Notes under the pieces: model-generated
Told to the model about the DNA's origin: nothing
The model's database searches: none
Seen by the model: only the letters and a program-made list of their open reading frames with translations
Made by a program: the position numbers and the translations under genes
Shown here: in pieces, positions 1 to 64,000 of the stretch
Layout: each line of letters starts with the position of its first letter
Position numbering within the stretch: position 1 is the first letter of the stretch
Source: Terriglobia bacterium
Lineage (GTDB): Bacteria > Acidobacteriota > Terriglobia > 20CM-2-55-15
DNA: 64,000 bases
Direction: 5' to 3'
Assembly: GCA_965218585.1 (NCBI GenBank)
Contig: CBDCLE010000024.1
Location: 128,001-192,000, forward strand

Positions 1-273
1 ATCGAACGCGCATGAGATGAAGTCTGCGAACTGCATTTCAGCGACCGGGCGCATGCCCATCATTGCCGCTCCGATCGCAGCCCCGACGATCGCCGATTCG
101 GATATCGGCGTATCGATGACCCTGTCTTCGCCAAACTCCTCCAGCATTCCGGCGGTCACCTTGAAGGCTCCGCCGTACACACCCACGTCCTCACCCAGAA
201 CGAAGACGGTCTCGTCCCGGGTCATTTCTTCCCAGATGCCTTCCTTGATTGCTTCAACGTAGGTTGTTGGCAC
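1..273 (-). CDS. 2-oxoacid (pyruvate/branched-chain) dehydrogenase E1 beta subunit, 5' part (runs off window)
   Basis: Manual translation from GTG at 273: [40 protein letters not shown]...[15 protein letters not shown]...[10 protein letters not shown]; directly follows the alpha subunit. Confidence 0.93.
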
Positions 274-274
274 C

Positions 275-1291
275 CTATTCCTCGTAGTACACGTCGGTCA
301 GGCAGTCTTCGGGGTTTGGGTAGGGGTCTTTCTCGGCCAGGGCGACCGCTTCGTCGATTTCGCGGACAACCCTTTCGGAGAGTTTCTGAATGGCAGATTC
401 GTCCAGTACTCCCTGCTCGGTCAGGGAAGTTTCGAATCGCTGAATCGGGTCCCGCTTTTCCCAGTCCTCGAAAAGCTTGGGTGGTACGTAGCTGGCGTTG
501 TCATGCGCTGAATGTCCCGTCATGCGGAAACTCTTGCACTCAACCAGGCTGGGTCCTTCGCCTTTGCGGGCCAGCTCGATCGCCCCTCGAACGGCATCCC
601 GGACAGCGACAACATCGTTTCCGTCGACGATCTCTCCCGGCATACCGTAGGCGCTGGCCCGATCGGCGACGTGTTCCACGGCCATCTGGCGATCCAACGG
701 TGTCGAATAGGCGTACTGGTTATTGTTGCAGACGAATACGACGGGGCACTTCATGACCGTCGCCATGTTGACGCCTTCATGCCAGTCTCCTCGACTGGTG
801 GCGCCATCGCCGAAGAAACACACGACCACCTGATTCATTTTCCGGATCTTGAATGACAGTCCAATCCCAGTTGCCACGGGCACGCTGTCGCCGAGCATGC
901 TCACGAAAGCGATCAGGTTGCGGTCGAGCGAGCCCATGTGCATGTTGCCGTCCTTGCCCCGGGTTGGCCCGGTCTTCCGGCCCATGTACTGGGCTAGGAC
1001 TTCTCGTGCCGTCATCCCTCGCATTAGAAAGGCTGCCATGTCCCTGTGAGAGACGCTCACGACGTCGTCGTCCGCCAGATCGATGCAGGAACCGACGGTA
1101 ATGGCCTCCTGGCCACGGCCCACATATACCCCACCCACGATCTTGCCCTGACGATAGAGCTTTCTCTCGATTCGGTCCTCGAGCTCACGGGTCAGCTTCA
1201 TGTAATAGAGCATGTCGGTGAGCGGGTTGGAGGCTGATAGGCGGGAAGGCGAGGACTCTCCGACGGCCGATTGAGATTTGGTGGTTTTCAC
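275..1291 (-). CDS. TPP-dependent 2-oxoacid dehydrogenase E1 alpha subunit
   Basis: GQEA, TPP motif [15 protein letters not shown]...[16 protein letters not shown]. Confidence 0.93.
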
Positions 1292-1462
1292 GGTTATACC
1301 CGCTCTCTCGAAATGGCTTCTGGGTCGGCGATCAAGGGGTCAAGATATCCTATAAAAGGGATACTTTTCAAGCCTCGCCGGACCCCTTAAAAGGTTGACA
1401 AATCGACTTTTCACATCCGCAACTATCTGGAAATGAACGCACTCGGCCCATTCCTGGAGGCC

Positions 1463-1921
1463 TCATCGCCGAGGGTCCTGCCCACCATACCGTTCCAGTA
1501 ATTCCAGGTTGAAAGGTGCATGTTCGGGATTTGGATCAAAGCCTCGGTAAATCGTGTGGCACGCGTAACAGACCGTCACTTCACCGACCAGGAGATAAAT
1601 GACCGCGTCCACCAGTGCCGTCCCTGCCAGTGCCAGCATCGCATAAAAGGCATTTGATAAGGCGAACAGGACAATGCTGGCTGCGACACCCAACACAACG
1701 ATGAATATACCGAGTGCCCGATTGAAATCCTTTTGGATGTATAGGTTATCGTGGCCACAGACAGCGCAGGCATCAACCTTCCTGCCCGCTGTGAGCGACT
1801 CGCTGGGTCGGAGGGTCGGGTCCTGACCACATTCAGGACACTTGAATTCCCTCGCTTGGGCAGGCGGCGTCTCCAGTTCCCGCTCACACCTAGAGCATTT
1901 GAAATGTATAATTTGACCCAT
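1463..1921 (-). CDS. Zn-ribbon membrane protein (four CxxC pairs, two TM helices)
   Basis: Start ATG at 1921 (MGQIIHFKCSRC) with AAGAAGGA SD; CSRC, CPEC, CAVC, CYAC and hydrophobic hairpin. Confidence 0.75.
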   Translation of the reverse strand: MGQIIHFKCSRCERELETPPAQAREFKCPECGQDPTLRPSESLTAGRKVDACAVCGHDNLYIQKDFNRALGIFIVVLGVAASIVLFALSNAFYAMLALAGTALVDAVIYLLVGEVTVCYACHTIYRGFDPNPEHAPFNLELLERYGGQDPRR

Positions 1922-2762
1922 GCGAATCCTTCTTGGCGCAGCGATTATATCGCTCCTTTTCCATTCGGTGGGGGTGGCCCAGTCACTGGCGGACCTGGCG
2001 AGGCAGGAAAGGGCTCGACGCGAGAGTTCGACAGTTGAGAGCACCGTTTACACGACTGAGGGGCTTCTGGCCCAGTACGCTCAACCGATCGATCCCGAAT
2101 TGCTCGGCGCACTGGAGGGTTTGCGGGACAGCCTGCTTCAATTTGGGGCGGACGTGGCGGAGCCGACGGCTGGTTTGCTCGACGTTGGTACCGGATTGGC
2201 CGGCGGCTTGGTCGAAATGTTGGAAGCCTTCGAGGCGGGCTCGCTGGACGAGATTGAACGTTTGGAAGTCGAGCTTGACGATCCCTCCCTTTCGGGAGAA
2301 GAAAGAGCCGCACTCGAAGAAGAGCTGTCCGAGGCCCAACGCGTCCTCGCTGAAGTGCGCGCCGAACTGGTTCGGGCTCGACTCCAATCGGGTGAACTGC
2401 AGGCCGCCGAGCAGGAGTTTGAAGAGGTTCAACAGGAAATCGAGGCCGCCGGTTTCACGCCTTCGGCGGAAAACGGATCCGTACCAGCCGATGATCCAGC
2501 GGCGGCACTGATTGCATGGCAGACCGCCGTTGCCGAGCAGAGAGCGCTCGTTCAGGATCTGGAAGACAACGAAGTCCGGCAGTCGCTGGAAATCGGCCGC
2601 CTGAGGGGGCTTGTGACCGCACCGACGGGATCCCAGCAGGTGCGAAATCAGGCTCAGGTAGAGCTCGCTCTTGCTGAAAGTCAGCTGACCGATATTCGAG
2701 CAGCGCTGGATGAAACCCGGATCGAACTTGAGCGCCTGGAGGCGGATAGCCCGGAACAATAA
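1920..2762 (+). CDS. Exported acidic coiled-coil hypothetical protein
   Basis: Signal peptide then QSLADLARQERARR; Glu-rich heptads. Confidence 0.75.
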   Translation: MRILLGAAIISLLFHSVGVAQSLADLARQERARRESSTVESTVYTTEGLLAQYAQPIDPELLGALEGLRDSLLQFGADVAEPTAGLLDVGTGLAGGLVEMLEAFEAGSLDEIERLEVELDDPSLSGEERAALEEELSEAQRVLAEVRAELVRARLQSGELQAAEQEFEEVQQEIEAAGFTPSAENGSVPADDPAAALIAWQTAVAEQRALVQDLEDNEVRQSLEIGRLRGLVTAPTGSQQVRNQAQVELALAESQLTDIRAALDETRIELERLEADSPEQ

Positions 2763-2907
2763 TCTCCTTTCGACGCCCAAGGATGTTCTCAACAGATCAA
2801 TCAAATACACTGCAGGATCGAACCGTCCCCTCCGTCCCTCCGGTGAAGAAAGTGCGACAGACGTCTTGAAGAACGGTCCCATCGGAGAATCGTCGAACGT
2901 TGGCAGG

Positions 2908-4395
2908 ATGCCCCTGATCGAGATGCGGGGCATCTCGAAGACCTTTCCTGGTGTGCACGCGCTCGACGACGTTTCCCTTGCCGTCAACGCCGGCGAAGTT
3001 CATATGCTGCTCGGGCAGAACGGTGCCGGCAAATCGACGCTGATCAAAGTTCTGTGCGGGGCGTATCCTCCCGACGCCGGCGAGTTCCTGATCGAGGGCC
3101 AGCCCGTCCGTATCCGTTCTGCCTCCGATGCCCGTCGGCTCGGCATTGCGGTGATCTTTCAGGAATTCTCGCTTGTTCCATACCTCAATATCGCCCAGAA
3201 CATCTTTCTGGGAAGGGAGTTTCAGGGACGGTTTCCGGGCCTTGTCGATCAACGCCGGCTGCATTCTGAGGCAGAGACCCTGCTCGACGCTCTGGGTATG
3301 AAACTCGACACGCGGATGAAGGCTGCCCAGTTGGGTGTGGCACAGCAGCAGATGGTCGAGATCGCCAAGGCGCTGTCCCAGAACGCCCGGATCCTGGTGA
3401 TGGACGAGCCCACTGCAGCGATTTCCGGTCACGAGATCGAGCGGTTGTTCGAACGTATCGAAAAGCTAAAGCAAGATGGCATTGCGATTATTTACATCTC
3501 TCACCGGTTGAGCGAGGTCTTTGCGATCGGAGACAAGATCACCGTGCTCCGCGATGGCCGCAATGTCGCGTCGCCCGAACCTGGAGAGACGAACATGGAA
3601 GAGTTGGTGCGCCTGATGGTGGGCCGTGAAGTTGATCCGATGAGCCGCCGAAGCGCTTCCGACGAGCCCGGCGAGACCGTGCTCGAGGTACTGAACCTCA
3701 AGGCTGTGAACGGCATTCAGGACGCAAACCTCAGTGTCAGGGCGGGTGAGATAGTCGGGCTCGCGGGTCTGGTTGGGGCGGGGAGAAGCGAACTTGCACG
3801 CGCTATTTTCGGTGCCGAGCGAGTTGTCGGTGGTGAAGTGAGGTTGGAAGGCGAGGCCTTAAAGGGTAATCCGGCCGACGCAGTTCGCCGTGGAGTGGGC
3901 CTTGTTCCTGAAAACCGCAAAGAAGAAGGCCTGGCTATGATCCGTTCCGTTCAGGACAACTTGCTGGTTGCGGGCCTGGGCGAACTGTTTCCTAGCCGGT
4001 GGTACGGGTTCAGGAAGGCAGCCCGGGTTGTTGCCGGATTGATCGACCAACTCAAAGTCGTAACACCCTCACCGCGAAGGCTGGCGAAGTTTTTGAGCGG
4101 TGGCAATCAACAGAAAGTGGTCATCGGAAAGTGGCTCAGCCGCAGCACACGGCTTTACATTTTTGACGAGCCCACGCGTGGCATCGATGTGGGTGCAAAG
4201 GCAGAGATTTTCAGCCTCATGGAAAAGCTCGTAGCCAAGGGTTCTGCCGTTCTCATGATCAGCTCTGAGCTTCCCGAGATTGTTTCCCTCTGTGATCGGG
4301 CTTATGTCATGCGCGATAAGAGAATCGTTGGAGAGCTCCGACGCAAGGAATTGACAGAGGAGAACATACTCAAACTGGCGATGCACCATGGGTGA
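2908..4395 (+). CDS. Monosaccharide (ribose-type, CUT2) ABC transporter ATP-binding protein
   Basis: Two ABC domains; GQNGAGKST, MDEPT, LSGGNQQKV, FDEPTRGIDVGAK; likely start MPLIEM at 2908. Confidence 0.95.
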   Translation: MPLIEMRGISKTFPGVHALDDVSLAVNAGEVHMLLGQNGAGKSTLIKVLCGAYPPDAGEFLIEGQPVRIRSASDARRLGIAVIFQEFSLVPYLNIAQNIFLGREFQGRFPGLVDQRRLHSEAETLLDALGMKLDTRMKAAQLGVAQQQMVEIAKALSQNARILVMDEPTAAISGHEIERLFERIEKLKQDGIAIIYISHRLSEVFAIGDKITVLRDGRNVASPEPGETNMEELVRLMVGREVDPMSRRSASDEPGETVLEVLNLKAVNGIQDANLSVRAGEIVGLAGLVGAGRSELARAIFGAERVVGGEVRLEGEALKGNPADAVRRGVGLVPENRKEEGLAMIRSVQDNLLVAGLGELFPSRWYGFRKAARVVAGLIDQLKVVTPSPRRLAKFLSGGNQQKVVIGKWLSRSTRLYIFDEPTRGIDVGAKAEIFSLMEKLVAKGSAVLMISSELPEIVSLCDRAYVMRDKRIVGELRRKELTEENILKLAMHHG

Positions 4396-5365
4396 AACCT
4401 CTTCCGTTCGAGTCAACCCCGGCGCGGGCAACTCGGGCCCGATCGCACGCATGGCCGCGATCCCGGGCGTTGCCTACCTTTTGGTTTTGCTGTTTATCGT
4501 CTTTTCTGTCTTCGGCCCCCGCTTCGCTTCTGTTCCGAATCTGATGAACATCGGAACGCAGTCTTCCATCCTTCTGTTGCTGGCGCTGCCCATGACGCTG
4601 ATCATCATGGCTGAAGGGCTCGATCTTTCCGTTGGCGCGGTGCTAGGGTTGGCTGGCATCGTTCTGGCGATGGTGCTCGTAGCGGGATACGGGATTCCGG
4701 TCGCGCTTCTGGCGGCTGTGCTGGTGGGCCTTACCTTCGGAATCGTCAACGGAGTGCTGGTGACCTCTCTGATGATGCCGCCGTTTGTCGTTACTCTGGG
4801 AACGCTGGGCGTCGCTCAGGGCGCAGCGCTGGCGGTGACTGACGGGAGCAGTGTCGTCGGGATTGGTCTGGAATTGCCCATGCTCTACGCCAGCACCTGG
4901 CTGGGTCTCCCTTTTTCAGTGATCGTGGCGGGAGTCGTCTACGTTGTTTTTCATTTTGTCCTCTACCACACACGGTTCGGCACCTATGTTTTCGCAATTG
5001 GCGGGAACAGCGAAGCATTGATGCTTGCCGGCGTGCCCGTAAAGCTGTATCACGTATCGATCTATGCTCTCGGAGGATTGATGGCGGGGTTTGGAGCCCT
5101 CCTTTTGACTGGCCGCATGAATTCGGGACACCCGACGGCGGCTATCGGCATGGAGTTTGACGCGATCGCCGCGGTCGTGGTCGGAGGCACGCGTTTCGAG
5201 CATGGCGACGGTTGGCTGGGAGGAACAGTTCTGGGAGTACTCGCTGTCGGCGTATTGAAGAACGGACTCAACGTTATGGCCGTGCCGTCCTCGTTGCAGG
5301 TTGCCAGCATTGGGTTGCTGGTAATCGTCGCGTTGCTTATCGATTCGATCCGGGGACGATCATGA
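4388..5365 (+). CDS. Monosaccharide ABC transporter permease
   Basis: GLDLSVGA, PPFVVTLG, AIGGN..A..AGV, AIAAVVVGG motifs (RbsC family). Confidence 0.93.
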   Translation: MGETSSVRVNPGAGNSGPIARMAAIPGVAYLLVLLFIVFSVFGPRFASVPNLMNIGTQSSILLLLALPMTLIIMAEGLDLSVGAVLGLAGIVLAMVLVAGYGIPVALLAAVLVGLTFGIVNGVLVTSLMMPPFVVTLGTLGVAQGAALAVTDGSSVVGIGLELPMLYASTWLGLPFSVIVAGVVYVVFHFVLYHTRFGTYVFAIGGNSEALMLAGVPVKLYHVSIYALGGLMAGFGALLLTGRMNSGHPTAAIGMEFDAIAAVVVGGTRFEHGDGWLGGTVLGVLAVGVLKNGLNVMAVPSSLQVASIGLLVIVALLIDSIRGRS

Positions 5366-6342
5366 ACCAGACCCACACAGCCGCTGTGCATCAGGTCGGC
5401 CTTTCAGTGCATATTCCTGCGATCGGATACCGATTGCTGGGCGTCCTGGCGCTGGGATTGGTTCTTGCCCTTTCGACCGACGCTTTTCTGACTGCGGCCA
5501 ACCTGCTCAACGTTTTGCGTCAGGCAAGCCTGATTTTCCTGATCGGATCCGGCCTGACGCTGGTCATCGTGACTGCAGGTCTCGATTTGTCGGTAGGTGC
5601 GAACCTCGGGTTGAGTGCATGTCTGGCGGCATCTGCGATTCAGGCGACAGGATCGATCATGCTGGGTATTGCGGCAGGGTTGGCCTGTGGTCTGCTGATC
5701 GGGGTTCTGAACGGGTTCATGGTCACGTTGTTGAGGCTTCCGCCGTTCATTGCGACGTACGGCATGCTTTGGATGGTGTACGGAATCAATTACTGGTACA
5801 TGGCCGGATCGACTATTTACGACTTTCCGCCGGGATTCCGAAACATCGGTAGCGGCTACCTGCTGGGTGTCCCGATCCCTGTCTATCTCATGGGTTTGTG
5901 CATCCTTGTGGGCGGGTTGTTCACACGCTACACTACCTACGGCCACGATGTGTATGCGATCGGAGCCAACCGGGAGGCCGCACGTTTGTCCGGCGTTCCG
6001 GTGCGTTCCCGACTCATGCTCGTGTACACATTAAGTGGTGCGATGGCAGGTCTGAGCGGCATCGTTTACCTGGCGCGGCTCAATTCTGCCGAAGCCGGCA
6101 TGGGCGAATCCCTCCTGCTGCCCGCTATTGCTGCCGTGCTGATCGGCGGTACATCCCTTTTTGGCGGTGTCGGGAGCCTGGTGGGCACGTTTGTTGGTGC
6201 GCTAATCCTGACCCTGGCACTGAACGGTATGAACCTGCTGACGATTGACGCCAACTGGCAGCCTCTCATCACAGGGGTTATCGTGTTGCTGGCAGCATGG
6301 ATCGATGCTTCGAGCCGAAGACGGGCCGAAGCCCGTGCTTAA
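5362..6342 (+). CDS. Monosaccharide ABC transporter permease
   Basis: GLDLSVGA, LPPFIATYG, AIGANREAARLSGV; ATGA overlap with previous gene. Confidence 0.93.
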   Translation: MNQTHTAAVHQVGLSVHIPAIGYRLLGVLALGLVLALSTDAFLTAANLLNVLRQASLIFLIGSGLTLVIVTAGLDLSVGANLGLSACLAASAIQATGSIMLGIAAGLACGLLIGVLNGFMVTLLRLPPFIATYGMLWMVYGINYWYMAGSTIYDFPPGFRNIGSGYLLGVPIPVYLMGLCILVGGLFTRYTTYGHDVYAIGANREAARLSGVPVRSRLMLVYTLSGAMAGLSGIVYLARLNSAEAGMGESLLLPAIAAVLIGGTSLFGGVGSLVGTFVGALILTLALNGMNLLTIDANWQPLITGVIVLLAAWIDASSRRRAEARA

Positions 6343-6382
6343 GACAGCTGATAGCTAAATCGAATAGAAAGAGGAGAAATCC

Positions 6383-7384
6383 ATGAAAGACGCATGGCTC
6401 CAAAAGCTCACGGTCGCAGTCCTCCTCGCTGGAGTTCTGGGTTCGTGCGCTACCGGCGATGAAGGCGCGGATGGTGCGGCTACGGAAGGAAACGAAACCC
6501 TGGCCGTTTTCACGAAAAACCAGATCAATCCGTTCTTTGAGGCCGTACGTGTGGGTGCTGAAAGAGGGGCAGCAGGGATGAACGCCAACGTCGTGCAGTA
6601 CGTGCCCACCAGACCGGACAGCATTCCTGAGCAGATGAGCCAGGTTGAGGACGTTGCCATCAGCAGGCCCGATGCGGTCGTCTTCACTCCGGTCGACTCC
6701 CAGGCGATGGTTCCCGGGGTCTTGATGATGAACGTTGCCGAGATACCGGTGATCAACATCACGGATCCTGTTCTGGGTGGAGATGTCGTTACTTTCATGG
6801 GCTGCGACGAATTCACTCTCGCACTGAGCACCGGACGTTTCATTCTGGAAAGAATGGGCGGGGAGGGGAACGTCATCATCCTCGAGGGCGTGGGTGGTTC
6901 GCTCAACAGCATCAATCGCGTGGGCGGTTTCGTGGCGGCGATCGAAGAGTTCCCGGATGTCACGTTGCTGACTTCGCAACCCGGCAATTTCCAGAGGTTG
7001 CAGGCGCTCCAGGTGATGGAAAACCTCCTTCAGACCTACCCCGAGATCGATGGCGTTCTTGCTGCCAACGACTCCATGGCATTGGGTGCAATCGAGGCTA
7101 TGGATGCCGCCAACAGGGCAGCACTCGTGGTCGGTCTCAACGGCACGAAGGAAGCGGTCGACGCGATAAAGGAAGGAAGTCTACTGGCGTCGGGCGACTG
7201 TGATCCTTTCCTGCATGGCTGCCTTGGTTCAATGGCCGCGGTGAGACATCTGCGCAACCTTCCGGTGCCCGAGGAGTTCCACTTTCCCATTACGGTCATC
7301 GAAGAGGGCAACTACGAACCCTTTGATGTGTTCCTGGAGGACAAGATCTGCCCGGCGTGGGAGAGTATCGTGGGTTCGGAGTAG
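6383..7384 (+). CDS. Sugar ABC transporter substrate-binding lipoprotein (RbsB-like)
   Basis: Lipobox LGSC; NPFF, ANDSMALGAIEA motifs; GAGGAG SD. Confidence 0.92.
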   Translation: MKDAWLQKLTVAVLLAGVLGSCATGDEGADGAATEGNETLAVFTKNQINPFFEAVRVGAERGAAGMNANVVQYVPTRPDSIPEQMSQVEDVAISRPDAVVFTPVDSQAMVPGVLMMNVAEIPVINITDPVLGGDVVTFMGCDEFTLALSTGRFILERMGGEGNVIILEGVGGSLNSINRVGGFVAAIEEFPDVTLLTSQPGNFQRLQALQVMENLLQTYPEIDGVLAANDSMALGAIEAMDAANRAALVVGLNGTKEAVDAIKEGSLLASGDCDPFLHGCLGSMAAVRHLRNLPVPEEFHFPITVIEEGNYEPFDVFLEDKICPAWESIVGSE

Positions 7385-7402
7385 AGTTTACCGCTGCACC
7401 AG

Positions 7403-8200
7403 TTACTGGTCTTCTGATCCAAAAACTTCCTGGAAGTAGAAGAAATCCTGCGTGTCCACGCAGATGGATTCCCGGATGCGATCATCCGGTGGCCGCCGTC
7501 TCAAGGTTACAGTTCTTATCCAAGGACCGGCCAGAACGTTGGGGTCCTCGACCGTGGCCTCGTACTCGAGCGTGTCGGCATCGCTCAGCCAGTAGCGCTC
7601 CACGACATGCAGGTCTTCGGTGTGAAACGTTCCCAGCGATTGAAGCCACGTTTCATCGTTGAACCCGATCACATCGACAACCAGAGTGTCTCCATCCCAT
7701 TCGCCGACCGAGTCGCCCATGAACGTCGGAAACCAGTCATCAGGGTGATCTCGTCCATCGGTCGGGATTATGCGGAACCTGTGTTCGGCTTCATAAAGGA
7801 TGATGATCTCGTCCGGGATCTGGACGATCCTCAGAGGGTTCGGGCCTCCAGTCTGGCGGGGAAGGCCTCGAGGTATGCAACGCAGGCTCGGGTCGTCTGC
7901 TTCGGTGAATTCCCGAACCCGTTCCAGGGCTTCCGGTGTGTAGGGAAGACCTCCACCCGGATTGGCGATTCTGTTGGCCGAGGTTCTTTCTTCCCTTTCG
8001 AGAGTGAAGTTCGATATGTCGAGCGTATTGGTCTGCCAAATGCCCGAGAGATCGGGCCTGCCGTCACCGGCTCTGGGAATCGGCCCAGCCCCATTGTCGG
8101 CAAGCTCTTGGGGCGCCGCCCAGACGTTGCCCGATGTCGGAAAAAATACGAGAACCGCCCACACTGCAAATATCGCCGTAACAATAGCAAGACGTTTCAT
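7403..8200 (-). CDS. Exported conserved hypothetical protein
   Basis: Signal peptide; GRPDLSGIW, CIPRGLPR, GDSVGEWDGDTLVVD, LHVVER motifs of a common acidobacterial secreted family. Confidence 0.8.
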   Translation of the reverse strand: MKRLAIVTAIFAVWAVLVFFPTSGNVWAAPQELADNGAGPIPRAGDGRPDLSGIWQTNTLDISNFTLEREERTSANRIANPGGGLPYTPEALERVREFTEADDPSLRCIPRGLPRQTGGPNPLRIVQIPDEIIILYEAEHRFRIIPTDGRDHPDDWFPTFMGDSVGEWDGDTLVVDVIGFNDETWLQSLGTFHTEDLHVVERYWLSDADTLEYEATVEDPNVLAGPWIRTVTLRRRPPDDRIRESICVDTQDFFYFQEVFGSEDQ

Positions 8201-8237
8201 TTCACTAACTCCTCGGAATCGTCTGGAAATCTGCTAG

Positions 8238-9974
8238 CCCGCATATTTCACCGATAGGACCAGAAAAGGCCGCCCTGTCTGGCATAAAGCGTTTTGAAAT
8301 AAACGTTTAACAAGCCAAACGGAGACGGCCCTTATGAGAACAGAGTGTAACCAAACGACGTTCGAATTTCACGGACTTCTTCAACGAAAAGTGAAGGCGC
8401 GTTTTGACGGCGGAAAGATCACCTCCGACGCTGGGGTTCTGCTGTTGAGGGAAGTGGAAAAGCGAACGGGTCTGATCGCCGGACTGGCCGAGTGTTTCAG
8501 GGATTACCGGGACGCGAGGTTGATCGAACACACGGTGAGCGAGTTATTGGGGCAGCGCGTCTACGGACTCTGTCTGGGCTACGAGGATCTGAACGATCAT
8601 GACCAACTGCGGACCGATCCGATGCTGGCCGTGGCGGTGGATAAGGCCGATCCACTGGGGGAGAAGCGGCGGCAGGCCCGAGACCGGGGAAAAGCGTTGG
8701 CGGGCAAGTGTACGCTGAACCGGTTGGAACTGACCGGGGAGCAAGTCGATGGGAAGGAGCGGTACAAGAAGATGGCCATGGACCCGGACAAGATCGACCG
8801 CTGGATGGTGGATGCATTTGTGGCGGCTCACGGATCGGCGCCCGAGGAGATTGTTCTGGACCTGGATGCGACCGATGATCCGATCCATGGCCATCAGGAA
8901 GGACGGTTCTTTCACGGCTACTACGGCAACTACTGTTATCTGCCGCTCTACATCTTTTCGGGAGAGCATCTGCTATGCGCCCGGTTGCGGTGCTCCAATG
9001 TCGACGGTGCGGACGGCGCCGTCGAGGAATTGAACCGCATCATCGGCCAGATCCGGCAGAGCTGGCCGGAGGTGTCGATTATCATCCGGGCCGACTCGGG
9101 CTTTTGCCGGGATGAATTGCTGAGTTGGTGCGAGGCCCACCAGGTCGATTACGTGGTGGGTCTGGCCAAGAACGATCGGCTCAAGCGCGAGATCGCTGAA
9201 TCGATGAGTCAGGCCGAAGCCGAGTTTAACGACACCGGGAAACCGGCGCGGGTGTTTAACGATTTCCGGTATCGCACTCGGAAGAGCTGGACCTGCACCC
9301 GACGCGTCATCGGCAAGGCCGAGTTCCTGGAGAAAGGCGCCAATCCTCGATTCGTTGTGACCTCACTGTCGCCGGAACGCCTGGACGCCCGCGCCCTCTA
9401 TGAAGACTTTTACTGTGCGCGGGGCGACATGGAAAATCGCATCAAGGAACAGCAGTTGGATCTATTCGCCGACCGGACCAGCGCGGCAACCATGCGCGCC
9501 AATCAACTCCGGCTCTATCTGTCCTCGGCCGCCTACATGCTCCTGCACGCGTTACGCCGTCTGGGACTGAAGAATACCGATCTGGCCCGCGCTCAGTGCC
9601 AGACGATCCGCTTGAAGCTCCTCAAGATCGGAGCTCAAGTCCGTCTGACGGTTCGCAACATCTGGATCTCCATGTCGGAAGCCTATCCCTACGCCGAGGT
9701 CTTTGCCCTCGTCCATCGAAACCTGCAGGCGCTTCCTCTGCGCTGCTGAGAACCGACCCGATCCCCTGCGCCAAAATCGACTCGCTCTTTTCGGCTCCGC
9801 CGAGGTTTGTCTCAGTGCGTTTCGTCACCCTCTTCTGAACCCGAAAACGCAGCAACTCCCGCTTGTCGACACCGCCGAGTCACGCCACACATGCCCAATT
9901 CGAACCCAGATCCTCCCGAATCCGATTCTTACTGCCCAAATCCCCCTGATCGCCGGACTGGTGAAACATGCGGG
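8238..9974 (+). mobile_element. IS1380-family element, copy 1 (1737 bp)
   Basis: TIRs CCCGCATATTTCACC / GGTGAAACATGCGGG; flanked by CTAG on both sides; near-identical to 28267-30003. Confidence 0.95.
8334..9749 (+). CDS. IS1380-family DDE transposase
   Basis: FDGGKITSDAG, LDLDATDD, FHGYY, RADSGF, RGDMENRIKE. Confidence 0.95.
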   Translation: MRTECNQTTFEFHGLLQRKVKARFDGGKITSDAGVLLLREVEKRTGLIAGLAECFRDYRDARLIEHTVSELLGQRVYGLCLGYEDLNDHDQLRTDPMLAVAVDKADPLGEKRRQARDRGKALAGKCTLNRLELTGEQVDGKERYKKMAMDPDKIDRWMVDAFVAAHGSAPEEIVLDLDATDDPIHGHQEGRFFHGYYGNYCYLPLYIFSGEHLLCARLRCSNVDGADGAVEELNRIIGQIRQSWPEVSIIIRADSGFCRDELLSWCEAHQVDYVVGLAKNDRLKREIAESMSQAEAEFNDTGKPARVFNDFRYRTRKSWTCTRRVIGKAEFLEKGANPRFVVTSLSPERLDARALYEDFYCARGDMENRIKEQQLDLFADRTSAATMRANQLRLYLSSAAYMLLHALRRLGLKNTDLARAQCQTIRLKLLKIGAQVRLTVRNIWISMSEAYPYAEVFALVHRNLQALPLRC

Positions 9975-10042
9975 CTAGCCCGATGTAGGCAGCCGATCCT
10001 TGTCTTTTCTCTGCGTCTCTGCGCCTCTGCGTTCTGTCCCTC

Positions 10043-12118
<2,076 letters not shown>

Positions 12119-12183
12119 TGAATAGTTGATAATTGCCTGAATCGACGACAAACACAAGAGGCGTTGCGGTATACGTACGTGAA

Positions 12184-12243
12184 CTGTAGGTGCGGTCTGT
12201 GACCGCACAAATTATTTTGTGCGCTCATAGAGCGCACCTACAG
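12184..12243. repeat. GTAG-type REP doublet
   Basis: GTAGGTGCGGTCTGTGACCGCAC...GTGCGCTCATAGAGCGCACCTAC; sister copy at 58336-58385. Confidence 0.8.
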
Positions 12244-12255
12244 AAGAAGGTTCCA

Positions 12256-12294
12256 AAAAAAAAGGCCCATCGCAGGTTCTGCGATGGGCCTTTC
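12256..12294. terminator. Bidirectional intrinsic terminator after iscA
   Basis: A-run-GGCCCATCGCAG-GTT-CTGCGATGGGCC-TTTT. Confidence 0.85.
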
Positions 12295-12314
12295 TGTTAA
12301 CCGGCACTCAGGTT

Positions 12315-12662
12315 CTAGGTACTGAACGACTCTCCACAGCCGCAGGTGCCGGTAGCATTCGGGTTGTTGAACTTGAAACCCGCCCCATGGAGGCCATCGA
12401 CGTAGTCAACTTCCGAGCCTGCCAGCTGGAGCATACTCGCGCGATCGACAAAAATTTTCAGACCGTCGAAATCGAACACTTGATCCGTGTCCTCATTCCA
12501 GGCCTTGTCAAAACCCATTCGGTAGGAAAAACCCGAGCATCCGCCACCGACCACCTGAATTCGCAATCCGGCGTATGTTTCGGGTTGCTCGCCCAGGATT
12601 TCCCTCACCTTATCCTCAGCCTTCTTGGTTATCGTAATCGCCGTGGTCTCTGCTACAGCCAT
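12315..12662 (-). CDS. iscA: A-type Fe-S carrier (IscA/ErpA/HesB)
   Basis: GGGCSGFSY and FNNPNA..TCGCGESF. Confidence 0.93.
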   Translation of the reverse strand: MAVAETTAITITKKAEDKVREILGEQPETYAGLRIQVVGGGCSGFSYRMGFDKAWNEDTDQVFDFDGLKIFVDRASMLQLAGSEVDYVDGLHGAGFKFNNPNATGTCGCGESFST

Positions 12663-12711
12663 TGAACTCCTCCTCTTCCTTTAAGCTCCTTTACGGAGCT
12701 TTTCTTCAAGG

Positions 12712-13236
12712 TCACGTTCGAGAGCGGGAGCCTAATCCGCCCTGGACCCGGTACCCATCACCTGCAACCGTATGATTCTTCTCACGAGGACCATCGAGTT
12801 CTCCCATAATAACACTTTGCCACTCCCCCAAAACGAGGTCGCCATCGGCAACGGGTAACGTAATGTGGGTGCCCAGTACAAGTGTCCGCAGGTGCGAATC
12901 CGCATTATTGCGGTCGCAGTCGGACCATTCGGGATCGTTGTGCCTGTAATACGCTCCGCGACTAACAAGGTTTTCCATGTGCGTCTTAATATCGAACAGC
13001 AGGGCATCCTGCCACTCGTTTATAAAAATAGCACACGTGGTATGCATCGAAGCGATCATCAACTGGCCGGCGTGAATACCGGATGATCTGACAAAGTCTC
13101 GCACTTGCTGGGTGAGATTGTGCAGTTCCATCCGATCCTTGGTGTCGAACTTGATTGTCGTACTGGCGACTGAATATGGCCCTGAAGCAACTTCGATCAT
13201 GGGCTGGCCCAGCGCTTTCGCGGAGACGGAAGCCAT
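12712..13236 (-). CDS. YjbQ family (secondary thiamine-phosphate synthase); probable 1-nt frameshift near the 3' end
   Basis: HTTCAIFINE, NADSHLR, LGEWQS..ELDGPR; family-like tail RIIRLQVMG lies in another frame from ~12780. Confidence 0.85.
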   Translation of the reverse strand: MASVSAKALGQPMIEVASGPYSVASTTIKFDTKDRMELHNLTQQVRDFVRSSGIHAGQLMIASMHTTCAIFINEWQDALLFDIKTHMENLVSRGAYYRHNDPEWSDCDRNNADSHLRTLVLGTHITLPVADGDLVLGEWQSVIMGELDGPREKNHTVAGDGYRVQGGLGSRSRT

Positions 13237-13533
13237 ATGTGTTTAACCCTTTGTCGTAACGTCCGAGCGGCACACACATCGGTGCGTGTCACTCAGTCTA
13301 CTGATTGGCACAACCTGTTATTATAGCAAATTCGGACCCCTTCCTGTGAGAGCCCAAACAGCTGAAATATCTGGTCCGAAAGGGCTCTTCGTTCGAAAAA
13401 GGGGCCTCCATCATCCACTAGAGCCACGGGGCCGAAGTCTCTTCTCCCACCGCTACCTGTCGGGCCAAGGGTCGTTGACAACATCCCTTCGATTCTGTAA
13501 CAGTGGACTTTCGCGGCCGTTGTCTAGCCGCAA

Positions 13534-14046
13534 GTGCTTCAGGAGACGAATTTGCTTTCTTACCTATTGGTTGCAGTATCGATCTTGATCATAGCCGGTT
13601 TGGTTTATGCCAACCGGAAGCAGGCCCAGGTGACAGGCGGGACGATGGACGAGCCGGATGTCGATTTGACCTACCACCCGCCCGCCATACCTGCAGAACC
13701 TTCTGAGAAGGAGAATCTTGTCGATCTCGTCAGAGATCCCGAGCTTGCCCAAATGAGCACGAAGGATCTCGCCATGGAAGTGCTCAAGGAATGCTACGAC
13801 CCGGAAATACCGTTGAACATCGTGGACCTGGGCCTGATTTACGACGTGGATCTCGGAAAGGACGCACTCAAGATAAAGATGTCACTGACGGCTCCGGGCT
13901 GTCCTTCAGGCGAAGAGATCAAGCTAGACATCTTGTCGAAGCTCAAGGAGGCAGGATTCCCAAATCCCAAGATCGATCTGGTCTGGGATCCTCCGTGGAC
14001 GGCGGAAAGAATTTCTGAAGAAGGCCGAAAAGTCCTCGGAATCTGA
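13534..14046 (+). CDS. DUF59/SufT-like Fe-S assembly protein with N-terminal hydrophobic helix
   Basis: YDPEIPLNIVDLGLIY, MSLTAPGCP, VWDPPWT. Confidence 0.88.
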   Translation: MLQETNLLSYLLVAVSILIIAGLVYANRKQAQVTGGTMDEPDVDLTYHPPAIPAEPSEKENLVDLVRDPELAQMSTKDLAMEVLKECYDPEIPLNIVDLGLIYDVDLGKDALKIKMSLTAPGCPSGEEIKLDILSKLKEAGFPNPKIDLVWDPPWTAERISEEGRKVLGI

Positions 14047-14081
14047 TTTCCATTGGGTACAGACAACTCCGTAGAGAAATC

Positions 14082-14111
14082 AAAAAAGGCGGCCCGAAAG
14101 GGCCGCCTTTT
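14082..14111. terminator. Bidirectional intrinsic terminator
   Basis: AAAAAAGGCGGCCC-GAAA-GGGCCGCCTTTT between convergent genes. Confidence 0.9.
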
Positions 14112-14131
14112 CTTCTACAGATACACTCGAT

Positions 14132-16264
<2,133 letters not shown>

Positions 16265-16516
16265 TGTGCCTCCTAAGCGTGTACGCCTTTCCCGCTGCCT
16301 ACGGGCCTGTCCGGCTCGTCGGGAAGACTTCTCCTCTAGGTCGGGACAACTCAAAAATCAAAGTCCCGGTTAATATAAGTCCCAGTTCTGTGAACCACAG
16401 ACAGTCCGACAGATACACACTGCCAGACTGACATAAGCGCCCGTAGAATAACCCAATTTTCGAGTTCTTCAACACAAATTTAGGGCGAAGTCCTTTTTTC
16501 CGAGTCGTTTGGCCTC

Positions 16517-16900
16517 TCAGGAGCCGGCCTCTTCCGGTGCCCTCGCGATTTCTACCGATACGAAGCGGACTTGATCGGAAAGATCAGGGGGTGATTTCCT
16601 GACGACGACCCGAATAGTTCCACCTCCCAAATCCGCACGCACCCGGCCGGCGATGAGTTCTGCAAACGTCTCGACGAGATGAAATTCCCGGCTGCCGGCC
16701 AGTTCCACGACGAGAGTCACGATTTGGGCGTAATCGATGGTGTCCTTCAGTCGATCGGTCTGGGCAGCCCTGCGAGCATCGATGCTGACTTCCACGTCAA
16801 CCGACAATCGCTGTTTTACCTTACGCTCTTCGGCTGTTACGCCGATCGCAGCCACACATTCGATCTCGGAAACCAAGATCTTGTCGGTTAACGTGCTCAA
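16517..16900 (-). CDS. folB: Dihydroneopterin aldolase
   Basis: IGVTAEER..QRLSVDV, TIDY, FHLVETFAE, VRK.PP; start approximate. Confidence 0.88.
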   Translation of the reverse strand: MSTLTDKILVSEIECVAAIGVTAEERKVKQRLSVDVEVSIDARRAAQTDRLKDTIDYAQIVTLVVELAGSREFHLVETFAELIAGRVRADLGGGTIRVVVRKSPPDLSDQVRFVSVEIARAPEEAGS

Positions 16901-16910
16901 CAAACCGCCC

Positions 16911-17309
16911 TCACAGATCCCCTTCTCCGAGCGGTTCCCGTCCCGCAAAACCGGCTTCTCGATCATGCCAGTACTCGATCACGTCTTCACCGAGACGCCA
17001 GCAGAGGTAAACCACCCGATCCTCTCTGAGACAGGGGAAGTCGCACAGGCCTGTATCAAGGTCCTTGACGAGCACGCCCATGTCGCGCACCTGCCCCATC
17101 ATCAACATCAGATGAGAAACAGACTCGACATACTCCACTCCGTGTGGACTGTAAGCGTCGAACATGGCTTTGTCGCGGATCTTCTGAATTTCCGGGTTCA
17201 GTGACTTGATCGAGTCCCATTCCTCTCGCAGGTCTTCCATCAGCGGGCGCAACTCGGCCAGCATCTCGTTGGCTTCGCTGAGTGTAAAAATGTATTCGGG
17301 TTCTTCCAT
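16911..17309 (-). CDS. DUF2203 family protein
   Basis: FTLSEAN..L, KDLDTGLCDFP, YLCWRLGE..WH..GFAGR. Confidence 0.88.
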   Translation of the reverse strand: MEEPEYIFTLSEANEMLAELRPLMEDLREEWDSIKSLNPEIQKIRDKAMFDAYSPHGVEYVESVSHLMLMMGQVRDMGVLVKDLDTGLCDFPCLREDRVVYLCWRLGEDVIEYWHDREAGFAGREPLGEGDL

Positions 17310-17334
17310 TAAACCGGACGCTGAACCGGACCGC

Positions 17335-18246
17335 TCAAGCCTCGATGTACTTCTCGGTTTCCAACGCTGCCATGCAACCGGAACCCGCAGCCGTTACGGC
17401 TTGCTTGAAGATCGGATCCTGAACGTCGCCGCAGGCAAAGACGCCGGGAACGCTTGTGCGGCTGGAACCTGGGACTGTGACGACGTAGCCGTTGTCGTCC
17501 AGATCGATCTGGTTTCTGAATATGCTCGTGTTGGGGTTGTGTCCAATGGCAACAAACACTCCGTCCAGGTCTACCTCAGAGGTCGTATCGTCCTTGACGT
17601 TCCGAATCCGGACCCCGGTCACCGCGTCGTCTCCCAGAACATCTTCAACGACTGTACTGTAGAGAACATTAATTTTTTCGTTGCCCAGAGCGTGATCCTG
17701 CATGATCTTCGAAGCACGGAACTCGTCCCGGCGGTGAATGAGCGCAACGTCCGAAGCAAACTTGGTAAGGAAGGTAGATTCTTCCATTGCCGAATCTCCA
17801 CCACCCACAACTGCTATTTTCTTGTCTCGGAAGAAGAACCCGTCACACGTTGCGCACGTTGAAACACCGTGCCCCATCAGCCGACGTTCGTTATCCAGCC
17901 CGATCAACTTCGCCGAGGACCCGGTCGATATGATGATCGTTTTTGCTTCGAACTCCTGCTTGTCCACGAAAACCCGGAAAGGAGTCTCACCAAGTTCGAC
18001 GCGATCCACATAGCCGGTCAGGATCTCTGCACCAAACCTCTGGGCCTGTTTCTTCATGTCTTCCATCAACTGAGGACCCATTACGCCATCGGGAAATCCC
18101 GGGTAGTTGTCGACCATAGTCGTCAGCGTCAGCTGCCCACCCGGTTCGGCGCCTTCGATAAGAATTGGTTTCAGGTCGGCACGGGCAGCGTAAATAGCAG
18201 CTGTCAGGCCCGCAGGTCCGGATCCGATGATGACCACGTTGCGCAT
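17335..18246 (-). CDS. trxB: Thioredoxin-disulfide reductase
   Basis: GSGPAG, CATCDG, GGGDSA, GDVQD. Confidence 0.97.
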   Translation of the reverse strand: MRNVVIIGSGPAGLTAAIYAARADLKPILIEGAEPGGQLTLTTMVDNYPGFPDGVMGPQLMEDMKKQAQRFGAEILTGYVDRVELGETPFRVFVDKQEFEAKTIIISTGSSAKLIGLDNERRLMGHGVSTCATCDGFFFRDKKIAVVGGGDSAMEESTFLTKFASDVALIHRRDEFRASKIMQDHALGNEKINVLYSTVVEDVLGDDAVTGVRIRNVKDDTTSEVDLDGVFVAIGHNPNTSIFRNQIDLDDNGYVVTVPGSSRTSVPGVFACGDVQDPIFKQAVTAAGSGCMAALETEKYIEA

Positions 18247-18477
18247 GAATTCACCTCGTTCGGTAAGAGAATCTTATAAGGTAGCACATCCCACGGACAG
18301 CTCCCGTAGGGGGCATTACGCAACGGGCATTCGGGGTCAGCCCCGAGCGATCGGCTCAATGGGAGAGGGGTTATTCGGGGTTCGAGAAGGAGCTGAAAGC
18401 TGATGGCTGACTGCATTGTCTCCTAGGCCGTACTCCTCACCAGTCCATGATCGTCTTGTAGTACTATTTGCAGATAC

Positions 18478-18551
<74 letters not shown>

Positions 18552-18601
18552 TTTCGTTTAAGGGGCTCCGGCAGGCCAACTGACTCCTTCCGGCTTTCTA
18601 G

Positions 18602-19411
18602 GATGTGTTAACACTAATGAGCATGAATGTTTTATAATCAGGCATGGAGATCACACAGGAGCAGTATTGTCGCATCGAGCCGGAACTGCCGCGTCAGCGG
18701 GGCAACGTCAGTCTTTCGAACCTGACGGTCTTGAACGCCATTTTGTATGTGGCTGAGCAGGGCTGCAAGTGGCGCGGTCTGCCCAAGCGCTTTGGCAACT
18801 GGCACACCATCTACACCCGGATGAACCGCTGGTCCAAGAACGGGGTGCTCGACGCCGTCTTCGAAAAACTCCAGCGCGAGCAACTGGTGCGCATCCGGGT
18901 GGAAGCCGTTTCGATGGACTCGACCATTGTGAAGGTGCATCCCGACGGCACGGGAGCGTTAAAAAAAACGGTCCGCAAGCGATCGGCAAATCCCGCGGTG
19001 GATGGACCACCAAGATTCATCTGGTTGCCGCGAATGCTCGAACGGCGATAACGTTTGCGCTCTCGCCCGGCCAAGCGCACGACGCCCCGCAGGGCCGCGA
19101 TCTGCTCGCCGGCCTGGGGCCGTTGCCCGCGCCGCTGCCGCTGCTGATGGACCGTGCCTACCAGGACGACCAGACCCGCCAATTGGCTCTGGATTTTGGG
19201 TGGATTCCCGTCGTGCCGCCCAAGCGCAACCGCCTGGAGCCGTGGGAATACGACCGCGTGCTCTACCGCCGCAGGAACGAAGTCGAGAGGCTCTTCCGCC
19301 GACTCAAGGGTTTTCGGCGTATCTTCTCCCGTTTCGATAAACTCGACGTCATGTTCCTCGCCTTCCTTCACTTCGCACTCATCGTCGAGGCACTACATTA
19401 GTGTTAACGCC
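18602..19411 (+). mobile_element. IS5-family element (two ORFs, programmed frameshift)
   Basis: TIR core GTTAACACTAATG / CATTAGTGTTAAC; CTAG on both flanks. Confidence 0.9.
18644..19401 (+). CDS. IS5-family transposase (OrfA 18644-19051 plus OrfB via -1 frameshift at the A8 run ~18961)
   Basis: WRGLP.RFGNWHTIY.R..RW, DSTIVKVH, GKSRGGWTTKIH, DRAY, RNEVERLFRRLK. Confidence 0.92.
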
Positions 19412-19469
19412 CTAGTTTGGGATGATGTCGATCTGGGTGGAAAGAAGAGTGGCGAGCGGAGGCAAACGG

Positions 19470-19754
19470 TCACGGACCGAGCAGGACACCGATGATCGAG
19501 AGCATGATCGCGACCTGAATGCCGACGAGCCAGTTGAACTGGCGGGAGACGTCCTGTCGAAACCGGTCCATCTTCTGATCTAGAACGTTGAAACGCGAAC
19601 TCAGTTCTTCACGAAACCGATCCACTTTCTGGTCCACTGCGTCCACGCGCCCATTCAGCTGAACGAGGAGTGCGCGAATCTCTCCAAATCCTATGGCGTG
19701 CTCTTCCAACTTACCCTCCAGGTAAGCGACTCGTTCTTCTAGTGACGGAGGCAT
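19470..19754 (-). CDS. Small coiled-coil protein with C-terminal TM helix
   Basis: LEERVAYLEG, internal repeat DQKVDRFR/DQKMDRFR, hydrophobic tail; GGGAGG SD. Confidence 0.75.
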   Translation of the reverse strand: MPPSLEERVAYLEGKLEEHAIGFGEIRALLVQLNGRVDAVDQKVDRFREELSSRFNVLDQKMDRFRQDVSRQFNWLVGIQVAIMLSIIGVLLGP

Positions 19755-19810
19755 TGCCGACCTCCCTCAGGATTATATCGCGCCTTGCATCCAGCGTTTG
19801 ACGGGGTCGT

Positions 19811-19850
19811 TTAGGGAATCGGCACGAGACGTTTGAGTTCGGTGAACTAG
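19811..19850 (-). pseudogene. Ser/Thr kinase C-terminal stub (FTELKRLVPIP*)
   Basis: Manual translation; homologous to stubs at 21081, 23225, 27298, 30004, 33002/35775. Confidence 0.75.
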
Positions 19851-19896
19851 GTCCGCCCGGGCGCTCATCCCAGCGCACTCCAGGCCGGGCCCCTGG

Positions 19897-20343
19897 CTAC
19901 CTGCCACCCGGGCCAGGGAGTGCGCCAAGCGTCGCCGAGTCCCAGTGCTCCTGGATCAGTCCGTTTTCGACACGTACCATGTCGAACCAGTACACAGGAT
20001 ACGTCCTGCTCGAATCGTCCGGATCCTGCCACTCCTGTTTGAACATGAAGAACACGTACGGCCCGCTGGCGATGGTAATCTCCGGCCGATCCTTCCATTC
20101 GGGCTCGATTGGTTCGGGCTCGCTAAACCTAGCGAAGAATTGGCCCCTCCTTCCCCTCACCGGGCTTACGTCGATTCTCGCGGCCCAATCAACGAAGGCC
20201 TGTCGCCCGTTCTCGGATCTGGGGTTGTGCTGAATGAAGCCAGGTGCCATCGCCTGCTCGGCGAGTTCCAGATGCCCGTACTGCAGAATGTCCTTGAACA
20301 GAACCGTCGCAATTTCGACGTTGCGCTGCTCTTGCGGCGTCAA
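19897..20343 (-). CDS. SnoaL/NTF2-like domain (second domain; possibly a frameshifted continuation of upstream gene)
   Basis: FIQHNP..NGR.AF, FDMVRVENGLIQEHWD. Confidence 0.8.
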   Translation of the reverse strand: MTPQEQRNVEIATVLFKDILQYGHLELAEQAMAPGFIQHNPRSENGRQAFVDWAARIDVSPVRGRRGQFFARFSEPEPIEPEWKDRPEITIASGPYVFFMFKQEWQDPDDSSRTYPVYWFDMVRVENGLIQEHWDSATLGALPGPGGR

Positions 20344-20864
20344 GTCGAGCCTGACGGCGCTGTAGTCGATCCATCAGGAGCACCCCCCATCGGAATCTGT
20401 CGCACCTTCTCGGCATAGTCCCAGTGCTCTTGGATCAGTCCGTTCTCCATGCGCAACAAGTCATACGTGTTGTACGTGTACGTTCTCGACGGCTGGGCCG
20501 CGTCCTCAGTCTCCCGCTCGAACACGAGCACCACGAAGTCGCCCTTGGCGAACGAGGTCACCGGGGGGATTGCCAGTTCTGTGGGCATCGGCTCGAGCGG
20601 AGGATCAAGTGCTGAGAAGAACTGCACGAAGCCATCGCGACCGGTCTGCACGTTGATGTTGTGTTGAATGTAGTCCTCGGCCATGTACTGCGGTGCGAGG
20701 TCAAGGTGCCTCGCTTCGAGCACCTCGCGCCACCAGTCGAGCACGAACTGCAACTTCTGCTGCTCATCAGGCGTCATCGTGCTCGTCTGCGCCGGGAGTG
20801 GAGCGCTTGCTGTGATTAACATAACCACGGCGATCGCGACTCGTCCCGTTGTCAACATGCTCAT
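20340..20864 (-). CDS. Exported SnoaL/NTF2-like protein
   Basis: Signal peptide MSMLTTGRVAIAV..AQ; YIQHN..GRDGF, DLLRMENGLIQEHWD. Confidence 0.82.
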   Translation of the reverse strand: MSMLTTGRVAIAVVMLITASAPLPAQTSTMTPDEQQKLQFVLDWWREVLEARHLDLAPQYMAEDYIQHNINVQTGRDGFVQFFSALDPPLEPMPTELAIPPVTSFAKGDFVVLVFERETEDAAQPSRTYTYNTYDLLRMENGLIQEHWDYAEKVRQIPMGGAPDGSTTAPSGST

Positions 20865-20933
20865 GACTGCAATACCTCCTTTACCCAGGAGTGAGAGGAA
20901 CTCGTAGTAACGTACTTTGGTGCCGGATTCCAT
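20865..20933 (-). pseudogene. Ser/Thr kinase N-terminal stub (MESGTKVRYYEFLSLLGKGG)
   Basis: Resembles kinase subdomain I; homologous to 25705-25777 and 41232-41335. Confidence 0.8.
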
Positions 20934-21036
20934 GTCTCTAATGAGTCGCCGTGAGGAACGGCAGAAATCGGCTAAGTCTATCGAGGTGGAAGCGTTGTTG
21001 GCAAGGGGACGGTCAACCGCCTCGTTTTGGCGAATT

Positions 21037-21072
21037 CTCAACGTCCGGGAAGACGATTTCTCAGGCCTTGAC
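21037..21072 (+). repeat. Cassette-boundary palindrome, site 1
   Basis: CTCA-ACGTCCGGGAA-GACGAT-TTCTCAGGCCT-TGAC. Confidence 0.85.
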
Positions 21073-21135
21073 TCGGGGAATTATTGAGTCGGCACCCGTT
21101 CCTTAGAGCACGTGTCTAAGTACGCAGGCCCATAG

Positions 21136-22603
21136 TACTACTGTGTTACAAAAGGCCTATTTTATGTTAGCATCCGGTCATGAGCGCCAAATCGAAGGCG
21201 CCAGGCACTCAGGAAAAACGTTTTGCGGCCTATTTGGAACGCCTGGCGTCGGCCGCAGGACACGCCGATCGTCATGAACCGTTGAAGTCGTACTGCACCG
21301 GGTTGTTGCTGCCGATCAAACGTAAGAGTGTGGAGCCGATGGCTGCACGATTGGCTCCGGATAATGTACGCCGAATGCACCAGTCGCTACATCATCTGGT
21401 CGCGGATGCGCCCTGGGACGATGCGGCTCTGTTGGCAGAAGTTCGACAGTACGCGCTGGGGGCGATGGAAGCCAACGGTCCGATTGAAGCCTGGATTGTC
21501 GACGACACCGGATTCGTGAAAAAGGGGACCCACTCGGTGGGTGTGGCCCGGCAATACTGTGGACAGGTCGGCAAACCTGAGAACTGCCGGGTGGCGGTGA
21601 GCCTGTCGGTGGCGACAGCGAAATCCAGCTTGCCGGTGGCATGGCGACTCTACCTCCCCGAGACCTGGGCGAAGGATCCGGAACGTCGAAGCAAAGCCGC
21701 TATTCCCGAAGACGTTCGATTTCAAACTAAACCTCAAATTGCTTTGGAACAAATCCGGCAGGCCGTCGATGACGGCATTGCTCCGACACCGGTTCTGGGC
21801 GATACGGCCTACGGCAACAACTACAAGTTCCGGCACGGCATCACCGAACTCGGACTTAGCTACGTCCTAGGGGTGCAAGGCACCACGACCGTGTGGAAAC
21901 CGGGCCAGGGTCCCTTGCCGCCGAAATCCTTGACCGGCCGCGGACGGACACCGACCCGCATGCAGCGCAACAAGAAACATCAACCGGTTTCGGTCAAGCA
22001 ACTGGCCCTCTCGTTGTCTCCCCAGCGTTGGAAGAACGTCTCCTGGCGCGAAGGCACCTCCGAGACCCTGCGTTCCCGTTTCGCCGCAGTTCGCATTCGT
22101 CCCGCTCATCTGGATCACGAGCGCCACTCGCCGCATCCGAAAGAGTGGTTGTTGGTCGAGTGGCCCAAGACCGCATCCGAACCGATCCGGTACTGGCTCT
22201 CCACTCTTGGGGCCCATACCTCGCTTTCCGATCTGGCCGGTCAGGCCAAACAGCGCTGGATCATCGAACGCGACTATCAGGAACTCAAGCAGGAACTCGG
22301 TCTGGGACACTACGAAGGTCGCGGCTGGCGTGGATTTCACCATCATGGCACCTTATGTATTGCCTCTTATGGGTTCCTGGTCGCCGAGCGGAGCCGTTTT
22401 TCCCCCTCTGCATTTGTCGAGCATGTTGGACTATCCGTCCCCAAACTCCCCAAACACTTCAAACCCCGCGGAACCCCGGATCCGGCCCGAACGACATAAC
22501 CCCTGCTCGATTGCCACGCTTCGCATTCGCATCGCCCGCTTCCTGATTCAGCAGCTTCCTCGTTGTCCGTTCTGTGGACCGCTTCGTTTGTAACACAGTA
22601 GTA
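21136..22603 (+). mobile_element. IS701-family element
   Basis: Perfect 17-bp TIR TACTACTGTGTTACAAA; 4-bp TSD ATAG. Confidence 0.93.
21180..22499 (+). CDS. IS701-family transposase
   Basis: RKSVEPMA, DDTGFVKKG.HSVGVARQYCG..GK..NC, RWIIE..YQELKQELGL. Confidence 0.95.
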   Translation: MSAKSKAPGTQEKRFAAYLERLASAAGHADRHEPLKSYCTGLLLPIKRKSVEPMAARLAPDNVRRMHQSLHHLVADAPWDDAALLAEVRQYALGAMEANGPIEAWIVDDTGFVKKGTHSVGVARQYCGQVGKPENCRVAVSLSVATAKSSLPVAWRLYLPETWAKDPERRSKAAIPEDVRFQTKPQIALEQIRQAVDDGIAPTPVLGDTAYGNNYKFRHGITELGLSYVLGVQGTTTVWKPGQGPLPPKSLTGRGRTPTRMQRNKKHQPVSVKQLALSLSPQRWKNVSWREGTSETLRSRFAAVRIRPAHLDHERHSPHPKEWLLVEWPKTASEPIRYWLSTLGAHTSLSDLAGQAKQRWIIERDYQELKQELGLGHYEGRGWRGFHHHGTLCIASYGFLVAERSRFSPSAFVEHVGLSVPKLPKHFKPRGTPDPARTT

Positions 22604-22708
22604 ATAGACGATGCATAGAAAGGTGAGCGACATCAGTTATTCTGAGCTGATTGGCTTTACACACAGCTAACCTTAAGATTACTTTTGGCTCGACAAGGAG
22701 GGAAAGAC

Positions 22709-23133
22709 ATGGCGATTACGTTGCCGGAATCTGTGAAGAAAATCCTACAAGAGCAGATCCACGGGCACATTATTACGTTCAATCCGAAGGGAACGCTACA
22801 GGTCACGTTGGTCTGGCTGGATGTCGATGGGAATGATGTGGTTTTCAATACAGCCGAGGGACGGATCAAACCCAGGAATCTCCGTAACACCCGAGCATAG
22901 TTATCAGCGCCCAGGACCCGAACAACCCCCGCTCTTACATGGTGTTCTATGGCAAGGCAACTGTCAGTGAGGCCGGCGCCGACGAACACATCGACAAGCT
23001 CGCGAAGAAGTTCATGGGTGTTGACAAGTACCCGTTTCGCAAGCCAGACGAGACGCGACTGATCGTGCGAACTGCAGTCGACCGGATAGGCGGCCACGAC
23101 GACACGATGACGCCCTGGCAGAGTAGTCACTGA
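22709..23133 (+). pseudogene. PPOX-class F420-dependent oxidoreductase, frameshifted near 22900
   Basis: QVTLVWLDVDG..VVFNTAEGR.K..NL in one frame; ADEHIDKLAKKFMGVDKYP..R in another. Confidence 0.82.
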
Positions 23134-23180
23134 GCCACCCCAAGCAGTCTAGACGCCGGCGTTTTAGGCGGAAATGAAAC

Positions 23181-23216
23181 GTCAAGGTCCGAGAAGATGA
23201 TTTCTCAGGACTTGAC
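23181..23216 (+). repeat. Cassette-boundary palindrome, site 2
   Basis: GTCA-AGGTCCGAGAA-GATGAT-TTCTCAGGACT-TGAC; followed by minus-strand KERVPVP* stub (23225-23248). Confidence 0.88.
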
Positions 23217-23287
23217 CTCGGAAATCACGGCACGGGCACCCGTTCCTTCGGTGCATCGTTTTGTTAGGCACGTGATGTCTCTTGGAG

Positions 23288-23428
23288 ATGAGCGAAGAGA
23301 ACGCTGAAAAGGCGATTTCGCAGTTCAATGGAAAGGAACTGGATGGCCGGGAACTAACAGTGAACGAAGCCCGACCTCAAACCAATCGCAACAGTGGCGG
23401 AGGTGGCCGAGGCGGAGGACGCTACTAG
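23288..23428 (+). pseudogene. RRM RNA-binding protein, C-terminal half only
   Basis: MSEENAEKAISQFNGKELDGRELTVNEARP..GGGGRGGGRY*; RNP2/RNP1 region absent. Confidence 0.82.
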
Positions 23429-23595
23429 GGGTTCCGCCTAGCGAAAGAGGCAGGGGGGCTGCTTGTTCTACGTGCACCCGTCCCTGCCGCTCACGGATCG
23501 AACGACGAAAGCGATAAAACTCGCTTCCAAACTATCTAAAGTCTCTAACGAAGCGTCATTCGCCTGCTAAACCCGATTGACGTTCTGATGTTTCC

Positions 23596-23811
23596 ATGCG
23601 CCTTACGCGATCTTCGAAATCGATCGACAAACGATGGTATCTGAGCGTGGTCTGCCGGAAGTGCCGATCCGCAATATCATTCGGACTGGATCAGTCCGAA
23701 GGTAAAGGCATCTTACCGCCGATCGGGAAACTTGTGCTCACATGCGGTGAATGCGGCCATCATGCCGCCTATGACTCGACGAAGGTCTCCCGTAGCCAGA
23801 AGATGCTTTGA
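23596..23811 (+). CDS. Small Zn-ribbon hypothetical protein
   Basis: CRKC and CGEC pairs, 71 aa. Confidence 0.55.
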   Translation: MRLTRSSKSIDKRWYLSVVCRKCRSAISFGLDQSEGKGILPPIGKLVLTCGECGHHAAYDSTKVSRSQKML

Positions 23812-23871
23812 CGTTGGCTACTCTATTTCTCCCGCTGCCCGACTTGCTTGGCAAGGCAGGATCGTTGGGAG

Positions 23872-23907
23872 GTCAACGTCCGACAAGATGATTTATCAGG
23901 ACCTGAG
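23872..23907 (+). repeat. Cassette-boundary palindrome, site 3
   Basis: GTCA-ACGTCCGACAA-GATGAT-TTATCAGGACC-TGAG. Confidence 0.9.
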
Positions 23908-23985
23908 AGTCATTTTTAATGCAGAAGCTGATCCACTTGCCTTTGCAAACTATAAAACGAGGCAGAGAAATGCGCGACGATGTAC

Positions 23986-25704
23986 CTATTGACACACCTC
24001 TTCACTACTTCTCGGAAACCACTCGCCATACGTATCGGCATTGGCACAAGTGATCACGCTGTTGTCTGAGTAGACGATCTTGCCATCCATTATCGTGAGT
24101 ACGGATTTCACATCGCGTAAGTTTCCCAGGTCTTCCATCCCAAAAACATCGTCGGAGAGGACAGCCACATCTGCCAGTTTGCCCTCTTCGATAGACCCCA
24201 GATTTTCCTCATCAAACGAGAACCATGCGTTGTTTATCGTCATCCATCGAATCGCTTCTTCGACGGTCAGAACGTCTTCAAATACTACGGTACCGGTATC
24301 ATCCAGGCCCGTCGTGACGTGATATATCCCGAGCCAAGGGTTAATAATGGCCACGTTGCCACCATCTGATCCCAGGCCAGAATGTACATCGTGTTCGAAC
24401 AAAGCCTTGAAAGGGGGTGGGGCGATGGGCCCTTCGGATGAATACGAGAAGTAAGCCGCGACAGCTCCACCACCGAGAGCTTCGAGCCGGTCCATACTTG
24501 TCGTGGTCAATAGAGGGACATGAGCCAGGTGCCAACGCAGGGCCGTCAGATCTTCGCTTGACGATTCAAAGGCCGTTAAATAACCATCGCTTTCCAACGG
24601 CGACAACGTGTGCTGAAACACAGTTGCGCCGAGACTTGCCGCGAGATTGATCTTAGGGATGTAAGTTTCTTCGTTGACAACGTCCTCTACTGCTGTCGGG
24701 AATCTAACACCCCCACCGTCGATAAATTCGCCGATCGCGTAATTGCGGTACATTGCGTCTCTAGACGTATCGTTGAGGGTGGTGATTTCATTTTCGAGCG
24801 CTTCCAGGCTTGCGCCGCCATATAAACCTCGAACACGCATAACGGCGCCGTTGTCGGCAATCCGCTGAACTTCTGTGCCTCCGTCCGACAGTGACATGGT
24901 CATACCGAGGCTCGCCGCCCAGGCCTGAACACCGAGAACTCCGTCGACTCTATCCTCTTCGGTTTGCTCAGAGCGTAACTGTTGAGCGGCGATGCTGTTA
25001 AAGAAGGCACGGTTGTTCGTGCCCGAGCCAATGTCGACCACACCATCATCGGAAACAGGCAATCCATGAGCGCGGAAGTAATCAATGCCCGTTGAATTGG
25101 TCTGAGTGCCGCCAGTGAATGTGGATTCAAGATAAATCGGATGGTCGAATTGATTCAGCGTCTCAAAGCTTGGTAATGCACCCTCGACAAATTGCCCCGG
25201 GGTAATGGCACCGATTACGGTGACAAAATTGTTCTGTGTACCGACAGTTCCCGCCTCGGGTAGAGGAATATTCTCTACTGTGATCTGTTTCTGCAGGAGG
25301 ACTACCGCCTCATCCCATGATCTTGCGGAATCCATGGCATATACCATGTGCCCCGGCTTGAGGCCGCGTCCGATAACGTGGCTGTGGTTGTCAATGAGCC
25401 CAGGTATTGCCGTACGTCCTGAAAGATCGATTCTGCAATCGCCGTCGACACCAAGTGTCTCTTCATCGCCGTTACTCAAGCCTGCGACGAGATTGTTCTG
25501 TAACCGAACAGACGAGACGACGCTATTGTCGGCATCCATGGTGTGAATCACGCCGTTATAAAGCACTTTTCCGGAGGCTTCGCTGCAAACATCTGCCCAT
25601 CGAACGCCTGCGCCGACGTCCGGGTCGTTACAGGCGCTTGCAGCGAATGAAATAACTACGGCAAAAGCAAACTTGATTGATATTCGGTTGTTTTTCTTGT
25701 TCAC
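23986..25704 (-). CDS. Amidohydrolase-3 family lipoprotein
   Basis: Lipobox ASAC; PGLIDNHSH, GSDG, GSIEEGKLADVAVL. Confidence 0.88.
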   Translation of the reverse strand: MNKKNNRISIKFAFAVVISFAASACNDPDVGAGVRWADVCSEASGKVLYNGVIHTMDADNSVVSSVRLQNNLVAGLSNGDEETLGVDGDCRIDLSGRTAIPGLIDNHSHVIGRGLKPGHMVYAMDSARSWDEAVVLLQKQITVENIPLPEAGTVGTQNNFVTVIGAITPGQFVEGALPSFETLNQFDHPIYLESTFTGGTQTNSTGIDYFRAHGLPVSDDGVVDIGSGTNNRAFFNSIAAQQLRSEQTEEDRVDGVLGVQAWAASLGMTMSLSDGGTEVQRIADNGAVMRVRGLYGGASLEALENEITTLNDTSRDAMYRNYAIGEFIDGGGVRFPTAVEDVVNEETYIPKINLAASLGATVFQHTLSPLESDGYLTAFESSSEDLTALRWHLAHVPLLTTTSMDRLEALGGGAVAAYFSYSSEGPIAPPPFKALFEHDVHSGLGSDGGNVAIINPWLGIYHVTTGLDDTGTVVFEDVLTVEEAIRWMTINNAWFSFDEENLGSIEEGKLADVAVLSDDVFGMEDLGNLRDVKSVLTIMDGKIVYSDNSVITCANADTYGEWFPRSSEEVCQ

Positions 25705-25850
25705 AATCTCCCCCTATGGTGCTTGCGTTTAGGAGGCCCAAGATCTCGTAGTGGCCGAGTTTGGTGCCAGATTCCATCGTTATGGTGTGTCGCTGAAGAA
25801 ACCGTGAAAAACTCGGTAAAGGATACTAAGGGAGGGGTTTGTAAGCAATC
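25705..25850 (-). pseudogene. Ser/Thr kinase promoter plus N-terminal stub (MESGTKLGHYEILGLL, ATG at 25777)
   Basis: ~90 bp closely similar to 41299-41390; candidate promoter TTGCTT-N17-TATCCT. Confidence 0.82.
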
Positions 25851-25863
25851 AGAAGGTCAACGC

Positions 25864-27228
25864 GAGGTCATTACAAAAGGTGTGTAAAAGTCATCAGGCG
25901 GCGGCCTTCGATTTCATCACGACTCTGATGCCGTCAGCGAATTGCTGACCATCATAGACCTCTTGTAAGAGTTCGGATCCTTTTAAGTGTCGCCAAGCCT
26001 TCTCAGCGACACGTAGTAGCTTCCAGATCATTGCCGTTGCATTCTCGACACGCTTGAATCGGCGAGCGGCGTTGGTGCGGAGGCGAACCATGTCGAAAGG
26101 CGATTCGACGATGTTGGTTGTTCTCAGATGCACCCAGTGTTGTTTCGGGAACTCATAGAAAGTAATCATCCGGTCCCAGTCCCGCAACAGCGTCTCACCC
26201 GCTTTGGGATAGTTCTTCTCATATCGGCGGACGAACTGATCCCGCTTTCGTTCGCAGGCCGCGCGGGAGTTCGCGAAGGCCATCCCATGAAGCAGCTGTC
26301 TGGCCGCGGGCTGCTCGGTCTTCGGCAGATGATCGACCACGTTGATCGACTTGTGGTTCCAGCAGCGTTGTTCCTGGCCCTGGGGCTGTTGCTCGGCCAG
26401 CGCGGACCAGATGCCCAGGTGACCGTCCGCGACAGTCAGCCGTCCCAGCTTCAGGCCCCGTCTCTGGAGATTGCGCAGAATGCGGCTCCAGGACTCCTTG
26501 CTTTCCCGCTGCCCGCTCTCACAGGCCAACACCACTTTGCGCCCGTCTGACAAGGCTCCGATGATCACCAGCAATGCCGCTCGCTCTTTCGCGATCCCCG
26601 CTTTCACGTACAAGCCGTCTGCCCACTGGTACACGACCTCGAGGCCGGACAGGTCCTGCTGGACCCACTCGTCATACTCCAACTGCCAGGTCGATTTCAG
26701 TCGTTGGATCGATGCTCGCGACAACGGAGCGCCAGCGCCAAGCAGTCCGCGCATGGCCTGCTCGAAGTCCCCTGTGGCCAGACCGTGGAGGTAGAGATCG
26801 GGAAGTAGCTCGCCCAGCTGTTTCGATTTCCGTCGAAAATACGGCAGGATCTGACTCTCGAACCGCTCGGCGGTGTTTCGAACCCGAGGTCGTCGAACCT
26901 CCATCGTACCGTTCATCATTGCGAAGCGTCGCGGCTTCCCGTGACCGTTCCGGTATCCTCGTCGATTCGGACTCCGCTCCAACTTTTCCCGACCCAGAAA
27001 TTGAGTGACTTCGTCCTCGAGCAGCTCCTGTAGCCAGACTTGGACCCGGGATCGCGCCCAGTCCTCCAAACCTTCATACGCGTTCGTTGACGCCACTGAT
27101 GCCGGTATGTTCTTCTTCTTCATGGGTGGTGTACCTTTCTCCCGATTGCTGCCGGGATTGCTTACGGTTTCGAATTCACCGAAAGCGTACACCGCCTTCT
27201 CTTTTTACACACCGATTGGAACGACCTC
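25864..27228 (-). mobile_element. IS256-family element type A, copy 1 (1365 bp)
   Basis: TIRs GAGGTCATTACAAAAGGTGTGTAAAA / GAGGTCGTTCCAATCGGTGTGTAAAA; 8-bp TSD GTCAACGC. Confidence 0.95.
25894..27123 (-). CDS. IS256-family transposase (type A)
   Basis: YRNG, WADGLY, ADG, QRCWNHK, RTTNIVES; likely start MKKKN. Confidence 0.95.
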   Translation of the reverse strand: MKKKNIPASVASTNAYEGLEDWARSRVQVWLQELLEDEVTQFLGREKLERSPNRRGYRNGHGKPRRFAMMNGTMEVRRPRVRNTAERFESQILPYFRRKSKQLGELLPDLYLHGLATGDFEQAMRGLLGAGAPLSRASIQRLKSTWQLEYDEWVQQDLSGLEVVYQWADGLYVKAGIAKERAALLVIIGALSDGRKVVLACESGQRESKESWSRILRNLQRRGLKLGRLTVADGHLGIWSALAEQQPQGQEQRCWNHKSINVVDHLPKTEQPAARQLLHGMAFANSRAACERKRDQFVRRYEKNYPKAGETLLRDWDRMITFYEFPKQHWVHLRTTNIVESPFDMVRLRTNAARRFKRVENATAMIWKLLRVAEKAWRHLKGSELLQEVYDGQQFADGIRVVMKSKAAA

Positions 27229-27253
27229 GTCAACGCTCGAATTTAGGCCAATT

Positions 27254-27289
27254 CTCAACGTCCGACAAGATGATTTAACAGGACTTGAC
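27254..27289 (+). repeat. Cassette-boundary palindrome, site 4
   Basis: CTCA-ACGTCCGACAA-GATGAT-TTAACAGGACT-TGAC; followed by minus-strand LKELVRLP* stub (27298-27324). Confidence 0.92.
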
Positions 27290-27357
27290 CGGGAAGCTTA
27301 AGGTAGCCGCACCAGTTCCTTAAGTCGCGTTTGGTACGCGGACACCCGGGCGCGATA

Positions 27358-28179
27358 ATGATGGAAGTGCTGGACCTATCGGAAACGCTCGCTCAGGAGC
27401 TGGAACGCCCGCGGAAGATTTCCGCTCAGGTTGCTCGCCATCTGGTGGCAAATTACGGCATCGCCGACGATGAGACCGGCCCATTTCTCGTCCAGACGCT
27501 GCCTACGCTCGAGGAGGATGAAATCGACCTGATCCTGTCGCCCTTGTTCACGCCGAAGCTCGCCGACCAAGCCGTGTTCGCCGGTCGGCTCGGCAGGCAG
27601 TCGATCCCGTCGGATGAGCTGGTTCGCCTGGTTGTTCAGGTGGTTGCCCGCCCCACAGACGCCAGCCTTGCCGGGATGGACGACCAAAACCATCGGGTCA
27701 GGCTTGGCGAGGTGACCGTGGAGCGTTACGTGTATCGCCTTCGGCTGGAAGCAACGATTCCAGAGGCAACATTTGAGCTCATCCAGCGGCATCCGTCCGG
27801 CGACTACCCACTTTTTCAGGCCGTCGCGCGCCGCGCAACCTGGGAGGGGGACGGCCGGTCCGGAATCCTCAGAGGTTACCTGATGGCAACGGCAGGTATC
27901 GAGGCTTGGGGCGCGGCCGAGGTGCGCTCCCTGCTCGATCTGGTGGACCGCTACAAGCCCATCGACATCGCCGATCTGGTAGCGAAGATTCCCAGATGGC
28001 AGGAAGGATTGCGAAGTGATCTTAGCTTGGCTTCGGGACGAAAGCCGTTTTTCAGCGAAGGGATCGAACACTCTCACGGTGGAGAGCGCGACCATCGTTC
28101 ACCAGAGGGCGCTCTGATCGAGGCGAAGAGGCGGGAACTGAGTTTTCTCGAACGCCTCGAGTTACTTCTAGTGCACTGA
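27358..28179 (+). CDS. Hypothetical protein (cassette cargo)
   Basis: 273-aa protein-like ORF filling the interval between sites 4 and 5. Confidence 0.72.
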   Translation: MMEVLDLSETLAQELERPRKISAQVARHLVANYGIADDETGPFLVQTLPTLEEDEIDLILSPLFTPKLADQAVFAGRLGRQSIPSDELVRLVVQVVARPTDASLAGMDDQNHRVRLGEVTVERYVYRLRLEATIPEATFELIQRHPSGDYPLFQAVARRATWEGDGRSGILRGYLMATAGIEAWGAAEVRSLLDLVDRYKPIDIADLVAKIPRWQEGLRSDLSLASGRKPFFSEGIEHSHGGERDHRSPEGALIEAKRRELSFLERLELLLVH

Positions 28180-28208
28180 TCCGGTAACAGGACTTATCGT
28201 TCCGCGGC

Positions 28209-28244
28209 GTCGAGGTCCGCGAAGATGATTTATCGGGACCTGAG
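28209..28244 (+). repeat. Cassette-boundary palindrome, site 5
   Basis: GTCG-AGGTCCGCGAA-GATGAT-TTATCGGGACC-TGAG then AATCGTTTTCATGGTC, similar to the site 6 flank. Confidence 0.88.
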
Positions 28245-28266
28245 AATCGTTTTCATGGTCATCTAG

Positions 28267-30003
28267 CCCGCATGTTTCACCAGTCCGGCGATCAGGGGGA
28301 TTTGGGCAGTAAGAATCGGATTCGGGAGGATCTGGGTTCGAATTGGGCATGTGTGGCGTGACTCGGCGGTGTCGACAAGCGGGAGTTGCTGCGTTTTCGG
28401 GTTCAGAAGAGGGTGACGAAACGCACTGAGACAAACCTCGGCGGAGCCGAAAAGAGCGAGTCGATTTTGGCGCAGGGGATCGGGTCGGTTCTCAGCAGCG
28501 CAGAGGAAGCGCCTGCAGGTTTCGATGGACGAGGGCAAAGACCTCGGCGTAGGGATAGGCTTCCGACATGGAGATCCAGATGTTGCGAACCGTCAGACGG
28601 ACTTGAGCTCCGATCTTGAGGAGCTTCAAGCGGATCGTCTGGCACTGAGCGCGGGCCAGATCGGTATTCTTCAGTCCCAGACGGCGTAACGCGTGCAGGA
28701 GCATGTAGGCGGCCGAGGACAGATAGAGCCGGAGTTGATTGGCGCGCATGGTTGCCGCGCTGGTCCGGTCGGCGAATAGATCCAACTGCTGTTCCTTGAT
28801 GCGATTTTCCATGTCGCCCCGCGCACAGTAAAAGTCTTCATAGAGGGCGCGGGCGTCCAGGCGTTCCGGCGACAGTGAGGTCACAACGAATCGAGGATTG
28901 GCGCCTTTCTCCAGGAACTCGGCCTTGCCGATGACGCGTCGGGTGCAGGTCCAGCTCTTCCGAGTGCGATACCGGAAATCGTTAAACACCCGCGCCGGTT
29001 TCCCGGTGTCGTTAAACTCGGCTTCGGCCTGACTCATCGATTCAGCGATCTCGCGCTTGAGCCGATCGTTCTTGGCCAGACCCACCACGTAATCGACCTG
29101 GTGGGCCTCGCACCAACTCAGCAATTCATCCCGGCAAAAGCCCGAGTCGGCCCGGATGATAATCGACACCTCCGGCCAGCTCTGCCGGATCTGGCCGATG
29201 ATGCGGTTCAATTCCTCGACGGCGCCGTCCGCACCGTCGACATTGGAGCACCGCAACCGGGCGCATAGCAGATGCTCTCCCGAAAAGATGTAGAGCGGCA
29301 GATAACAGTAGTTGCCGTAGTAGCCGTGAAAGAACCGTCCTTCCTGATGGCCATGGATCGGATCATCGGTCGCATCCAGGTCCAGAACAATCTCCTCGGG
29401 CGCCGATCCGTGAGCCGCCACAAATGCATCCACCATCCAGCGGTCGATCTTGTCCGGGTCCATGGCAATCTTCTTGTACCGCTCCTTCCCATCGACTTGC
29501 TCCCCGGTCAGTTCCAACCGGTTCAGCGTACACTTGCCCGCCAACGCTTTTCCCCGGTCTCGGGCCTGCCGCCGCTTCTCCCCCAGTGGATCGGCCTTAT
29601 CCACCGCCACGGCCAGCATCGGATCGGTCCGCAGTTGGTCATGATCGTTCAGATCCTCGTAGCCCAGACAGAGTCCGTAGACGCGCTGCCCCAATAACTC
29701 GCTCACCGTGTGTTCGATCAACCTCGCGTCCCGGTAATCCCTGAAACACTCGGCCAGTCCGGCGATCAGACCCGTTCGCTTTTCCACTTCCCTCAACAGC
29801 AGAACCCCAGCGTCGGAGGTGATCTTTCCGCCGTCAAAACGCGCCTTCACTTTTCGTTGAAGAAGTCCGTGAAATTCGAACGTCGTTTGGTTACACTCTG
29901 TTCTCATAAGGGCCGTCTCCGTTTGGCTTGTTAAACGTTTATTTCAAAACGCTTTATGCCAGACAGGGCGGCCTTTTCTGGTCCTATCGGTGAAATATGC
30001 GGG
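28267..30003 (-). mobile_element. IS1380-family element, copy 2 (1737 bp)
   Basis: Same TIRs as copy 1; CTAG on both sides; inserted at the kinase-stub stop codon. Confidence 0.95.
28492..29907 (-). CDS. IS1380-family transposase
   Basis: Identical to 8334-9749 except KKMAM vs KKIAM. Confidence 0.95.
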   Translation of the reverse strand: MRTECNQTTFEFHGLLQRKVKARFDGGKITSDAGVLLLREVEKRTGLIAGLAECFRDYRDARLIEHTVSELLGQRVYGLCLGYEDLNDHDQLRTDPMLAVAVDKADPLGEKRRQARDRGKALAGKCTLNRLELTGEQVDGKERYKKIAMDPDKIDRWMVDAFVAAHGSAPEEIVLDLDATDDPIHGHQEGRFFHGYYGNYCYLPLYIFSGEHLLCARLRCSNVDGADGAVEELNRIIGQIRQSWPEVSIIIRADSGFCRDELLSWCEAHQVDYVVGLAKNDRLKREIAESMSQAEAEFNDTGKPARVFNDFRYRTRKSWTCTRRVIGKAEFLEKGANPRFVVTSLSPERLDARALYEDFYCARGDMENRIKEQQLDLFADRTSAATMRANQLRLYLSSAAYMLLHALRRLGLKNTDLARAQCQTIRLKLLKIGAQVRLTVRNIWISMSEAYPYAEVFALVHRNLQALPLRC

Positions 30004-30072
30004 CTAGGGCACCGGCACCCGTTCTTTGAGTTCCTCGAACCAATTGAGGACGATGTTGATTTGTGGGCGCGT
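30004..30072 (-). pseudogene. Ser/Thr kinase C-terminal stub (TRPQINIVLNWFEELKERVPVP*)
   Basis: Manual translation; typical terminus of acidobacterial kinase/TolB-propeller proteins. Confidence 0.85.
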
Positions 30073-30104
30073 CACCTCGGCCGTCTGAGCACTGCAGATG
30101 CGTC

Positions 30105-30200
30105 TCAGGCGAGGAAGCTTACGAACATGCTTGCGGCGCGCCCGAAATGGCGGCACTGATCCACCGCGACGACGTATTCGAGCTGTGTGATCGTAGGCAT
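30105..30200 (-). pseudogene. oxyR: Truncated OxyR-like LysR regulator (31 codons)
   Basis: MPTITQLEYVVAVDQCRHFGRAA..; divergent from katG. Confidence 0.75.
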
Positions 30201-30209
30201 GCGATGAAT

Positions 30210-32614
<2,405 letters not shown>

Positions 32615-32727
32615 TAGTGGCAAGGTCTTAGCGAAAGTAGGTGCTCCAGAGCCTCTGAAAGGCGGCTCACGTTGAGCGCCGGGTCAGGGGATGGCATGGA
32701 TAACTTTTCCTGATCTAGAACAACAAT

Positions 32728-32760
32728 AGACGGCGGTATTTACTATGCCGCCGTTTTTGT
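32728..32760 (+). terminator. Intrinsic terminator after katG
   Basis: GACGGCGGTA-loop-TGCCGCCGTT-TTT. Confidence 0.7.
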
Positions 32761-32947
32761 GTGGGCTTCTCGCGCACGCCAGACTTCGCCCATCGAGCCC
32801 TTGCCAAGGGCAGAAACGACGTCATAGTGTGCGAGTTTTGATCCGGGCTGAATCACGTCTAAATAAAACTGCAGAAGGGACTTCGCGTCAATCAGAAGGT
32901 CACATGCCTGGGTTACCGCTTAACCGGACAAGTGGTACGTTCAAATT

Positions 32948-32983
32948 CTCAACGTCCGACAAGATGATTTAACAGGAGTTGAG
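32948..32983 (+). repeat. Cassette-boundary palindrome, site 6
   Basis: (TT)CTCA-ACGTCCGACAA-GATGAT-TTAACAGGAGT-TGAG(AA). Confidence 0.92.
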
Positions 32984-33049
32984 AATCATTTTCATGGTCG
33001 TTTAGGGAACCGCCGAGTTATTGTCAAAAGTGGTGTTTTGCCGATTGAC

Positions 33050-34297
33050 TCAAGCGGCGGCCTGATCGACGTGGGTCACTTCGATTCCATCGTTGAATTT
33101 CACTCCAGTAATCACCTTGGGCAGATCATCGAATCCTCGTAATCGTCGCCAGTTCTTTTGAGCGCACTGTCCCAGTTTGAACATCATGTGCAGCATGCCA
33201 ACCCGCGTCAGGCAACCCCTGGATCGCTTGGTTCGGTGGCGAATGGTAGCAAAAGTCGACTCAATGGGATTGGTCGTTCGGATGCTCTGCCAGTGCTTGG
33301 CCGGGAAGTTGAAGAAGGCCAGCAGTTCTTCTTTGTCTTTCTGGAGGCAGCGAGTGGCTTTCGGATACTTCGGCTCATAGGTTTCAATGAACAGATCGAA
33401 TGCCTTCTCGGCGTCTGCCTGTGTCTGAGCCCGCCAGATCGCGTGCAAAGCCTGTTTCGCCTTCGCCTGGGCCGACTTCGGGAGCCCGTTCAGTACGTTC
33501 ATGGTCTTGTGCATCCAGCAACGTTGGTGACGTGTCTCGGGATAGATTTCCTCCAGTGCGGCCCAGAATCCCATCGCACCGTCTCCGATGGCCAACTTCG
33601 GGATATTCATCCCACGCGACTTCAGCTTTAACAAGACCTCGCGCCAACTCTGTGTCGATTCCCGGACACCGTCTTCGATTGCCAGAAAACGTTTCTCTCC
33701 GCGTTGATTCGCGCCGATCACCACCAGTGCGCACAACTTGGTTTCTTCGGCCCGCAGTCCGCTGTAGATACCGTCGGCCCAGACATAGACCCAGCGATCG
33801 GCATCCAATCGCTCCTCGCATCCCCGGCGGTACTGCTCGGCCCAGACCTGTTTCAACCGCGATACCGTGCTCGCCGACAGGCCCTGCGCCTGGGGTCCGA
33901 CAAGAACTTTTAGAGCGTCACCCATCTCGCCGCTGGAGACGCCTTTCAAATACAACCACGGCACCGCTGCTTCCAGCGATTTCGTTTTCCGAATGTAGGG
34001 AGGTACCAGGGCCGACCGGAACGTTACCGGGTCGCCAGTCTTCGCTCGGACTTTCGGGATCTGGACCGTTACCGGCCCCAAACCGGTCTGCAGTTCACGT
34101 TCAGGCAGATAACCGTTGCGCACCACCCCGGCGTTGCCCGTCTCGGTTCTCCGATCGCCGTGGTGGGATAGCAGTTCCGCCAATTCGGTTTCCACCGCGC
34201 GTTGGATCAGTTGCTGAGCTCCAACTCGTAGTAGCTCTGTTATCGGATCCTCAATCGTCTCTCGACCCTCCGGTCCATTCACGTTACTCTTGCTCAT
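33050..34297 (-). CDS. IS256-family transposase (type B)
   Basis: VRNGY, WADGIY, GDGAMGFW, QRCWMHK, RTTNPIES. Confidence 0.95.
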   Translation of the reverse strand: MSKSNVNGPEGRETIEDPITELLRVGAQQLIQRAVETELAELLSHHGDRRTETGNAGVVRNGYLPERELQTGLGPVTVQIPKVRAKTGDPVTFRSALVPPYIRKTKSLEAAVPWLYLKGVSSGEMGDALKVLVGPQAQGLSASTVSRLKQVWAEQYRRGCEERLDADRWVYVWADGIYSGLRAEETKLCALVVIGANQRGEKRFLAIEDGVRESTQSWREVLLKLKSRGMNIPKLAIGDGAMGFWAALEEIYPETRHQRCWMHKTMNVLNGLPKSAQAKAKQALHAIWRAQTQADAEKAFDLFIETYEPKYPKATRCLQKDKEELLAFFNFPAKHWQSIRTTNPIESTFATIRHRTKRSRGCLTRVGMLHMMFKLGQCAQKNWRRLRGFDDLPKVITGVKFNDGIEVTHVDQAAA

Positions 34298-34355
34298 AGT
34301 GGCGTATCTCCCTTGGTTGCTTTGAAGTCTGGTAAACAACAAATCAACCAGATAG

Positions 34356-35720
34356 GAGGTCATTACAAAAGGTGTGTAAAAGTCATCAGGCGGCGGCCTT
34401 CGATTTCATCACGACTCTGATGCCGTCAGCGAATTGCTGACCATCATAGACCTCTTGTAAGAGTTCGGATCCTTTTAAGTGTCGCCAAGCCTTCTCAGCG
34501 ACACGTAGTAGCTTCCAGATCATTGCCGTTGCATTCTCGACACGCTTGAATCGGCGAGCGGCGTTGGTGCGGAGGCGAACCATGTCGAAGGGCGATTCGA
34601 CGATGTTGGTTGTTCTCAGATGCACCCAGTGTTGTTTCGGGAACTCATAGAAAGTAATCATCCGGTCCCAGTCCCGCAACAGCGTCTCACCCGCTTTGGG
34701 ATAGTTCTTCTCATATCGGCGGACGAACTGATCCCGCTTTCGTTCGCAGGCCGCGCGGGAGTTCGCGAAGGCCATCCCATGAAGCAGCTGTCTGGCCGCG
34801 GGCTGCTCGGTCTTCGGCAGATGATCGACCACGTTGATCGACTTGTGGTTCCAGCAGCGTTGTTCCTGGCCCTGGGGCTGTTGCTCGGCCAGCGCGGACC
34901 AGATGCCCAGGTGACCGTCCGCGACAGTCAGCCGTCCCAGCTTCAGGCCCCGTCTCTGGAGATTGCGCAGAATGCGGCTCCAGGACTCCTTGCTTTCCCG
35001 CTGCCCGCTCTCACAGGCCAACAGCACTTTGCGCCCGTCTGACAAGGCTCCGATGATCACCAGCAATGCCGCTCGCTCTTTCGCGATCCCCGCTTTCACG
35101 TACAAGCCGTCTGCCCACTGGTACACGACCTCGAGGCCGGACAGGTCCTGCTGGACCCACTCGTCATACTCCAACTGCCAGATCGATTTCAGTCGTTGGA
35201 TCGATGCTCGCGACAACGGAGCGCCAGCGCCAAGCAGTCCGCGCATGGCCTGCTCGAAGTCCCCTGTGGCCAGGCCGTGGAGGTAGAGATCGGGAAGTAG
35301 CTCGCCCAGCTGTTTCGATTTCCGTCGAAAATACGGCAGGATCTGACTCTCGAACCGCTCGGCGGTGTTTCGAACCCGAGGTCGTCGAACCTCCATCGTA
35401 CCGTTCATCATTGCGAAGCGTCGCGGTTTCCCGTGACCGTTCCGGTATCCTCGTCGATTCGGACTCCGCTCCGACTTTTCCCGACCCAGAAATTGAGTGA
35501 CTTCGTCCTCGAGCAGCTCCTGTAGCCAGACTTGGACCCGGGATCGCGCCCAGTCCTCCAAACCTTCATACGCGTTCGTTGACGCCACTGATGCCGGTAT
35601 GTTCTTCTTCTTCATGGGTGGTGTACCTTTCTCCCGATTGCTGCCGGGATTGCTTACGGTTTCGAATTCACCGAAAGCGTACACCGCCTTCTCTTTTTAC
35701 ACACCGATTGGAACGACCTC
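34356..35720 (-). mobile_element. IS256-family element type A, copy 2 (nested)
   Basis: Same TIRs as copy 1; duplicated ACCAGATA; transposase 34386-35615. Confidence 0.95.
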
Positions 35721-35774
35721 ACCAGATACGCCGCTCTTCCTCAATCCCTCAAACACCAGATTCGGTTATAACTC

Positions 35775-35869
35775 GGAACCGCCACCCGTTCCGCACTAGC
35801 GGCCATCAGTATTTCTACGATGTCGGCGTGGCCTCGTTCTTCGGCCAAGCCCAGGGCCGTCACCCCCTG
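35775..35869 (-). pseudogene. Ankyrin-repeat fragment fused in frame to kinase-tail stub
   Basis: QGVTALGLAEERGHADIVEILMAAS-AERVAVP*, with the stop at 33002-33004 beyond the IS. Confidence 0.7.
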
Positions 35870-38566
35870 GTAACTAGTATTTCTTCCGGGATTCGATCTT
35901 CGCTAATTTAACAGCTCGTGGCAAACCTGTGCCCCGTTTGCATGCAGGAGTACGGTTGTCAGCCCACCCAGCGTCAATGGCTCCTACCGCCTCGGCGACA
36001 ATGTGACGTCACGCCTCTTCCGGCGTTCCGTTGAAGGCAACCAACGTCATACACCTCAAGCAGCACCCCTCGGGACATCTCGAAGAACCAACTCCTCAAG
36101 AAAAGATCTTAGAAACGATGGGTGTAAACCAACTTGGACGCAAGTTGGCGATCGAAAGTGCTGAGCCCGTCCAGGGGGTCGCTGAGCCAGTTGTGGTTGT
36201 ACACCAGATACAGGTCGTTGCCTGGATTCAGAATCCAGCGGAATCGGGCCTGCCATCCCAGGTTCCGGCTGTCGTTGTCGTACTGGATGATGTCGGCGAA
36301 CGAAATCCAGGGGCTGAACTGAGCGTTCACTTCCCCTCTTAAGGTACTGACCGAGAAGCTGCCCTGAGGCAGTTCGATACGGGTCCATTGGTTGTCCAGG
36401 CCGATGGAGAGCCCGCTGCGTGGCCGGATGGTCAAACGGGGCCCGAAATCGCGGCGCGTTCCGCTGAAGTAATCGCCCCATCTGAACCGTCCGCCGAAAG
36501 AGACGGGCCGCTGGCTACTCGTGTTCCAGAAGGCATCATAGCTGTTGTACCGGTACTGGGTTCCTGCCGGCAGGATCACAGAACCGTTCGGTCCCATCCT
36601 GAAGTCACTCTGAAGCCTCTCGAACTCCCGGAAGATACCGAAACCGAAGAAATCGCCGGTATGAAAGGTCATCTGGAACAGGTCGAAAACGAGCGACTGC
36701 GACAACATAACGTTTCGGCTGTCGTCGGTCTGGTTGAAGCCCACGCTCCATTGGAACTGTCGGATCAGGGGGTGGTTTTCCGGGCGGGGCGAGAGGCGAA
36801 GGAAACTATCGTATTGTTTGATACCCGTCCGGTTGACGAAACCCACGGCCGGATCGAAATTGGCCTGCGTCTCCGTGAAGCCGACCCGCCATCCCACGAG
36901 ATCGTTGTTGGAATTCACCGACGTCCCGTAGCGCGCGCTATTCCCGGTATCGTCCGGATTCGTCGTTGTTACGTAGTGCGAGGTGAGTGAGAGGTTCTTG
37001 TCACCCATGAAGCGCCGCGTGGTCAAGTTAACATCGAATCCCAGCGTCTGCAGTGCGGGTCCAATCGACGCCGGGTCCGCTATCTGGTCTTCACGCGTGC
37101 TTCGCCGTGTGTAGAGCATGCCAAAGTGGGATTCTGTTAGGATGCGGCGCGCACCTCTGAAAACCGTGAAATCCTCCCCAGGCCGAACGCCGTCTTCCCC
37201 AGTACGTACCTGCAGGATACCAATGTCCTGAGCACCGGCCTGCCCGGTCAGCTTGACCCCGTAGTCGACCCTCTGGGGTTGTCCCTCTGTCAGTCCGATC
37301 CGTCGGCTGAAGAACGCGTCACCGAAACCGGACATAGAAAAGAAGTTACTTCCCTCCAGGAAAAAGTTCCGCTTTTCAGGGAATCGAAGAGAAAATCGGG
37401 TCAGGTTGACCTGGCGGTCGTCCACCTCGGTTTCCGCAAAGTCTGTGTTGACCGTGAAGTTGGCCCTGAGGCTGGGCGTCACGTTGTAGATAAAATCGAC
37501 CCCACTGTCTCCTGTATAGGAGGCGTCTGTCCTGTTCCCCGGCGAGGATCGGGCTCGCCCCGTCGCGTAGGGTCTCACATCCAAACCGATGCCCTGACTG
37601 ATTTCCGACATGCCTACGATCAAGCCGGCATTGGACATCCTCCGCAGGCCTCCGCTGGTGCGCCCGAAACCGTTCCAAATGGTTTCCTCGTTCTTTCGCC
37701 GTACTGTTCGTTGGAAATTGATTCCCCACGCCTGCGCGTTCGGATCAAAGTTCAGCGTGCGGAACGGCATTTCGACTTCGATGACCCACCCGATCTCGCT
37801 CCGGCGAACCTCCGCGTCCCAGATTCCGTCCCAGGCGCCGCCTCCACCTCCGCCGAACCCGCCTCCACCTCCACCAGGGAAACCGCCACCTCCACCAGGG
37901 AATCCTCCGCCTCCGAAGAATCCTCCTCCACTGACGAGTTGGTCGCCCATGGCTCCGGAAGGATTCATCTCGAAGAAATACCCGGTCCGTTCGTCCAGGT
38001 AGGTGTCGAAGACCCACATGAATCGGTCGTCGGCGTCCAGGAAGGCATCCCGCTGCATGGTGTTTCCCATGAGCTGGTCGGGTTCGGAGTCGTAGAGGAT
38101 TACCCCCATGTACATATTGTTGTCATTGAAGAGGATGTACACCTCGGTGGGCTCGGTCGCCGCGGCTCCGTTGTCCGGGTCGATCTGGATGAACTCTGTC
38201 GCCGGTTCGGCCCGGCCCCACGAGATTTCATCCAGGCGGCCATCGAGGTTGATGCTTTCGCCCGGCTGGAGTCGCGAGGCGGCCATGACCCGGCGGTCTT
38301 CGAAGCCGTCGAGGCCTTCTTGCGCCTGGACCTGTGATGTTGTCTGTCCGAGAAACACAAGAGTCGCTTTGACAACGTAAAAAGAGCCCACCCCGATCGA
38401 GTAAAAAGGACCCACCCCCCGGGTTAATGGTTTGTAAGTAAATCCGCCGTCGGGGTTGCGGGAAGTGTGGAAGCCGAAAGCTTCCAAGCCGCGGTGGTAA
38501 CGCGCCGGCTTTGCAGCGGGTTTCCACGGTGGCGACACTTTCCACAGCCGCTCGCTCGCGTGTGTT

Positions 38567-39358
38567 TCACGCGGAACCTTGGGCGGACCGGGGTTTCTTC
38601 TTCCGCTTGCCCGCGGCACCGAGACTCTCGGTGAAGCGGATACTTTCCCAATCGAACTGATGAATCGCACAGTGATGGGTCAATCGGTCCAGCAGGGCCG
38701 CGGTCAGGGCGGCATCGCCGAACACGCTGGTCCACTGCGCAAACGGCAGGTTCGACGTCACGATGAGGGAACCCTTTTCGTACCGGTCCGAGAAGACCTG
38801 AAACAGCAACTGGGCGCCCTCGGCCGAGAACGGGATATAGCCGACCTCGTCGACGATGAGCAGCTCGAAGCGGGACAACTTCGCCAGTTGCCGCTTCAAC
38901 TGTCGCTCCTCACGGGACTCGATCAGCGTATTGACCCGCCCCGCGGCCGTGGTGAACCCGACGCGGTAGCCCCTCCGGCAGGCTTCCACGCCCAGCACCG
39001 TCGCGGCGTGGGTCTTGCCGGTGCCGTGCTTGCCCAACAGCACGACGTTCTCGCACCGGGTGATGGTGTCGCACTCGGCATAGTCGCGCACCTGGACCGC
39101 ATCCAGTGCCGGCCACTTGTTCAGGTCGGTCGTTTCCAGGGTTTTCAACCGTGGGAACCGGGCCGTGCGCAACCGGCGCTGGATCTGATTGGCTTGCCGC
39201 TGTTCCAACTCGCGACTGGCCAGAGCCAGCAGAAAGCCGGGGTACCCCTCGCCGGCTTCCTTGGCCTGCCGGCCGTATTCCCGCCAGGCACGGACCATGG
39301 CCGGCAACCGGAGCTGCCGCAATGCGTCGTCCAGGACCACCTCCTGTCCCGGAGTCAT
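38567..39358 (-). CDS. istB: IS21 helper ATPase
   Basis: GKHGTGKTH, LLIVDEVGY, TSNLPF..W, LDRLTHH. Confidence 0.95.
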   Translation of the reverse strand: MTPGQEVVLDDALRQLRLPAMVRAWREYGRQAKEAGEGYPGFLLALASRELEQRQANQIQRRLRTARFPRLKTLETTDLNKWPALDAVQVRDYAECDTITRCENVVLLGKHGTGKTHAATVLGVEACRRGYRVGFTTAAGRVNTLIESREERQLKRQLAKLSRFELLIVDEVGYIPFSAEGAQLLFQVFSDRYEKGSLIVTSNLPFAQWTSVFGDAALTAALLDRLTHHCAIHQFDWESIRFTESLGAAGKRKKKPRSAQGSA

Positions 39359-40884
39359 CGCACACCTCCAGCCAACAGGTCGTATCGATTCAGATCGGTT
39401 CCGGCAATCGCCCGGTCCGTGATCCCGGGCATCAGTCCGGACTCGAGCGGGGCATGGGATCGGGCGGGTGCGTCCTCCCGCATCAGAATGTGCCGCACCG
39501 CTTCCAGTTCGACGCAGTGGGCATCGAGCGCATCCTGGACGGCGGCCGACACCCGGCCCAGATCCCAGTTCTGGTGGAGTTGCAGGATGCTGATGAACTC
39601 CCGGGTGCCCCGGCTGTACCCATGCCGGTCCCGCAACCGCTCCAGCACCGTCTCGTAATGGGCCGGCCACTGGGGCCGCCACTGCCGGATCGGGCGGGCA
39701 CTCTCAAACGAGGCCACCTTCCGCCGGATCAACTCCAGGTAGTGCAACGGATCGGTCCGCCAGTCGCTATGACCGAAGGCGCGGGCATGTTCGGCCACCT
39801 TCTTCTGGTCCGCGTAAAAGCTCACCCGGTCACAGCCGATATGGGCCCAGAGCCGGCGTCCCACATACGCGGTCGGCACCGAGTAGCGGTTCGAATCCAC
39901 CTGGGCGGTCTGGTACCGGCTGATCCGCACGCCCACCACCTTCGTGTTTTCGAATGGCGTCTCGGGCAGCGCCAACAGGCGCTCTTTCTCGACCGCGTGC
40001 CGTTCCCCGATCGTGCGGGCGTCGGCCCGGCCGCCGATCCGGCGCTGCTCGTCGGTCGCGCAGCGTTCCAGCAGCTGCGCGTTCAGTTCCTCGAAGTCGG
40101 CCACCTCGGGAACCGGCACCAGGAAATTCCGGCGTGCGAAACCGACCAGACCCTCGACACCACCTTTCTCCTGGCCCCGGGCCGGATTACAGAACCGCGC
40201 TTCAAAGGTGTAGTGGGCTCGTAACGCCGTGAACCGGTCCTGCTCGATCCGGGCCTTCCCCCTCAGAATCCGCCTCACAGCTGTCTTCAGGTTATCGAAG
40301 ACCACGGCCGGGAATACGCCGCCGTACCAGCCGAACGCCCGGATGTGACCGTCCAGGAACATCGCCTGCCGTTCCCGCGGATACGCCCGCACGAACGACT
40401 TGCCCGAGTACCGGCTCCGCATGCAGAACAGTTTGACCTGAACGTCTTCACCCTTCATCCGGACCCAGCCCGTCCCCCAGTCCACTTCCGCTTCCCGCGC
40501 CTGTTCCGGATCCAGCGGCACCACCGCCCCCGGCCGGTGCCAGCCCAAACGCATCTTCCGCTCCCGTACCCATCGCCGCACCGTCGGCTCGGCTCCGGTG
40601 AACCCATGTTCATCGACCAGGCGCCGCCATACCCGGTGCGCCGTGTGCCGCTGCTTGACCGGCTGCTCCCGATCGGCCCGCAGCCAGCCCTCCACGATCC
40701 CGGCCACCGGGTCCATCACCGGACAGGCCGGCTCCTTCTCCCGCCGATACTTCGGCTCCTGGCCGGCCAATACTTTCCGGACCGTCCGTCTCGTGTGCCC
40801 GGTCTCCCGGGCGATCTGTCGAATGCTTTTCTTGTAAACTCGATGTGCGGTCCTGACCATCTCGTACTGATCCATCCCTAACAA
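39355..40884 (-). CDS. istA: IS21 transposase
   Basis: HTH, VDWG, FDNLKTAV, EKGGVE, NRYSVP. Confidence 0.95.
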   Translation of the reverse strand: MLGMDQYEMVRTAHRVYKKSIRQIARETGHTRRTVRKVLAGQEPKYRREKEPACPVMDPVAGIVEGWLRADREQPVKQRHTAHRVWRRLVDEHGFTGAEPTVRRWVRERKMRLGWHRPGAVVPLDPEQAREAEVDWGTGWVRMKGEDVQVKLFCMRSRYSGKSFVRAYPRERQAMFLDGHIRAFGWYGGVFPAVVFDNLKTAVRRILRGKARIEQDRFTALRAHYTFEARFCNPARGQEKGGVEGLVGFARRNFLVPVPEVADFEELNAQLLERCATDEQRRIGGRADARTIGERHAVEKERLLALPETPFENTKVVGVRISRYQTAQVDSNRYSVPTAYVGRRLWAHIGCDRVSFYADQKKVAEHARAFGHSDWRTDPLHYLELIRRKVASFESARPIRQWRPQWPAHYETVLERLRDRHGYSRGTREFISILQLHQNWDLGRVSAAVQDALDAHCVELEAVRHILMREDAPARSHAPLESGLMPGITDRAIAGTDLNRYDLLAGGVR

Positions 40885-41231
40885 CTCCTTATCCTCCCTC
40901 CGCCATGCCGGTTCATCCAGGCACTCGCCGGGGGAGGCTATCAGGGTGGGTCCTTTTTCCTCGATCAGAACCCCGTTTGGTGGGTCCTTTTTACGTTATC
41001 GAAATCACAAGAGTAAGGAAGAACAGCAGCGGAGCTGTCGGTAGGATTCTTTTCATATCGAGCTAGTAGTCCTCTAAGTCAAACGGTTACCGGAGGCGTA
41101 ATCACATCCCGCGATTGGACGTTCCGGACTGATCGGGGTGAGCAACTCAATTTCTCGGGCGTCAAAGAAACCAGATCATCCTCATCTCAGGTTCGATTCG
41201 AAGAGCGTTCTAAGCTGACGGACGAAGACAC

Positions 41232-41407
41232 TCATTCGATGTTGGCTACTTCACGGGCACGCCTCACCTCTCCCATTCCACCTTTCCCATGCGGCTGAGA
41301 ATCTCGTAATGGCCGAGTTTGGTGCCAGATTCCATGTTCAAGTGTGTCGCTGAAAAAACCGAGAGAAACTCGGTAAAAGATACTAGAGGAGAGAGTTAGT
41401 TGGCATC
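41232..41407 (-). pseudogene. Ser/Thr kinase promoter plus N-terminal stub (MESGTKLGHYEILS../GKGGMGEVRRAR, frameshifted)
   Basis: ATG at 41335; Gly-rich loop GKGGMGEV; homologous to 25742-25832. Confidence 0.88.
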
Positions 41408-41412
41408 CAATT

Positions 41413-41448
41413 CTCAACGCTTGTTAAACGACATTGTCGGACGTTGAG
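41413..41448 (-). repeat. Cassette-boundary palindrome, site 7 (inverted, different spacer)
   Basis: Minus strand: CTCA-ACGTCCGACAA-TGTCGT-TTAACAAGCGT-TGAG. Confidence 0.85.
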
Positions 41449-41701
41449 AATCGCACGGCTCAATCCTGATGCCTTCAGTCCATGTTTTCTTACAGTTGGG
41501 CGCGAATTAGGGCAGGCGTGCATAACGACGTGTAAAATCCGGGCTCGGCTACGGCTAGAATGCACCTGTGACGTTATGCAATGACGTCGCAGAGAAAAGG
41601 AAGGCTCTTGAACCACAGGGGCTCGATTTTCTGAATGATTCTCAAGTCGCGGGTTCGAATCTCTCGCGCCACAATCGTTGATTACAAACGCACTTGACAC
41701 A

Positions 41702-42559
41702 ATGAACGTTACGCTCCGACCGGCGGTCCCCGCTGACGCGTCCTCCTGTGGCCGCATTTGCTACGACGCCTTCAAGTCCGTCTCTCGAACACACAACGCC
41801 CCCTCCGACTGGCCCTCGGCCGAAGACGCAACCTTCGCCATGCGGTCCGTCCTCGCCCACGCCGGGTTCTACGGGGTTGTCGCCGAGAGAGAAGGCCGGG
41901 TCGTCGGCAGTTGCTTCCTGGATGAGCGTTCGAGCGTCGTCGGTCTCGGCCCGATCACAGTCGACCCAGCCCATCAGGCTGACTCAATCGGGCGACGGCT
42001 GATGGAACACTCCCTCCAGCGGATCGATCAGCAGGACAAGCAGGGCGTGCGGCTCGTGCAAGCCGCCTACAACAATCAATCGCTGTCCTTATATACAAAA
42101 CTGGGCTTTGAGATCCGAGAACCCCTGGTCAACTTACAGGGCACGTCAATCAATCTTGAGCTAACCGGCTATACGATCCGCCCTATCCGGGAGGACGAAA
42201 TCGACGGTTGCGGCAGGATCTGTCGTCGTATTCATGGATACGATCGAACCCGGGAACTTCGGGAGAGCATCGGGGCCGGTACGGCCCGGTTAGTCGAGTC
42301 GGATCGTCGGGTATTGGGGTACGCGACTGCGATCGGCTTCCGAGGTCACGCCGTAGCCGAAACCAACGGCGCACTGACGGCACTGATCGCAGCTGCAGGG
42401 GAGTTCGCCGGCAGCGGCTTCCTCCTGCCAAGCCGAAATGGCGAAGTGTTCCACTGGTGCCTTTCTAAAGGCCTTCGAATCGTACAGCAGATGACGTACA
42501 TGAGCCGAGGCTTCTACAAGGAACCGGAGGGAGCCTTTCTGCCCTCCATACTCTCCTGA
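41702..42559 (+). CDS. GNAT-family acetyltransferase (tandem domain)
   Basis: GPITVDPAHQADSIGRRLM, SLSLYTKLGF. Confidence 0.88.
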   Translation: MNVTLRPAVPADASSCGRICYDAFKSVSRTHNAPSDWPSAEDATFAMRSVLAHAGFYGVVAEREGRVVGSCFLDERSSVVGLGPITVDPAHQADSIGRRLMEHSLQRIDQQDKQGVRLVQAAYNNQSLSLYTKLGFEIREPLVNLQGTSINLELTGYTIRPIREDEIDGCGRICRRIHGYDRTRELRESIGAGTARLVESDRRVLGYATAIGFRGHAVAETNGALTALIAAAGEFAGSGFLLPSRNGEVFHWCLSKGLRIVQQMTYMSRGFYKEPEGAFLPSILS

Positions 42560-42674
42560 AATCAGCGGACAGGGGTCTCAGCCAAAAAACTAAAACGGCC
42601 CATCCGGACACGCGGGATACTACATCCGAATGGTTAGCCGGCCATGGCTACGCGTCGAATGGGCCGTTTACCCT

Positions 42675-43016
42675 TTATCCGATCGCTGCTGACCCGCGTT
42701 CGCCGGTCCGGATTCGGATACTGTCAGGCAAGTCCATAATAAAGATCTTCCCGTCACCGATGTTTCCCGTCCGGGCCCCCTTGATGATTGCTTCTACAGT
42801 GGGTTCGACGAAGTCGTCGTTGACGGCTATTTCGACCTTCACCTTCTTGAGGAGATTGATCGTATGAATGACACCACGATAAGCCTCCTGGTACCCCTTC
42901 TGTTCCCCTGCCCCGACAGCGTTTGACACCGTCATCTTGTGAATGTCGGCGTCAAACAGCGCCTGTTTCACATCGGTAAGCTTGTGGGGCTGGATCATGG
43001 CAACAACTAGTTTCAT
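42675..43016 (-). CDS. glnK: PII nitrogen regulatory protein
   Basis: [32 protein letters not shown]; adjacent to amtB. Confidence 0.95.
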
Positions 43017-43074
43017 TTCACACCTTCCATCGGAATAAAGCTTTGGTTCAAGTTCATGTCAGATACTGTCTCGA

Positions 43075-44394
43075 CTAATCGGTTACGAAGATCTGGAAGC
43101 CGGAATACGCTTCCATACCATGCTCCCCGATATCCAGTCCCTTCTGCTCCTCCTCCGCTGACACACGGAGGCCCATCACAGCCTTGATCACGCTGAAGAT
43201 CACAAGAGCAGCAACAAACGTCACAACACCGTACGCAGCAATACCTATGAGCTGCGTTACGACGCTATGGTCGGGACTGAAGATGCCGACGGCCAGGGTG
43301 CCCCACATGCCACATACAAGGTGAACCGAGATAGCACCGACGGGATCGTCTATCTTGAGCTTGGAATCGATCGTAATAACCGCGAGCACGACCAGCACAC
43401 CGGCAACCAATCCGATGATCACGGCCGACATCACCGAAACGGAATCGGCGCCCGCTGTGATGCCCACCAGACCGGCCAACGCGCCATTCAGAGCCATTGA
43501 AAGGTCTGGCTTCTTCTGGACGATATTAGATGTGAAATAAGCCGCTACAATACCTGAGGCCGCTGCGAGGCAGGTGGTCACCAGCGTGAAGGAGACAGGT
43601 CCGGGATCGGCCGAGAGTACTGAACCGCCGTTGAATCCGAACCAACCCATCCACAGGAGAAACACACCTACTGTCGCCAAAGGCATGTTGGATCCGGGTA
43701 TGGCACGAACTTCGTTTCCGTAGTACTTGCCGATCCTGGGTCCTAAGAGCAGAGCCCCTGCAAGGGCACCCCATCCCCCGACGGAGTGAACAAGCGTTGA
43801 ACCGGCGAAATCATAGAAACCCATCTGATCGAGCCAGCCGCCGCCCCACTTCCAACTGCCAACAAAGGGGTAGACCAGGCCCACGAACACGACGGTAAAC
43901 ACCAGGAAGCTGTTCAGCTTGATCCTGCCGGCCACTGCTCCGGAGACGATCGTCGCACCGGTCGCGGCAAACATCCCCTGGAAGAGAAAATCCGTCCAGT
44001 AAGAATAACCACCGCCCGCATAGTCGATCAGTCCCGCTGCGCCGTCAGGCGAGCTTATCCCGAAACCCGCGAAACCGAAGAATTCCCCAATTGAGAACTC
44101 ACCGGGATACATGAGGTTGAAACCGATGATGGCGTAAGTCAGAAGACCGATCGCCACGATCATAATGTTCTTGAACAGTATGTTTACGGTGTTCTTGGCC
44201 TGAACGAGGCCCGATTCCAGCGTCGCAAACCCCAGGTGCATGATGAACACCAGAAAAGTCGCCACCATCATCCAGGTGTTGTTCACCACGAACATCGCAT
44301 CGTCAGCGGTCGTCTGGGCCTCGGCCATCGAACTCATGCAAGCGACAACGGTCATCAACAATATCAATCTGCCGGTCCAACGTTTAACTAACAT
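43075..44394 (-). CDS. amtB: Ammonium transporter
   Basis: DFAGSTLVH, GWFGFNGGS, DDPVGAISVH. Confidence 0.97.
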   Translation of the reverse strand: MLVKRWTGRLILLMTVVACMSSMAEAQTTADDAMFVVNNTWMMVATFLVFIMHLGFATLESGLVQAKNTVNILFKNIMIVAIGLLTYAIIGFNLMYPGEFSIGEFFGFAGFGISSPDGAAGLIDYAGGGYSYWTDFLFQGMFAATGATIVSGAVAGRIKLNSFLVFTVVFVGLVYPFVGSWKWGGGWLDQMGFYDFAGSTLVHSVGGWGALAGALLLGPRIGKYYGNEVRAIPGSNMPLATVGVFLLWMGWFGFNGGSVLSADPGPVSFTLVTTCLAAASGIVAAYFTSNIVQKKPDLSMALNGALAGLVGITAGADSVSVMSAVIIGLVAGVLVVLAVITIDSKLKIDDPVGAISVHLVCGMWGTLAVGIFSPDHSVVTQLIGIAAYGVVTFVAALVIFSVIKAVMGLRVSAEEEQKGLDIGEHGMEAYSGFQIFVTD

Positions 44395-44503
44395 GTGCCT
44401 CCTTCTCGTCCCTGCGTCGGCTTGTCACGAGATGGACTATTTAGAAACTTCAACTACGTAAGTGGCCTCAGACCGGACTGCGGTCGGAGACCGAAAACTC
44501 TTT

Positions 44504-45322
44504 CTAGAAACTCAAGCTAAGACTGAAACCGCCCCAGACCGTAGTGCCATCATCTGGGCCTGTATACTGACTGGCCCGAATTTCGTCAGTGATTAATCCA
44601 CTGACGGTTAACCACGCGCCCGCGGACCAGTTGTCGGTGATGGTGATCGGAAGGCTTGCGGTCACACTCCCGTCGTGGACTCCGGCCTTGTCGAGCCCGC
44701 TGTAATAGAATTTTGTAAAACCCCCGTTTGCAAAGCCGAGTGAAGCCGACACGTCGAAACTGCTAACGACATCGTTGTCTATGGGAAAGGAGTGTCCCGC
44801 ACCTAACAGGAAATAAGCGCCCGTGTCACCGCCTCCTGCGCTGGTCTCGTCAACATCGATGTAGATGGTGGCATTCGGAGCCAGGGGGACCGTATCGAAG
44901 CTGACTGTCCCGTAGATTTCAGTGGTCGTCGCGAATCTCTCCGGAAACGTGTAAACGATCGCGCCGACTCCCACCGACACAGCGTCGAACGAATAGTCGT
45001 AGGAAAACGTATAGTCAATTTCCGTGAAGTGGCCTTTCAGGCCGCCGCTCGCACCTGCTCGTGGATCACCGGCATTAAAGTCGTTAAAGGAAGTCAGGTC
45101 TATAGTGCCCCACGCGTTGAAGGCAAATCCTTCGATACCCAAGGTCACCGAAGGCTGGAGGCTCGGATCGTCCGTCAATCTCTGGCCCCGCCAGACGTAA
45201 CTGCTGACCACGGCGACGTCGCCTGAAGCCGAGTAAATGGAATCTTGGGCGGCCGCAGTCCCAGCTACAAGGCCGCACAGCAGAAACAATCCCAGGGTCC
45301 GTGTCCAAATCTTAGTTCTCAT
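44504..45322 (-). CDS. Outer-membrane beta-barrel (TorF-like putative porin)
   Basis: Signal peptide; SSYVWRG..QP, EIDY; terminal Phe; first gene of amtB-glnK operon. Confidence 0.75.
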   Translation of the reverse strand: MRTKIWTRTLGLFLLCGLVAGTAAAQDSIYSASGDVAVVSSYVWRGQRLTDDPSLQPSVTLGIEGFAFNAWGTIDLTSFNDFNAGDPRAGASGGLKGHFTEIDYTFSYDYSFDAVSVGVGAIVYTFPERFATTTEIYGTVSFDTVPLAPNATIYIDVDETSAGGGDTGAYFLLGAGHSFPIDNDVVSSFDVSASLGFANGGFTKFYYSGLDKAGVHDGSVTASLPITITDNWSAGAWLTVSGLITDEIRASQYTGPDDGTTVWGGFSLSLSF

Positions 45323-45387
45323 TAGATTTCCCTCAATTGACGGGTCACTAGCCCCGTACTAAAGTTCCGTGACAAAAACACTCGGTT

Positions 45388-45536
45388 GAAACAAAAAACG
45401 CCCACCACGCCCGCAATTCCGGGTGCGAGTGGACGTCTTTGTCGGGTCGAGACCGCAGTGTCTCGGAAATAAAAAAGCCCTCGGGACACCTCTCCCGAAG
45501 ACTTCATCGTCTACACAAACGATACGCCGTTGTATC
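45388..45536 (-). promoter_or_regulatory. Two tandem ANTAR-type dual-hexaloop/terminator attenuators
   Basis: GATAC-AACGGC-GTATC + GAC-GATGAA-GTC/terminator-U6; GAGAC-ACTGCG-GTCTC + GAC-AAAGAC-GTC/terminator-U6. Confidence 0.75.
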
Positions 45537-45549
45537 TTTGTCGAAATCT

Positions 45550-45577
45550 ATTATGCGGATGTGTGTATGAGAGTCAA
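45550..45577 (-). promoter_or_regulatory. Candidate sigma70 promoter of porin-amtB-glnK
   Basis: TTGACT-N16-CATAAT just upstream of the first hairpin. Confidence 0.55.
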
Positions 45578-45606
45578 CCTCAAAAATTCCGAAATTTTGG
45601 GGACAA

Positions 45607-45658
45607 TTAATTCGGGGACAGTGATCAAATTCGAATTTGCTCACTGTCCCCGAATTAA
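45607..45658. repeat. 52-bp near-perfect palindrome
   Basis: TTAATTCGGGGACAGTGA-TCAAATTCGAATTTGC-TCACTGTCCCCGAATTAA. Confidence 0.8.
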
Positions 45659-45732
45659 AACGCCAAGCCCAATACGTAAACCCCGTTGTGATGCTCCCGG
45701 TGTAGTTACCGTATCGTCCACGACCTCCAACG

Positions 45733-46827
45733 TCATCTGAAGTTCTCGATCTGCACAGGCTCCCGACGACGGCCCCAGTCACCCGGTGAGGATTCGAACA
45801 TTCCCGCACAAGTGGTCTGGCAGCGTGAGCATCGACCTTCACGATCCAGATTCCAACTCCCCAGCTCGTACCAATCGCGTCCGATGAGTGTCTCTCCGCA
45901 GGCGTGGCAATAAGTCGTGTCCGATGGAGGGTCGTGGATGTTGCCCGTGTAGACATACCGCAACCCGTTTCCCATCGCAATTTCACGCGCACGCTTCAGA
46001 GTTTCCGGCGGTGTCGGGCCACGGTCGGTCAGCTTCCAGTCGGGATGGAAGGCCGAAAAGTGCATGGGTATGTCCGAACCCAGGTTATCCACAACCCAAC
46101 GTGTCATCTGGTCCAGTTCGTCTTCGGCATCGTTCTTGCCCGGAATCACCAGGTCGGTCAACTCTATCCACACATCGGTCTCCCGGCGAAGATATAGAAG
46201 GGTATCGAGTATCGGCTCCAGATGTGCGGCACACACCTTCGAATAGAAGTTCTCCGTAAAAGCCTTTAAATCGACGTTTGCAGCGTCTATGTGCTGGAAA
46301 AACTCCTTGCGTGGCTCCTCGGCGATGTAACCGGCGGTGACAGCAACGGTGCGAATATCCCGCTTCCGGCATTCGCGCGCGACATCGATCGCGTACTCCA
46401 TAAAGATGACCGGATCGTTATAAGTAAACGCTACGCTACGGCAACCCAACGATTCAGCGGCCCGGGCGATGGTTGCCGGGGAGGCCTGGGCTGTTAGCGT
46501 GTCGAACTCGCGAGACTTGCTGATATCCCAGTTCTGACAGAACTGGCACCCCAGATTGCATCCGGCTGTTCCGAAAGAAAGAACGGAGGTACCTGGCAAG
46601 AAGTGGTTCAGGGGTTTCTTTTCGATGGGATCTATACAGAAACCACTGGAACGTCCATACGTAGTGAGAACGACCTGATCTTCATGACGCGCGCGGACGA
46701 AACAGAAACCCCGTTGGCCCTCCTGCAGACGGCAAAATCGTGGACAAACGTCGCACTGGACGCGGCCATCATCGACGGCATGCCAGTACTTGGTGGCAAC
46801 TACACCTTCGTCCAGTTCACGCGTCAT
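45733..46827 (-). CDS. amrS: AmmeMemoRadiSam-system radical SAM enzyme
   Basis: CDVCPRFC..C, DPIEKKPL.HF.PG, GCNLGCQFCQNWDIS, YTGN. Confidence 0.9.
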   Translation of the reverse strand: MTRELDEGVVATKYWHAVDDGRVQCDVCPRFCRLQEGQRGFCFVRARHEDQVVLTTYGRSSGFCIDPIEKKPLNHFLPGTSVLSFGTAGCNLGCQFCQNWDISKSREFDTLTAQASPATIARAAESLGCRSVAFTYNDPVIFMEYAIDVARECRKRDIRTVAVTAGYIAEEPRKEFFQHIDAANVDLKAFTENFYSKVCAAHLEPILDTLLYLRRETDVWIELTDLVIPGKNDAEDELDQMTRWVVDNLGSDIPMHFSAFHPDWKLTDRGPTPPETLKRAREIAMGNGLRYVYTGNIHDPPSDTTYCHACGETLIGRDWYELGSWNLDREGRCSRCQTTCAGMFESSPGDWGRRREPVQIENFR

Positions 46828-47228
46828 GATTCCCTGGCCGTGGCCAGCATCCTCCGGCGGTTCGTAAAACAACAGAGACGCCATGATCGATCAGCAGCTT
46901 GCCGATCCACACCATGGACCCGTAGAAAGAATCGATATGAACCTCATCGTAACGTGCTTTTCCAGAATCCTTGCCGCCCGATCAAAATGCACGCGAAGAT
47001 AGTCCTCAATAGCTCTCAGTTCGACATCGGTCCCCGGTTCCCTCAGGCATGGTGGCCTTCTTTCATTTGGAGACACGCGCTACCTACCTTTGTGTGGAGG
47101 AATACTCCCCACAACATCCAACGATATCCGGCGATTGGTGGAGGTCAACCAACAAAAGATGGGTGGTACAGATCACTAGAATGCGAATCTTGACCTGGGT
47201 TCGGTCAATCCCTAGACTGGGGCTGTCC

Positions 47229-47302
47229 GCGCCTGTAGCTCAGCTGGATAGAGCGCTGGTCTCCGGAACCAGAGGTCGGAGGTTCGAATCCTCTCGGGCG
47301 TA
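47229..47302 (+). tRNA. tRNA-Arg (anticodon CCG)
   Basis: GCGCCTG acceptor, CTGGT-CT-CCG-GA-ACCAG, GGAGGTTCGAATCCTCT. Confidence 0.95.
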
Positions 47303-47388
47303 CTTAGGGGCTGCTGCCAAGCGGCCCTTTTTGTTTGCCTTACGAGTTTCACGTCTGTCATCAAGGTTCCTGTTATTGTTCCCAATTC

Positions 47389-47580
47389 CTAGTTTTGGGG
47401 AACATTGGGAACAGATTTTCCCAAAACCGCTTCTTCAATGGCCATCGCCGCACCACGTTCATCCTCAGTCCACGTATGTGTGTACGTGTCTGCAGTCGTC
47501 GCGATATCAGCATGGCCTAAGAGCCGTTGAGCCAACTTGAGATTGCCAGTGTGTTTATTCACCAGGCTGGCAGCTGAGTG
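47389..47580 (-). pseudogene. Tyrosine integrase C-terminal fragment
   Basis: HSAASLV..TGNLKLAQRLLGHADIATTADTYTH..*; cut by IS256; points toward tRNA-Arg(CCG). Confidence 0.88.
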
Positions 47581-47581
47581 T

Positions 47582-48967
47582 GAGTTATTGTCAAAAGTGG
47601 TGTTTTGCCGATTGACTCAAGCGGCGGCCTGATCGACGTGGGTCACTTCGATTCCATCGTTGAATTTCACTCCAGTAATCACCTTGGGCAGATCATCGAA
47701 TCCTCGTAATCGTCGCCAGTTCTTCTGAGCGCACTGTCCCAGTTTGAACATCATGTGCAGCATGCCAACCCGCGTCAGGCAACCCCTGGATCGCTTGGTT
47801 CGGTGGCGAATGGTAGCAAAAGTCGACTCAATGGGATTGGTCGTTCGGATGCTCTGCCAGTGCTTGGCCGGGAAGTTGAAGAAGGCCAGCAGTTCTTCTT
47901 TGTCTTTCTGGAGGCAGCGAGTGGCTTTCGGATACTTCGGCTCATAGGTTTCAATGAACAGATCGAATGCCTTCTCGGCGTCTGCCTGTGTCTGAGCCCG
48001 CCAGATCGCGTGCAAAGCCTGTTTCGCCTTCGCCTGGGCCGACTTCGGGAGCCCGTTCAGTACGTTCATGGTCTTGTGCATCCAGCAACGTTGGTGACGT
48101 GTCTCGGGATAGATTTCCTCCAGTGCGGCCCAGAATCCCATCGCACCGTCTCCGATGGCCAACTTCGGGATATTCATCCCACGCGACTTCAGCTTTAACA
48201 AGACCTCGCGCCAACTCTGTGTCGATTCCCGGACACCGTCTTCGATTGCCAGAAAACGTTTCTCTCCGCGTTGATTCGCGCCGATCACCACCAGTGCGCA
48301 CAACTTGGTTTCTTCGGCCCGCAGTCCGCTGTAGATACCGTCGGCCCAGACATAGACCCAGCGATCGGCATCCAATCGCTCCTCGCATCCCCGGCGGTAC
48401 TGCTCGGCCCAGACCTGTTTCAACCGCGATACCGTGCTCGCCGACAGGCCCTGCGCCTGGGGTCCGACAAGAACTTTTAGAGCGTCACCCATCTCGCCGC
48501 TGGAGACGCCTTTCAAATACAACCACGGCACCGCTGCTTCCAGCGATTTCGTTTTCCGAATGTAGGGAGGTACCAGGGCCGACCGGAACGTTACCGGGTC
48601 GCCAGTCTTCGCTCGGACTTTCGGGATCTGGACCGTTACCGGCCCCAAACCGGTCTGCAGTTCACGTTCAGGCAGATAACCGTTGCGCACCACCCCGGCG
48701 TTGCCCGTCTCGGTTCTCCGATCGCCGTGGTGGGATAGCAGTTCCGCCAATTCGGTTTCCACCGCGCGTTGGATCAGTTGCTGAGCTCCAACTCGTAGTA
48801 GCTCTGTTATCGGATCCTCAATCGTCTCTCGACCCTCCGGTCCATTCACGTTACTCTTGCTCATAGTGGCGTATCTCCCTTGGTTGCTTTGAAGTCTGGT
48901 AAACAACAAATCAACCAGATACGCCGCTCTTCCTCAATCCCTTAAACACCAGATTCGGTTATAACTC
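47582..48967 (-). mobile_element. IS256-family element type B, copy 2 (1386 bp, no TSD)
   Basis: Near-identical to copy 1; transposase 47617-48864; flanks GCTGAGTGT vs TCCGGCACT do not match. Confidence 0.95.
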
Positions 48968-48968
48968 T

Positions 48969-49112
48969 CCGGCACTTCAAAAACACCTCAACGGCGTTAT
49001 TGCTCTGATGAAGTCCGTAGTACAAGCGAAAGGTGGGTGGGACGAGTTCAGGAGACGGCTTCAGCGCGTATTCCCGAAGATCAATACCAACATTGAGCTG
49101 CCTTTTGAGTAA
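48969..49112 (+). pseudogene. Phage P63C-like domain, C-terminal fragment
   Basis: PALQKHLNGVIALMKS..WDEFRRRLQRVFPK..LPFE*. Confidence 0.65.
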
Positions 49113-49304
49113 CCGCTCTAAAGGAAATCTGCTAGACTTGCGGAAGTGGGTCGAAGCCGCCAAGAGTTCAAGCACTTAGCGGCCTCTAAGCCAACTCGTC
49201 CTATGCAGGAGGAAGAGTCGGCCTACAAAGTATTCTACTTCACAAGCCTCTCTCTGTTCATCCTCCTGTGTAGGCCGGTTGGCGATCCGTCCAGGAGGTT
49301 CCAA

Positions 49305-49733
49305 ATGCACAGACTGTTTTTGATCGCGCTTTTGGTGCTGGCGTGCGCCTTGCCGATGCTCGGTCAGTCCGATACGATTTTTGATGGCCATCCCTATGTC
49401 AGAGTCATTACAGATGTGGACAGCGCCAATCGTGCTCTGCTGACTGCCGATGAAACACTGGAATTCCGCACTCGGATTGTCAAGAATGGCGACAACTATT
49501 TTTGGGAAAGTCGAGGCGGACGGCCACTGATATATATTCCTCCAAGAAACCCTCAGGCGATCTATCACTATTCCATCGAACCTAGCGGTGCTGGATATAT
49601 CGAGGTGGAAAAAATCGGGAGCCAAGCCTGTGTGTATTATGAAGAGATTTCACTTGGCATGACAGTCTACATATATCGGGGTTCTGCCGTTCACTGTCTT
49701 CTCCAGGGGGCAAGCGGTGGGTCCTTGAGGTAA
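49305..49733 (+). CDS. Exported hypothetical protein
   Basis: AGGAGG SD; MHRLFLIALLVLACALPMLG signal peptide. Confidence 0.7.
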   Translation: MHRLFLIALLVLACALPMLGQSDTIFDGHPYVRVITDVDSANRALLTADETLEFRTRIVKNGDNYFWESRGGRPLIYIPPRNPQAIYHYSIEPSGAGYIEVEKIGSQACVYYEEISLGMTVYIYRGSAVHCLLQGASGGSLR

Positions 49734-49763
49734 GATTGCTTCTTCTCTTGAAAGGAGAAAGCA

Positions 49764-50048
49764 ATGGCAACAACGGAAGAAAAGCTCACCGCATTGGAAG
49801 CATCGATTCAGACATTGAATGCGACCCTGAATGAAACCGCGAACAATATCTATGCGCTCTTGAGAGATATTCAGGGCAGGATGACAGGGGTCGAGAATCG
49901 CATGATCGCATTGGAGACCCGGATGGCTGGCGTCGAGGGCAGACTTACCGGAATAGAAACACGCTTGATTTCAGTCGAAACCAGGATCGCATCAATACCC
50001 GATTCAATCGCGGACAAGATCGGCTTTGCGCAGACCCAGCGCCCATAG
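49764..50048 (+). CDS. Heptad-repeat coiled-coil protein
   Basis: AAGGAG SD; (M/L)xx(V/L/I)ExR repeated about 5 times. Confidence 0.75.
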   Translation: MATTEEKLTALEASIQTLNATLNETANNIYALLRDIQGRMTGVENRMIALETRMAGVEGRLTGIETRLISVETRIASIPDSIADKIGFAQTQRP

Positions 50049-50133
50049 ATTCTCCTGCGGGCGTCTCAAAAAGCGCCTGTTCGAGACTAATCTTTTGCGG
50101 ATGATCGCCGCCCCGCCCCGCTGCCGAAAACGC

Positions 50134-50214
50134 TTCTTGGAAGTCTGGACCGGCACGCAAGCCGAATACGCTGCGCTGACGCCAGACCCCGATACACTCT
50201 ACCTGATCCCCTGA
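50134..50214 (+). pseudogene. Phage tail-fibre-like motif remnant
   Basis: FLEVWTGTQAEYAALTPDPDTLYLIP*. Confidence 0.55.
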
Positions 50215-50291
50215 GACAGGGGACCTTAAACTAGGAAATTCCGAAGCCGAGAACGCTGACCCTGGGCCCAATCAGTAGAGCTTGACGGTTT

Positions 50292-50876
50292 ATGGCTGTT
50301 AACTACAGTGATTTTCAGAGATTGCCCTGGTACTACCAGGCTGGGATCGTCGTGGGTGCCTCTGGAGTGGTTCTCGCCTTGTTCTGGTATCAGTTCCTGC
50401 GGCCGCTTGGAGCCGAGGTGGTGACTCTGAACGCTCAGCTGACCCAACTCAATCAGGACGTTGCGGCCGCTGTTCAAAGACAGCAGCAACTGGCTGAAAT
50501 CCGGGCGGAAGCTGAACAAATGCAGGTGCAGCTCGATGCCTTGAAGCCTATTCTGCCGCTGGAACGCGAAACCGATGAAATCCTCCGTCAAGTCCAGCAG
50601 GCAGCGACGGATTCTTCGTTAAGGCTCTTGAGGGTATCGCCCAGAGCGCCGGTGGATAGCGAGTTCTACTCGGAGTGGCCGATCGACATGCAGGTCGAGG
50701 CCACCTACCACAACATGGGTCTCTATCTGGATAGAATTCGCGAACTGGACAGGATTGTGAACATCACCGGTCTTCAGATAACTGCGACCGGAGACGGCAT
50801 CACGACATCGGTATCGGCTACCTATACGGCAACGACGTTTGTGTACATCGAAGAGGAGCCGGCACCGGGGAGCTGA
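50292..50876 (+). CDS. pilO: Type IV pilus assembly protein PilO
   Basis: N-terminal TM, coiled coil, LP..E..EIL, FY.E.PI, YH..G.YLD.I..L.RIVNI. Confidence 0.88.
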   Translation: MAVNYSDFQRLPWYYQAGIVVGASGVVLALFWYQFLRPLGAEVVTLNAQLTQLNQDVAAAVQRQQQLAEIRAEAEQMQVQLDALKPILPLERETDEILRQVQQAATDSSLRLLRVSPRAPVDSEFYSEWPIDMQVEATYHNMGLYLDRIRELDRIVNITGLQITATGDGITTSVSATYTATTFVYIEEEPAPGS

Positions 50877-50878
50877 CC

Positions 50879-51400
50879 ATGAGTTACAGACTCGCATTCA
50901 TATTGGGCTTCATACTGGTTCTTCTGCCGGCACCCTATGCGAACTCCGCCGTCCCGATGGCGCCTCCTCAGGAGGCGCCTGCAGTACAAGAGGAAGAAGA
51001 GCCCGCCCCACCGCCTTTGGCGATCCCTGCTGGGTTTCGCTACGACCCGAGCGGTCGCCGGGACCCTTTCGTGAATCCGGTGCCGCCGCCCCTAGTTCCG
51101 GTCGATCCGCTCTCACTGGTGCCGGCGGTTCGCCCCTTGGGACTCGGCGGCGTGCTGCTCAATGAAGTGCAATTCATTGGCATAGTGGCGTCAGAGGAGC
51201 CGTCGATGAATGTCGTGGTTGTCGTGGCCCCCGGTAATCGAACTTTCTTTGCCCGGGCAGGCGATGAACTGCTCGACGCGGTAGTCAAGGAGATCAGCCC
51301 CAACGCAATCGTATTCGAAGTAAAACCTCTCGAGGGTCAACCTGATCCCGAACAACGAGAGGAAGTTGTGCGAACGTTAAGTGCAACGCCAGGAGAATAA
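50879..51400 (+). CDS. PilP-like protein
   Basis: YDPSGRRDPF motif; between pilO and pilQ. Confidence 0.75.
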   Translation: MSYRLAFILGFILVLLPAPYANSAVPMAPPQEAPAVQEEEEPAPPPLAIPAGFRYDPSGRRDPFVNPVPPPLVPVDPLSLVPAVRPLGLGGVLLNEVQFIGIVASEEPSMNVVVVVAPGNRTFFARAGDELLDAVVKEISPNAIVFEVKPLEGQPDPEQREEVVRTLSATPGE

Positions 51401-53903
51401 GTGATGACCGTCTTCACTAAAACAATTACTGCAGTGAGTATCCTCTTACTGTTGTCAACCGTGGCCGTAGGCCAGATTTCAGACGATCCCATAAAGGTGG
51501 AAACACTTGTGGTGACGCCGGCAGAAGATGCCGTCGAATTTACCGTCAACTCGACCGAGTGGGTTCGATACACGTACTTCGAACTGGAAGGGCCGCGTCT
51601 GGTCGTGGACTTTCACAATGCGGAGAGCGAGCTGGGATTCTGGAGAAGGGAAGTGGACCATGCCGGGGTGACCCAGGTCCGGTCGTCTTTCTTCACAGAC
51701 GACAACCGGGAAGCCACACGACTAGTCTTTGACCTGGAAAAGGAAGTTCCCTACGAGATCATTGATGAGGGCGAGGGGAAGGTTCGTGTCCGCTTCGGCG
51801 CCGAAGACGCTTCCCGACTGCTCACAGATGTGACCGGACAAGCTGCGGCTGACTGGTTTGATGGTGATGGGTTGGAGAATCTGGAGCTTCTTTCGGGTCC
51901 CCTCGAAGCTACACTTTTGGACCAGGACGAGATCAAGGCGACTTTGCTCTCCGATTTGGGGCAAACCTGAGAGGAAGCCATCGTTTCGTTATTCGATGAC
52001 GTAGAGACGGTGGAAGCAGAAATTGAAATAGAAGAAATCCCCGAAGACCTTGTCGAGAAGCCGGAAGCGATCGAATTGGACAACGAGACCAACGAGACTG
52101 AAATCATTCTCGCCCGATCATCCGATGAAAGCCAAGAAAGCGACCAGATCCTGGCCGCTTTTGAGACGAAAGAAACCGAGAGGGTTTTAGAAGCCACGCC
52201 GACGGCGGAAATCGCAGAGGTCCTTGAGGCTGAACAGCTCGAAGCAGCCGAAGCGTCCGAAGATTTCGAAAGCGATCTGCTGGGCCGGATGGCGAATCCC
52301 ATTTTCACCTCGGAAGAGGAGACCGCGGCCACGGGACAGAGTTTCCTGACACTGGCGTCTGCCGAACCGACTGTGGTGCTCCCCACTCCCGGGACCTTAC
52401 CGCCGATCGTCGTAGAGGAGTTGGAATCCGAGGAGTCGGCCGAAGTCGACCCTCTGAGAGCACTGGCACAGCCTGAAACGACGGTTATGTCTCCAGTTTC
52501 GATTGCCGAGACGGTCGCCGAAACGGTGCCCCCAACCGGGGCCATAGCCCCCGCCCCGCCCTCAGCCTTTTTGGTGCAGGCCCCCGTCCAGGCTCTCGAG
52601 ACACCGCAGTACACGGGTGAGATCGTTACGTTTGATTTCAGAGATCTGGATCTCCAGGACTTCTTCCGCCTGATTGGAAACATCAGTGGTTTGAACGTGT
52701 GGTCCTGGATCCTGCGGTCAACGGCACGGTGACTCTGCTGTTACGCGACGTACCTTGGGATCAGGCTCTGGACTTGGTGCTCAGGAACAACAACCTGGGA
52801 TATGAGTTGCAGGGAAATATTCTGAGGGTCGCCACGCAGGGAACTCTGCAGGCGGAAGAGAACGCGGCGCGCGACCTGCGCGAAGCGCAGGAACTGAATG
52901 CAGAGCTTGTGACACAGACCTTCATATTGAGCTACACGCAATCGGATACGGTGTTGGGCGTCATCCAGGGTCTGTTGTCGGCGCGCGGTACTATCATTAC
53001 CGACGCACGCCGAAACGCCCTGATTGTCACCGATATCCCAAGCCAGTTTGGGCGTGTGGAATCCCTGGTTTCGTTCCTCGACACGCCTGCGCAGCAGGTG
53101 GAAATCGAGGCCCGTTTGCTTTCAGCAAGCAAATCGTTCTCCAGAGATCTTGGTGCCCAGATCGGTCTTCTGATTGGCAACAGCCCACCGGAAGTAGCCT
53201 TACCGGTCTCCCGGGTTCTGGAAGTCCGTTTAGCCGAACTCCGGCGCCCAACGTCAACGTCGGTGGTGCGGTTCCGTTGATCTCGGATTTCCCGGCCGGC
53301 GGTACGTCAGGGTTGTCATTCCTTCTCGGTGCGGGGGGGGACATCCTGCTGGATACGATTATTCAGGCTGCCGAGGCGACGGGTACTGCGAAGCTGTTGT
53401 CCCGACCGAGAGTAACGACGCAGAACAATCAGGCTGCCACCGTTTCCCAGGGCACACAGATTCCCGTTCAGACGAACGTCAACAACACCATCTCGGTTAC
53501 TTTCGTGGACTTCTCGCTCAGTTTGACCGTGACGCCGCAGATAACAGAAGCCGGGACAATATTGCTGACGACAGCGATTGAGAACAGTAGCCCTGAATTC
53601 GGACGCTCCGTCAACGGGATACCGTCGGTTTCCTCGCAGCAGGCAACGACGCAGGTCCTTATTTCGGACGGCGGAACCGCCGTGATCGGGGAGATTTTGC
53701 TCGACAACGATTCGATCAACATCAGCCAGGTTCCGGGCCTGGGTAACATTCCGGTCTTGGGGAATCTTTTCAAGAGTACGCAGGTGATCAAGAGCACGAG
53801 CGAGCTGTTGTTCTTTATTACAGCGCGCATCAAGCCTGCGAACCCGTTAGAGTTTCTGTCGGAAACAGCTGCGGAGGAATCCTCCCAGCTCTTTGCTCAG
53901 TAA
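51401..53903 (+). pseudogene. pilQ: Type IV pilus secretin PilQ, disrupted
   Basis: AMIN domain, YTGE..FDF, VPWDQALD, QVEIEAR, VPGLGNIPVLGNLFK; in-frame TGA at 51968, frameshifts near 52700 and 53190-53280. Confidence 0.9.
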
Positions 53904-53997
53904 TCGGTAACAAACGATACTTCTCATATCCGGGTGAGGGTCCTCCGCTACCGAGCGGAGAGCCCTCACCCGGAACAGGTTTAAGCAGGTCGGCCAC

Positions 53998-54375
53998 GTG
54001 ACGCGTTCCCTTTTCCACGAAGTGTTCGAAAAAGTGCGGAATGAGCTGGGAGGCATTCGCGCTATGGCTCTGGTGAGTCTGGACGGCACGATCGTCGAGG
54101 AGGTGATCACCGATCCCGCCCTCGATCAGGATACACTGTCGGAATTTGCTACGTTGCTGCGTATCGCGCAGCACACGTCCGAGGACACGGCCGCGGGCCA
54201 GCTTACGGAGACATCGTGGACCGCGGACCGGTCTCTGGTCCTGGCGCGACGCGCGTCGGGGGAGAATTTTCTGATCCTTGTGGGTGAGCCGGGTCTTCGG
54301 ATCGGGTTTGCCCGGTACCTGCTGCGTAGAGCCGCGTGGGAACTTCGGCCGCAATTTGAGAAAACTCAGCCCTAG
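53998..54375 (+). CDS. Roadblock/LC7 (MglB-like) protein
   Basis: [12 protein letters not shown]..; G.ARY.LRRAA.EL. Confidence 0.7.
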
Positions 54376-54446
54376 CAGATGGTGGCAGAAGTCTGCGGGG
54401 CCAGGCTACAAGCGCGATCGCGCTAGATGCTATACTTCCGACGGCC

Positions 54447-54893
54447 ATGAACTTTAAAGAGCTTAAAGAACTCATAGAAATCGTTTCGACGACCGAGGGC
54501 ATCGAAGAACTCGAGGTTGAGCGTGCCGGGGTGCGTTTGAGAGTTCGGAAGGCGGGGAGTAGCCCGAATCTTGCCCAGATGATCGCTTCGGCCCCCCAGC
54601 AGACGACGGTTGCGACTCCCACCGATACAGCCGCGCTGGTTGAGGCGGCGGGAGTATTTTTCGTAACCTCGCCGATGGTAGGGACGTTTTATCGCGCTCC
54701 CAACCCGGATGCGGACCCGTTCGTCAAGGTCGGAGATTTCGTCGAAAAAGGAAGTGTCGTCTGCATAATCGAAGCGATGAAGCTGATGAACGAAATCGAA
54801 TCCGAGGTTGCTGGCGAGATCGTCAGCATCCCGATCGAGAATGGCCAACCTGTTGAATTCGGCGAACGACTGTTCGCCATCCGCCCACGCTGA
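54447..54893 (+). CDS. accB: Biotin carboxyl carrier protein
   Basis: [17 protein letters not shown]. Confidence 0.97.
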
Positions 54894-54919
54894 TTGTCTG
54901 ACCCGAGGCCTCCAATTCC

Positions 54920-56290
54920 ATGTTCAGGAAAGTACTGATCGCCAACAGAGGAGAGATTGCACTCCGGGTCCTGTTTGCATGTAAGGAACTCGGTCTTCGG
55001 ACCGTTGCCGTCTATTCGGAGGCGGACCGGCATGCGCTTCATGTTCGGTTTGCGGATGAAGCCATATGTATCGGACCGGCCCGCAGTTCGGAGAGTTACC
55101 TGGATATTCCCAGCGTTATCAGCGCCGCGGAGATTACCAATGCAGATGCCATACATCCCGGTTACGGGTTCCTTGCCGAGAGCGCCCACTTTGCCGAGGT
55201 GTGTGAGGAGTGCGGGATCAAGTTCATCGGTCCCTCTCCGTCCAGCATTCGGATGATGGGTGACAAGGTGCGCGCGCGGTCGGCGATGTCTCGTGTCGGA
55301 TTGGAAATCCTTCCGGGAAGCTCCGATCCAGTCCAGGATACTGACGAAGCTTTGGCTGTAGCTAAAGAGATCGGCTATCCGGTCATCATCAAGGCGACCG
55401 CCGGCGGCGGTGGCCGCGGGATGCGCATCGTGAGGGATTCCTCCGAATTGGCCCGGGCCCTGGGGACTGCCCAGGCCGAAGCGCAGGCAGCTTTCGGTTC
55501 GGCAGAGTGCTACATGGAAAAGTTTGTCGAAAAGGCCCGCCACATAGAGTTTCAGATTCTGGCTGACGATTTCGGCAATGCCATCCACCTCGGTGAGCGG
55601 GAATGTTCGATCCAGCGCCGGCACCAGAAACTCCTCGAAGAAGCGCCGTCCGTAATGATGGACGATGTGCTTCGCGACAAGATGGGAGCCCGCGTCGTGT
55701 CGGCGGTTCAGAGCCTCGGCTATACGAACGTCGGCACGATGGAATTTCTTGTCGATAGGAACAGGAATTTCTATTTCATGGAGATGAACACGCGGATTCA
55801 GGTGGAACATGGCGTGACGGAGATCGTTACCGGCATCGATCTGATCCGTGACCAGATCCTGGCTGCGGCCGGTGAGACCCTGCCTCACCGGCAGGAGGAC
55901 GTCCGTTTTAAGGGGCATGCCATCGAATGTCGAGTGAACGCAGAGGATCCGTTCACACAACGGCCTTCCCCGGGGAAGATAACCTCCTGGCATCCCCCTG
56001 GCGGACCCGGCGTGCGTGTCGATACGGCCGCTTACGCAGAGTACGTCGTGCCTCCCTACTACGACTCACTGATCGCCAAGGTGATCGCTCTTGGAGCCAG
56101 CCGCGGGGAAGCTCTTCGACGGATGGACCGGGCGTTGAGCACGTTTATTGTGGAGGGTGTCCGGACAACCATACCTCTTCACCTGAAGATCCTGGCTGAC
56201 AAAGATTTCCAATCCGGCGACATGTCTACTGACTTCCTGGAGCAGTCCAGTGTTCTTGGTAAAGCTGCGGGCGTAGCCGAATCTGCATGA
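54920..56290 (+). CDS. accC: Biotin carboxylase
   Basis: [33 protein letters not shown]. Confidence 0.97.
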
Positions 56291-56910
56291 AGCGGCTACC
56301 GGCGCTGTATGCCATCGCCGATGCCAGCTTCGGCGATCCGGTCGATATTTCCCGACGTCTTTTCAACGGCGGTGCCAGGCTCGTGCAGGTTCGGAATAAG
56401 ACGGCTTCGTCCGGCGAACTCCTGGATCAGGTAGTCCGGATTATTGATAAAGCTCCGCCGGATGCCCGTCTCATCGTCAATGATCGAGCCGACATTGCGA
56501 AGATCGTAAGGGCTGCGGGCGTCCATCTGGGTCAGGAGGATCTTTCCCCGTCTGCAGCGCGGCGCATCCTCGATGACGATAGTATCGTCGGCGTTTCCAC
56601 CCACGACGTGTCCCAGGCCCTGGACACAGCTGATGAACCGGTCGACTACGTCGCCGTCGGCCCCGTTTTCGAAAGCTCTACTAAAAAGAACCACGCCCCG
56701 GTACTCGGACTGGACGGTCTCGCTGCCATCTGCGGCCAGTTGGAGCGGCCGGTTGTTGCCATTGGAGGCATTCGGCTGGAACATCTGGAAGAGGTATTGG
56801 CCGCCGGTGCAAGCTCGGTGGCGGTGATCTCGGATCTTGTCGGTCATCCGGCTATTGAGGAACGGACTGGAAAATTTCTGGACAGGCTGGCTGAAATCGA
56901 GAGGGCTTAA
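56287..56910 (+). CDS. thiE: Thiamine-phosphate synthase
   Basis: [30 protein letters not shown]. Confidence 0.93.
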
Positions 56911-56963
56911 TGCCGAAAGGTAAATACAATCGTCTACTACTTAAGTGCTGGCGTCTTTCGACT

Positions 56964-58328
56964 GAGGTCGTTCCAATCGGTGTGTAAAAAGAGAAGGCGG
57001 TGTACGCTTTCGGTGAATTCGAAACCCTAAGCAATCCCGGCAGCAACCGGGAGAAAGGTACACCACCCATGAAGAAGAAGAACATACCGGCATCAGTGGC
57101 GTCAACGAACGCGTATGAAGGTTTGGAGGACTGGGCGCGATCCCGGGTCCAAGTCTGGCTACAGGAGCTGCTCGAGGACGAAGTCACTCAATTTCTGGGT
57201 CGGGAAAAGTCGGAGCGGAGTCCGAATCGACGAGGATACCGGAACGGTCACGGGAAGCCGCGACGCTTCGCAATGATGAACGGTACGATGGAGGTTCGAC
57301 GACCTCGGGTTCGAAACACCGCCGAGCGGTTCGAGAGTCAGATCCTGCCGTATTTTCGACGGAAATCGAAACAGCTGGGCGAGCTACTTCCCGATCTCTA
57401 CCTCCACGGCCTGGCCACAGGGGACTTCGAGCAGGCCATGCGCGGACTGCTTGGCGCTGGCGCTCCGTTGTCGCGAGCATCGATCCAACGACTGAAATCG
57501 ACCTGGCAGTTGGAGTATGACGAGTGGGTCCAGCAGGACCTGTCCGGCCTCGAGGTCGTGTACCAGTGGGCAGACGGCTTGTACGTGAAAGCGGGGATCG
57601 CGAAAGAGCGAGCGGCATTGCTGGTGATCATCGGAGCCTTGTCAGACGGGCGCAAAGTGGTGTTGGCCTGTGAGAGCGGGCAGCGGGAAAGCAAGGAGTC
57701 CTGGAGCCGCATTCTGCGCAATCTCCAGAGACGGGGCCTGAAGCTGGGACGACTGACTGTCGCGGACGGTCACCTGGGCATCTGGTCCGCGCTGGCCGAG
57801 CAACAGCCCCAGGGCCAGGAACAACGCTGCTGGAACCACAAGTCGATCAACGTGGTCGATCATCTGCCGAAGACCGAGCAGCCCGCGGCCAGACAGCTGC
57901 TCCATGGGATGGCCTTCGCGAACTCCCGCGCGGCCTGCGAACGAAAGCGGGATCAGTTCGTCCGCCGATATGAGAAGAACTATCCCAAAGCGGGTGAGAC
58001 GCTGTTGCGGGACTGGGACCGGATGATTACTTTCTATGAGTTCCCGAAACAACACTGGGTGCATCTGAGAACGACCAACATCGTCGAATCGCCCTTCGAC
58101 ATGGTTCGCCTCCGCACCAACGCCGCTCGCCGATTCAAGCGTGTCGAGAATGCAACGGCAATGATCTGGAAGCTACTACGTGTCGCTGAGAAGGCTTGGC
58201 GACACTTAAAAGGATCCGAACTCTTACAAGAGGTCTATGATGGTCAGCAATTCGCTGACGGCATCAGAGTCGTGATGAAATCGAAGGCCGCCGCCTGATG
58301 ACTTTTACACACCTTTTGTAATGACCTC
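56964..58328 (+). mobile_element. IS256-family element type A, copy 3
   Basis: Same TIRs; 8-bp TSD TTTCGACT; transposase 57069-58298. Confidence 0.95.
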
Positions 58329-58335
58329 TTTCGAC

Positions 58336-58385
58336 TGTAGGTGCGGTCTATGACCGCACATGTGCGCTCATAGACCGCACCTACA
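58336..58385. repeat. GTAG-type REP doublet
   Basis: TGTAGGTGCGGTCTATGACCGCAC-AT-GTGCGCTCATAGACCGCACCTACA. Confidence 0.8.
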
Positions 58386-58573
58386 ATGTATACAGTGGTT
58401 CAAGAGCTCGGATTTGCGTAAACTGAAGAGTTGAGCAACGAACGTTAGTCCCGACCGTGGCAAAAGGATAGGATCAGAAGGTGGCAAAGGACGCACTATT
58501 AGAGGTTCCAGATCAGAGCGAGGGTTGGAGTGCGCCTGTGGCCACTGAGATCTGGCCCGATGTTGCGTTATAT

Positions 58574-59194
58574 ATGATTCGAACTCGACGGTATCGGCCC
58601 ACGCTATTCCTGCCAAAGAGTTCTCTCCGCCTGTGCGCTGCGACAGATGGCGATCGATTCCTCCGGTTCATACGCCGGATGATGCGAAACCGAAACCCTG
58701 TCATCCGTTGGGTCGGCCGGGTAACGCGCGTCGGCCATCGTTACTATCAGAAACTTGAGGATCGGATCGATCCGCAGGAACGGATGATCAAAGCGCTGAA
58801 CTGCCCGCGCTCCCTGAAGGTCCTTCACGCGCCAAGTTCCGATCCGGAAAGTGAGTTTCGGGATCTTCTACGTGGCCAGGTTGTCAAACACGGTGCGTGG
58901 CTCGTTGTGGATGGGATACTCACGGCCCTGACCGTGATGTTTTTCTGGGTTCTGGTGCCCATTCCCGGTCCGAACGTCTTTTTCTACTACCCGGCATTAA
59001 GACTTGCCAGTCATTACAGAGCCATGACGGGAGCCAGACGCGGACTGAATGGGATTGAAATCGCGTTCGAGCCTATGGCGGGGCTGGCTCATGTCGAAGA
59101 AGAACTCCGAAACCCGACAGGTGCAGACGGTGCCGAAGACAGTGTGTCGGCCCGAATCGAAGGATTGGAAGTTTTTCTCCGCCGGTTGACTTAG
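58574..59194 (+). CDS. Membrane protein resembling the Mit_KHE1 (K+/H+ exchange-related) family
   Basis: VPIPGPNVFFYYPALRLASHYRAMTGARR after a TM segment; start uncertain. Confidence 0.55.
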   Translation: MIRTRRYRPTLFLPKSSLRLCAATDGDRFLRFIRRMMRNRNPVIRWVGRVTRVGHRYYQKLEDRIDPQERMIKALNCPRSLKVLHAPSSDPESEFRDLLRGQVVKHGAWLVVDGILTALTVMFFWVLVPIPGPNVFFYYPALRLASHYRAMTGARRGLNGIEIAFEPMAGLAHVEEELRNPTGADGAEDSVSARIEGLEVFLRRLT

Positions 59195-59239
59195 ATTCCA
59201 GCAATCAAGGCTGCTCAATCCAAGGCACATAGATACCAG

Positions 59240-60772
59240 ATGCGCGTTCCGCTCGAAGCCTTACCCTCAATGTCGAAGCTTTTCCTCGACTACATTCAGG
59301 GTTCCGATAGTGCCTGCCAGTTCTATCCGCACCGCCCTTCACTGGATGCTGTCGAAGAATTCGCTCGCGGGTGTCCTTCAATCGATGATGCGCATCGGAA
59401 CCGACTGGCCGACGCACTGGAATCGCAACACGAGGGATGGAACGTGGACACCACTTCGATCAAGAAGCTGCGTTCTGGTGCTGTGGCGGTCGTGACAGGA
59501 CAGCAGGCCGGACTCTTGACCGGACCGATGTATTCTATTCTGAAGGCCCTCACGGCGGTCAAGATTGCCAGGCAGCTGGACGAGCGTGGTGTCGCTGCAG
59601 TGCCGGTGTTCTGGATTGCCGCCGAAGATCACGATCACGAAGAGATCGAATGGGCTGGAATTCTAAGCCAGGATTCAACGCTGGAGAAGGTTACGTCTCC
59701 GCTACCGAATCCTGACCGTGCGCCTGTCGGATGGCTTCGCTTCGGTTCGTCCCTCCCCGATGCGATAGAGGAGTGTTTCCGTCTTCTCCCGCCTTCGGAG
59801 TTTGCCGCCGAGGTGCGGACCCTTATCGAAGGCGCTTACAGTCCGGAGGTTTCTCCCGTCGAGGCCTTCGCCCGGATGATGGGCGGGTTGTTTGAAGGTT
59901 CCGGCTTGATACTCGCCGATCCGCTCTCTCCCCCTCTGCGGTCGATAGAAAAAGATGCCATTGCCGGTGTGGCGAGGCGGGCGGAGGATGTTCGTTCTGC
60001 ACTCGCCGCACGCACCCAGATGATCATCCGGGCGGGATATTCCGAGCAAGTGCGGGTGGGTCGAAACTTTACCGGATTCTTCGCCTATCGAGAGGGATCT
60101 CGGGTGTCGCTCGAACCGGAAAAGGATCTTGCCGGACTGGATTTGAGTCCCAACGTTCTATTGCGCCCCGTGGTGCAGGATTCCATGTTCCCCACTGTGG
60201 CTTTTGTCGGGGGGCCTGCCGAGGTCGCCTATATGGCGCAGGCGGGTTCAGCTTACGAGTGTCTGGGAAAACCTGTGCCGCCTGTGTTTCCGAGGATCAC
60301 AGCAACGTTGGTGGAACCGCCTGTCGCCCGTGTCATGAAGAAATACGATCTGGGTATCGAAGACGTGTTCGAGGGTATGGATCAACTCAGAACCAGAGCT
60401 GTCGGATTAACGTCCGGAGTCGAGGTTTTCGACGACGTCCGCCGGCGTGTGTCGGACCAGATCCAGCGTCTCGGTCCGGTCATGGAAGAGGTGGATCCTA
60501 CACTCGGCGGGGCTTTGGACAATGCTGTTCAAAAGATAATGCATCAGGTGGATACCCTTCGTTCGCGTTTCGTAAGGGGTGAATCGCGGCGCAACGAAGT
60601 TCTGGAACGGCACCTGAATACGTTGAGCACACGTCTGTTCCCGGAGCGCAAGCTGCAGGAACGCGTCGTCAACGTCACCTCGTTTCTTGCTCGATATGGT
60701 TTGAATCTGATTCCGATGATGGATCGGAAACTGGAACTCGACCCTTCGGTGCACCAGGTTATTGAACTCTAG
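59240..60772 (+). CDS. bshC: Bacillithiol biosynthesis cysteine-adding enzyme
   Basis: VVTGQQAG..GP.Y..K, VFWIAAEDHD, SPNVLLRPVVQD, GGPAEVAY, LQER. Confidence 0.93.
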   Translation: MRVPLEALPSMSKLFLDYIQGSDSACQFYPHRPSLDAVEEFARGCPSIDDAHRNRLADALESQHEGWNVDTTSIKKLRSGAVAVVTGQQAGLLTGPMYSILKALTAVKIARQLDERGVAAVPVFWIAAEDHDHEEIEWAGILSQDSTLEKVTSPLPNPDRAPVGWLRFGSSLPDAIEECFRLLPPSEFAAEVRTLIEGAYSPEVSPVEAFARMMGGLFEGSGLILADPLSPPLRSIEKDAIAGVARRAEDVRSALAARTQMIIRAGYSEQVRVGRNFTGFFAYREGSRVSLEPEKDLAGLDLSPNVLLRPVVQDSMFPTVAFVGGPAEVAYMAQAGSAYECLGKPVPPVFPRITATLVEPPVARVMKKYDLGIEDVFEGMDQLRTRAVGLTSGVEVFDDVRRRVSDQIQRLGPVMEEVDPTLGGALDNAVQKIMHQVDTLRSRFVRGESRRNEVLERHLNTLSTRLFPERKLQERVVNVTSFLARYGLNLIPMMDRKLELDPSVHQVIEL

Positions 60773-60838
60773 GAGGAAATTGGGGACTGACAACTCATTC
60801 CCGTCTTCAACGAGAGGCGTCTGTCCCCGAAGTCTCGT

Positions 60839-61963
60839 ATGAAAATCGGTATCACCTGCTATCCGACCTACGGCGGAAGTGGAGTCGTGGCTACAGAGTT
60901 GGGCAAGGAACTCGCGGCTATCGGTCACGAAGTTCACTTCATAAGTTATTCGCTTCCGATTCGCCTCAAGATGAACGATCGAATCCATTTCCATGAAGTG
61001 GAGGTTCTTTCGTACCCGTTGTTTGAGTATCCACCCTACGATCTTGTTCTGGCTACGAAGATGGCGGAAGTAGTGAATCGGTCCGAGCTGGACATCCTGC
61101 ACGTTCACTACGCCATTCCACATTCGATAAGTGCTTTTCTTGCGAAGAAGATGTCCGCAGATAGAGAGATTCCGTTTGTAACCACACTCCATGGGACCGA
61201 TATCACGCTTGTGGGAAACGATCGATCCTATCTACCGATCACACGTTTTGGAATCGAGGAAAGTGACGCCGTCACTGCTGTCTCCGAGTACCTGAAGGAG
61301 AGAACGATCAAAGAGTTCGATACTCAGCACGAGATCGAGGTCATACCCAACTTTGTAAATTGCGACGTCTTTAGAAAGTCTTCCGATTCGAAGTATCGTG
61401 CCAGGTTTGCCGCCGAAGACGAGGGACTGTTGATCCACATTTCAAACTTCCGGCCGCTGAAACGCACGAGCGACGTGATTGAATTATTCAGTCGTCTGAG
61501 AAAGACGCATAAGGCGAAGCTTCTGATGGTGGGAGATGGTCCGGACCGACCTAATGCGGAGTGGCTGGCCGCGGTGAGGGGCGTTTCCGATGACGTACTT
61601 TTCCTGGGCAAGAGTTCCGAGATGGAGCGCCTGCTGTCGGTGTCAGACATACTTCTGCTGCCCAGCGAACTCGAGTCCTTCGGGTTAGTAGCTCTTGAAG
61701 CGATGGCTTCAGAAGTCCCCGTAATAGCGACGCGCGTGGGCGGTCTCTCCGAAGTCGTCGAAGATGGCGTCGACGGCTATCTTTTAGAGGTAGGGGACAC
61801 GGAGTCGATGGCTGCGGCCGCGGCCTCGCTTCTGGGCGACACCGAACTCCACCAGCGCATGGGACAGGCGGGCCGAGAGCATGCCCAACGTGATTTCTGC
61901 CACGAGAAAGTCGTCCAGCGATACGTGGAACTCTACGAGAAAACCGTTTCCAGCGCCTCCTGA
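60839..61963 (+). CDS. bshA: N-acetyl-glucosaminyl L-malate synthase
   Basis: CYPTYGGSGVVATELG, HVHYAIPH, TTLHGTDITLVG, HISNFR..KR, ESFGLVALEAM. Confidence 0.95.
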   Translation: MKIGITCYPTYGGSGVVATELGKELAAIGHEVHFISYSLPIRLKMNDRIHFHEVEVLSYPLFEYPPYDLVLATKMAEVVNRSELDILHVHYAIPHSISAFLAKKMSADREIPFVTTLHGTDITLVGNDRSYLPITRFGIEESDAVTAVSEYLKERTIKEFDTQHEIEVIPNFVNCDVFRKSSDSKYRARFAAEDEGLLIHISNFRPLKRTSDVIELFSRLRKTHKAKLLMVGDGPDRPNAEWLAAVRGVSDDVLFLGKSSEMERLLSVSDILLLPSELESFGLVALEAMASEVPVIATRVGGLSEVVEDGVDGYLLEVGDTESMAAAAASLLGDTELHQRMGQAGREHAQRDFCHEKVVQRYVELYEKTVSSAS

Positions 61964-62083
61964 CGATTCCGAAAACGCTTATCGACCGTATTCCTATAAT
62001 AACTATGCCGACCGGCCTTCATCGGATGAGTCGCGCAAAATGTGCGCGGTGCCCCTCATTGAGTCTAAGTTATTGAAAGGAAA

Positions 62084-62156
62084 AGCCAACGAGCGGAGTC
62101 GAACCGCTGACCTGCTGATTACGAATCAGCTGCTCTACCAGCTGAGCTACGTTGGC
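62084..62156 (-). tRNA. tRNA-Thr (anticodon CGT)
   Basis: GCCAACG acceptor, GCTGA-TT-CGT-AA-TCAGC, AGCGGTTCGACTCCGCT. Confidence 0.95.
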
Positions 62157-62337
62157 AAAAAAATGCTCACCCAGAGGGTGAGCAAGAGTTGTAAAGAGAA
62201 AAAGGATCTGCCCCCAGTCAGGGGCAGAAAGCTCCAATGCATTCATAATTTAATTAAGGGGGTTGGGCCTTGTCAACAAGAATTCTTGCTAATGACCGAA
62301 GGCGTTGGCTTTATTCGGGTTGCGCGTTTTCAACTGC

Positions 62338-63417
62338 TCAGGGATTGAGCTCTCTGGTTGTAATTGGTTGATCTAACTTGAGTTGTATTAATTCGAGTTC
62401 TTCTTCACTACCGAAAACAAGACCGGGATAGCGGGTCTTCATGTAGATGCGGAAGCCACCGAAGACAAGGCCGACGACGAGAGTGAAAGCCAGCGCGATG
62501 CCTATGAACGTGAAGATGGTCAGGATCATTTGAGGCAGTGTGAGTGGGTCGGGAAGTGTCTCGGTCCAGGTTACCTCTGACTGATAACTCAACGCTGACA
62601 TGATCGACTCGCTCAACTCATCACTGTCGCTTTCCAGCAGTATCGCAAACAACGAAACAGATCTTCCGCTGGGCAAGTCGCCCTCAAAACTTTCAATCCA
62701 GGTTTCAGAATGCAGCCGTGCCAGCTGTTGGGTCGGGTAGAGCAGCAACGCAAGTCTTCCCGAGTTAGAAGCTTGTGTGTACTCGGCAACGGCAATCTCC
62801 ACGCTGTTCTCGAAACCGAGTTCGGCAGGGTCCAGGCCGGAGATCGTTTGAAAGGCTGCGGGTGTGAGGATGTATTTCTCAGACTCACGTATCAGACCTT
62901 CGGCTGGGAGAAGCAGCGAGACCGGAGCCTTTCTTGATCGACCAAGTATGTTGTCTGCGATCAGTTCACCCAGGGCTCTGGTCGCCTCCCTCGGACCCTC
63001 CAGTTCAACAACGTATTTGGATTGCCAGAACACGAGCCTGTCGCCGTTTTGATAGCTCTCGATTCCGACGACAGCCAGTTCAAAGTCGGGACTCCTCCAG
63101 TTACGCTTCAACGCGAAGAGGCCATATGAGGCAGTGGAATCGATCATCTCGTAGAGCGCTACTTCCACGCTTCCATCCGTCGATTCAAGTGTTACCAGGG
63201 TAGCCCCGATAAAGCCGTATTCGAGAACGCTCGGGGTGTTGTCCCCAACCAGCGTTTCGATATCAAAGTCCGTATACTCAATCGGTTCCGACCCAAGGCT
63301 CCAGGCGGGATCCTCCAGCATCCATTCGACAAGAGTTTCCCTGGTTTGTGCTGCGAGCGGCGTGGCGAATAGAAGAACGGTCGCAACGATCCTTATAAAA
63401 GTCATTATTTCCTGCAC
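62338..63417 (-). CDS. Exported, C-terminally anchored protein (DUF6599-like)
   Basis: Signal peptide; EYGF, YEM.D...SYGLF, LLLYPTQQLA; C-terminal TM. Confidence 0.65.
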   Translation of the reverse strand: MQEIMTFIRIVATVLLFATPLAAQTRETLVEWMLEDPAWSLGSEPIEYTDFDIETLVGDNTPSVLEYGFIGATLVTLESTDGSVEVALYEMIDSTASYGLFALKRNWRSPDFELAVVGIESYQNGDRLVFWQSKYVVELEGPREATRALGELIADNILGRSRKAPVSLLLPAEGLIRESEKYILTPAAFQTISGLDPAELGFENSVEIAVAEYTQASNSGRLALLLYPTQQLARLHSETWIESFEGDLPSGRSVSLFAILLESDSDELSESIMSALSYQSEVTWTETLPDPLTLPQMILTIFTFIGIALAFTLVVGLVFGGFRIYMKTRYPGLVFGSEEELELIQLKLDQPITTRELNP

Positions 63418-63435
63418 TCAACAGGCTGTTGGGAT

Positions 63436-64000
63436 TCAGTCCCGAGCTTCGGCTGTTTCGAAGCCGCTCAGGGTCTCTGAGTAGGATCTTACACCGTCCA
63501 AGAGAGACTCGGCAATTTGATCGCGCCGGTCTCCTTCCTTGAGCAGGCGTTCGTCGTCAGGATTGCTGATGAAGGAGACTTCAGCAAGGATGGAAGGCAT
63601 GTTGGCACCGATCAAAACCACGAACGGAGCCTGCTTGACTCCCCGGTTTCTTCCGAAATCGGGTGTGGTCGCCAGGGCCCTTTGAATGTGTGAGGCAAAT
63701 TCCCGCGATTCATCCACTTTGTCTCGAAGCAGAATCTTGCTGACAAGATCCTGAAGTTCCGAGATCGATTGAGCCGATGCGGCGTTTTCGCGGGCCGCAA
63801 TTTCTGAACCTTCGCTGGAGGTGGCGAAGTTGAGGAAGTAGGTTTCGAATCCTCGGATCGACCGGCTGCTACTCGAGTTCGCGTGTATTGACAGAAACAG
63901 GTCCGCTTCAGCCTGATTGGCCATTGCCGTACGCGTTTCCAGGGGAACGAAGGCGTCGTCGTTACGGGTCAGGACGACTTCGGCACCCAGTTCCAATTCG
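63436..64000 (-). CDS. N-acetylmuramoyl-L-alanine amidase (Amidase_3), 3' part
   Basis: LTR.DD.FVPLETR..AN..ADLFLSIHAN, APFVVLIGANMPSILAEVSFISN. Confidence 0.95.
   Translation of the reverse strand, partial: ELELGAEVVLTRNDDAFVPLETRTAMANQAEADLFLSIHANSSSSRSIRGFETYFLNFATSSEGSEIAARENAASAQSISELQDLVSKILLRDKVDESREFASHIQRALATTPDFGRNRGVKQAPFVVLIGANMPSILAEVSFISNPDDERLLKEGDRRDQIAESLLDGVRSYSETLSGFETAEARD

Follow-up and report, generated by a model that had tools for sequence, protein, structure and literature searches.

The kinase stubs of the window (the whole stretch of 64,000 nucleotides analysed here, from a soil acidobacterium) look mainly like the outcome of repeated kinase gene loss combined with reuse of upstream regions, rather than the work of a proven gene-capture machine. 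The reading we favor, to which we give an even chance, is that illegitimate deletions remove kinase bodies in palindrome-delimited arrays of accessory genes, the survivors being kept by promoter capture. The stubs are what is left of genes from a large Ser/Thr-kinase/PD40-propeller family, whose members were each framed by a palindrome pair (a V copy, a leader of ~100 nt, the kinase, an S copy) and intermixed with ordinary accessory genes in co-oriented arrays. According to this hypothesis, kinase bodies would have been lost repeatedly through illegitimate, partly microhomology-mediated deletions and, in the window's genome (G000), would additionally have been broken by insertion sequences; what survives would be the DNA adjoining the junction between modules. 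At the 5' end, the leader and 10-57 codons would now directly precede the ribosome-binding site of whichever intact gene comes next, and this gene would be expressed from the upstream region of the kinase (putative promoter capture); on the 3' side 2-39 codons would stay attached to the S palindrome.

All ten stubs named in an earlier note on this DNA were found in the window, and tblastn together with reading of the sequence identifies them as true N- and C-termini of the Ser/Thr-kinase/PD40-propeller family. The C-terminal stubs, all on the minus strand and each ending in a stop codon, adjoin palindrome sites on the right: KERVPTQ (21081-21104), KERVPVP (at 23225; 23176-23248 with the S copy of site 2) and LKELVRLP (at 27298; 27249-27324 with the S copy of site 4). 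Beyond FTELKRLVPIP (19811-19846; sequence reading) come a type-2 linker and then a palindrome in degenerate form. The stub reported at 30004 is present but longer than had been thought, comprising 29-39 codons (30007-30123) that end in QINIVLNWFEELKERVPVP and match two intact kinase C-termini (tblastn, E 5e-8 and 4e-6). The two copies of ERVAVP at 35775 and 33002 are a single stub, (A)ERVAVP, interrupted by an IS256-like element (33015-35774, minus strand, with a nested IS256 at 34356-35720) that is flanked by a 9-bp target duplication, GGCGGTTCC. This C-terminus is ancestral to the protein family: of 41 genomes sampled across the class, 34 have homologues that align to the last residues.

At the other end, a near-intact paralogue used as tblastn query gave only four N-terminal matches in the window (20933-20868 and 25777-25712, 22 aa each; 41335-41250, 29 aa with one frameshift; 32853-32764, 30 aa, E 1e-6) and no internal kinase remnants. 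The last match adds a fourth N-terminal stub at site 6, where only the upstream piece had been seen before. On the minus strand these stubs comprise 20 codons (MESGTKVRYYEFLSLLGKGG, 20874-20933, with the GKGG codons, AAAGGAGGT, 9 nt ahead of the cargo ATG), 16 codons (25730-25777, followed by a conserved leader at 25778-25863; 25730-25863 together), 30 codons with the start codon mutated to ATT (32764-32853) and 29 codons with a frameshift (41250-41335; 41250-41407 with the leader). The common region of ~100 bp that had been noticed upstream of them is real: copies are 75-88% identical.

The palindrome that delimits these modules is ~42 bp long. A genome-wide nhmmer search of G000 gave 82 copies at E<1e-4 (112 matches at E<=1), of which 62 ("S") are co-oriented at gene 3' ends and 20 ("V") are inverted and upstream of the kinase leader; leader or N-terminal homology lies on the far side of 14 of the 20. 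Its recurrence is far beyond chance (3 matches to the site at <=3 mismatches, 0 in 100 shuffles). Within the window, minus-strand S copies occupy site 1 (21032-21077, nhmmer E 2e-11, next to the leader at 20934-21031), site 3 (23867-23912, without a stub), site 5 (28204-28249) and site 6 (32943-32988, adjoined at 32910-32942 by an IS91-like end remnant), while an inverted, plus-strand V copy (site 7, 41408-41453) forms the right end of the array.

Near-intact kinases do carry the palindrome, as the earlier note expected. On contig C2 the order is 547317(V)-kinase-550117(S)-kinase-552963(S) and on C9 it is 76130(S)-kinase-80337(S), each of these paralogues having minor damage from a frameshift or IS256; the relative G001 also has the layout V-kinase-S. 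The proposed ancestral unit exists, and in tandem; its exact form is inverted V copy, leader, kinase and direct S copy. Its reuse as a shell for cargo is not supported (see below), and neither is the suggestion that it accounts for expansion of the kinase family: kinase-domain counts in G000-G004 (14, 16, 18, 14 and 21) do not follow palindrome pattern matches (43, 111, 68, 4 and 1), and the palindrome therefore does not explain that expansion. The pattern is present in only 8 of 41 relatives, with more than four copies only in G000, G001 and G003; of the five genus members, no more than three have it in abundance. Among 17 kinase-type N-termini in G000, five have frames of at least 398 codons, one is cut by an insertion sequence and 11 are short. 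A 3' stub score of at least 4 of 13 is reached by 25 S copies (by 1 of 20 V copies, which served as control), only two of which close a frame of at least 400 codons.

The window array is an accessory island of ~23 kb beside tRNA-Arg, extending from tRNA-Arg(TCG) (18478-18551, plus strand; ARAGORN, Rfam) to a GNAT gene (41678). In G003 the tRNA-Arg and the GNAT gene are ~130 bp apart – an empty site – whereas G001, at the orthologous end of the island, has in place of the window's 29-codon stub a near-intact kinase (one in-frame stop, two ORFs). The cargo consists of two SnoaL-like genes (19897-20867, minus strand; Pfam SnoaL/SnoaL_2), the DNA of which has no match in G001-G004 at E<=1e-20; an amidohydrolase (23986-25704, minus strand; Pfam); an inverted KatG segment (30387-32758, plus strand) ending directly after its own terminator; and a DUF5916 gene (36109-41055, minus strand; Pfam) with its signal-peptide region split by IS21 (38394-41001; inverted repeats, sequence reading). 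Further insertion sequences are an IS701-like element (DDE_5; 21133-22606, plus strand, 20-bp inverted repeats), an IS256 in the leader region (25864-27228, minus strand, 8-bp duplication GTCAACGC) and an IS1380-family element (28262-30007, minus strand; Pfam) between the 3' stub's stop codon and site 5, which has an identical copy on C1 and shares its end sequence with a copy on C15.

If, along the lines of the earlier note, palindrome-leader-kinase-palindrome were a dedicated shell with its interior swapped for captured genes and both ends kept as needed, it would be a platform for mobility or expression, itself non-autonomous, in the manner of Pack-MULEs or of an integron that lacks an integrase. 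Two-stub modules do hold complete foreign genes (the SnoaL pair, KatG, a CDO-like gene at C2 105167-103733, and DUF5916), none of the 12 5' break points in G000 that are not due to insertion sequences lies beyond codon 57 of ~850, V and S are inverted terminal copies around the unit, and cargo is patchy in distribution and unusually alike between genomes. We nevertheless consider this reading quite improbable. Of ten modules that have a 5' stub, five have a 3' stub as well, while among all 62 S copies the figure is 25-30 (read by eye): co-occurrence per module is no more than expected. Furthermore, the same cargo has different ends in different genomes. Amidohydrolase copies of G000 and G003 are 93-96% identical, with homology confined to 25715-23964; the former has the 5' stub and a native 3' UTR that reaches to ~12 nt from site 3, the latter a longer native 5' region and a 22-codon 3' stub. 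As different ends are affected, the two were acquired separately. A glyoxalase gene likewise follows the palindrome directly in G001 and a decayed leader and stub in G000. On these sequence comparisons the two ends are independent, the 5' and 3' fusions being separate events and not one shell. Variable break points also argue against a shell, as do the lack of a target duplication around one clean V...S unit inspected, the lack of a transposase or recombinase linked to the arrays in G000, and homology between cargo copies that ends short of the palindromes.

Break points vary from codon 10 to 57 at the 5' end and over 2-39 codons at the 3' end. In G000 the 5' breaks follow codons 15, 15, 15, 16, 16, 19, 20, 29, 30, ~30, 34 and 57; in 13 stubs of G001, G003 and G004 they follow codons 10-25, although the relatives' 20 loci were picked because a BLAST match ended early, and their short length is therefore partly due to selection of loci. 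The mapping of junctions and search for microhomology suggested in the earlier note revealed 6-8 nt of microhomology at two of them: CGACAC (glyoxalase) and ACACAAAA, which the 30-codon stub has in common with the KatG terminator. Together with the variable break points, this points to illegitimate recombination and not to a defined capture site. A Shine-Dalgarno motif and start codon follow within 30 nt of the break at L041, L044, L053 and the window stub at 20933, and L049 is an in-frame fusion with a lipoprotein signal peptide. Other genus members, too, have a leader and 10-30-codon stub directly ahead of the ribosome-binding sites of unrelated genes, and two junctions (L039/L057 and L040/L050) are common to different species and so persist. 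Those shared junctions also speak against chimeric joins at repeats in a metagenome-derived assembly. The genome is indeed in 26 contigs with 3.3% contamination, and a KatG fragment on C1 is joined, chimera-like, to the interior of a transposase gene; but stubs of the same architecture are present in the assemblies of G001 (10 contigs) and G003 (two contigs), and the stub junctions lie in unique sequence within one long contig, such that an artefact is extremely unlikely.

Deletion would be the main route to the stubs. An unlikely alternative is that a junction block – 3' stub, S palindrome, (V), leader and 5' stub – is itself mobile or copied, spreading to other palindrome copies as a mobile promoter with one end anchored at the palindrome and the other illegitimate (by homology-facilitated illegitimate recombination or conversion-like copying). 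This would fit the graded retention left of S copies (only a ~12-nt linker, a stop codon, 2-3, 5, 7, 9, 13 or 19-39 codons); the 22-codon stub and linker that in G003 replace the distal amidohydrolase 3' UTR beside the S copy, native in G000; and the ~270 nt (remnant of a V copy, leader, stub) that in G000 separate an S copy from the 30-nt glyoxalase leader, S-adjacent in G001. Stubs, moreover, show little more decay than intact paralogues do (80-88% vs 75-86% identity). However, one deletion in a formerly kinase-bearing array explains each comparison equally, a donor-recipient pair with a near-identical tract was not found, and leader and stub also occur in G002 (16 copies) and G004 (26), two genomes in which palindromes are few or degenerate (4 and 1 pattern matches).

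The deletion hypothesis itself predicts remnants that are missing. Random deletion should leave both empty shells (a 5' stub joined to a 3' stub) and long 5' fragments, yet neither was found in G000; one marginal empty-shell candidate, after the stub at 41335, has a local alignment score reached by 3-11 of 300 shuffles with five references and by 84 of 300 with a sixth, and nhmmer gave no match there at E<=10. The shortness of the stubs therefore requires an added assumption, either selection or a break hot spot; selection for expression would explain the survival of short 5' stubs alone. The leader's activity as a promoter is putative, and no sigma-70 consensus promoter was seen in the two leaders scanned. 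KatG is inverted within a stub pair, whereas its counterparts in G003 and G002 (87-88% identity) are located outside palindrome arrays; insertion or rearrangement, not deletion, must have brought it to the window. Finally, cargo genes are 87-96% identical between genomes, compared to 79-80% for the island's core flanks (to G001 and G003), which points to exchange of cargo that deletion leaves unexplained.

A source of such arrays could be an integron, with attC-like palindromes recombined by an integron integrase that is not encoded nearby and the kinase stubs as incidental debris. Co-oriented genes of diverse function are spaced at 0.5-3.5 kb, with a palindrome (outer arms TCTCAAC ... GTTGAGA) after each, and G001 and G003 each have a complete gene for an integron integrase (440 and 445 bits to TIGR02249, cut-off 265). 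We regard this as very unlikely: G000, 95% complete, has no integron integrase above cut-off (best match 84 bits), and in neither G001 nor G003 does a copy of the palindrome come within 20 kb of intI. The available part of one account of attC describes two or three unpaired bases on the R''-L'' arm (PMC2727003); the palindrome has one per arm and no unpaired central spacer, and its compensatory stem variation is not above the shuffle control. The palindrome thus fails these tests for attC. Homology between cargo copies, on the sides examined, also stops before the palindromes.

CALIN is reportedly the name given by Cury et al. in 2016 to integron cassette arrays without an integrase. Such arrays resemble those described here in that genes of unrelated function stand in one orientation with a conserved palindrome after each, and in gene content that is patchy among close relatives; they differ in that here the structural hallmarks of attC are lacking, the integrase genes of the genus are unlinked to the arrays, and cargo homology ends before the palindromes. 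Erosion of pseudogenes by deletional bias, said to have been described by Mira, Ochman and Moran in 2001, is similar in the loss of non-functional gene bodies, in remnants persisting beside functional neighbors and in a host genome rich in insertion sequences. The remnants here, in contrast, are strikingly uniform in position (the first 10-57 and last 2-39 codons), and conservation of some across species suggests more than neutral decay.

The arrays share with the putative mobile promoters of promoter capture (Nijveen, Matus-Garcia and van Passel 2012, PMC3575422) a highly similar upstream region, ~100 nt long with 75-90% identity here, that precedes unrelated genes in many copies per genome; the similarity runs on into the donor's first codons, which those authors state was excluded by their filter. 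Here, however, the donor is identifiable as one kinase family, 10-57 donor codons are kept, and copies, their promoter role putative, are tied to a palindrome pair. The palindrome itself resembles REP/BIME elements. Judged by the available sections of Di Nocera et al. 2013 (PMC3733652), the CGTC-tagged class has in common with it a short, extragenic, imperfect palindrome in ~80-110 copies, two variants of opposite orientation joined by conserved spacers of 20 nt or ~100 nt, a position after genes, CGTC beside the inner stem, no linked tyrosine transposase, and preference as an insertion sequence target. Relative to the elements described in those sections, the palindrome, at 42 bp, has a longer outer stem, is limited to ~15 accessory-gene clusters instead of being dispersed, is strictly co-oriented with genes, and is physically coupled to the ends of one gene family.

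The array lies in an accessory island, which extends over 18.5-41.5 kb of the window and is bounded by a tRNA-Arg(TCG) gene (18478-18551) and a GNAT gene (41678-42559). Seven copies of an imperfect palindrome of ~42 bp are found in it (at 21032, 23176, 23867, 27249, 28204, 32943 and 41408), together with eight insertion-sequence copies: IS5-like, IS701-like, two of IS256, an IS256-like element (carrying one of those IS256 copies nested), IS1380-family, IS21 and the remnant of an IS91-like end. Apart from IS genes, the island contains two SnoaL-like genes, an amidohydrolase gene and KatG, all complete, as well as a DUF5916 gene interrupted by IS21 and two more ORFs with no family match. With the exception of KatG, the genes are on the minus strand. 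Among relatives of the same genus (G001-G004; the window's own genome is G000), G003 has ~130 bp between the tRNA-Arg and GNAT genes, and G002 and G004 carry 3-5 kb of other, palindrome-free DNA at this position. In G001 the sequence beyond the GNAT gene comprises, in order, a 50-nt repeat of the tRNA 3' half, a second GNAT gene, an inverted palindrome copy, a conserved leader, a near-intact kinase and a further palindrome copy; thus a 29-codon kinase stub in the window, at 41335, occupies the place of a whole gene in the relative. An IS256-like insertion apparently common to G000 and G001 was rejected as proof of orthology: the 54 nt concerned are an IS end, and the insertion sites differ.

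At the far end of the island the GNAT gene is accompanied by a tRNA-like 3' fragment, both in the window (41645-41672) and in G001 (fetched locus L037, 1133-1181). The G001 fragment, the 50-nt repeat, is 96% identical to tRNA-Arg; that of the window is weaker, with only a 17/20 match to the T-arm. These fragments suggest that the island once integrated into a tRNA gene; no integrase is left in the window. A second tRNA gene, tRNA-Arg(CCG), is found at 47229-47303. Behind it come a 75-aa piece of a phage-type integrase C-terminus (47473-47610; a weak match of 22 bits) and an IS256-family element: the region 47229-48909 may be what is left of a further integrated element. Further on, a PilQ-like secretin (52699-53903) is present as two overlapping ORFs (STN/Secretin_N, 52699-53280; Secretin, 53277-53903), which may reflect a frameshift.

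The earlier note held that stubs of Ser/Thr kinase genes lie next to the palindromes, and that kinase genes had been hollowed out, their ends kept as a reused shell for captured genes. The first observation is borne out: the source of the stubs is a family of Hanks-type Ser/Thr kinases whose C-terminal part is a PD40 propeller. A near-intact paralogue in G000 (contig C2, 550261; 848 aa, Pkinase plus PD40, as in other near-intact paralogues of the stub family) gave four tblastn matches to the window, all N-terminal (20933-20868, 25777-25712, 41335-41250 and 32853-32764), of 22-30 aa and 57-78% identity, from an N-terminus with a glycine-rich loop (…LGKGGMGEV…); the same search found no internal kinase remnants in the window. 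At each piece the order is palindrome, conserved leader of ~100 nt, kinase codons, with one leader interrupted by IS256 (25864-27228, 8-bp duplication). On the other side of the palindromes are 7-39 codons of the family C-terminus, ending 3 or 13 nt before the palindrome; ERVAVP, read twice in the earlier note, is a single stub interrupted by an IS, whose insertion is marked by a 9-bp duplication. One 3' stub (30007-30123) matches kinase C-termini by tblastn (E 5e-8), and shorter ones were assigned by residue score only. The C-terminus …NWFEELKERVPxP is common to full-length members outside the genus: 34 of 41 sampled genomes of the class encode homologues, in frames of ~850-1000 aa, whose alignment reaches residues 139-149 of 149. 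It is a genuine, ancient protein end.

The palindromes themselves fall into two kinds. A search of the 4.55-Mb G000 genome with nhmmer found 82 copies at E<1e-4 (112 at E<=1), which are divided by loop sequence into 62 S copies, oriented in the same direction as the genes and located 3-80 nt past stop codons, and 20 V copies, which are inverted and have a different loop. Since 14 of the 20 V copies stand directly upstream of a kinase leader, the canonical unit is V-leader-kinase-S; tandem units have S copies in common. S-spacer-V pairs with conserved spacers of 20 nt or ~100 nt also exist (C9 71182, C11 3378, C24 213548, C2 96131 and C2 547169/547317). The ~100-nt spacer (…GGCGAGCTTCGAG…CATTGAAACAATG.GAGATA…) is located either in between S and V copies or past V copies (C2 547215-547317, C9 66594+, C9 142304+ and C4 202366+) and in G000 contains no open frame. 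Matches to a strict 22-nt pattern number 43 in G000, 111 in G001, 68 in G003, 4 in G002 and 1 in G004 (where degenerate half-copies are found); outside the genus, three of 36 other relatives searched contain matches, at most one each.

If both kinase ends were retained as a unit, modules with a 5' stub should be enriched for 3' stubs. They are not: of the ten G000 modules with a 5' stub, five carry a 3' stub too, and 3' stubs accompany 25 of all 62 S copies by score (30 counting five added by eye). The junctions tell against the reused shell as well. The amidohydrolases of G000 and G003 are 93-96% identical, from ribosome binding site to stop+17 only: in G000 the gene start is preceded at 25 nt by a 16-codon 5' stub, the 3' UTR being native and common to a paralogue on contig C14, and the G003 gene has a longer native 5' region, then IS21, with a 22-codon 3' stub in place of the distal UTR. 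The glyoxalase gene of G001 directly follows an S copy (an IS91-like insertion aside), and in G000 a decayed V remnant, the leader and a stub of ~30 codons precede the same 30-nt leader as in G001, with CGACAC at the junction in common with the kinase sequence. The KatG segment stops exactly past its own terminator, and ACACAAAA is present in both sequences at its junction with a 30-codon stub. Finally, 5' breaks in G000 vary, falling after codons 15, 15, 15, 16, 16, 19, 20, 29, 30, ~30, 34 and 57. The earlier interpretation is supported in part: it stands as to the origin of the stubs, and the results above tell against a unit retaining both ends.

The 5' end recurs before other genes. Identity of at least 80% over at least 50 nt, the measure used for mobile promoters, is found upstream of unrelated genes: leader and stub precede SnoaL, amidohydrolase, glyoxalase, CDO-like and signal-peptide genes. 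Copies matched by a 131-nt probe (leader plus 23 codons) number 21 in G000, at least 40 in each of G001 and G003, 26 in G004 and 16 in G002, with only 14-21 kinase-domain matches per genome. The phenomenon is genus-wide. Twenty loci of relatives were fetched, chosen for an early-ending match; the start was found in 15, of which 13 are stubs (breaking after codons 10-25), one an intact divergent kinase and one a frameshifted but continuing kinase. Within 30 nt downstream of several of these stubs come a Shine-Dalgarno motif and a signal-peptide gene start; one stub reads in frame into a lipoprotein signal peptide, and two junctions are common to different species. For the window stub at 20933, it is the GKGG codons themselves that read AAAGGAGGT, 9 nt ahead of the SnoaL start. 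We infer that the leader may have promoter activity; a consensus scan of two leaders found no sigma-70 site, the leader has no Rfam match, and its three invariant pairs do not amount to a conserved RNA structure.

The arrays contain ordinary accessory genes. From 18 palindrome-rich regions 150 of 198 ORFs were scanned (the 48 left out come mostly from outside the arrays or from the final loci). Module products include amidohydrolases, methyltransferases, glyoxalase, metallo-beta-lactamase-fold proteins, a molybdenum oxidoreductase, cupins, an esterase, ankyrin proteins and an outer-membrane barrel, alongside kinases and many transposases. DUF6152 is strikingly common (9 of the 150 ORFs), with loci (L007, L009, L013, L016, L019 and L020) in arrays on C1, C2, C4, C11, C14 and C16. 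A partial KatG copy, 97% identical to that of the window, lies on G000 C1 (35512-37192), near an identical IS1380 copy and joined directly to the interior of an IS256-family transposase gene; the join reflects either a true rearrangement or a chimeric assembly.

The most likely mechanism is illegitimate deletion inside mixed arrays. Deletions would remove kinase bodies, and those survivors would be seen in which the kinase upstream region comes to stand before the next gene; separately, on the 3' side, a short kinase end would survive beside an S copy. Illegitimate deletion with selective survival accounts for the independence of the two ends, for their varied breaks and for the microhomologies, as well as for the number of broken kinases and the presence of a whole one in G001. 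Alone, it does not explain three things: the missing long 5' fragments and empty shells (a decayed 3' stub with palindrome, sought beyond the stub at 41335, yielded only a marginal candidate), the arrival of the inverted KatG, and an identity between genomes of 87-96% for cargo vs 79-80% for island flanks. These gaps keep two rivals alive, the copying of a junction block from palindrome to palindrome and the capture shell of the earlier note. We give a real capture platform a modest chance. Its fullest form seems improbable: palindrome pair, leader and first and last kinase codons would constitute a genus-specific expression and exchange platform, in which foreign genes trimmed to the coding region sit between kinase ends, are expressed from the leader, and are exchanged via repeated ends or palindromes with no integron integrase. 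If true, this would add a second cassette system, one that evolved independently.

The arrays bear on how accessory genes come under new regulation and how gene cassettes originate. Unrelated genes have received the upstream region and a few codons of one identifiable donor family, beside a conserved palindrome. The lineage offers dozens of dated natural experiments, and states vary among close relatives (empty site, whole kinase, stub). Should the fusions turn out to be expressed, soil Acidobacteriota would provide a clear and countable case of promoter capture; should the palindromes turn out to be recombination sites, the arrays would be an analogue of integrons that works independently of an integrase.

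A search of open-access full text found no account of cargo genes surrounded by kinase-end stubs in Acidobacteriota, and comparison was made with known elements. An integron fails for want of an integrase: tyrosine recombinase and integrase searches of G000 gave no integron integrase above cut-off. Full-length integron integrase genes (TIGR02249) are present in G003 (C2:3040327-3041268, 445 bits; a broken second copy lies near C2:200258-202639) and G001 (C9:714608-715549, 440 bits), with no repeat array within 14-20 kb and no palindrome copy within 20 kb of intI. Excerpts of one account give attC sites an unpaired central spacer and 2-3 extrahelical bases on the R''-L'' arm (PMC2727003); in an alignment of 55 copies the palindrome has no central spacer, its stems being parted by a single unpaired base on each arm. 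Homology between cassette copies should moreover end at the site, whereas here it stops short on most sides examined: for amidohydrolase, glyoxalase and the 3' side of PCMT it ends 8-60 nt from the ORF, before the palindrome, and it reaches into the palindrome on the 5' side of PCMT. In all, the palindrome departs from attC on three counts.

Other mobile elements were compared as well. A non-autonomous transposon of MITE or Pack-MULE type would have terminal inverted repeats and a target-site duplication; V and S are inverted copies of each other, and no duplication was seen at the single G001 unit inspected. A tyrosine recombinase beside palindromes was rejected as the array recombinase: it is multi-copy in G001, where it is part of an IS91-like element, and absent from G000. 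This element (L005 6856-9700, on G001 C1) encodes the 293-aa recombinase and a 394-aa Y2 transposase; several of its 6-8 near-identical copies in G001 directly follow a palindrome, and a remnant of its end lies after the window palindrome at 32943 (32910-32942). The palindrome appears to be its preferred target. Retro-copying of cargo trimmed like mRNA was also rejected, transcript-like ends being found only in KatG and other cargo ending 8-17 nt past the stop; none of 13 reverse-transcriptase matches in G000 is at a palindrome. Five of these are near-identical group II introns (~2.17 kb, 5' GTGCG, 451-aa reverse transcriptase; C1:60789-62958, C4:43156-45325, C10:156262-158431 and others).

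By analogy, the closest described kind is the REP/BIME repeat. The palindrome is likewise short, extragenic and of high copy number (82 at E<1e-4), with alternating orientation and conserved linkers in the S-spacer-V pairs; it differs in being confined to accessory-gene clusters, in about 15 regions of G000, rather than dispersed, and in having no link to a RAYT-type tyrosine transposase (two Y1 genes are present, but other repeats flank them). Closest of all is the CGTC-tagged REP class, which passages of one account describe as likewise without a dedicated transposase (PMC3733652). The palindrome matches no Rfam family. It is well conserved, and stem cells are paired in 78.8% of cases, vs 30-42% with the partner slid; shuffles reach the covariation score in 42 of 500 cases and the paired fraction in 77 of 500, and folds of single copies give z of +0.16 to -2.5. 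Compensatory variation is not above that of shuffles, so selection for a hairpin is not demonstrated; an extended palindrome spanning 3' stub to leader reaches z -2.05 only. The 5' fusions, for their part, fit promoter capture by putative mobile promoters (PMC3575422), and are unusual in that the donor is known and donor codons are kept. The stub arrays are thus best likened to promoter capture plus a REP-like repeat family.

Follow-up and report, generated by a model that had tools for sequence, protein, structure and literature searches.

Several systems have been described in which short repeated sites border genes or small gene modules. In the dif modules of Acinetobacter plasmids, pdif (XerC/XerD) sites made of two short arms around 6 bp border small accessory-gene modules that are shuffled between replicons and contain no recombinase, and some insertion sequences (IS) insert specifically at these sites (PMC13141974, PMC10132070, PMC6449649). 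In CALINs, co-oriented arrays of diverse single genes are split by one conserved imperfect palindrome, the attC site, and an integrase without cassettes (In0) together with distant CALINs is a known layout (10.1101/2025.06.18.660453). REP/BIME palindromes and the clustered dRS3 (CGTC-1) repeats of Neisseria are extragenic palindromes of 20-45 nt, genus-specific and very variable in copy number, which form head-to-head dimers and clusters and are targeted by IS; the CGTC class is described as lacking a dedicated transposase (PMC3733652). The repeats that we describe here resemble all three systems in these respects. They were found in a 64,000-nt stretch of DNA (the window) and, in contrast with the Acinetobacter modules, they are chromosomal, lie in tRNA-side islands of an acidobacterium, are mostly direct and reach 70 to >160 copies per genome. 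The seven copies of the window are members of a genus-specific family of ~42-bp repeats, orientation-bearing and dyad-symmetric, which are junctions between small gene modules in variable genomic islands and act like hot spots of DNA exchange and IS insertion. We propose, with a probability of roughly 0.4, that they represent a recombination joint used in trans, probably by a tyrosine recombinase, a REP-like selfish palindrome being nearly as likely.

The first-pass annotation had reported seven palindromes in the window, and both their number and their places stand. When the window was searched with a 17-nt core, allowing up to 3 mismatches, nine matches were obtained against 0.15 expected, and none of 100 shuffles reached nine. 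Six of them are direct copies (cores at 21043, 23187, 23878, 27260, 28215, and 32954), and the matches at 33895 and 48462 fall within two copies of an IS256-like element. The match at 60121 is unrelated. The seventh copy, which is inverted, escaped the core search and has diverged, but it is real (nhmmer E=2e-5). According to the 45-nt nhmmer model, S1 occupies 21031-21075 of the plus strand (core 21043-21067; C24 149031+, E=4.8e-10), and S2 (23175-23219), S3 (23866-23910), S4 (27248-27292, with the exact family core), S5 (28203-28247), and S6 (32942-32986, with a perfect 9-bp outer inverted repeat), all on the plus strand, were found by both the core search and nhmmer. S7 (41410-41454, minus strand) is inverted and belongs to a variant, "type C", whose centre differs (AATGTCGT), and an inverted repeat formed by S6 and S7 (32945-32986 / 41410-41451) is 86% complementary. 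All seven are located outside Pfam-supported genes, S1 only touching the TTG start of an ORF call, and the four reported combinations of left and right flanks are all seen.

These sites lie in a variable island (18554-41745) inserted beside a tRNA gene (18478-18551). At the same tRNA locus of congener G003 the island is absent, and ~131 nt without any site separate the tRNA from the GNAT-side flank. Seven IS copies are carried by the island: an 820-bp IS with a DDE_Tnp_1 transposase directly after the tRNA (18595-19420, plus strand; 32 copies with 97-98% identity among the matches listed in G003), an IS701-type element with a DDE_5 transposase (21133-22607, plus strand; many genome copies with about 99.5% identity), an IS256-family copy with a Mutator transposase, assigned by Pfam and copy boundaries (25864-27228, minus strand), a further copy of it (34356-35721, minus strand; another stands at 56963-58328), an IS with a DDE_Tnp_1_4 transposase (28263-30007, minus strand; second copy at 8234-9978), a second IS256-like element with a Mutator transposase (33015-34355, minus strand, right end approximate; its other copy starts at 47582), and an IS21-family copy with IstA-like and IstB ORFs (38363-41007, minus strand; several genome copies). 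Some of these IS genes had been mistaken for ordinary genes. The PPOX gene assigned to the S1-S2 interval was not found, and this interval contains the IS701-type transposase and a 157-aa ORF without a Pfam match. In S2-S3, where RRM and Zn-ribbon genes had been listed, the translations read as a truncated RRM-like ORF, cut off by S2, and a CxxC...CxxC ORF. The amidohydrolase of S3-S4 (23986-25704, minus strand, its stop 75 nt from S3) is correct, but the interval also holds the first IS256 copy, which ends at 27228 and breaks the left-flank module of S4. Similarly, katG is present in S5-S6 together with the DDE_Tnp_1_4 element, which starts 16 nt rightward of S5, and S6-S7 contains DUF5916, with no ankyrin call, plus two IS256-type copies, the first starting at 33015 beside S6, and the IS21 copy. 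The supposed 20-kb cassette island is an IS-rich tRNA-side island and not a clean cassette array; its sites do mark module junctions.

The family is genus-wide and clustered and is not special to this island. An nhmmer search of this genome (G000) returned 109 rows at E<=1, 70 of them with E<1e-6; 57 of these 70 strong copies have a neighbour within 5 kb (14% expected at random). Of the adjacent pairs up to 5 kb apart, 35 of 43 in this genome and 59 of 64 in congener G001 (280 kb of fetched loci) consist of sites in the same orientation, and the median module spacing is 1.5-2.1 kb. The five genomes of the genus contain 69, 166, 121, 12, and 8 pattern matches, and 20 genomes from 10 further genera of the family contain 0-2 each. 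Furthermore, genes that are neighbours in an array (PCMT, glyoxalase, cysteine-dioxygenase-like, and metallo-beta-lactamase-fold) have their orthologues scattered in G001 and G003, which together with the co-orientation supports the earlier claim that the sites divide gene modules. As for an enzyme, the genome encodes XerC and XerD, both over the NCBIfam cut-offs, and nine other Phage_integrase ORFs, none of these 11 within about 14 kb of an array.

Many sites stand at the 5' and 3' ends of genes that belong to a single Ser/Thr-kinase/PD40 family, other genera included, which is another difference from the Acinetobacter modules. The repeat could be a cis element of this gene family (an operator, insulator, or 3'-end element) multiplied passively by gene duplication, the arrays being decayed tandem kinase clusters with other genes inserted. 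The kinase gene at L014 has a type C site upstream of it and an inverted site downstream, and 10 of the 16 kinase-type C-terminal tails in the genome adjoin a site (for nine, a site of nhmmer E<0.01 no more than 120 nt away; for the tenth, C6 1109, an abutting partial match that is weak, E=0.014). In many right flanks only a short piece of the kinase tail is left, as is seen beside S1 (about 21076-21105) and S2 (about 23220-23250); after the IS that follows S5 the tail picks up again at 30007-30093, a remnant of the 5' region adjoins S7 (41251-41409), and lone sites in other genera adjoin the same gene ends. However, the sites are about 85-100% identical whereas the kinase tails of most paralogues share 44-77% amino-acid identity, and many unrelated genes are bordered by sites too. 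Moreover, just 2 of 68 copies supply a promoter -35 box, terminator and promoter scans pick up none of the six sites in 20900-33100, and orthologous copies are not conserved, all of which makes a cis element unlikely.

The architecture of the site was studied on 126 unique canonical copies from three genomes, with the consensus AATTCTCAAC-GTCCG-NN-AAGATGATTT-NN-C-A-GGAC-TTGA. Conservation of the asymmetric centre AAGATGATTT amounts to 90-100%. Conserved blocks surround it symmetrically, and the two dinucleotides that vary most occupy mirror positions on its two sides. At the 17 possible stem pairs the Watson-Crick share lies within 4 points of the independent-column expectation, and within 1 point at 12 of them, indicating that hairpin pairing is not kept by compensatory change. 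Judged from the sequences, this pattern agrees with a site that a protein binds as duplex DNA. Where the spacer is another one (GATCGT or TGTCGT; GGGGAT), each class of sites has its own right arm and the common left arm, and at least four kinds of IS insert in the site centre.

A tentative reading of the same family is that the 42-bp unit is a selfish or structural extragenic palindrome like REP/BIME or dRS3, spread or kept uniform through the action of a transposase or through ectopic gene conversion, in which case module shuffling would be a by-product of homology or replication-slippage exchange among near-identical 40-bp copies. Size, palindromy, and extragenic location, often just past stop codons, agree with it, as do the genus-specific sequence with a 20-fold spread in copy number, the decay of single copies, the insertion of several IS families in the centre, and the head-to-head dimers 10-20 nt apart (five places in G000 and six in the G001 loci). 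The median fold z is -2.4 over the 126 copies; only three of the seven window copies fold better than shuffles. The site also contains CGTC, the tag of a REP class that is described as one that lacks a dedicated transposase, occurs mostly as head-to-head dimers, is clustered in Neisseria, and has an 8-9 bp stem starting with A-T pairs and a 4-5 nt loop (PMC3733652). This stem/loop geometry is not found here, and the loop is invariant and asymmetric, the most conserved part of the site, which is the opposite of REP families, with no compensatory changes keeping the stem. In addition, no RAYT is flanked by the repeats, and the copies border whole genes and are concentrated in islands, instead of being spread over core intergenic regions.

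Exchange at the sites is suggested by their linkage to the flanks. Positions of the right arm show linkage among themselves and with the right-flank family (z 3.6 to 13.9). For the left flank, position 11 is the only one linked (z 3.0), and between the two arms linkage is slight or absent (z about 2.2 or lower). The flank-to-site linkage breaks mid-site, which, like the conservation pattern, fits an arm-spacer-arm recombination site; that it does not decay evenly speaks, at low power, against a REP-like repeat. Recent duplications end at sites as well. In G001, L055 9297-10623 equals L058 763-2089 with 99.3% identity, a single DUF6152 module reaching from one site to the next between unrelated neighbours on both sides, and L057 1-4165 equals L067 5635-1471, ending 9 nt past a site. 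The switch points of recent duplicates are not one nucleotide and are spread across the whole site, as a REP-like repeat would have it. Among 19 site pairs with one flank at least 93% identical and the other <45%, 12 share the right flank only (8 of them copies of centre-inserted IS) and 7 the left only. Two copies whose left flanks are 99% identical are already mismatched at positions 11 and 18; two others, with 99% identity in the right flank, have five mismatches within the site, of which the rightmost falls in the outer TTGA of the right arm. Furthermore, a 1.4-kb amidohydrolase segment (96.8% identity) has opposite orientations relative to the flanking sites in two arrays, its homology breaking off 19-220 nt before the sites. 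Between orthologues, the sites have changed faster than their flanks (~9/34 differences against about 8% at the PCMT locus, and 5 site differences against 4% in the flank for C1 111471 and G001), and behind a kinase gene at C23 9018 there is a copy that has decayed. The unfixed exchange points and the decay of orthologous copies weigh against a strict integron-like model, and a REP-like repeat explains much of this about as well. The proposed cassette array acted on in trans is partly supported, by co-oriented module junctions, duplications, and the linkage break, and is weakened by the exchange points, the faster divergence of orthologous sites, the many sites that border kinase-family genes, the IS-rich island, and the segment found in both orientations. 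The public data are assembled contigs, and such data cannot show circles or rare excision.

With regard to the recombinase, an integron integrase acting in trans on atypical, very short attC sites of CALIN-type clusters seems improbable to us. The enzyme would be the In0 IntI of the congeners, lost or unassembled in this genome, where no IntI exceeds the cut-off. Three of four congeners do encode an intact IntI (440-458 bits, cut-off 265) without cassettes beside it, the arrays are co-oriented with diverse small enzymes, and the site has a conserved unpaired A (T on the other strand) and ends, TCTCAAC ... GTTGAGA, which resemble the inverse core and core of attC (RYYYAAC / GTTRRRY). The repeats are also targeted by IS110-family elements, a family whose IS1111-attC group targets attC sites. 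However, attC sites are about 57-141 bp long, and 42-45 nt leave no room for separate R and L boxes and an unpaired spacer; the canonical attC architecture is absent, as the annotation had stated, and it is sequence and not structure that is conserved, with no covariation. Linkage to the right flank does not extend over the whole core (z 0.3-0.9 at positions 11, 17, and 18), which argues against a crossover at G|TT, since this needs such linkage. Moreover, none of the six IntI loci of the congeners (3 intact, 3 broken) has a site within 10 kb, G002 combines an intact IntI with only 12 sites whereas G000 has 69 sites and no IntI, and genes mostly start, not end, beside the invariant arm.

Host XerC and XerD could instead act on the repeats as accessory Xer sites, as proposed for the Acinetobacter plasmid dif modules, which likewise have no recombinase of their own and are targeted by specific IS. 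The 11-6-11 geometry, with AA and TT adjoining the spacer, would suit this, both proteins are present, and by manual count the arms share 7/11 (left) and 6/11 (right) bases with the dif candidate of the genome. But the right arm departs in its outer half (CAGGACT) from the XerD arm of the dif candidate (GTCAAGT) and the spacer differs too; the site is not dif, and the earlier statement that its right arm is not the XerD box agrees with this. In addition, pdif sites alternate in orientation whereas these are mostly direct repeats, and copy number varies 20-fold within the genus, XerC and XerD being confirmed in this genome and putative Xer-like hits being present in G001. We therefore hold Xer action on these repeats to be doubtful.

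Returning to the recombination joint, each repeat would be recognised as double-stranded DNA by a site-specific recombinase whose gene lies elsewhere and which is probably of the tyrosine type, and would consist of two ~13-14-bp arms around the asymmetric 6-bp spacer GATGAT. The sequences on the two sides of a site would be swapped within the mid-site, the strand-exchange point presumably lying there, and this by the recombinase rather than by homology. Such swaps could lead to modules being gained, lost, duplicated, and reshuffled between arrays, while consensus-like sites would arise anew and sites out of use would decay.

The 17-nt core of the repeat, allowing up to three mismatches, matched the window nine times against 0.15 matches expected, and none of 100 shuffled sequences reached nine. 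Six of these matches are the direct copies described in the first-pass annotation (S1 to S6), which are borne out by this search; two others lie within two copies of an IS256-like element and the last is unrelated. The seventh copy, reported there as inverted (S7, 41410..41454), is also real, though more diverged: 32945-32986 and 41410-41451 form an inverted repeat with 86% complementarity, and nhmmer recovered it at E=2e-5. The four combinations of left and right flanks that had been noted are all found among the window copies. When a profile was made from copies across the whole genome under study (G000, 4.55 Mb in 26 contigs, with the window at C24:128001-192000), and this and related genomes were scanned, as had been proposed, the family was found genome-wide and across the genus. 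There were 109 places in G000 at E<=1, 70 of them at E<1e-6. Of these 70 copies, 57 have a neighbour copy within 5 kb (random expectation 14%), 35 of 43 adjacent pairs point the same way, and neighbours are a median of 2.1 kb apart, IS included. Similarly, 280 kb fetched from the congener G001 contained 121 copies with a median spacing of 1.5 kb, and 59 of the 64 adjacent pairs were co-oriented.

A pattern search of 41 genomes, with the reversed pattern as control, gave 69, 166, 121, 12 and 8 matches in the five genomes of the genus, 0-2 per genome in 20 genomes from 10 other genera of the family, and 0-5 in 16 genomes from other families of the class, the control giving at most one match in any genome. 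The rare copies in other genera adjoin the same gene ends as in G000. Scanning a public species collection, which may not include close genomes, returned no stretch with the site; the best named relatives of a window protein belong to Acidobacteriota and Vicinamibacterales MAGs. In the main texts of the literature on attC and CALINs in Acidobacteria, on REP sequences as IS targets and on integrons of Vicinamibacteria, we found no description of this repeat.

The consensus of 126 unique canonical copies from three genomes is CCAATTCTCAAC GTCCG AG AAGATGATTT CT C A GGAC TTGAGAAT, an imperfect palindrome of 42-45 nt. Each of its ten central bases is shared by at least 90% of the copies, mostly by 100%, the least conserved positions are two dinucleotides placed symmetrically around the centre, and conservation drops to the right of TTGA and to the left of AATTC. 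Most of the 126 copies can be folded (median z -2.4). For all 17 candidate pairs, the share of Watson-Crick combinations stays within 4 points of what independent columns would give; at least seven of the eight outer pairs are kept in only 39 of 126 copies, and all five inner pairs in 37. With DNA folding parameters, only three of the seven window copies beat their shuffles, and an association between GAGAA and TTCTC that was apparent in G000 vanished in G001 and in the pooled set, so that covariation of a hairpin was discarded. Because an invariant asymmetric centre is combined with symmetric conserved blocks and no structural covariation, the pattern is what a site bound by protein as a double strand would look like, and, more specifically, it is like the core of a recombinase site, in which the spacers of the two partners have to agree. 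Five copies of G001 (L053 9860, L055 683, L055 14379, L061 14237 and L070 9655, all in loci fetched from this genome) have lost three centre bases, one GAT of GATGAT, in what looks like slippage, and are probably dead sites.

Along the columns of a 45-nt model of the site, right-arm positions show linkage with one another, with the outer right bases and with the right-flank family (z 3.6-13.9). For the right-flank families this linkage covers positions 30-44 and not 11, 17 or 18 (z 0.3-0.9), and for the left flank it is confined to position 11 (z 3.0), both at low power since only 45 and 68 sites fall within flank families. Positions of the left and right arms show little or no mutual linkage (z ~2.2 or lower), and site classes with other spacers have their own right arm and the common left arm. 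Furthermore, in G001 a 1.3-kb DUF6152 module is present, site to site, in two arrays at 99.3% identity with unrelated DNA on both outer sides, and a 4.2-kb duplication stops 9 nt past a site. Nineteen pairs have one flank at least 93% identical and the other unrelated (12 share the right only, 7 the left only); eight of the 12 right-sharing pairs are copies of an IS inserted at the centre. Contigs from Logan (runs X19, X20, X21 and X23) break at sites, and the joints listed connect look-alike sites of relatives, which speaks neither for circles nor against them. In our preferred mechanism, to which we give a probability of roughly 40%, DNA would be exchanged within the central part of the site by a site-specific recombinase acting in trans.

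The first-pass annotation had proposed testing whether module changes break exactly at the spacer; duplications do end at sites, but the switch point varies within the site. Where the left flanks of copies are 99% identical, differences are already present at positions 11 and 18, and where the right flanks are 99% identical, there are five site differences, of which the one furthest to the right falls in the outer TTGA of the right arm. In addition, two arrays of G000 carry a 1.4-kb amidohydrolase segment that points in opposite directions when measured against the flanking sites, and its homology ends 19-220 nt before them. The main rival explanation, which we would put forward only tentatively, is a REP-like repeat whose copies undergo homology-driven exchange. 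REP sequences have a terminal GTAG or CGTC tag, a stem of 5-13 bp, a loop of 2-20 nt and a short tail, and those of the CGTC class have a stem of 8-9 bp starting with A-T pairs and a loop of 4-5 nt (PMC3733652). The site contains CGTC (CAA-CGTC-CG), and the stem that comes after this is of 5-6 bp, bulged, and starts with C-G, with an invariant loop of 6 nt. A RAYT-linked REP was rejected: G000 has two Y1 (PF01797) genes, at C10:115435-116193 and C3:160188-160871, and neither is flanked by sites, the nearest lying ~1.8 kb off, across two genes. Orthologous sites diverge faster than their flanks and decayed copies also exist, so the family is kept uniform by renewal or homogenisation and not by selection at each locus.

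As candidate enzymes, G000 encodes XerC (343.5 bits) and XerD (378 bits), both over their cut-offs, together with nine other Phage_integrase ORFs. Resolvase domains gave seven hits over cut-off, a few of which are short fragments; none of the Xer, Phage_integrase or resolvase genes of G000 adjoins an array. The only match in G000 to the canonical dif pattern (XerC arm, 6-bp spacer, XerD arm), C10:37515 on the minus strand, shares the 11-6-11 geometry of the site, and a manual count showed the arms to agree at 7/11 and 6/11 positions (~60%). The right arm had been described as unlike the XerD box, and its outer half indeed differs from the XerD arm of this dif candidate; as the spacer differs too, membership of the dif/pdif class was rejected on sequence.

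An attC site is a folded single strand of ~57-141 bp with an R box, an unpaired spacer, an L box and extrahelical bases, in which structure is conserved over sequence. Its core site is cut and joined at G|TT, and a gene therefore moves together with the complete attC downstream of it. The first-pass annotation saw no attC structure, and our tests of that architecture agree: the site shares one conserved unpaired A with attC, and it is 42-45 nt long, lacks pairing covariation and keeps its outer pairs in few copies. Crossover at G|TT was also rejected, at low power, on the flank linkage (right flank unlinked to 11, 17 and 18, left flank linked to 11). The integrase points the same way for both attC and CALIN membership, as no IntI is over cut-off in G000 (TIGR02249, best 83.7 bits vs 265) and no site lies near the IntI loci of congeners. 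Three of the four congeners have an intact IntI (G001:C9:714608-715549, G003:C2:3040327-3041268 and G002:C41:5422451-5423395) and broken copies are present in G003 and G004, and none of these six loci (three intact, three broken) has a site within 10 kb. A scan for repeat arrays beside two of the intact genes (loci L030 and L031) found no attC-like arrays, a layout called In0 (10.1101/2025.06.18.660453).

An intrinsic terminator (a GC-rich stem before a T run) and a sigma-70 promoter (a -35 box with a -10 box at 16-18 nt) were rejected as well. The six sites in 20900-33100 are absent from the 10 terminator-like and 6 promoter-like hits there, and a -10 box stands 16-18 nt from the outer TTGAGA in only two of 68 copies, which speaks against a sigma-70 promoter. 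With Rfam 15, only three tRNAs reached the gathering score in the window, and no match at E<=1 overlapped a site in 20900-33100.

Relative to G003, the stretch 18554-41745 is an insertion directly after the tRNA at 18478-18551; in G003, ~131 nt separate this tRNA from the GNAT-side flank, with no site in between. The same locus holds other insertions in G002 and G004, of ~3.1 kb (upstream of the tRNA) and 4.8 kb, and in G001 the tRNA is split over two contigs, 50 nt of its 3' end being repeated. A solitary site at C10 113641 is likewise at the edge of a tRNA-side insertion. Comparison of empty and filled loci at two solitary sites gave no clean empty site, the matches for the one on C19 being repeats and paralogues only and the one on C10 being this other island border. 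At the right border of the island (41634-41673), a half-site-like stretch is fused to the apparent 3' end of a different tRNA. Beside the tRNA at 47229-47302, a C-terminal fragment of a phage-type integrase (47473-47610, minus strand; 22.4 bits, below cut-off) is apparently cut by an IS256-like copy starting at 47582, and this region looks like the remnant of another tRNA-side island.

Regarding the contents of the modules, the gene list of the first-pass annotation was correct only in part: its amidohydrolase, katG and DUF5916 genes were confirmed, several of the intervals also turned out to hold IS, and an RRM-like fragment and a CxxC ORF were seen in translations. A cleaner array at C2:94.8-111.7 kb has as modules unrelated small enzymes (two methyltransferases including PCMT, a glyoxalase, a cysteine-dioxygenase-like protein, a metallo-beta-lactamase fold, a sulfite oxidase and DUF4440), most of them on the strand opposite to the site as written, and their orthologues are dispersed over G001 and G003. 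The gene orientation (minus, minus) around a site was counted in 31 of 67 and 36 of 87 cases, only a tendency given the crude longest-ORF caller. Many right flanks are the 3' end, or a mere remnant, of a Ser/Thr-kinase/PD40 family ending in ...NWFEELKERVPVP, and the sites with a different centre (type C) lead into the 5' region and start of this family, so that a kinase gene has one site upstream of it and another, inverted, downstream. S7 belongs to type C and is followed by 160 nt left over from the kinase 5' region. A common break point for the kinase-tail remnants was rejected, as the break points are scattered in a comparison with imperfect anchoring. The segment 25705-25863 and the left flanks of many sites (such as C2 108667 and C25 187832 of G000) form a 100-150-nt upstream module, common to kinase genes and unrelated module genes (amidohydrolase, sulfite oxidase), which may be a portable promoter and leader.

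The IS of the window lie 16-58 nt beside sites and none within one. Between S1 and S2 there is an IS701-type element with a DDE_5 transposase (21133-22607), and the other site intervals hold IS256 copies at 25864-27228 and 34356-35721, an IS whose transposase is of the DDE_Tnp_1_4 type (28263-30007), another IS256-like element that starts at 33015 and an IS21 copy (38363-41007). Elsewhere, an IS30-family element (HTH_38 and rve) splits the site centre at 8 loci of G000. In the G001 loci the centre is likewise interrupted by two distinct IS110-family elements, at three places for each, and one of the two has done this in G000 and G003 too. G001 also has an IS91-family element, carrying an integrase gene, whose insertion point follows GATGATTT. 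We therefore rejected the sites as IS ends, since the IS that touch them cut them at the centre instead of ending there; nor are they terminal inverted repeats or MITEs, as they fall outside the multi-copy limits of the IS701, IS256, IS21 and DDE_Tnp_1_4 elements. The first impression that type C sites were IS21 ends was also dropped, because by BLAST the IS21 copy stops at 41007 and the conserved flank is the kinase 5' region. IS91-family elements pairing a tyrosine-integrase gene with a Y2 transposase (G001:C3:2990-5046, locus L035) are multi-copy in G001, G002 and G003, with ~25 copies in G002 and none in G000. Directly after the tRNA, an 820-bp IS (DDE_Tnp_1, 18595-19420) has 32 copies listed in G003 at 97-98% identity; as core genes of both genomes are ~80% identical, this suggests a recent IS exchange between the two species. 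A ~419-bp element (L009 2482-2900, C2:95482-95900 of G000) that recurs dozens of times, at 85-88% identity, across G001, G002 and G004 may be a MITE or small IS.

To our knowledge, there are just two well-known cases in which bacteria file single genes between short recombination sites, namely integrons and dif modules, the latter still unexplained, and both are known mainly from Proteobacteria. As the repeat lacks the defining features for which it was tested of attC, dif, REP sequences linked to RAYT, IS ends, terminators and promoters, it points to a new form of site-delimited gene modules, whose nearest functional likenesses are Acinetobacter dif modules, integron CALINs and clustered REP-type repeats (Neisseria dRS3). 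It is conceivable, if doubtful, that these are parts of a chromosomal gene-module exchange system of Vicinamibacteria-like Acidobacteriota, with its own 14-6-14 double-strand site, spacer classes as compatibility groups and a host tyrosine recombinase in trans (Xer or one of the nine orphan integrases), its arrays being built at tRNA-side islands and around the large Ser/Thr-kinase/PD40 family. Such a putative system would parallel integrons and Acinetobacter dif modules in function while using its own type of site. If the repeat is merely REP-like, such repeats can still structure whole islands, and this one would still be where elements of the IS30, IS110 and IS91 types mainly land in the lineage. 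It would add a third site type for gene modules, present in hundreds of copies in an acidobacterial genus of uncultured type, where each genome has more than 10 arrays and at least four kinds of IS have evolved to target the site. This makes it tractable to study, by comparison, the spread of such sites and the host enzyme that acts on them.
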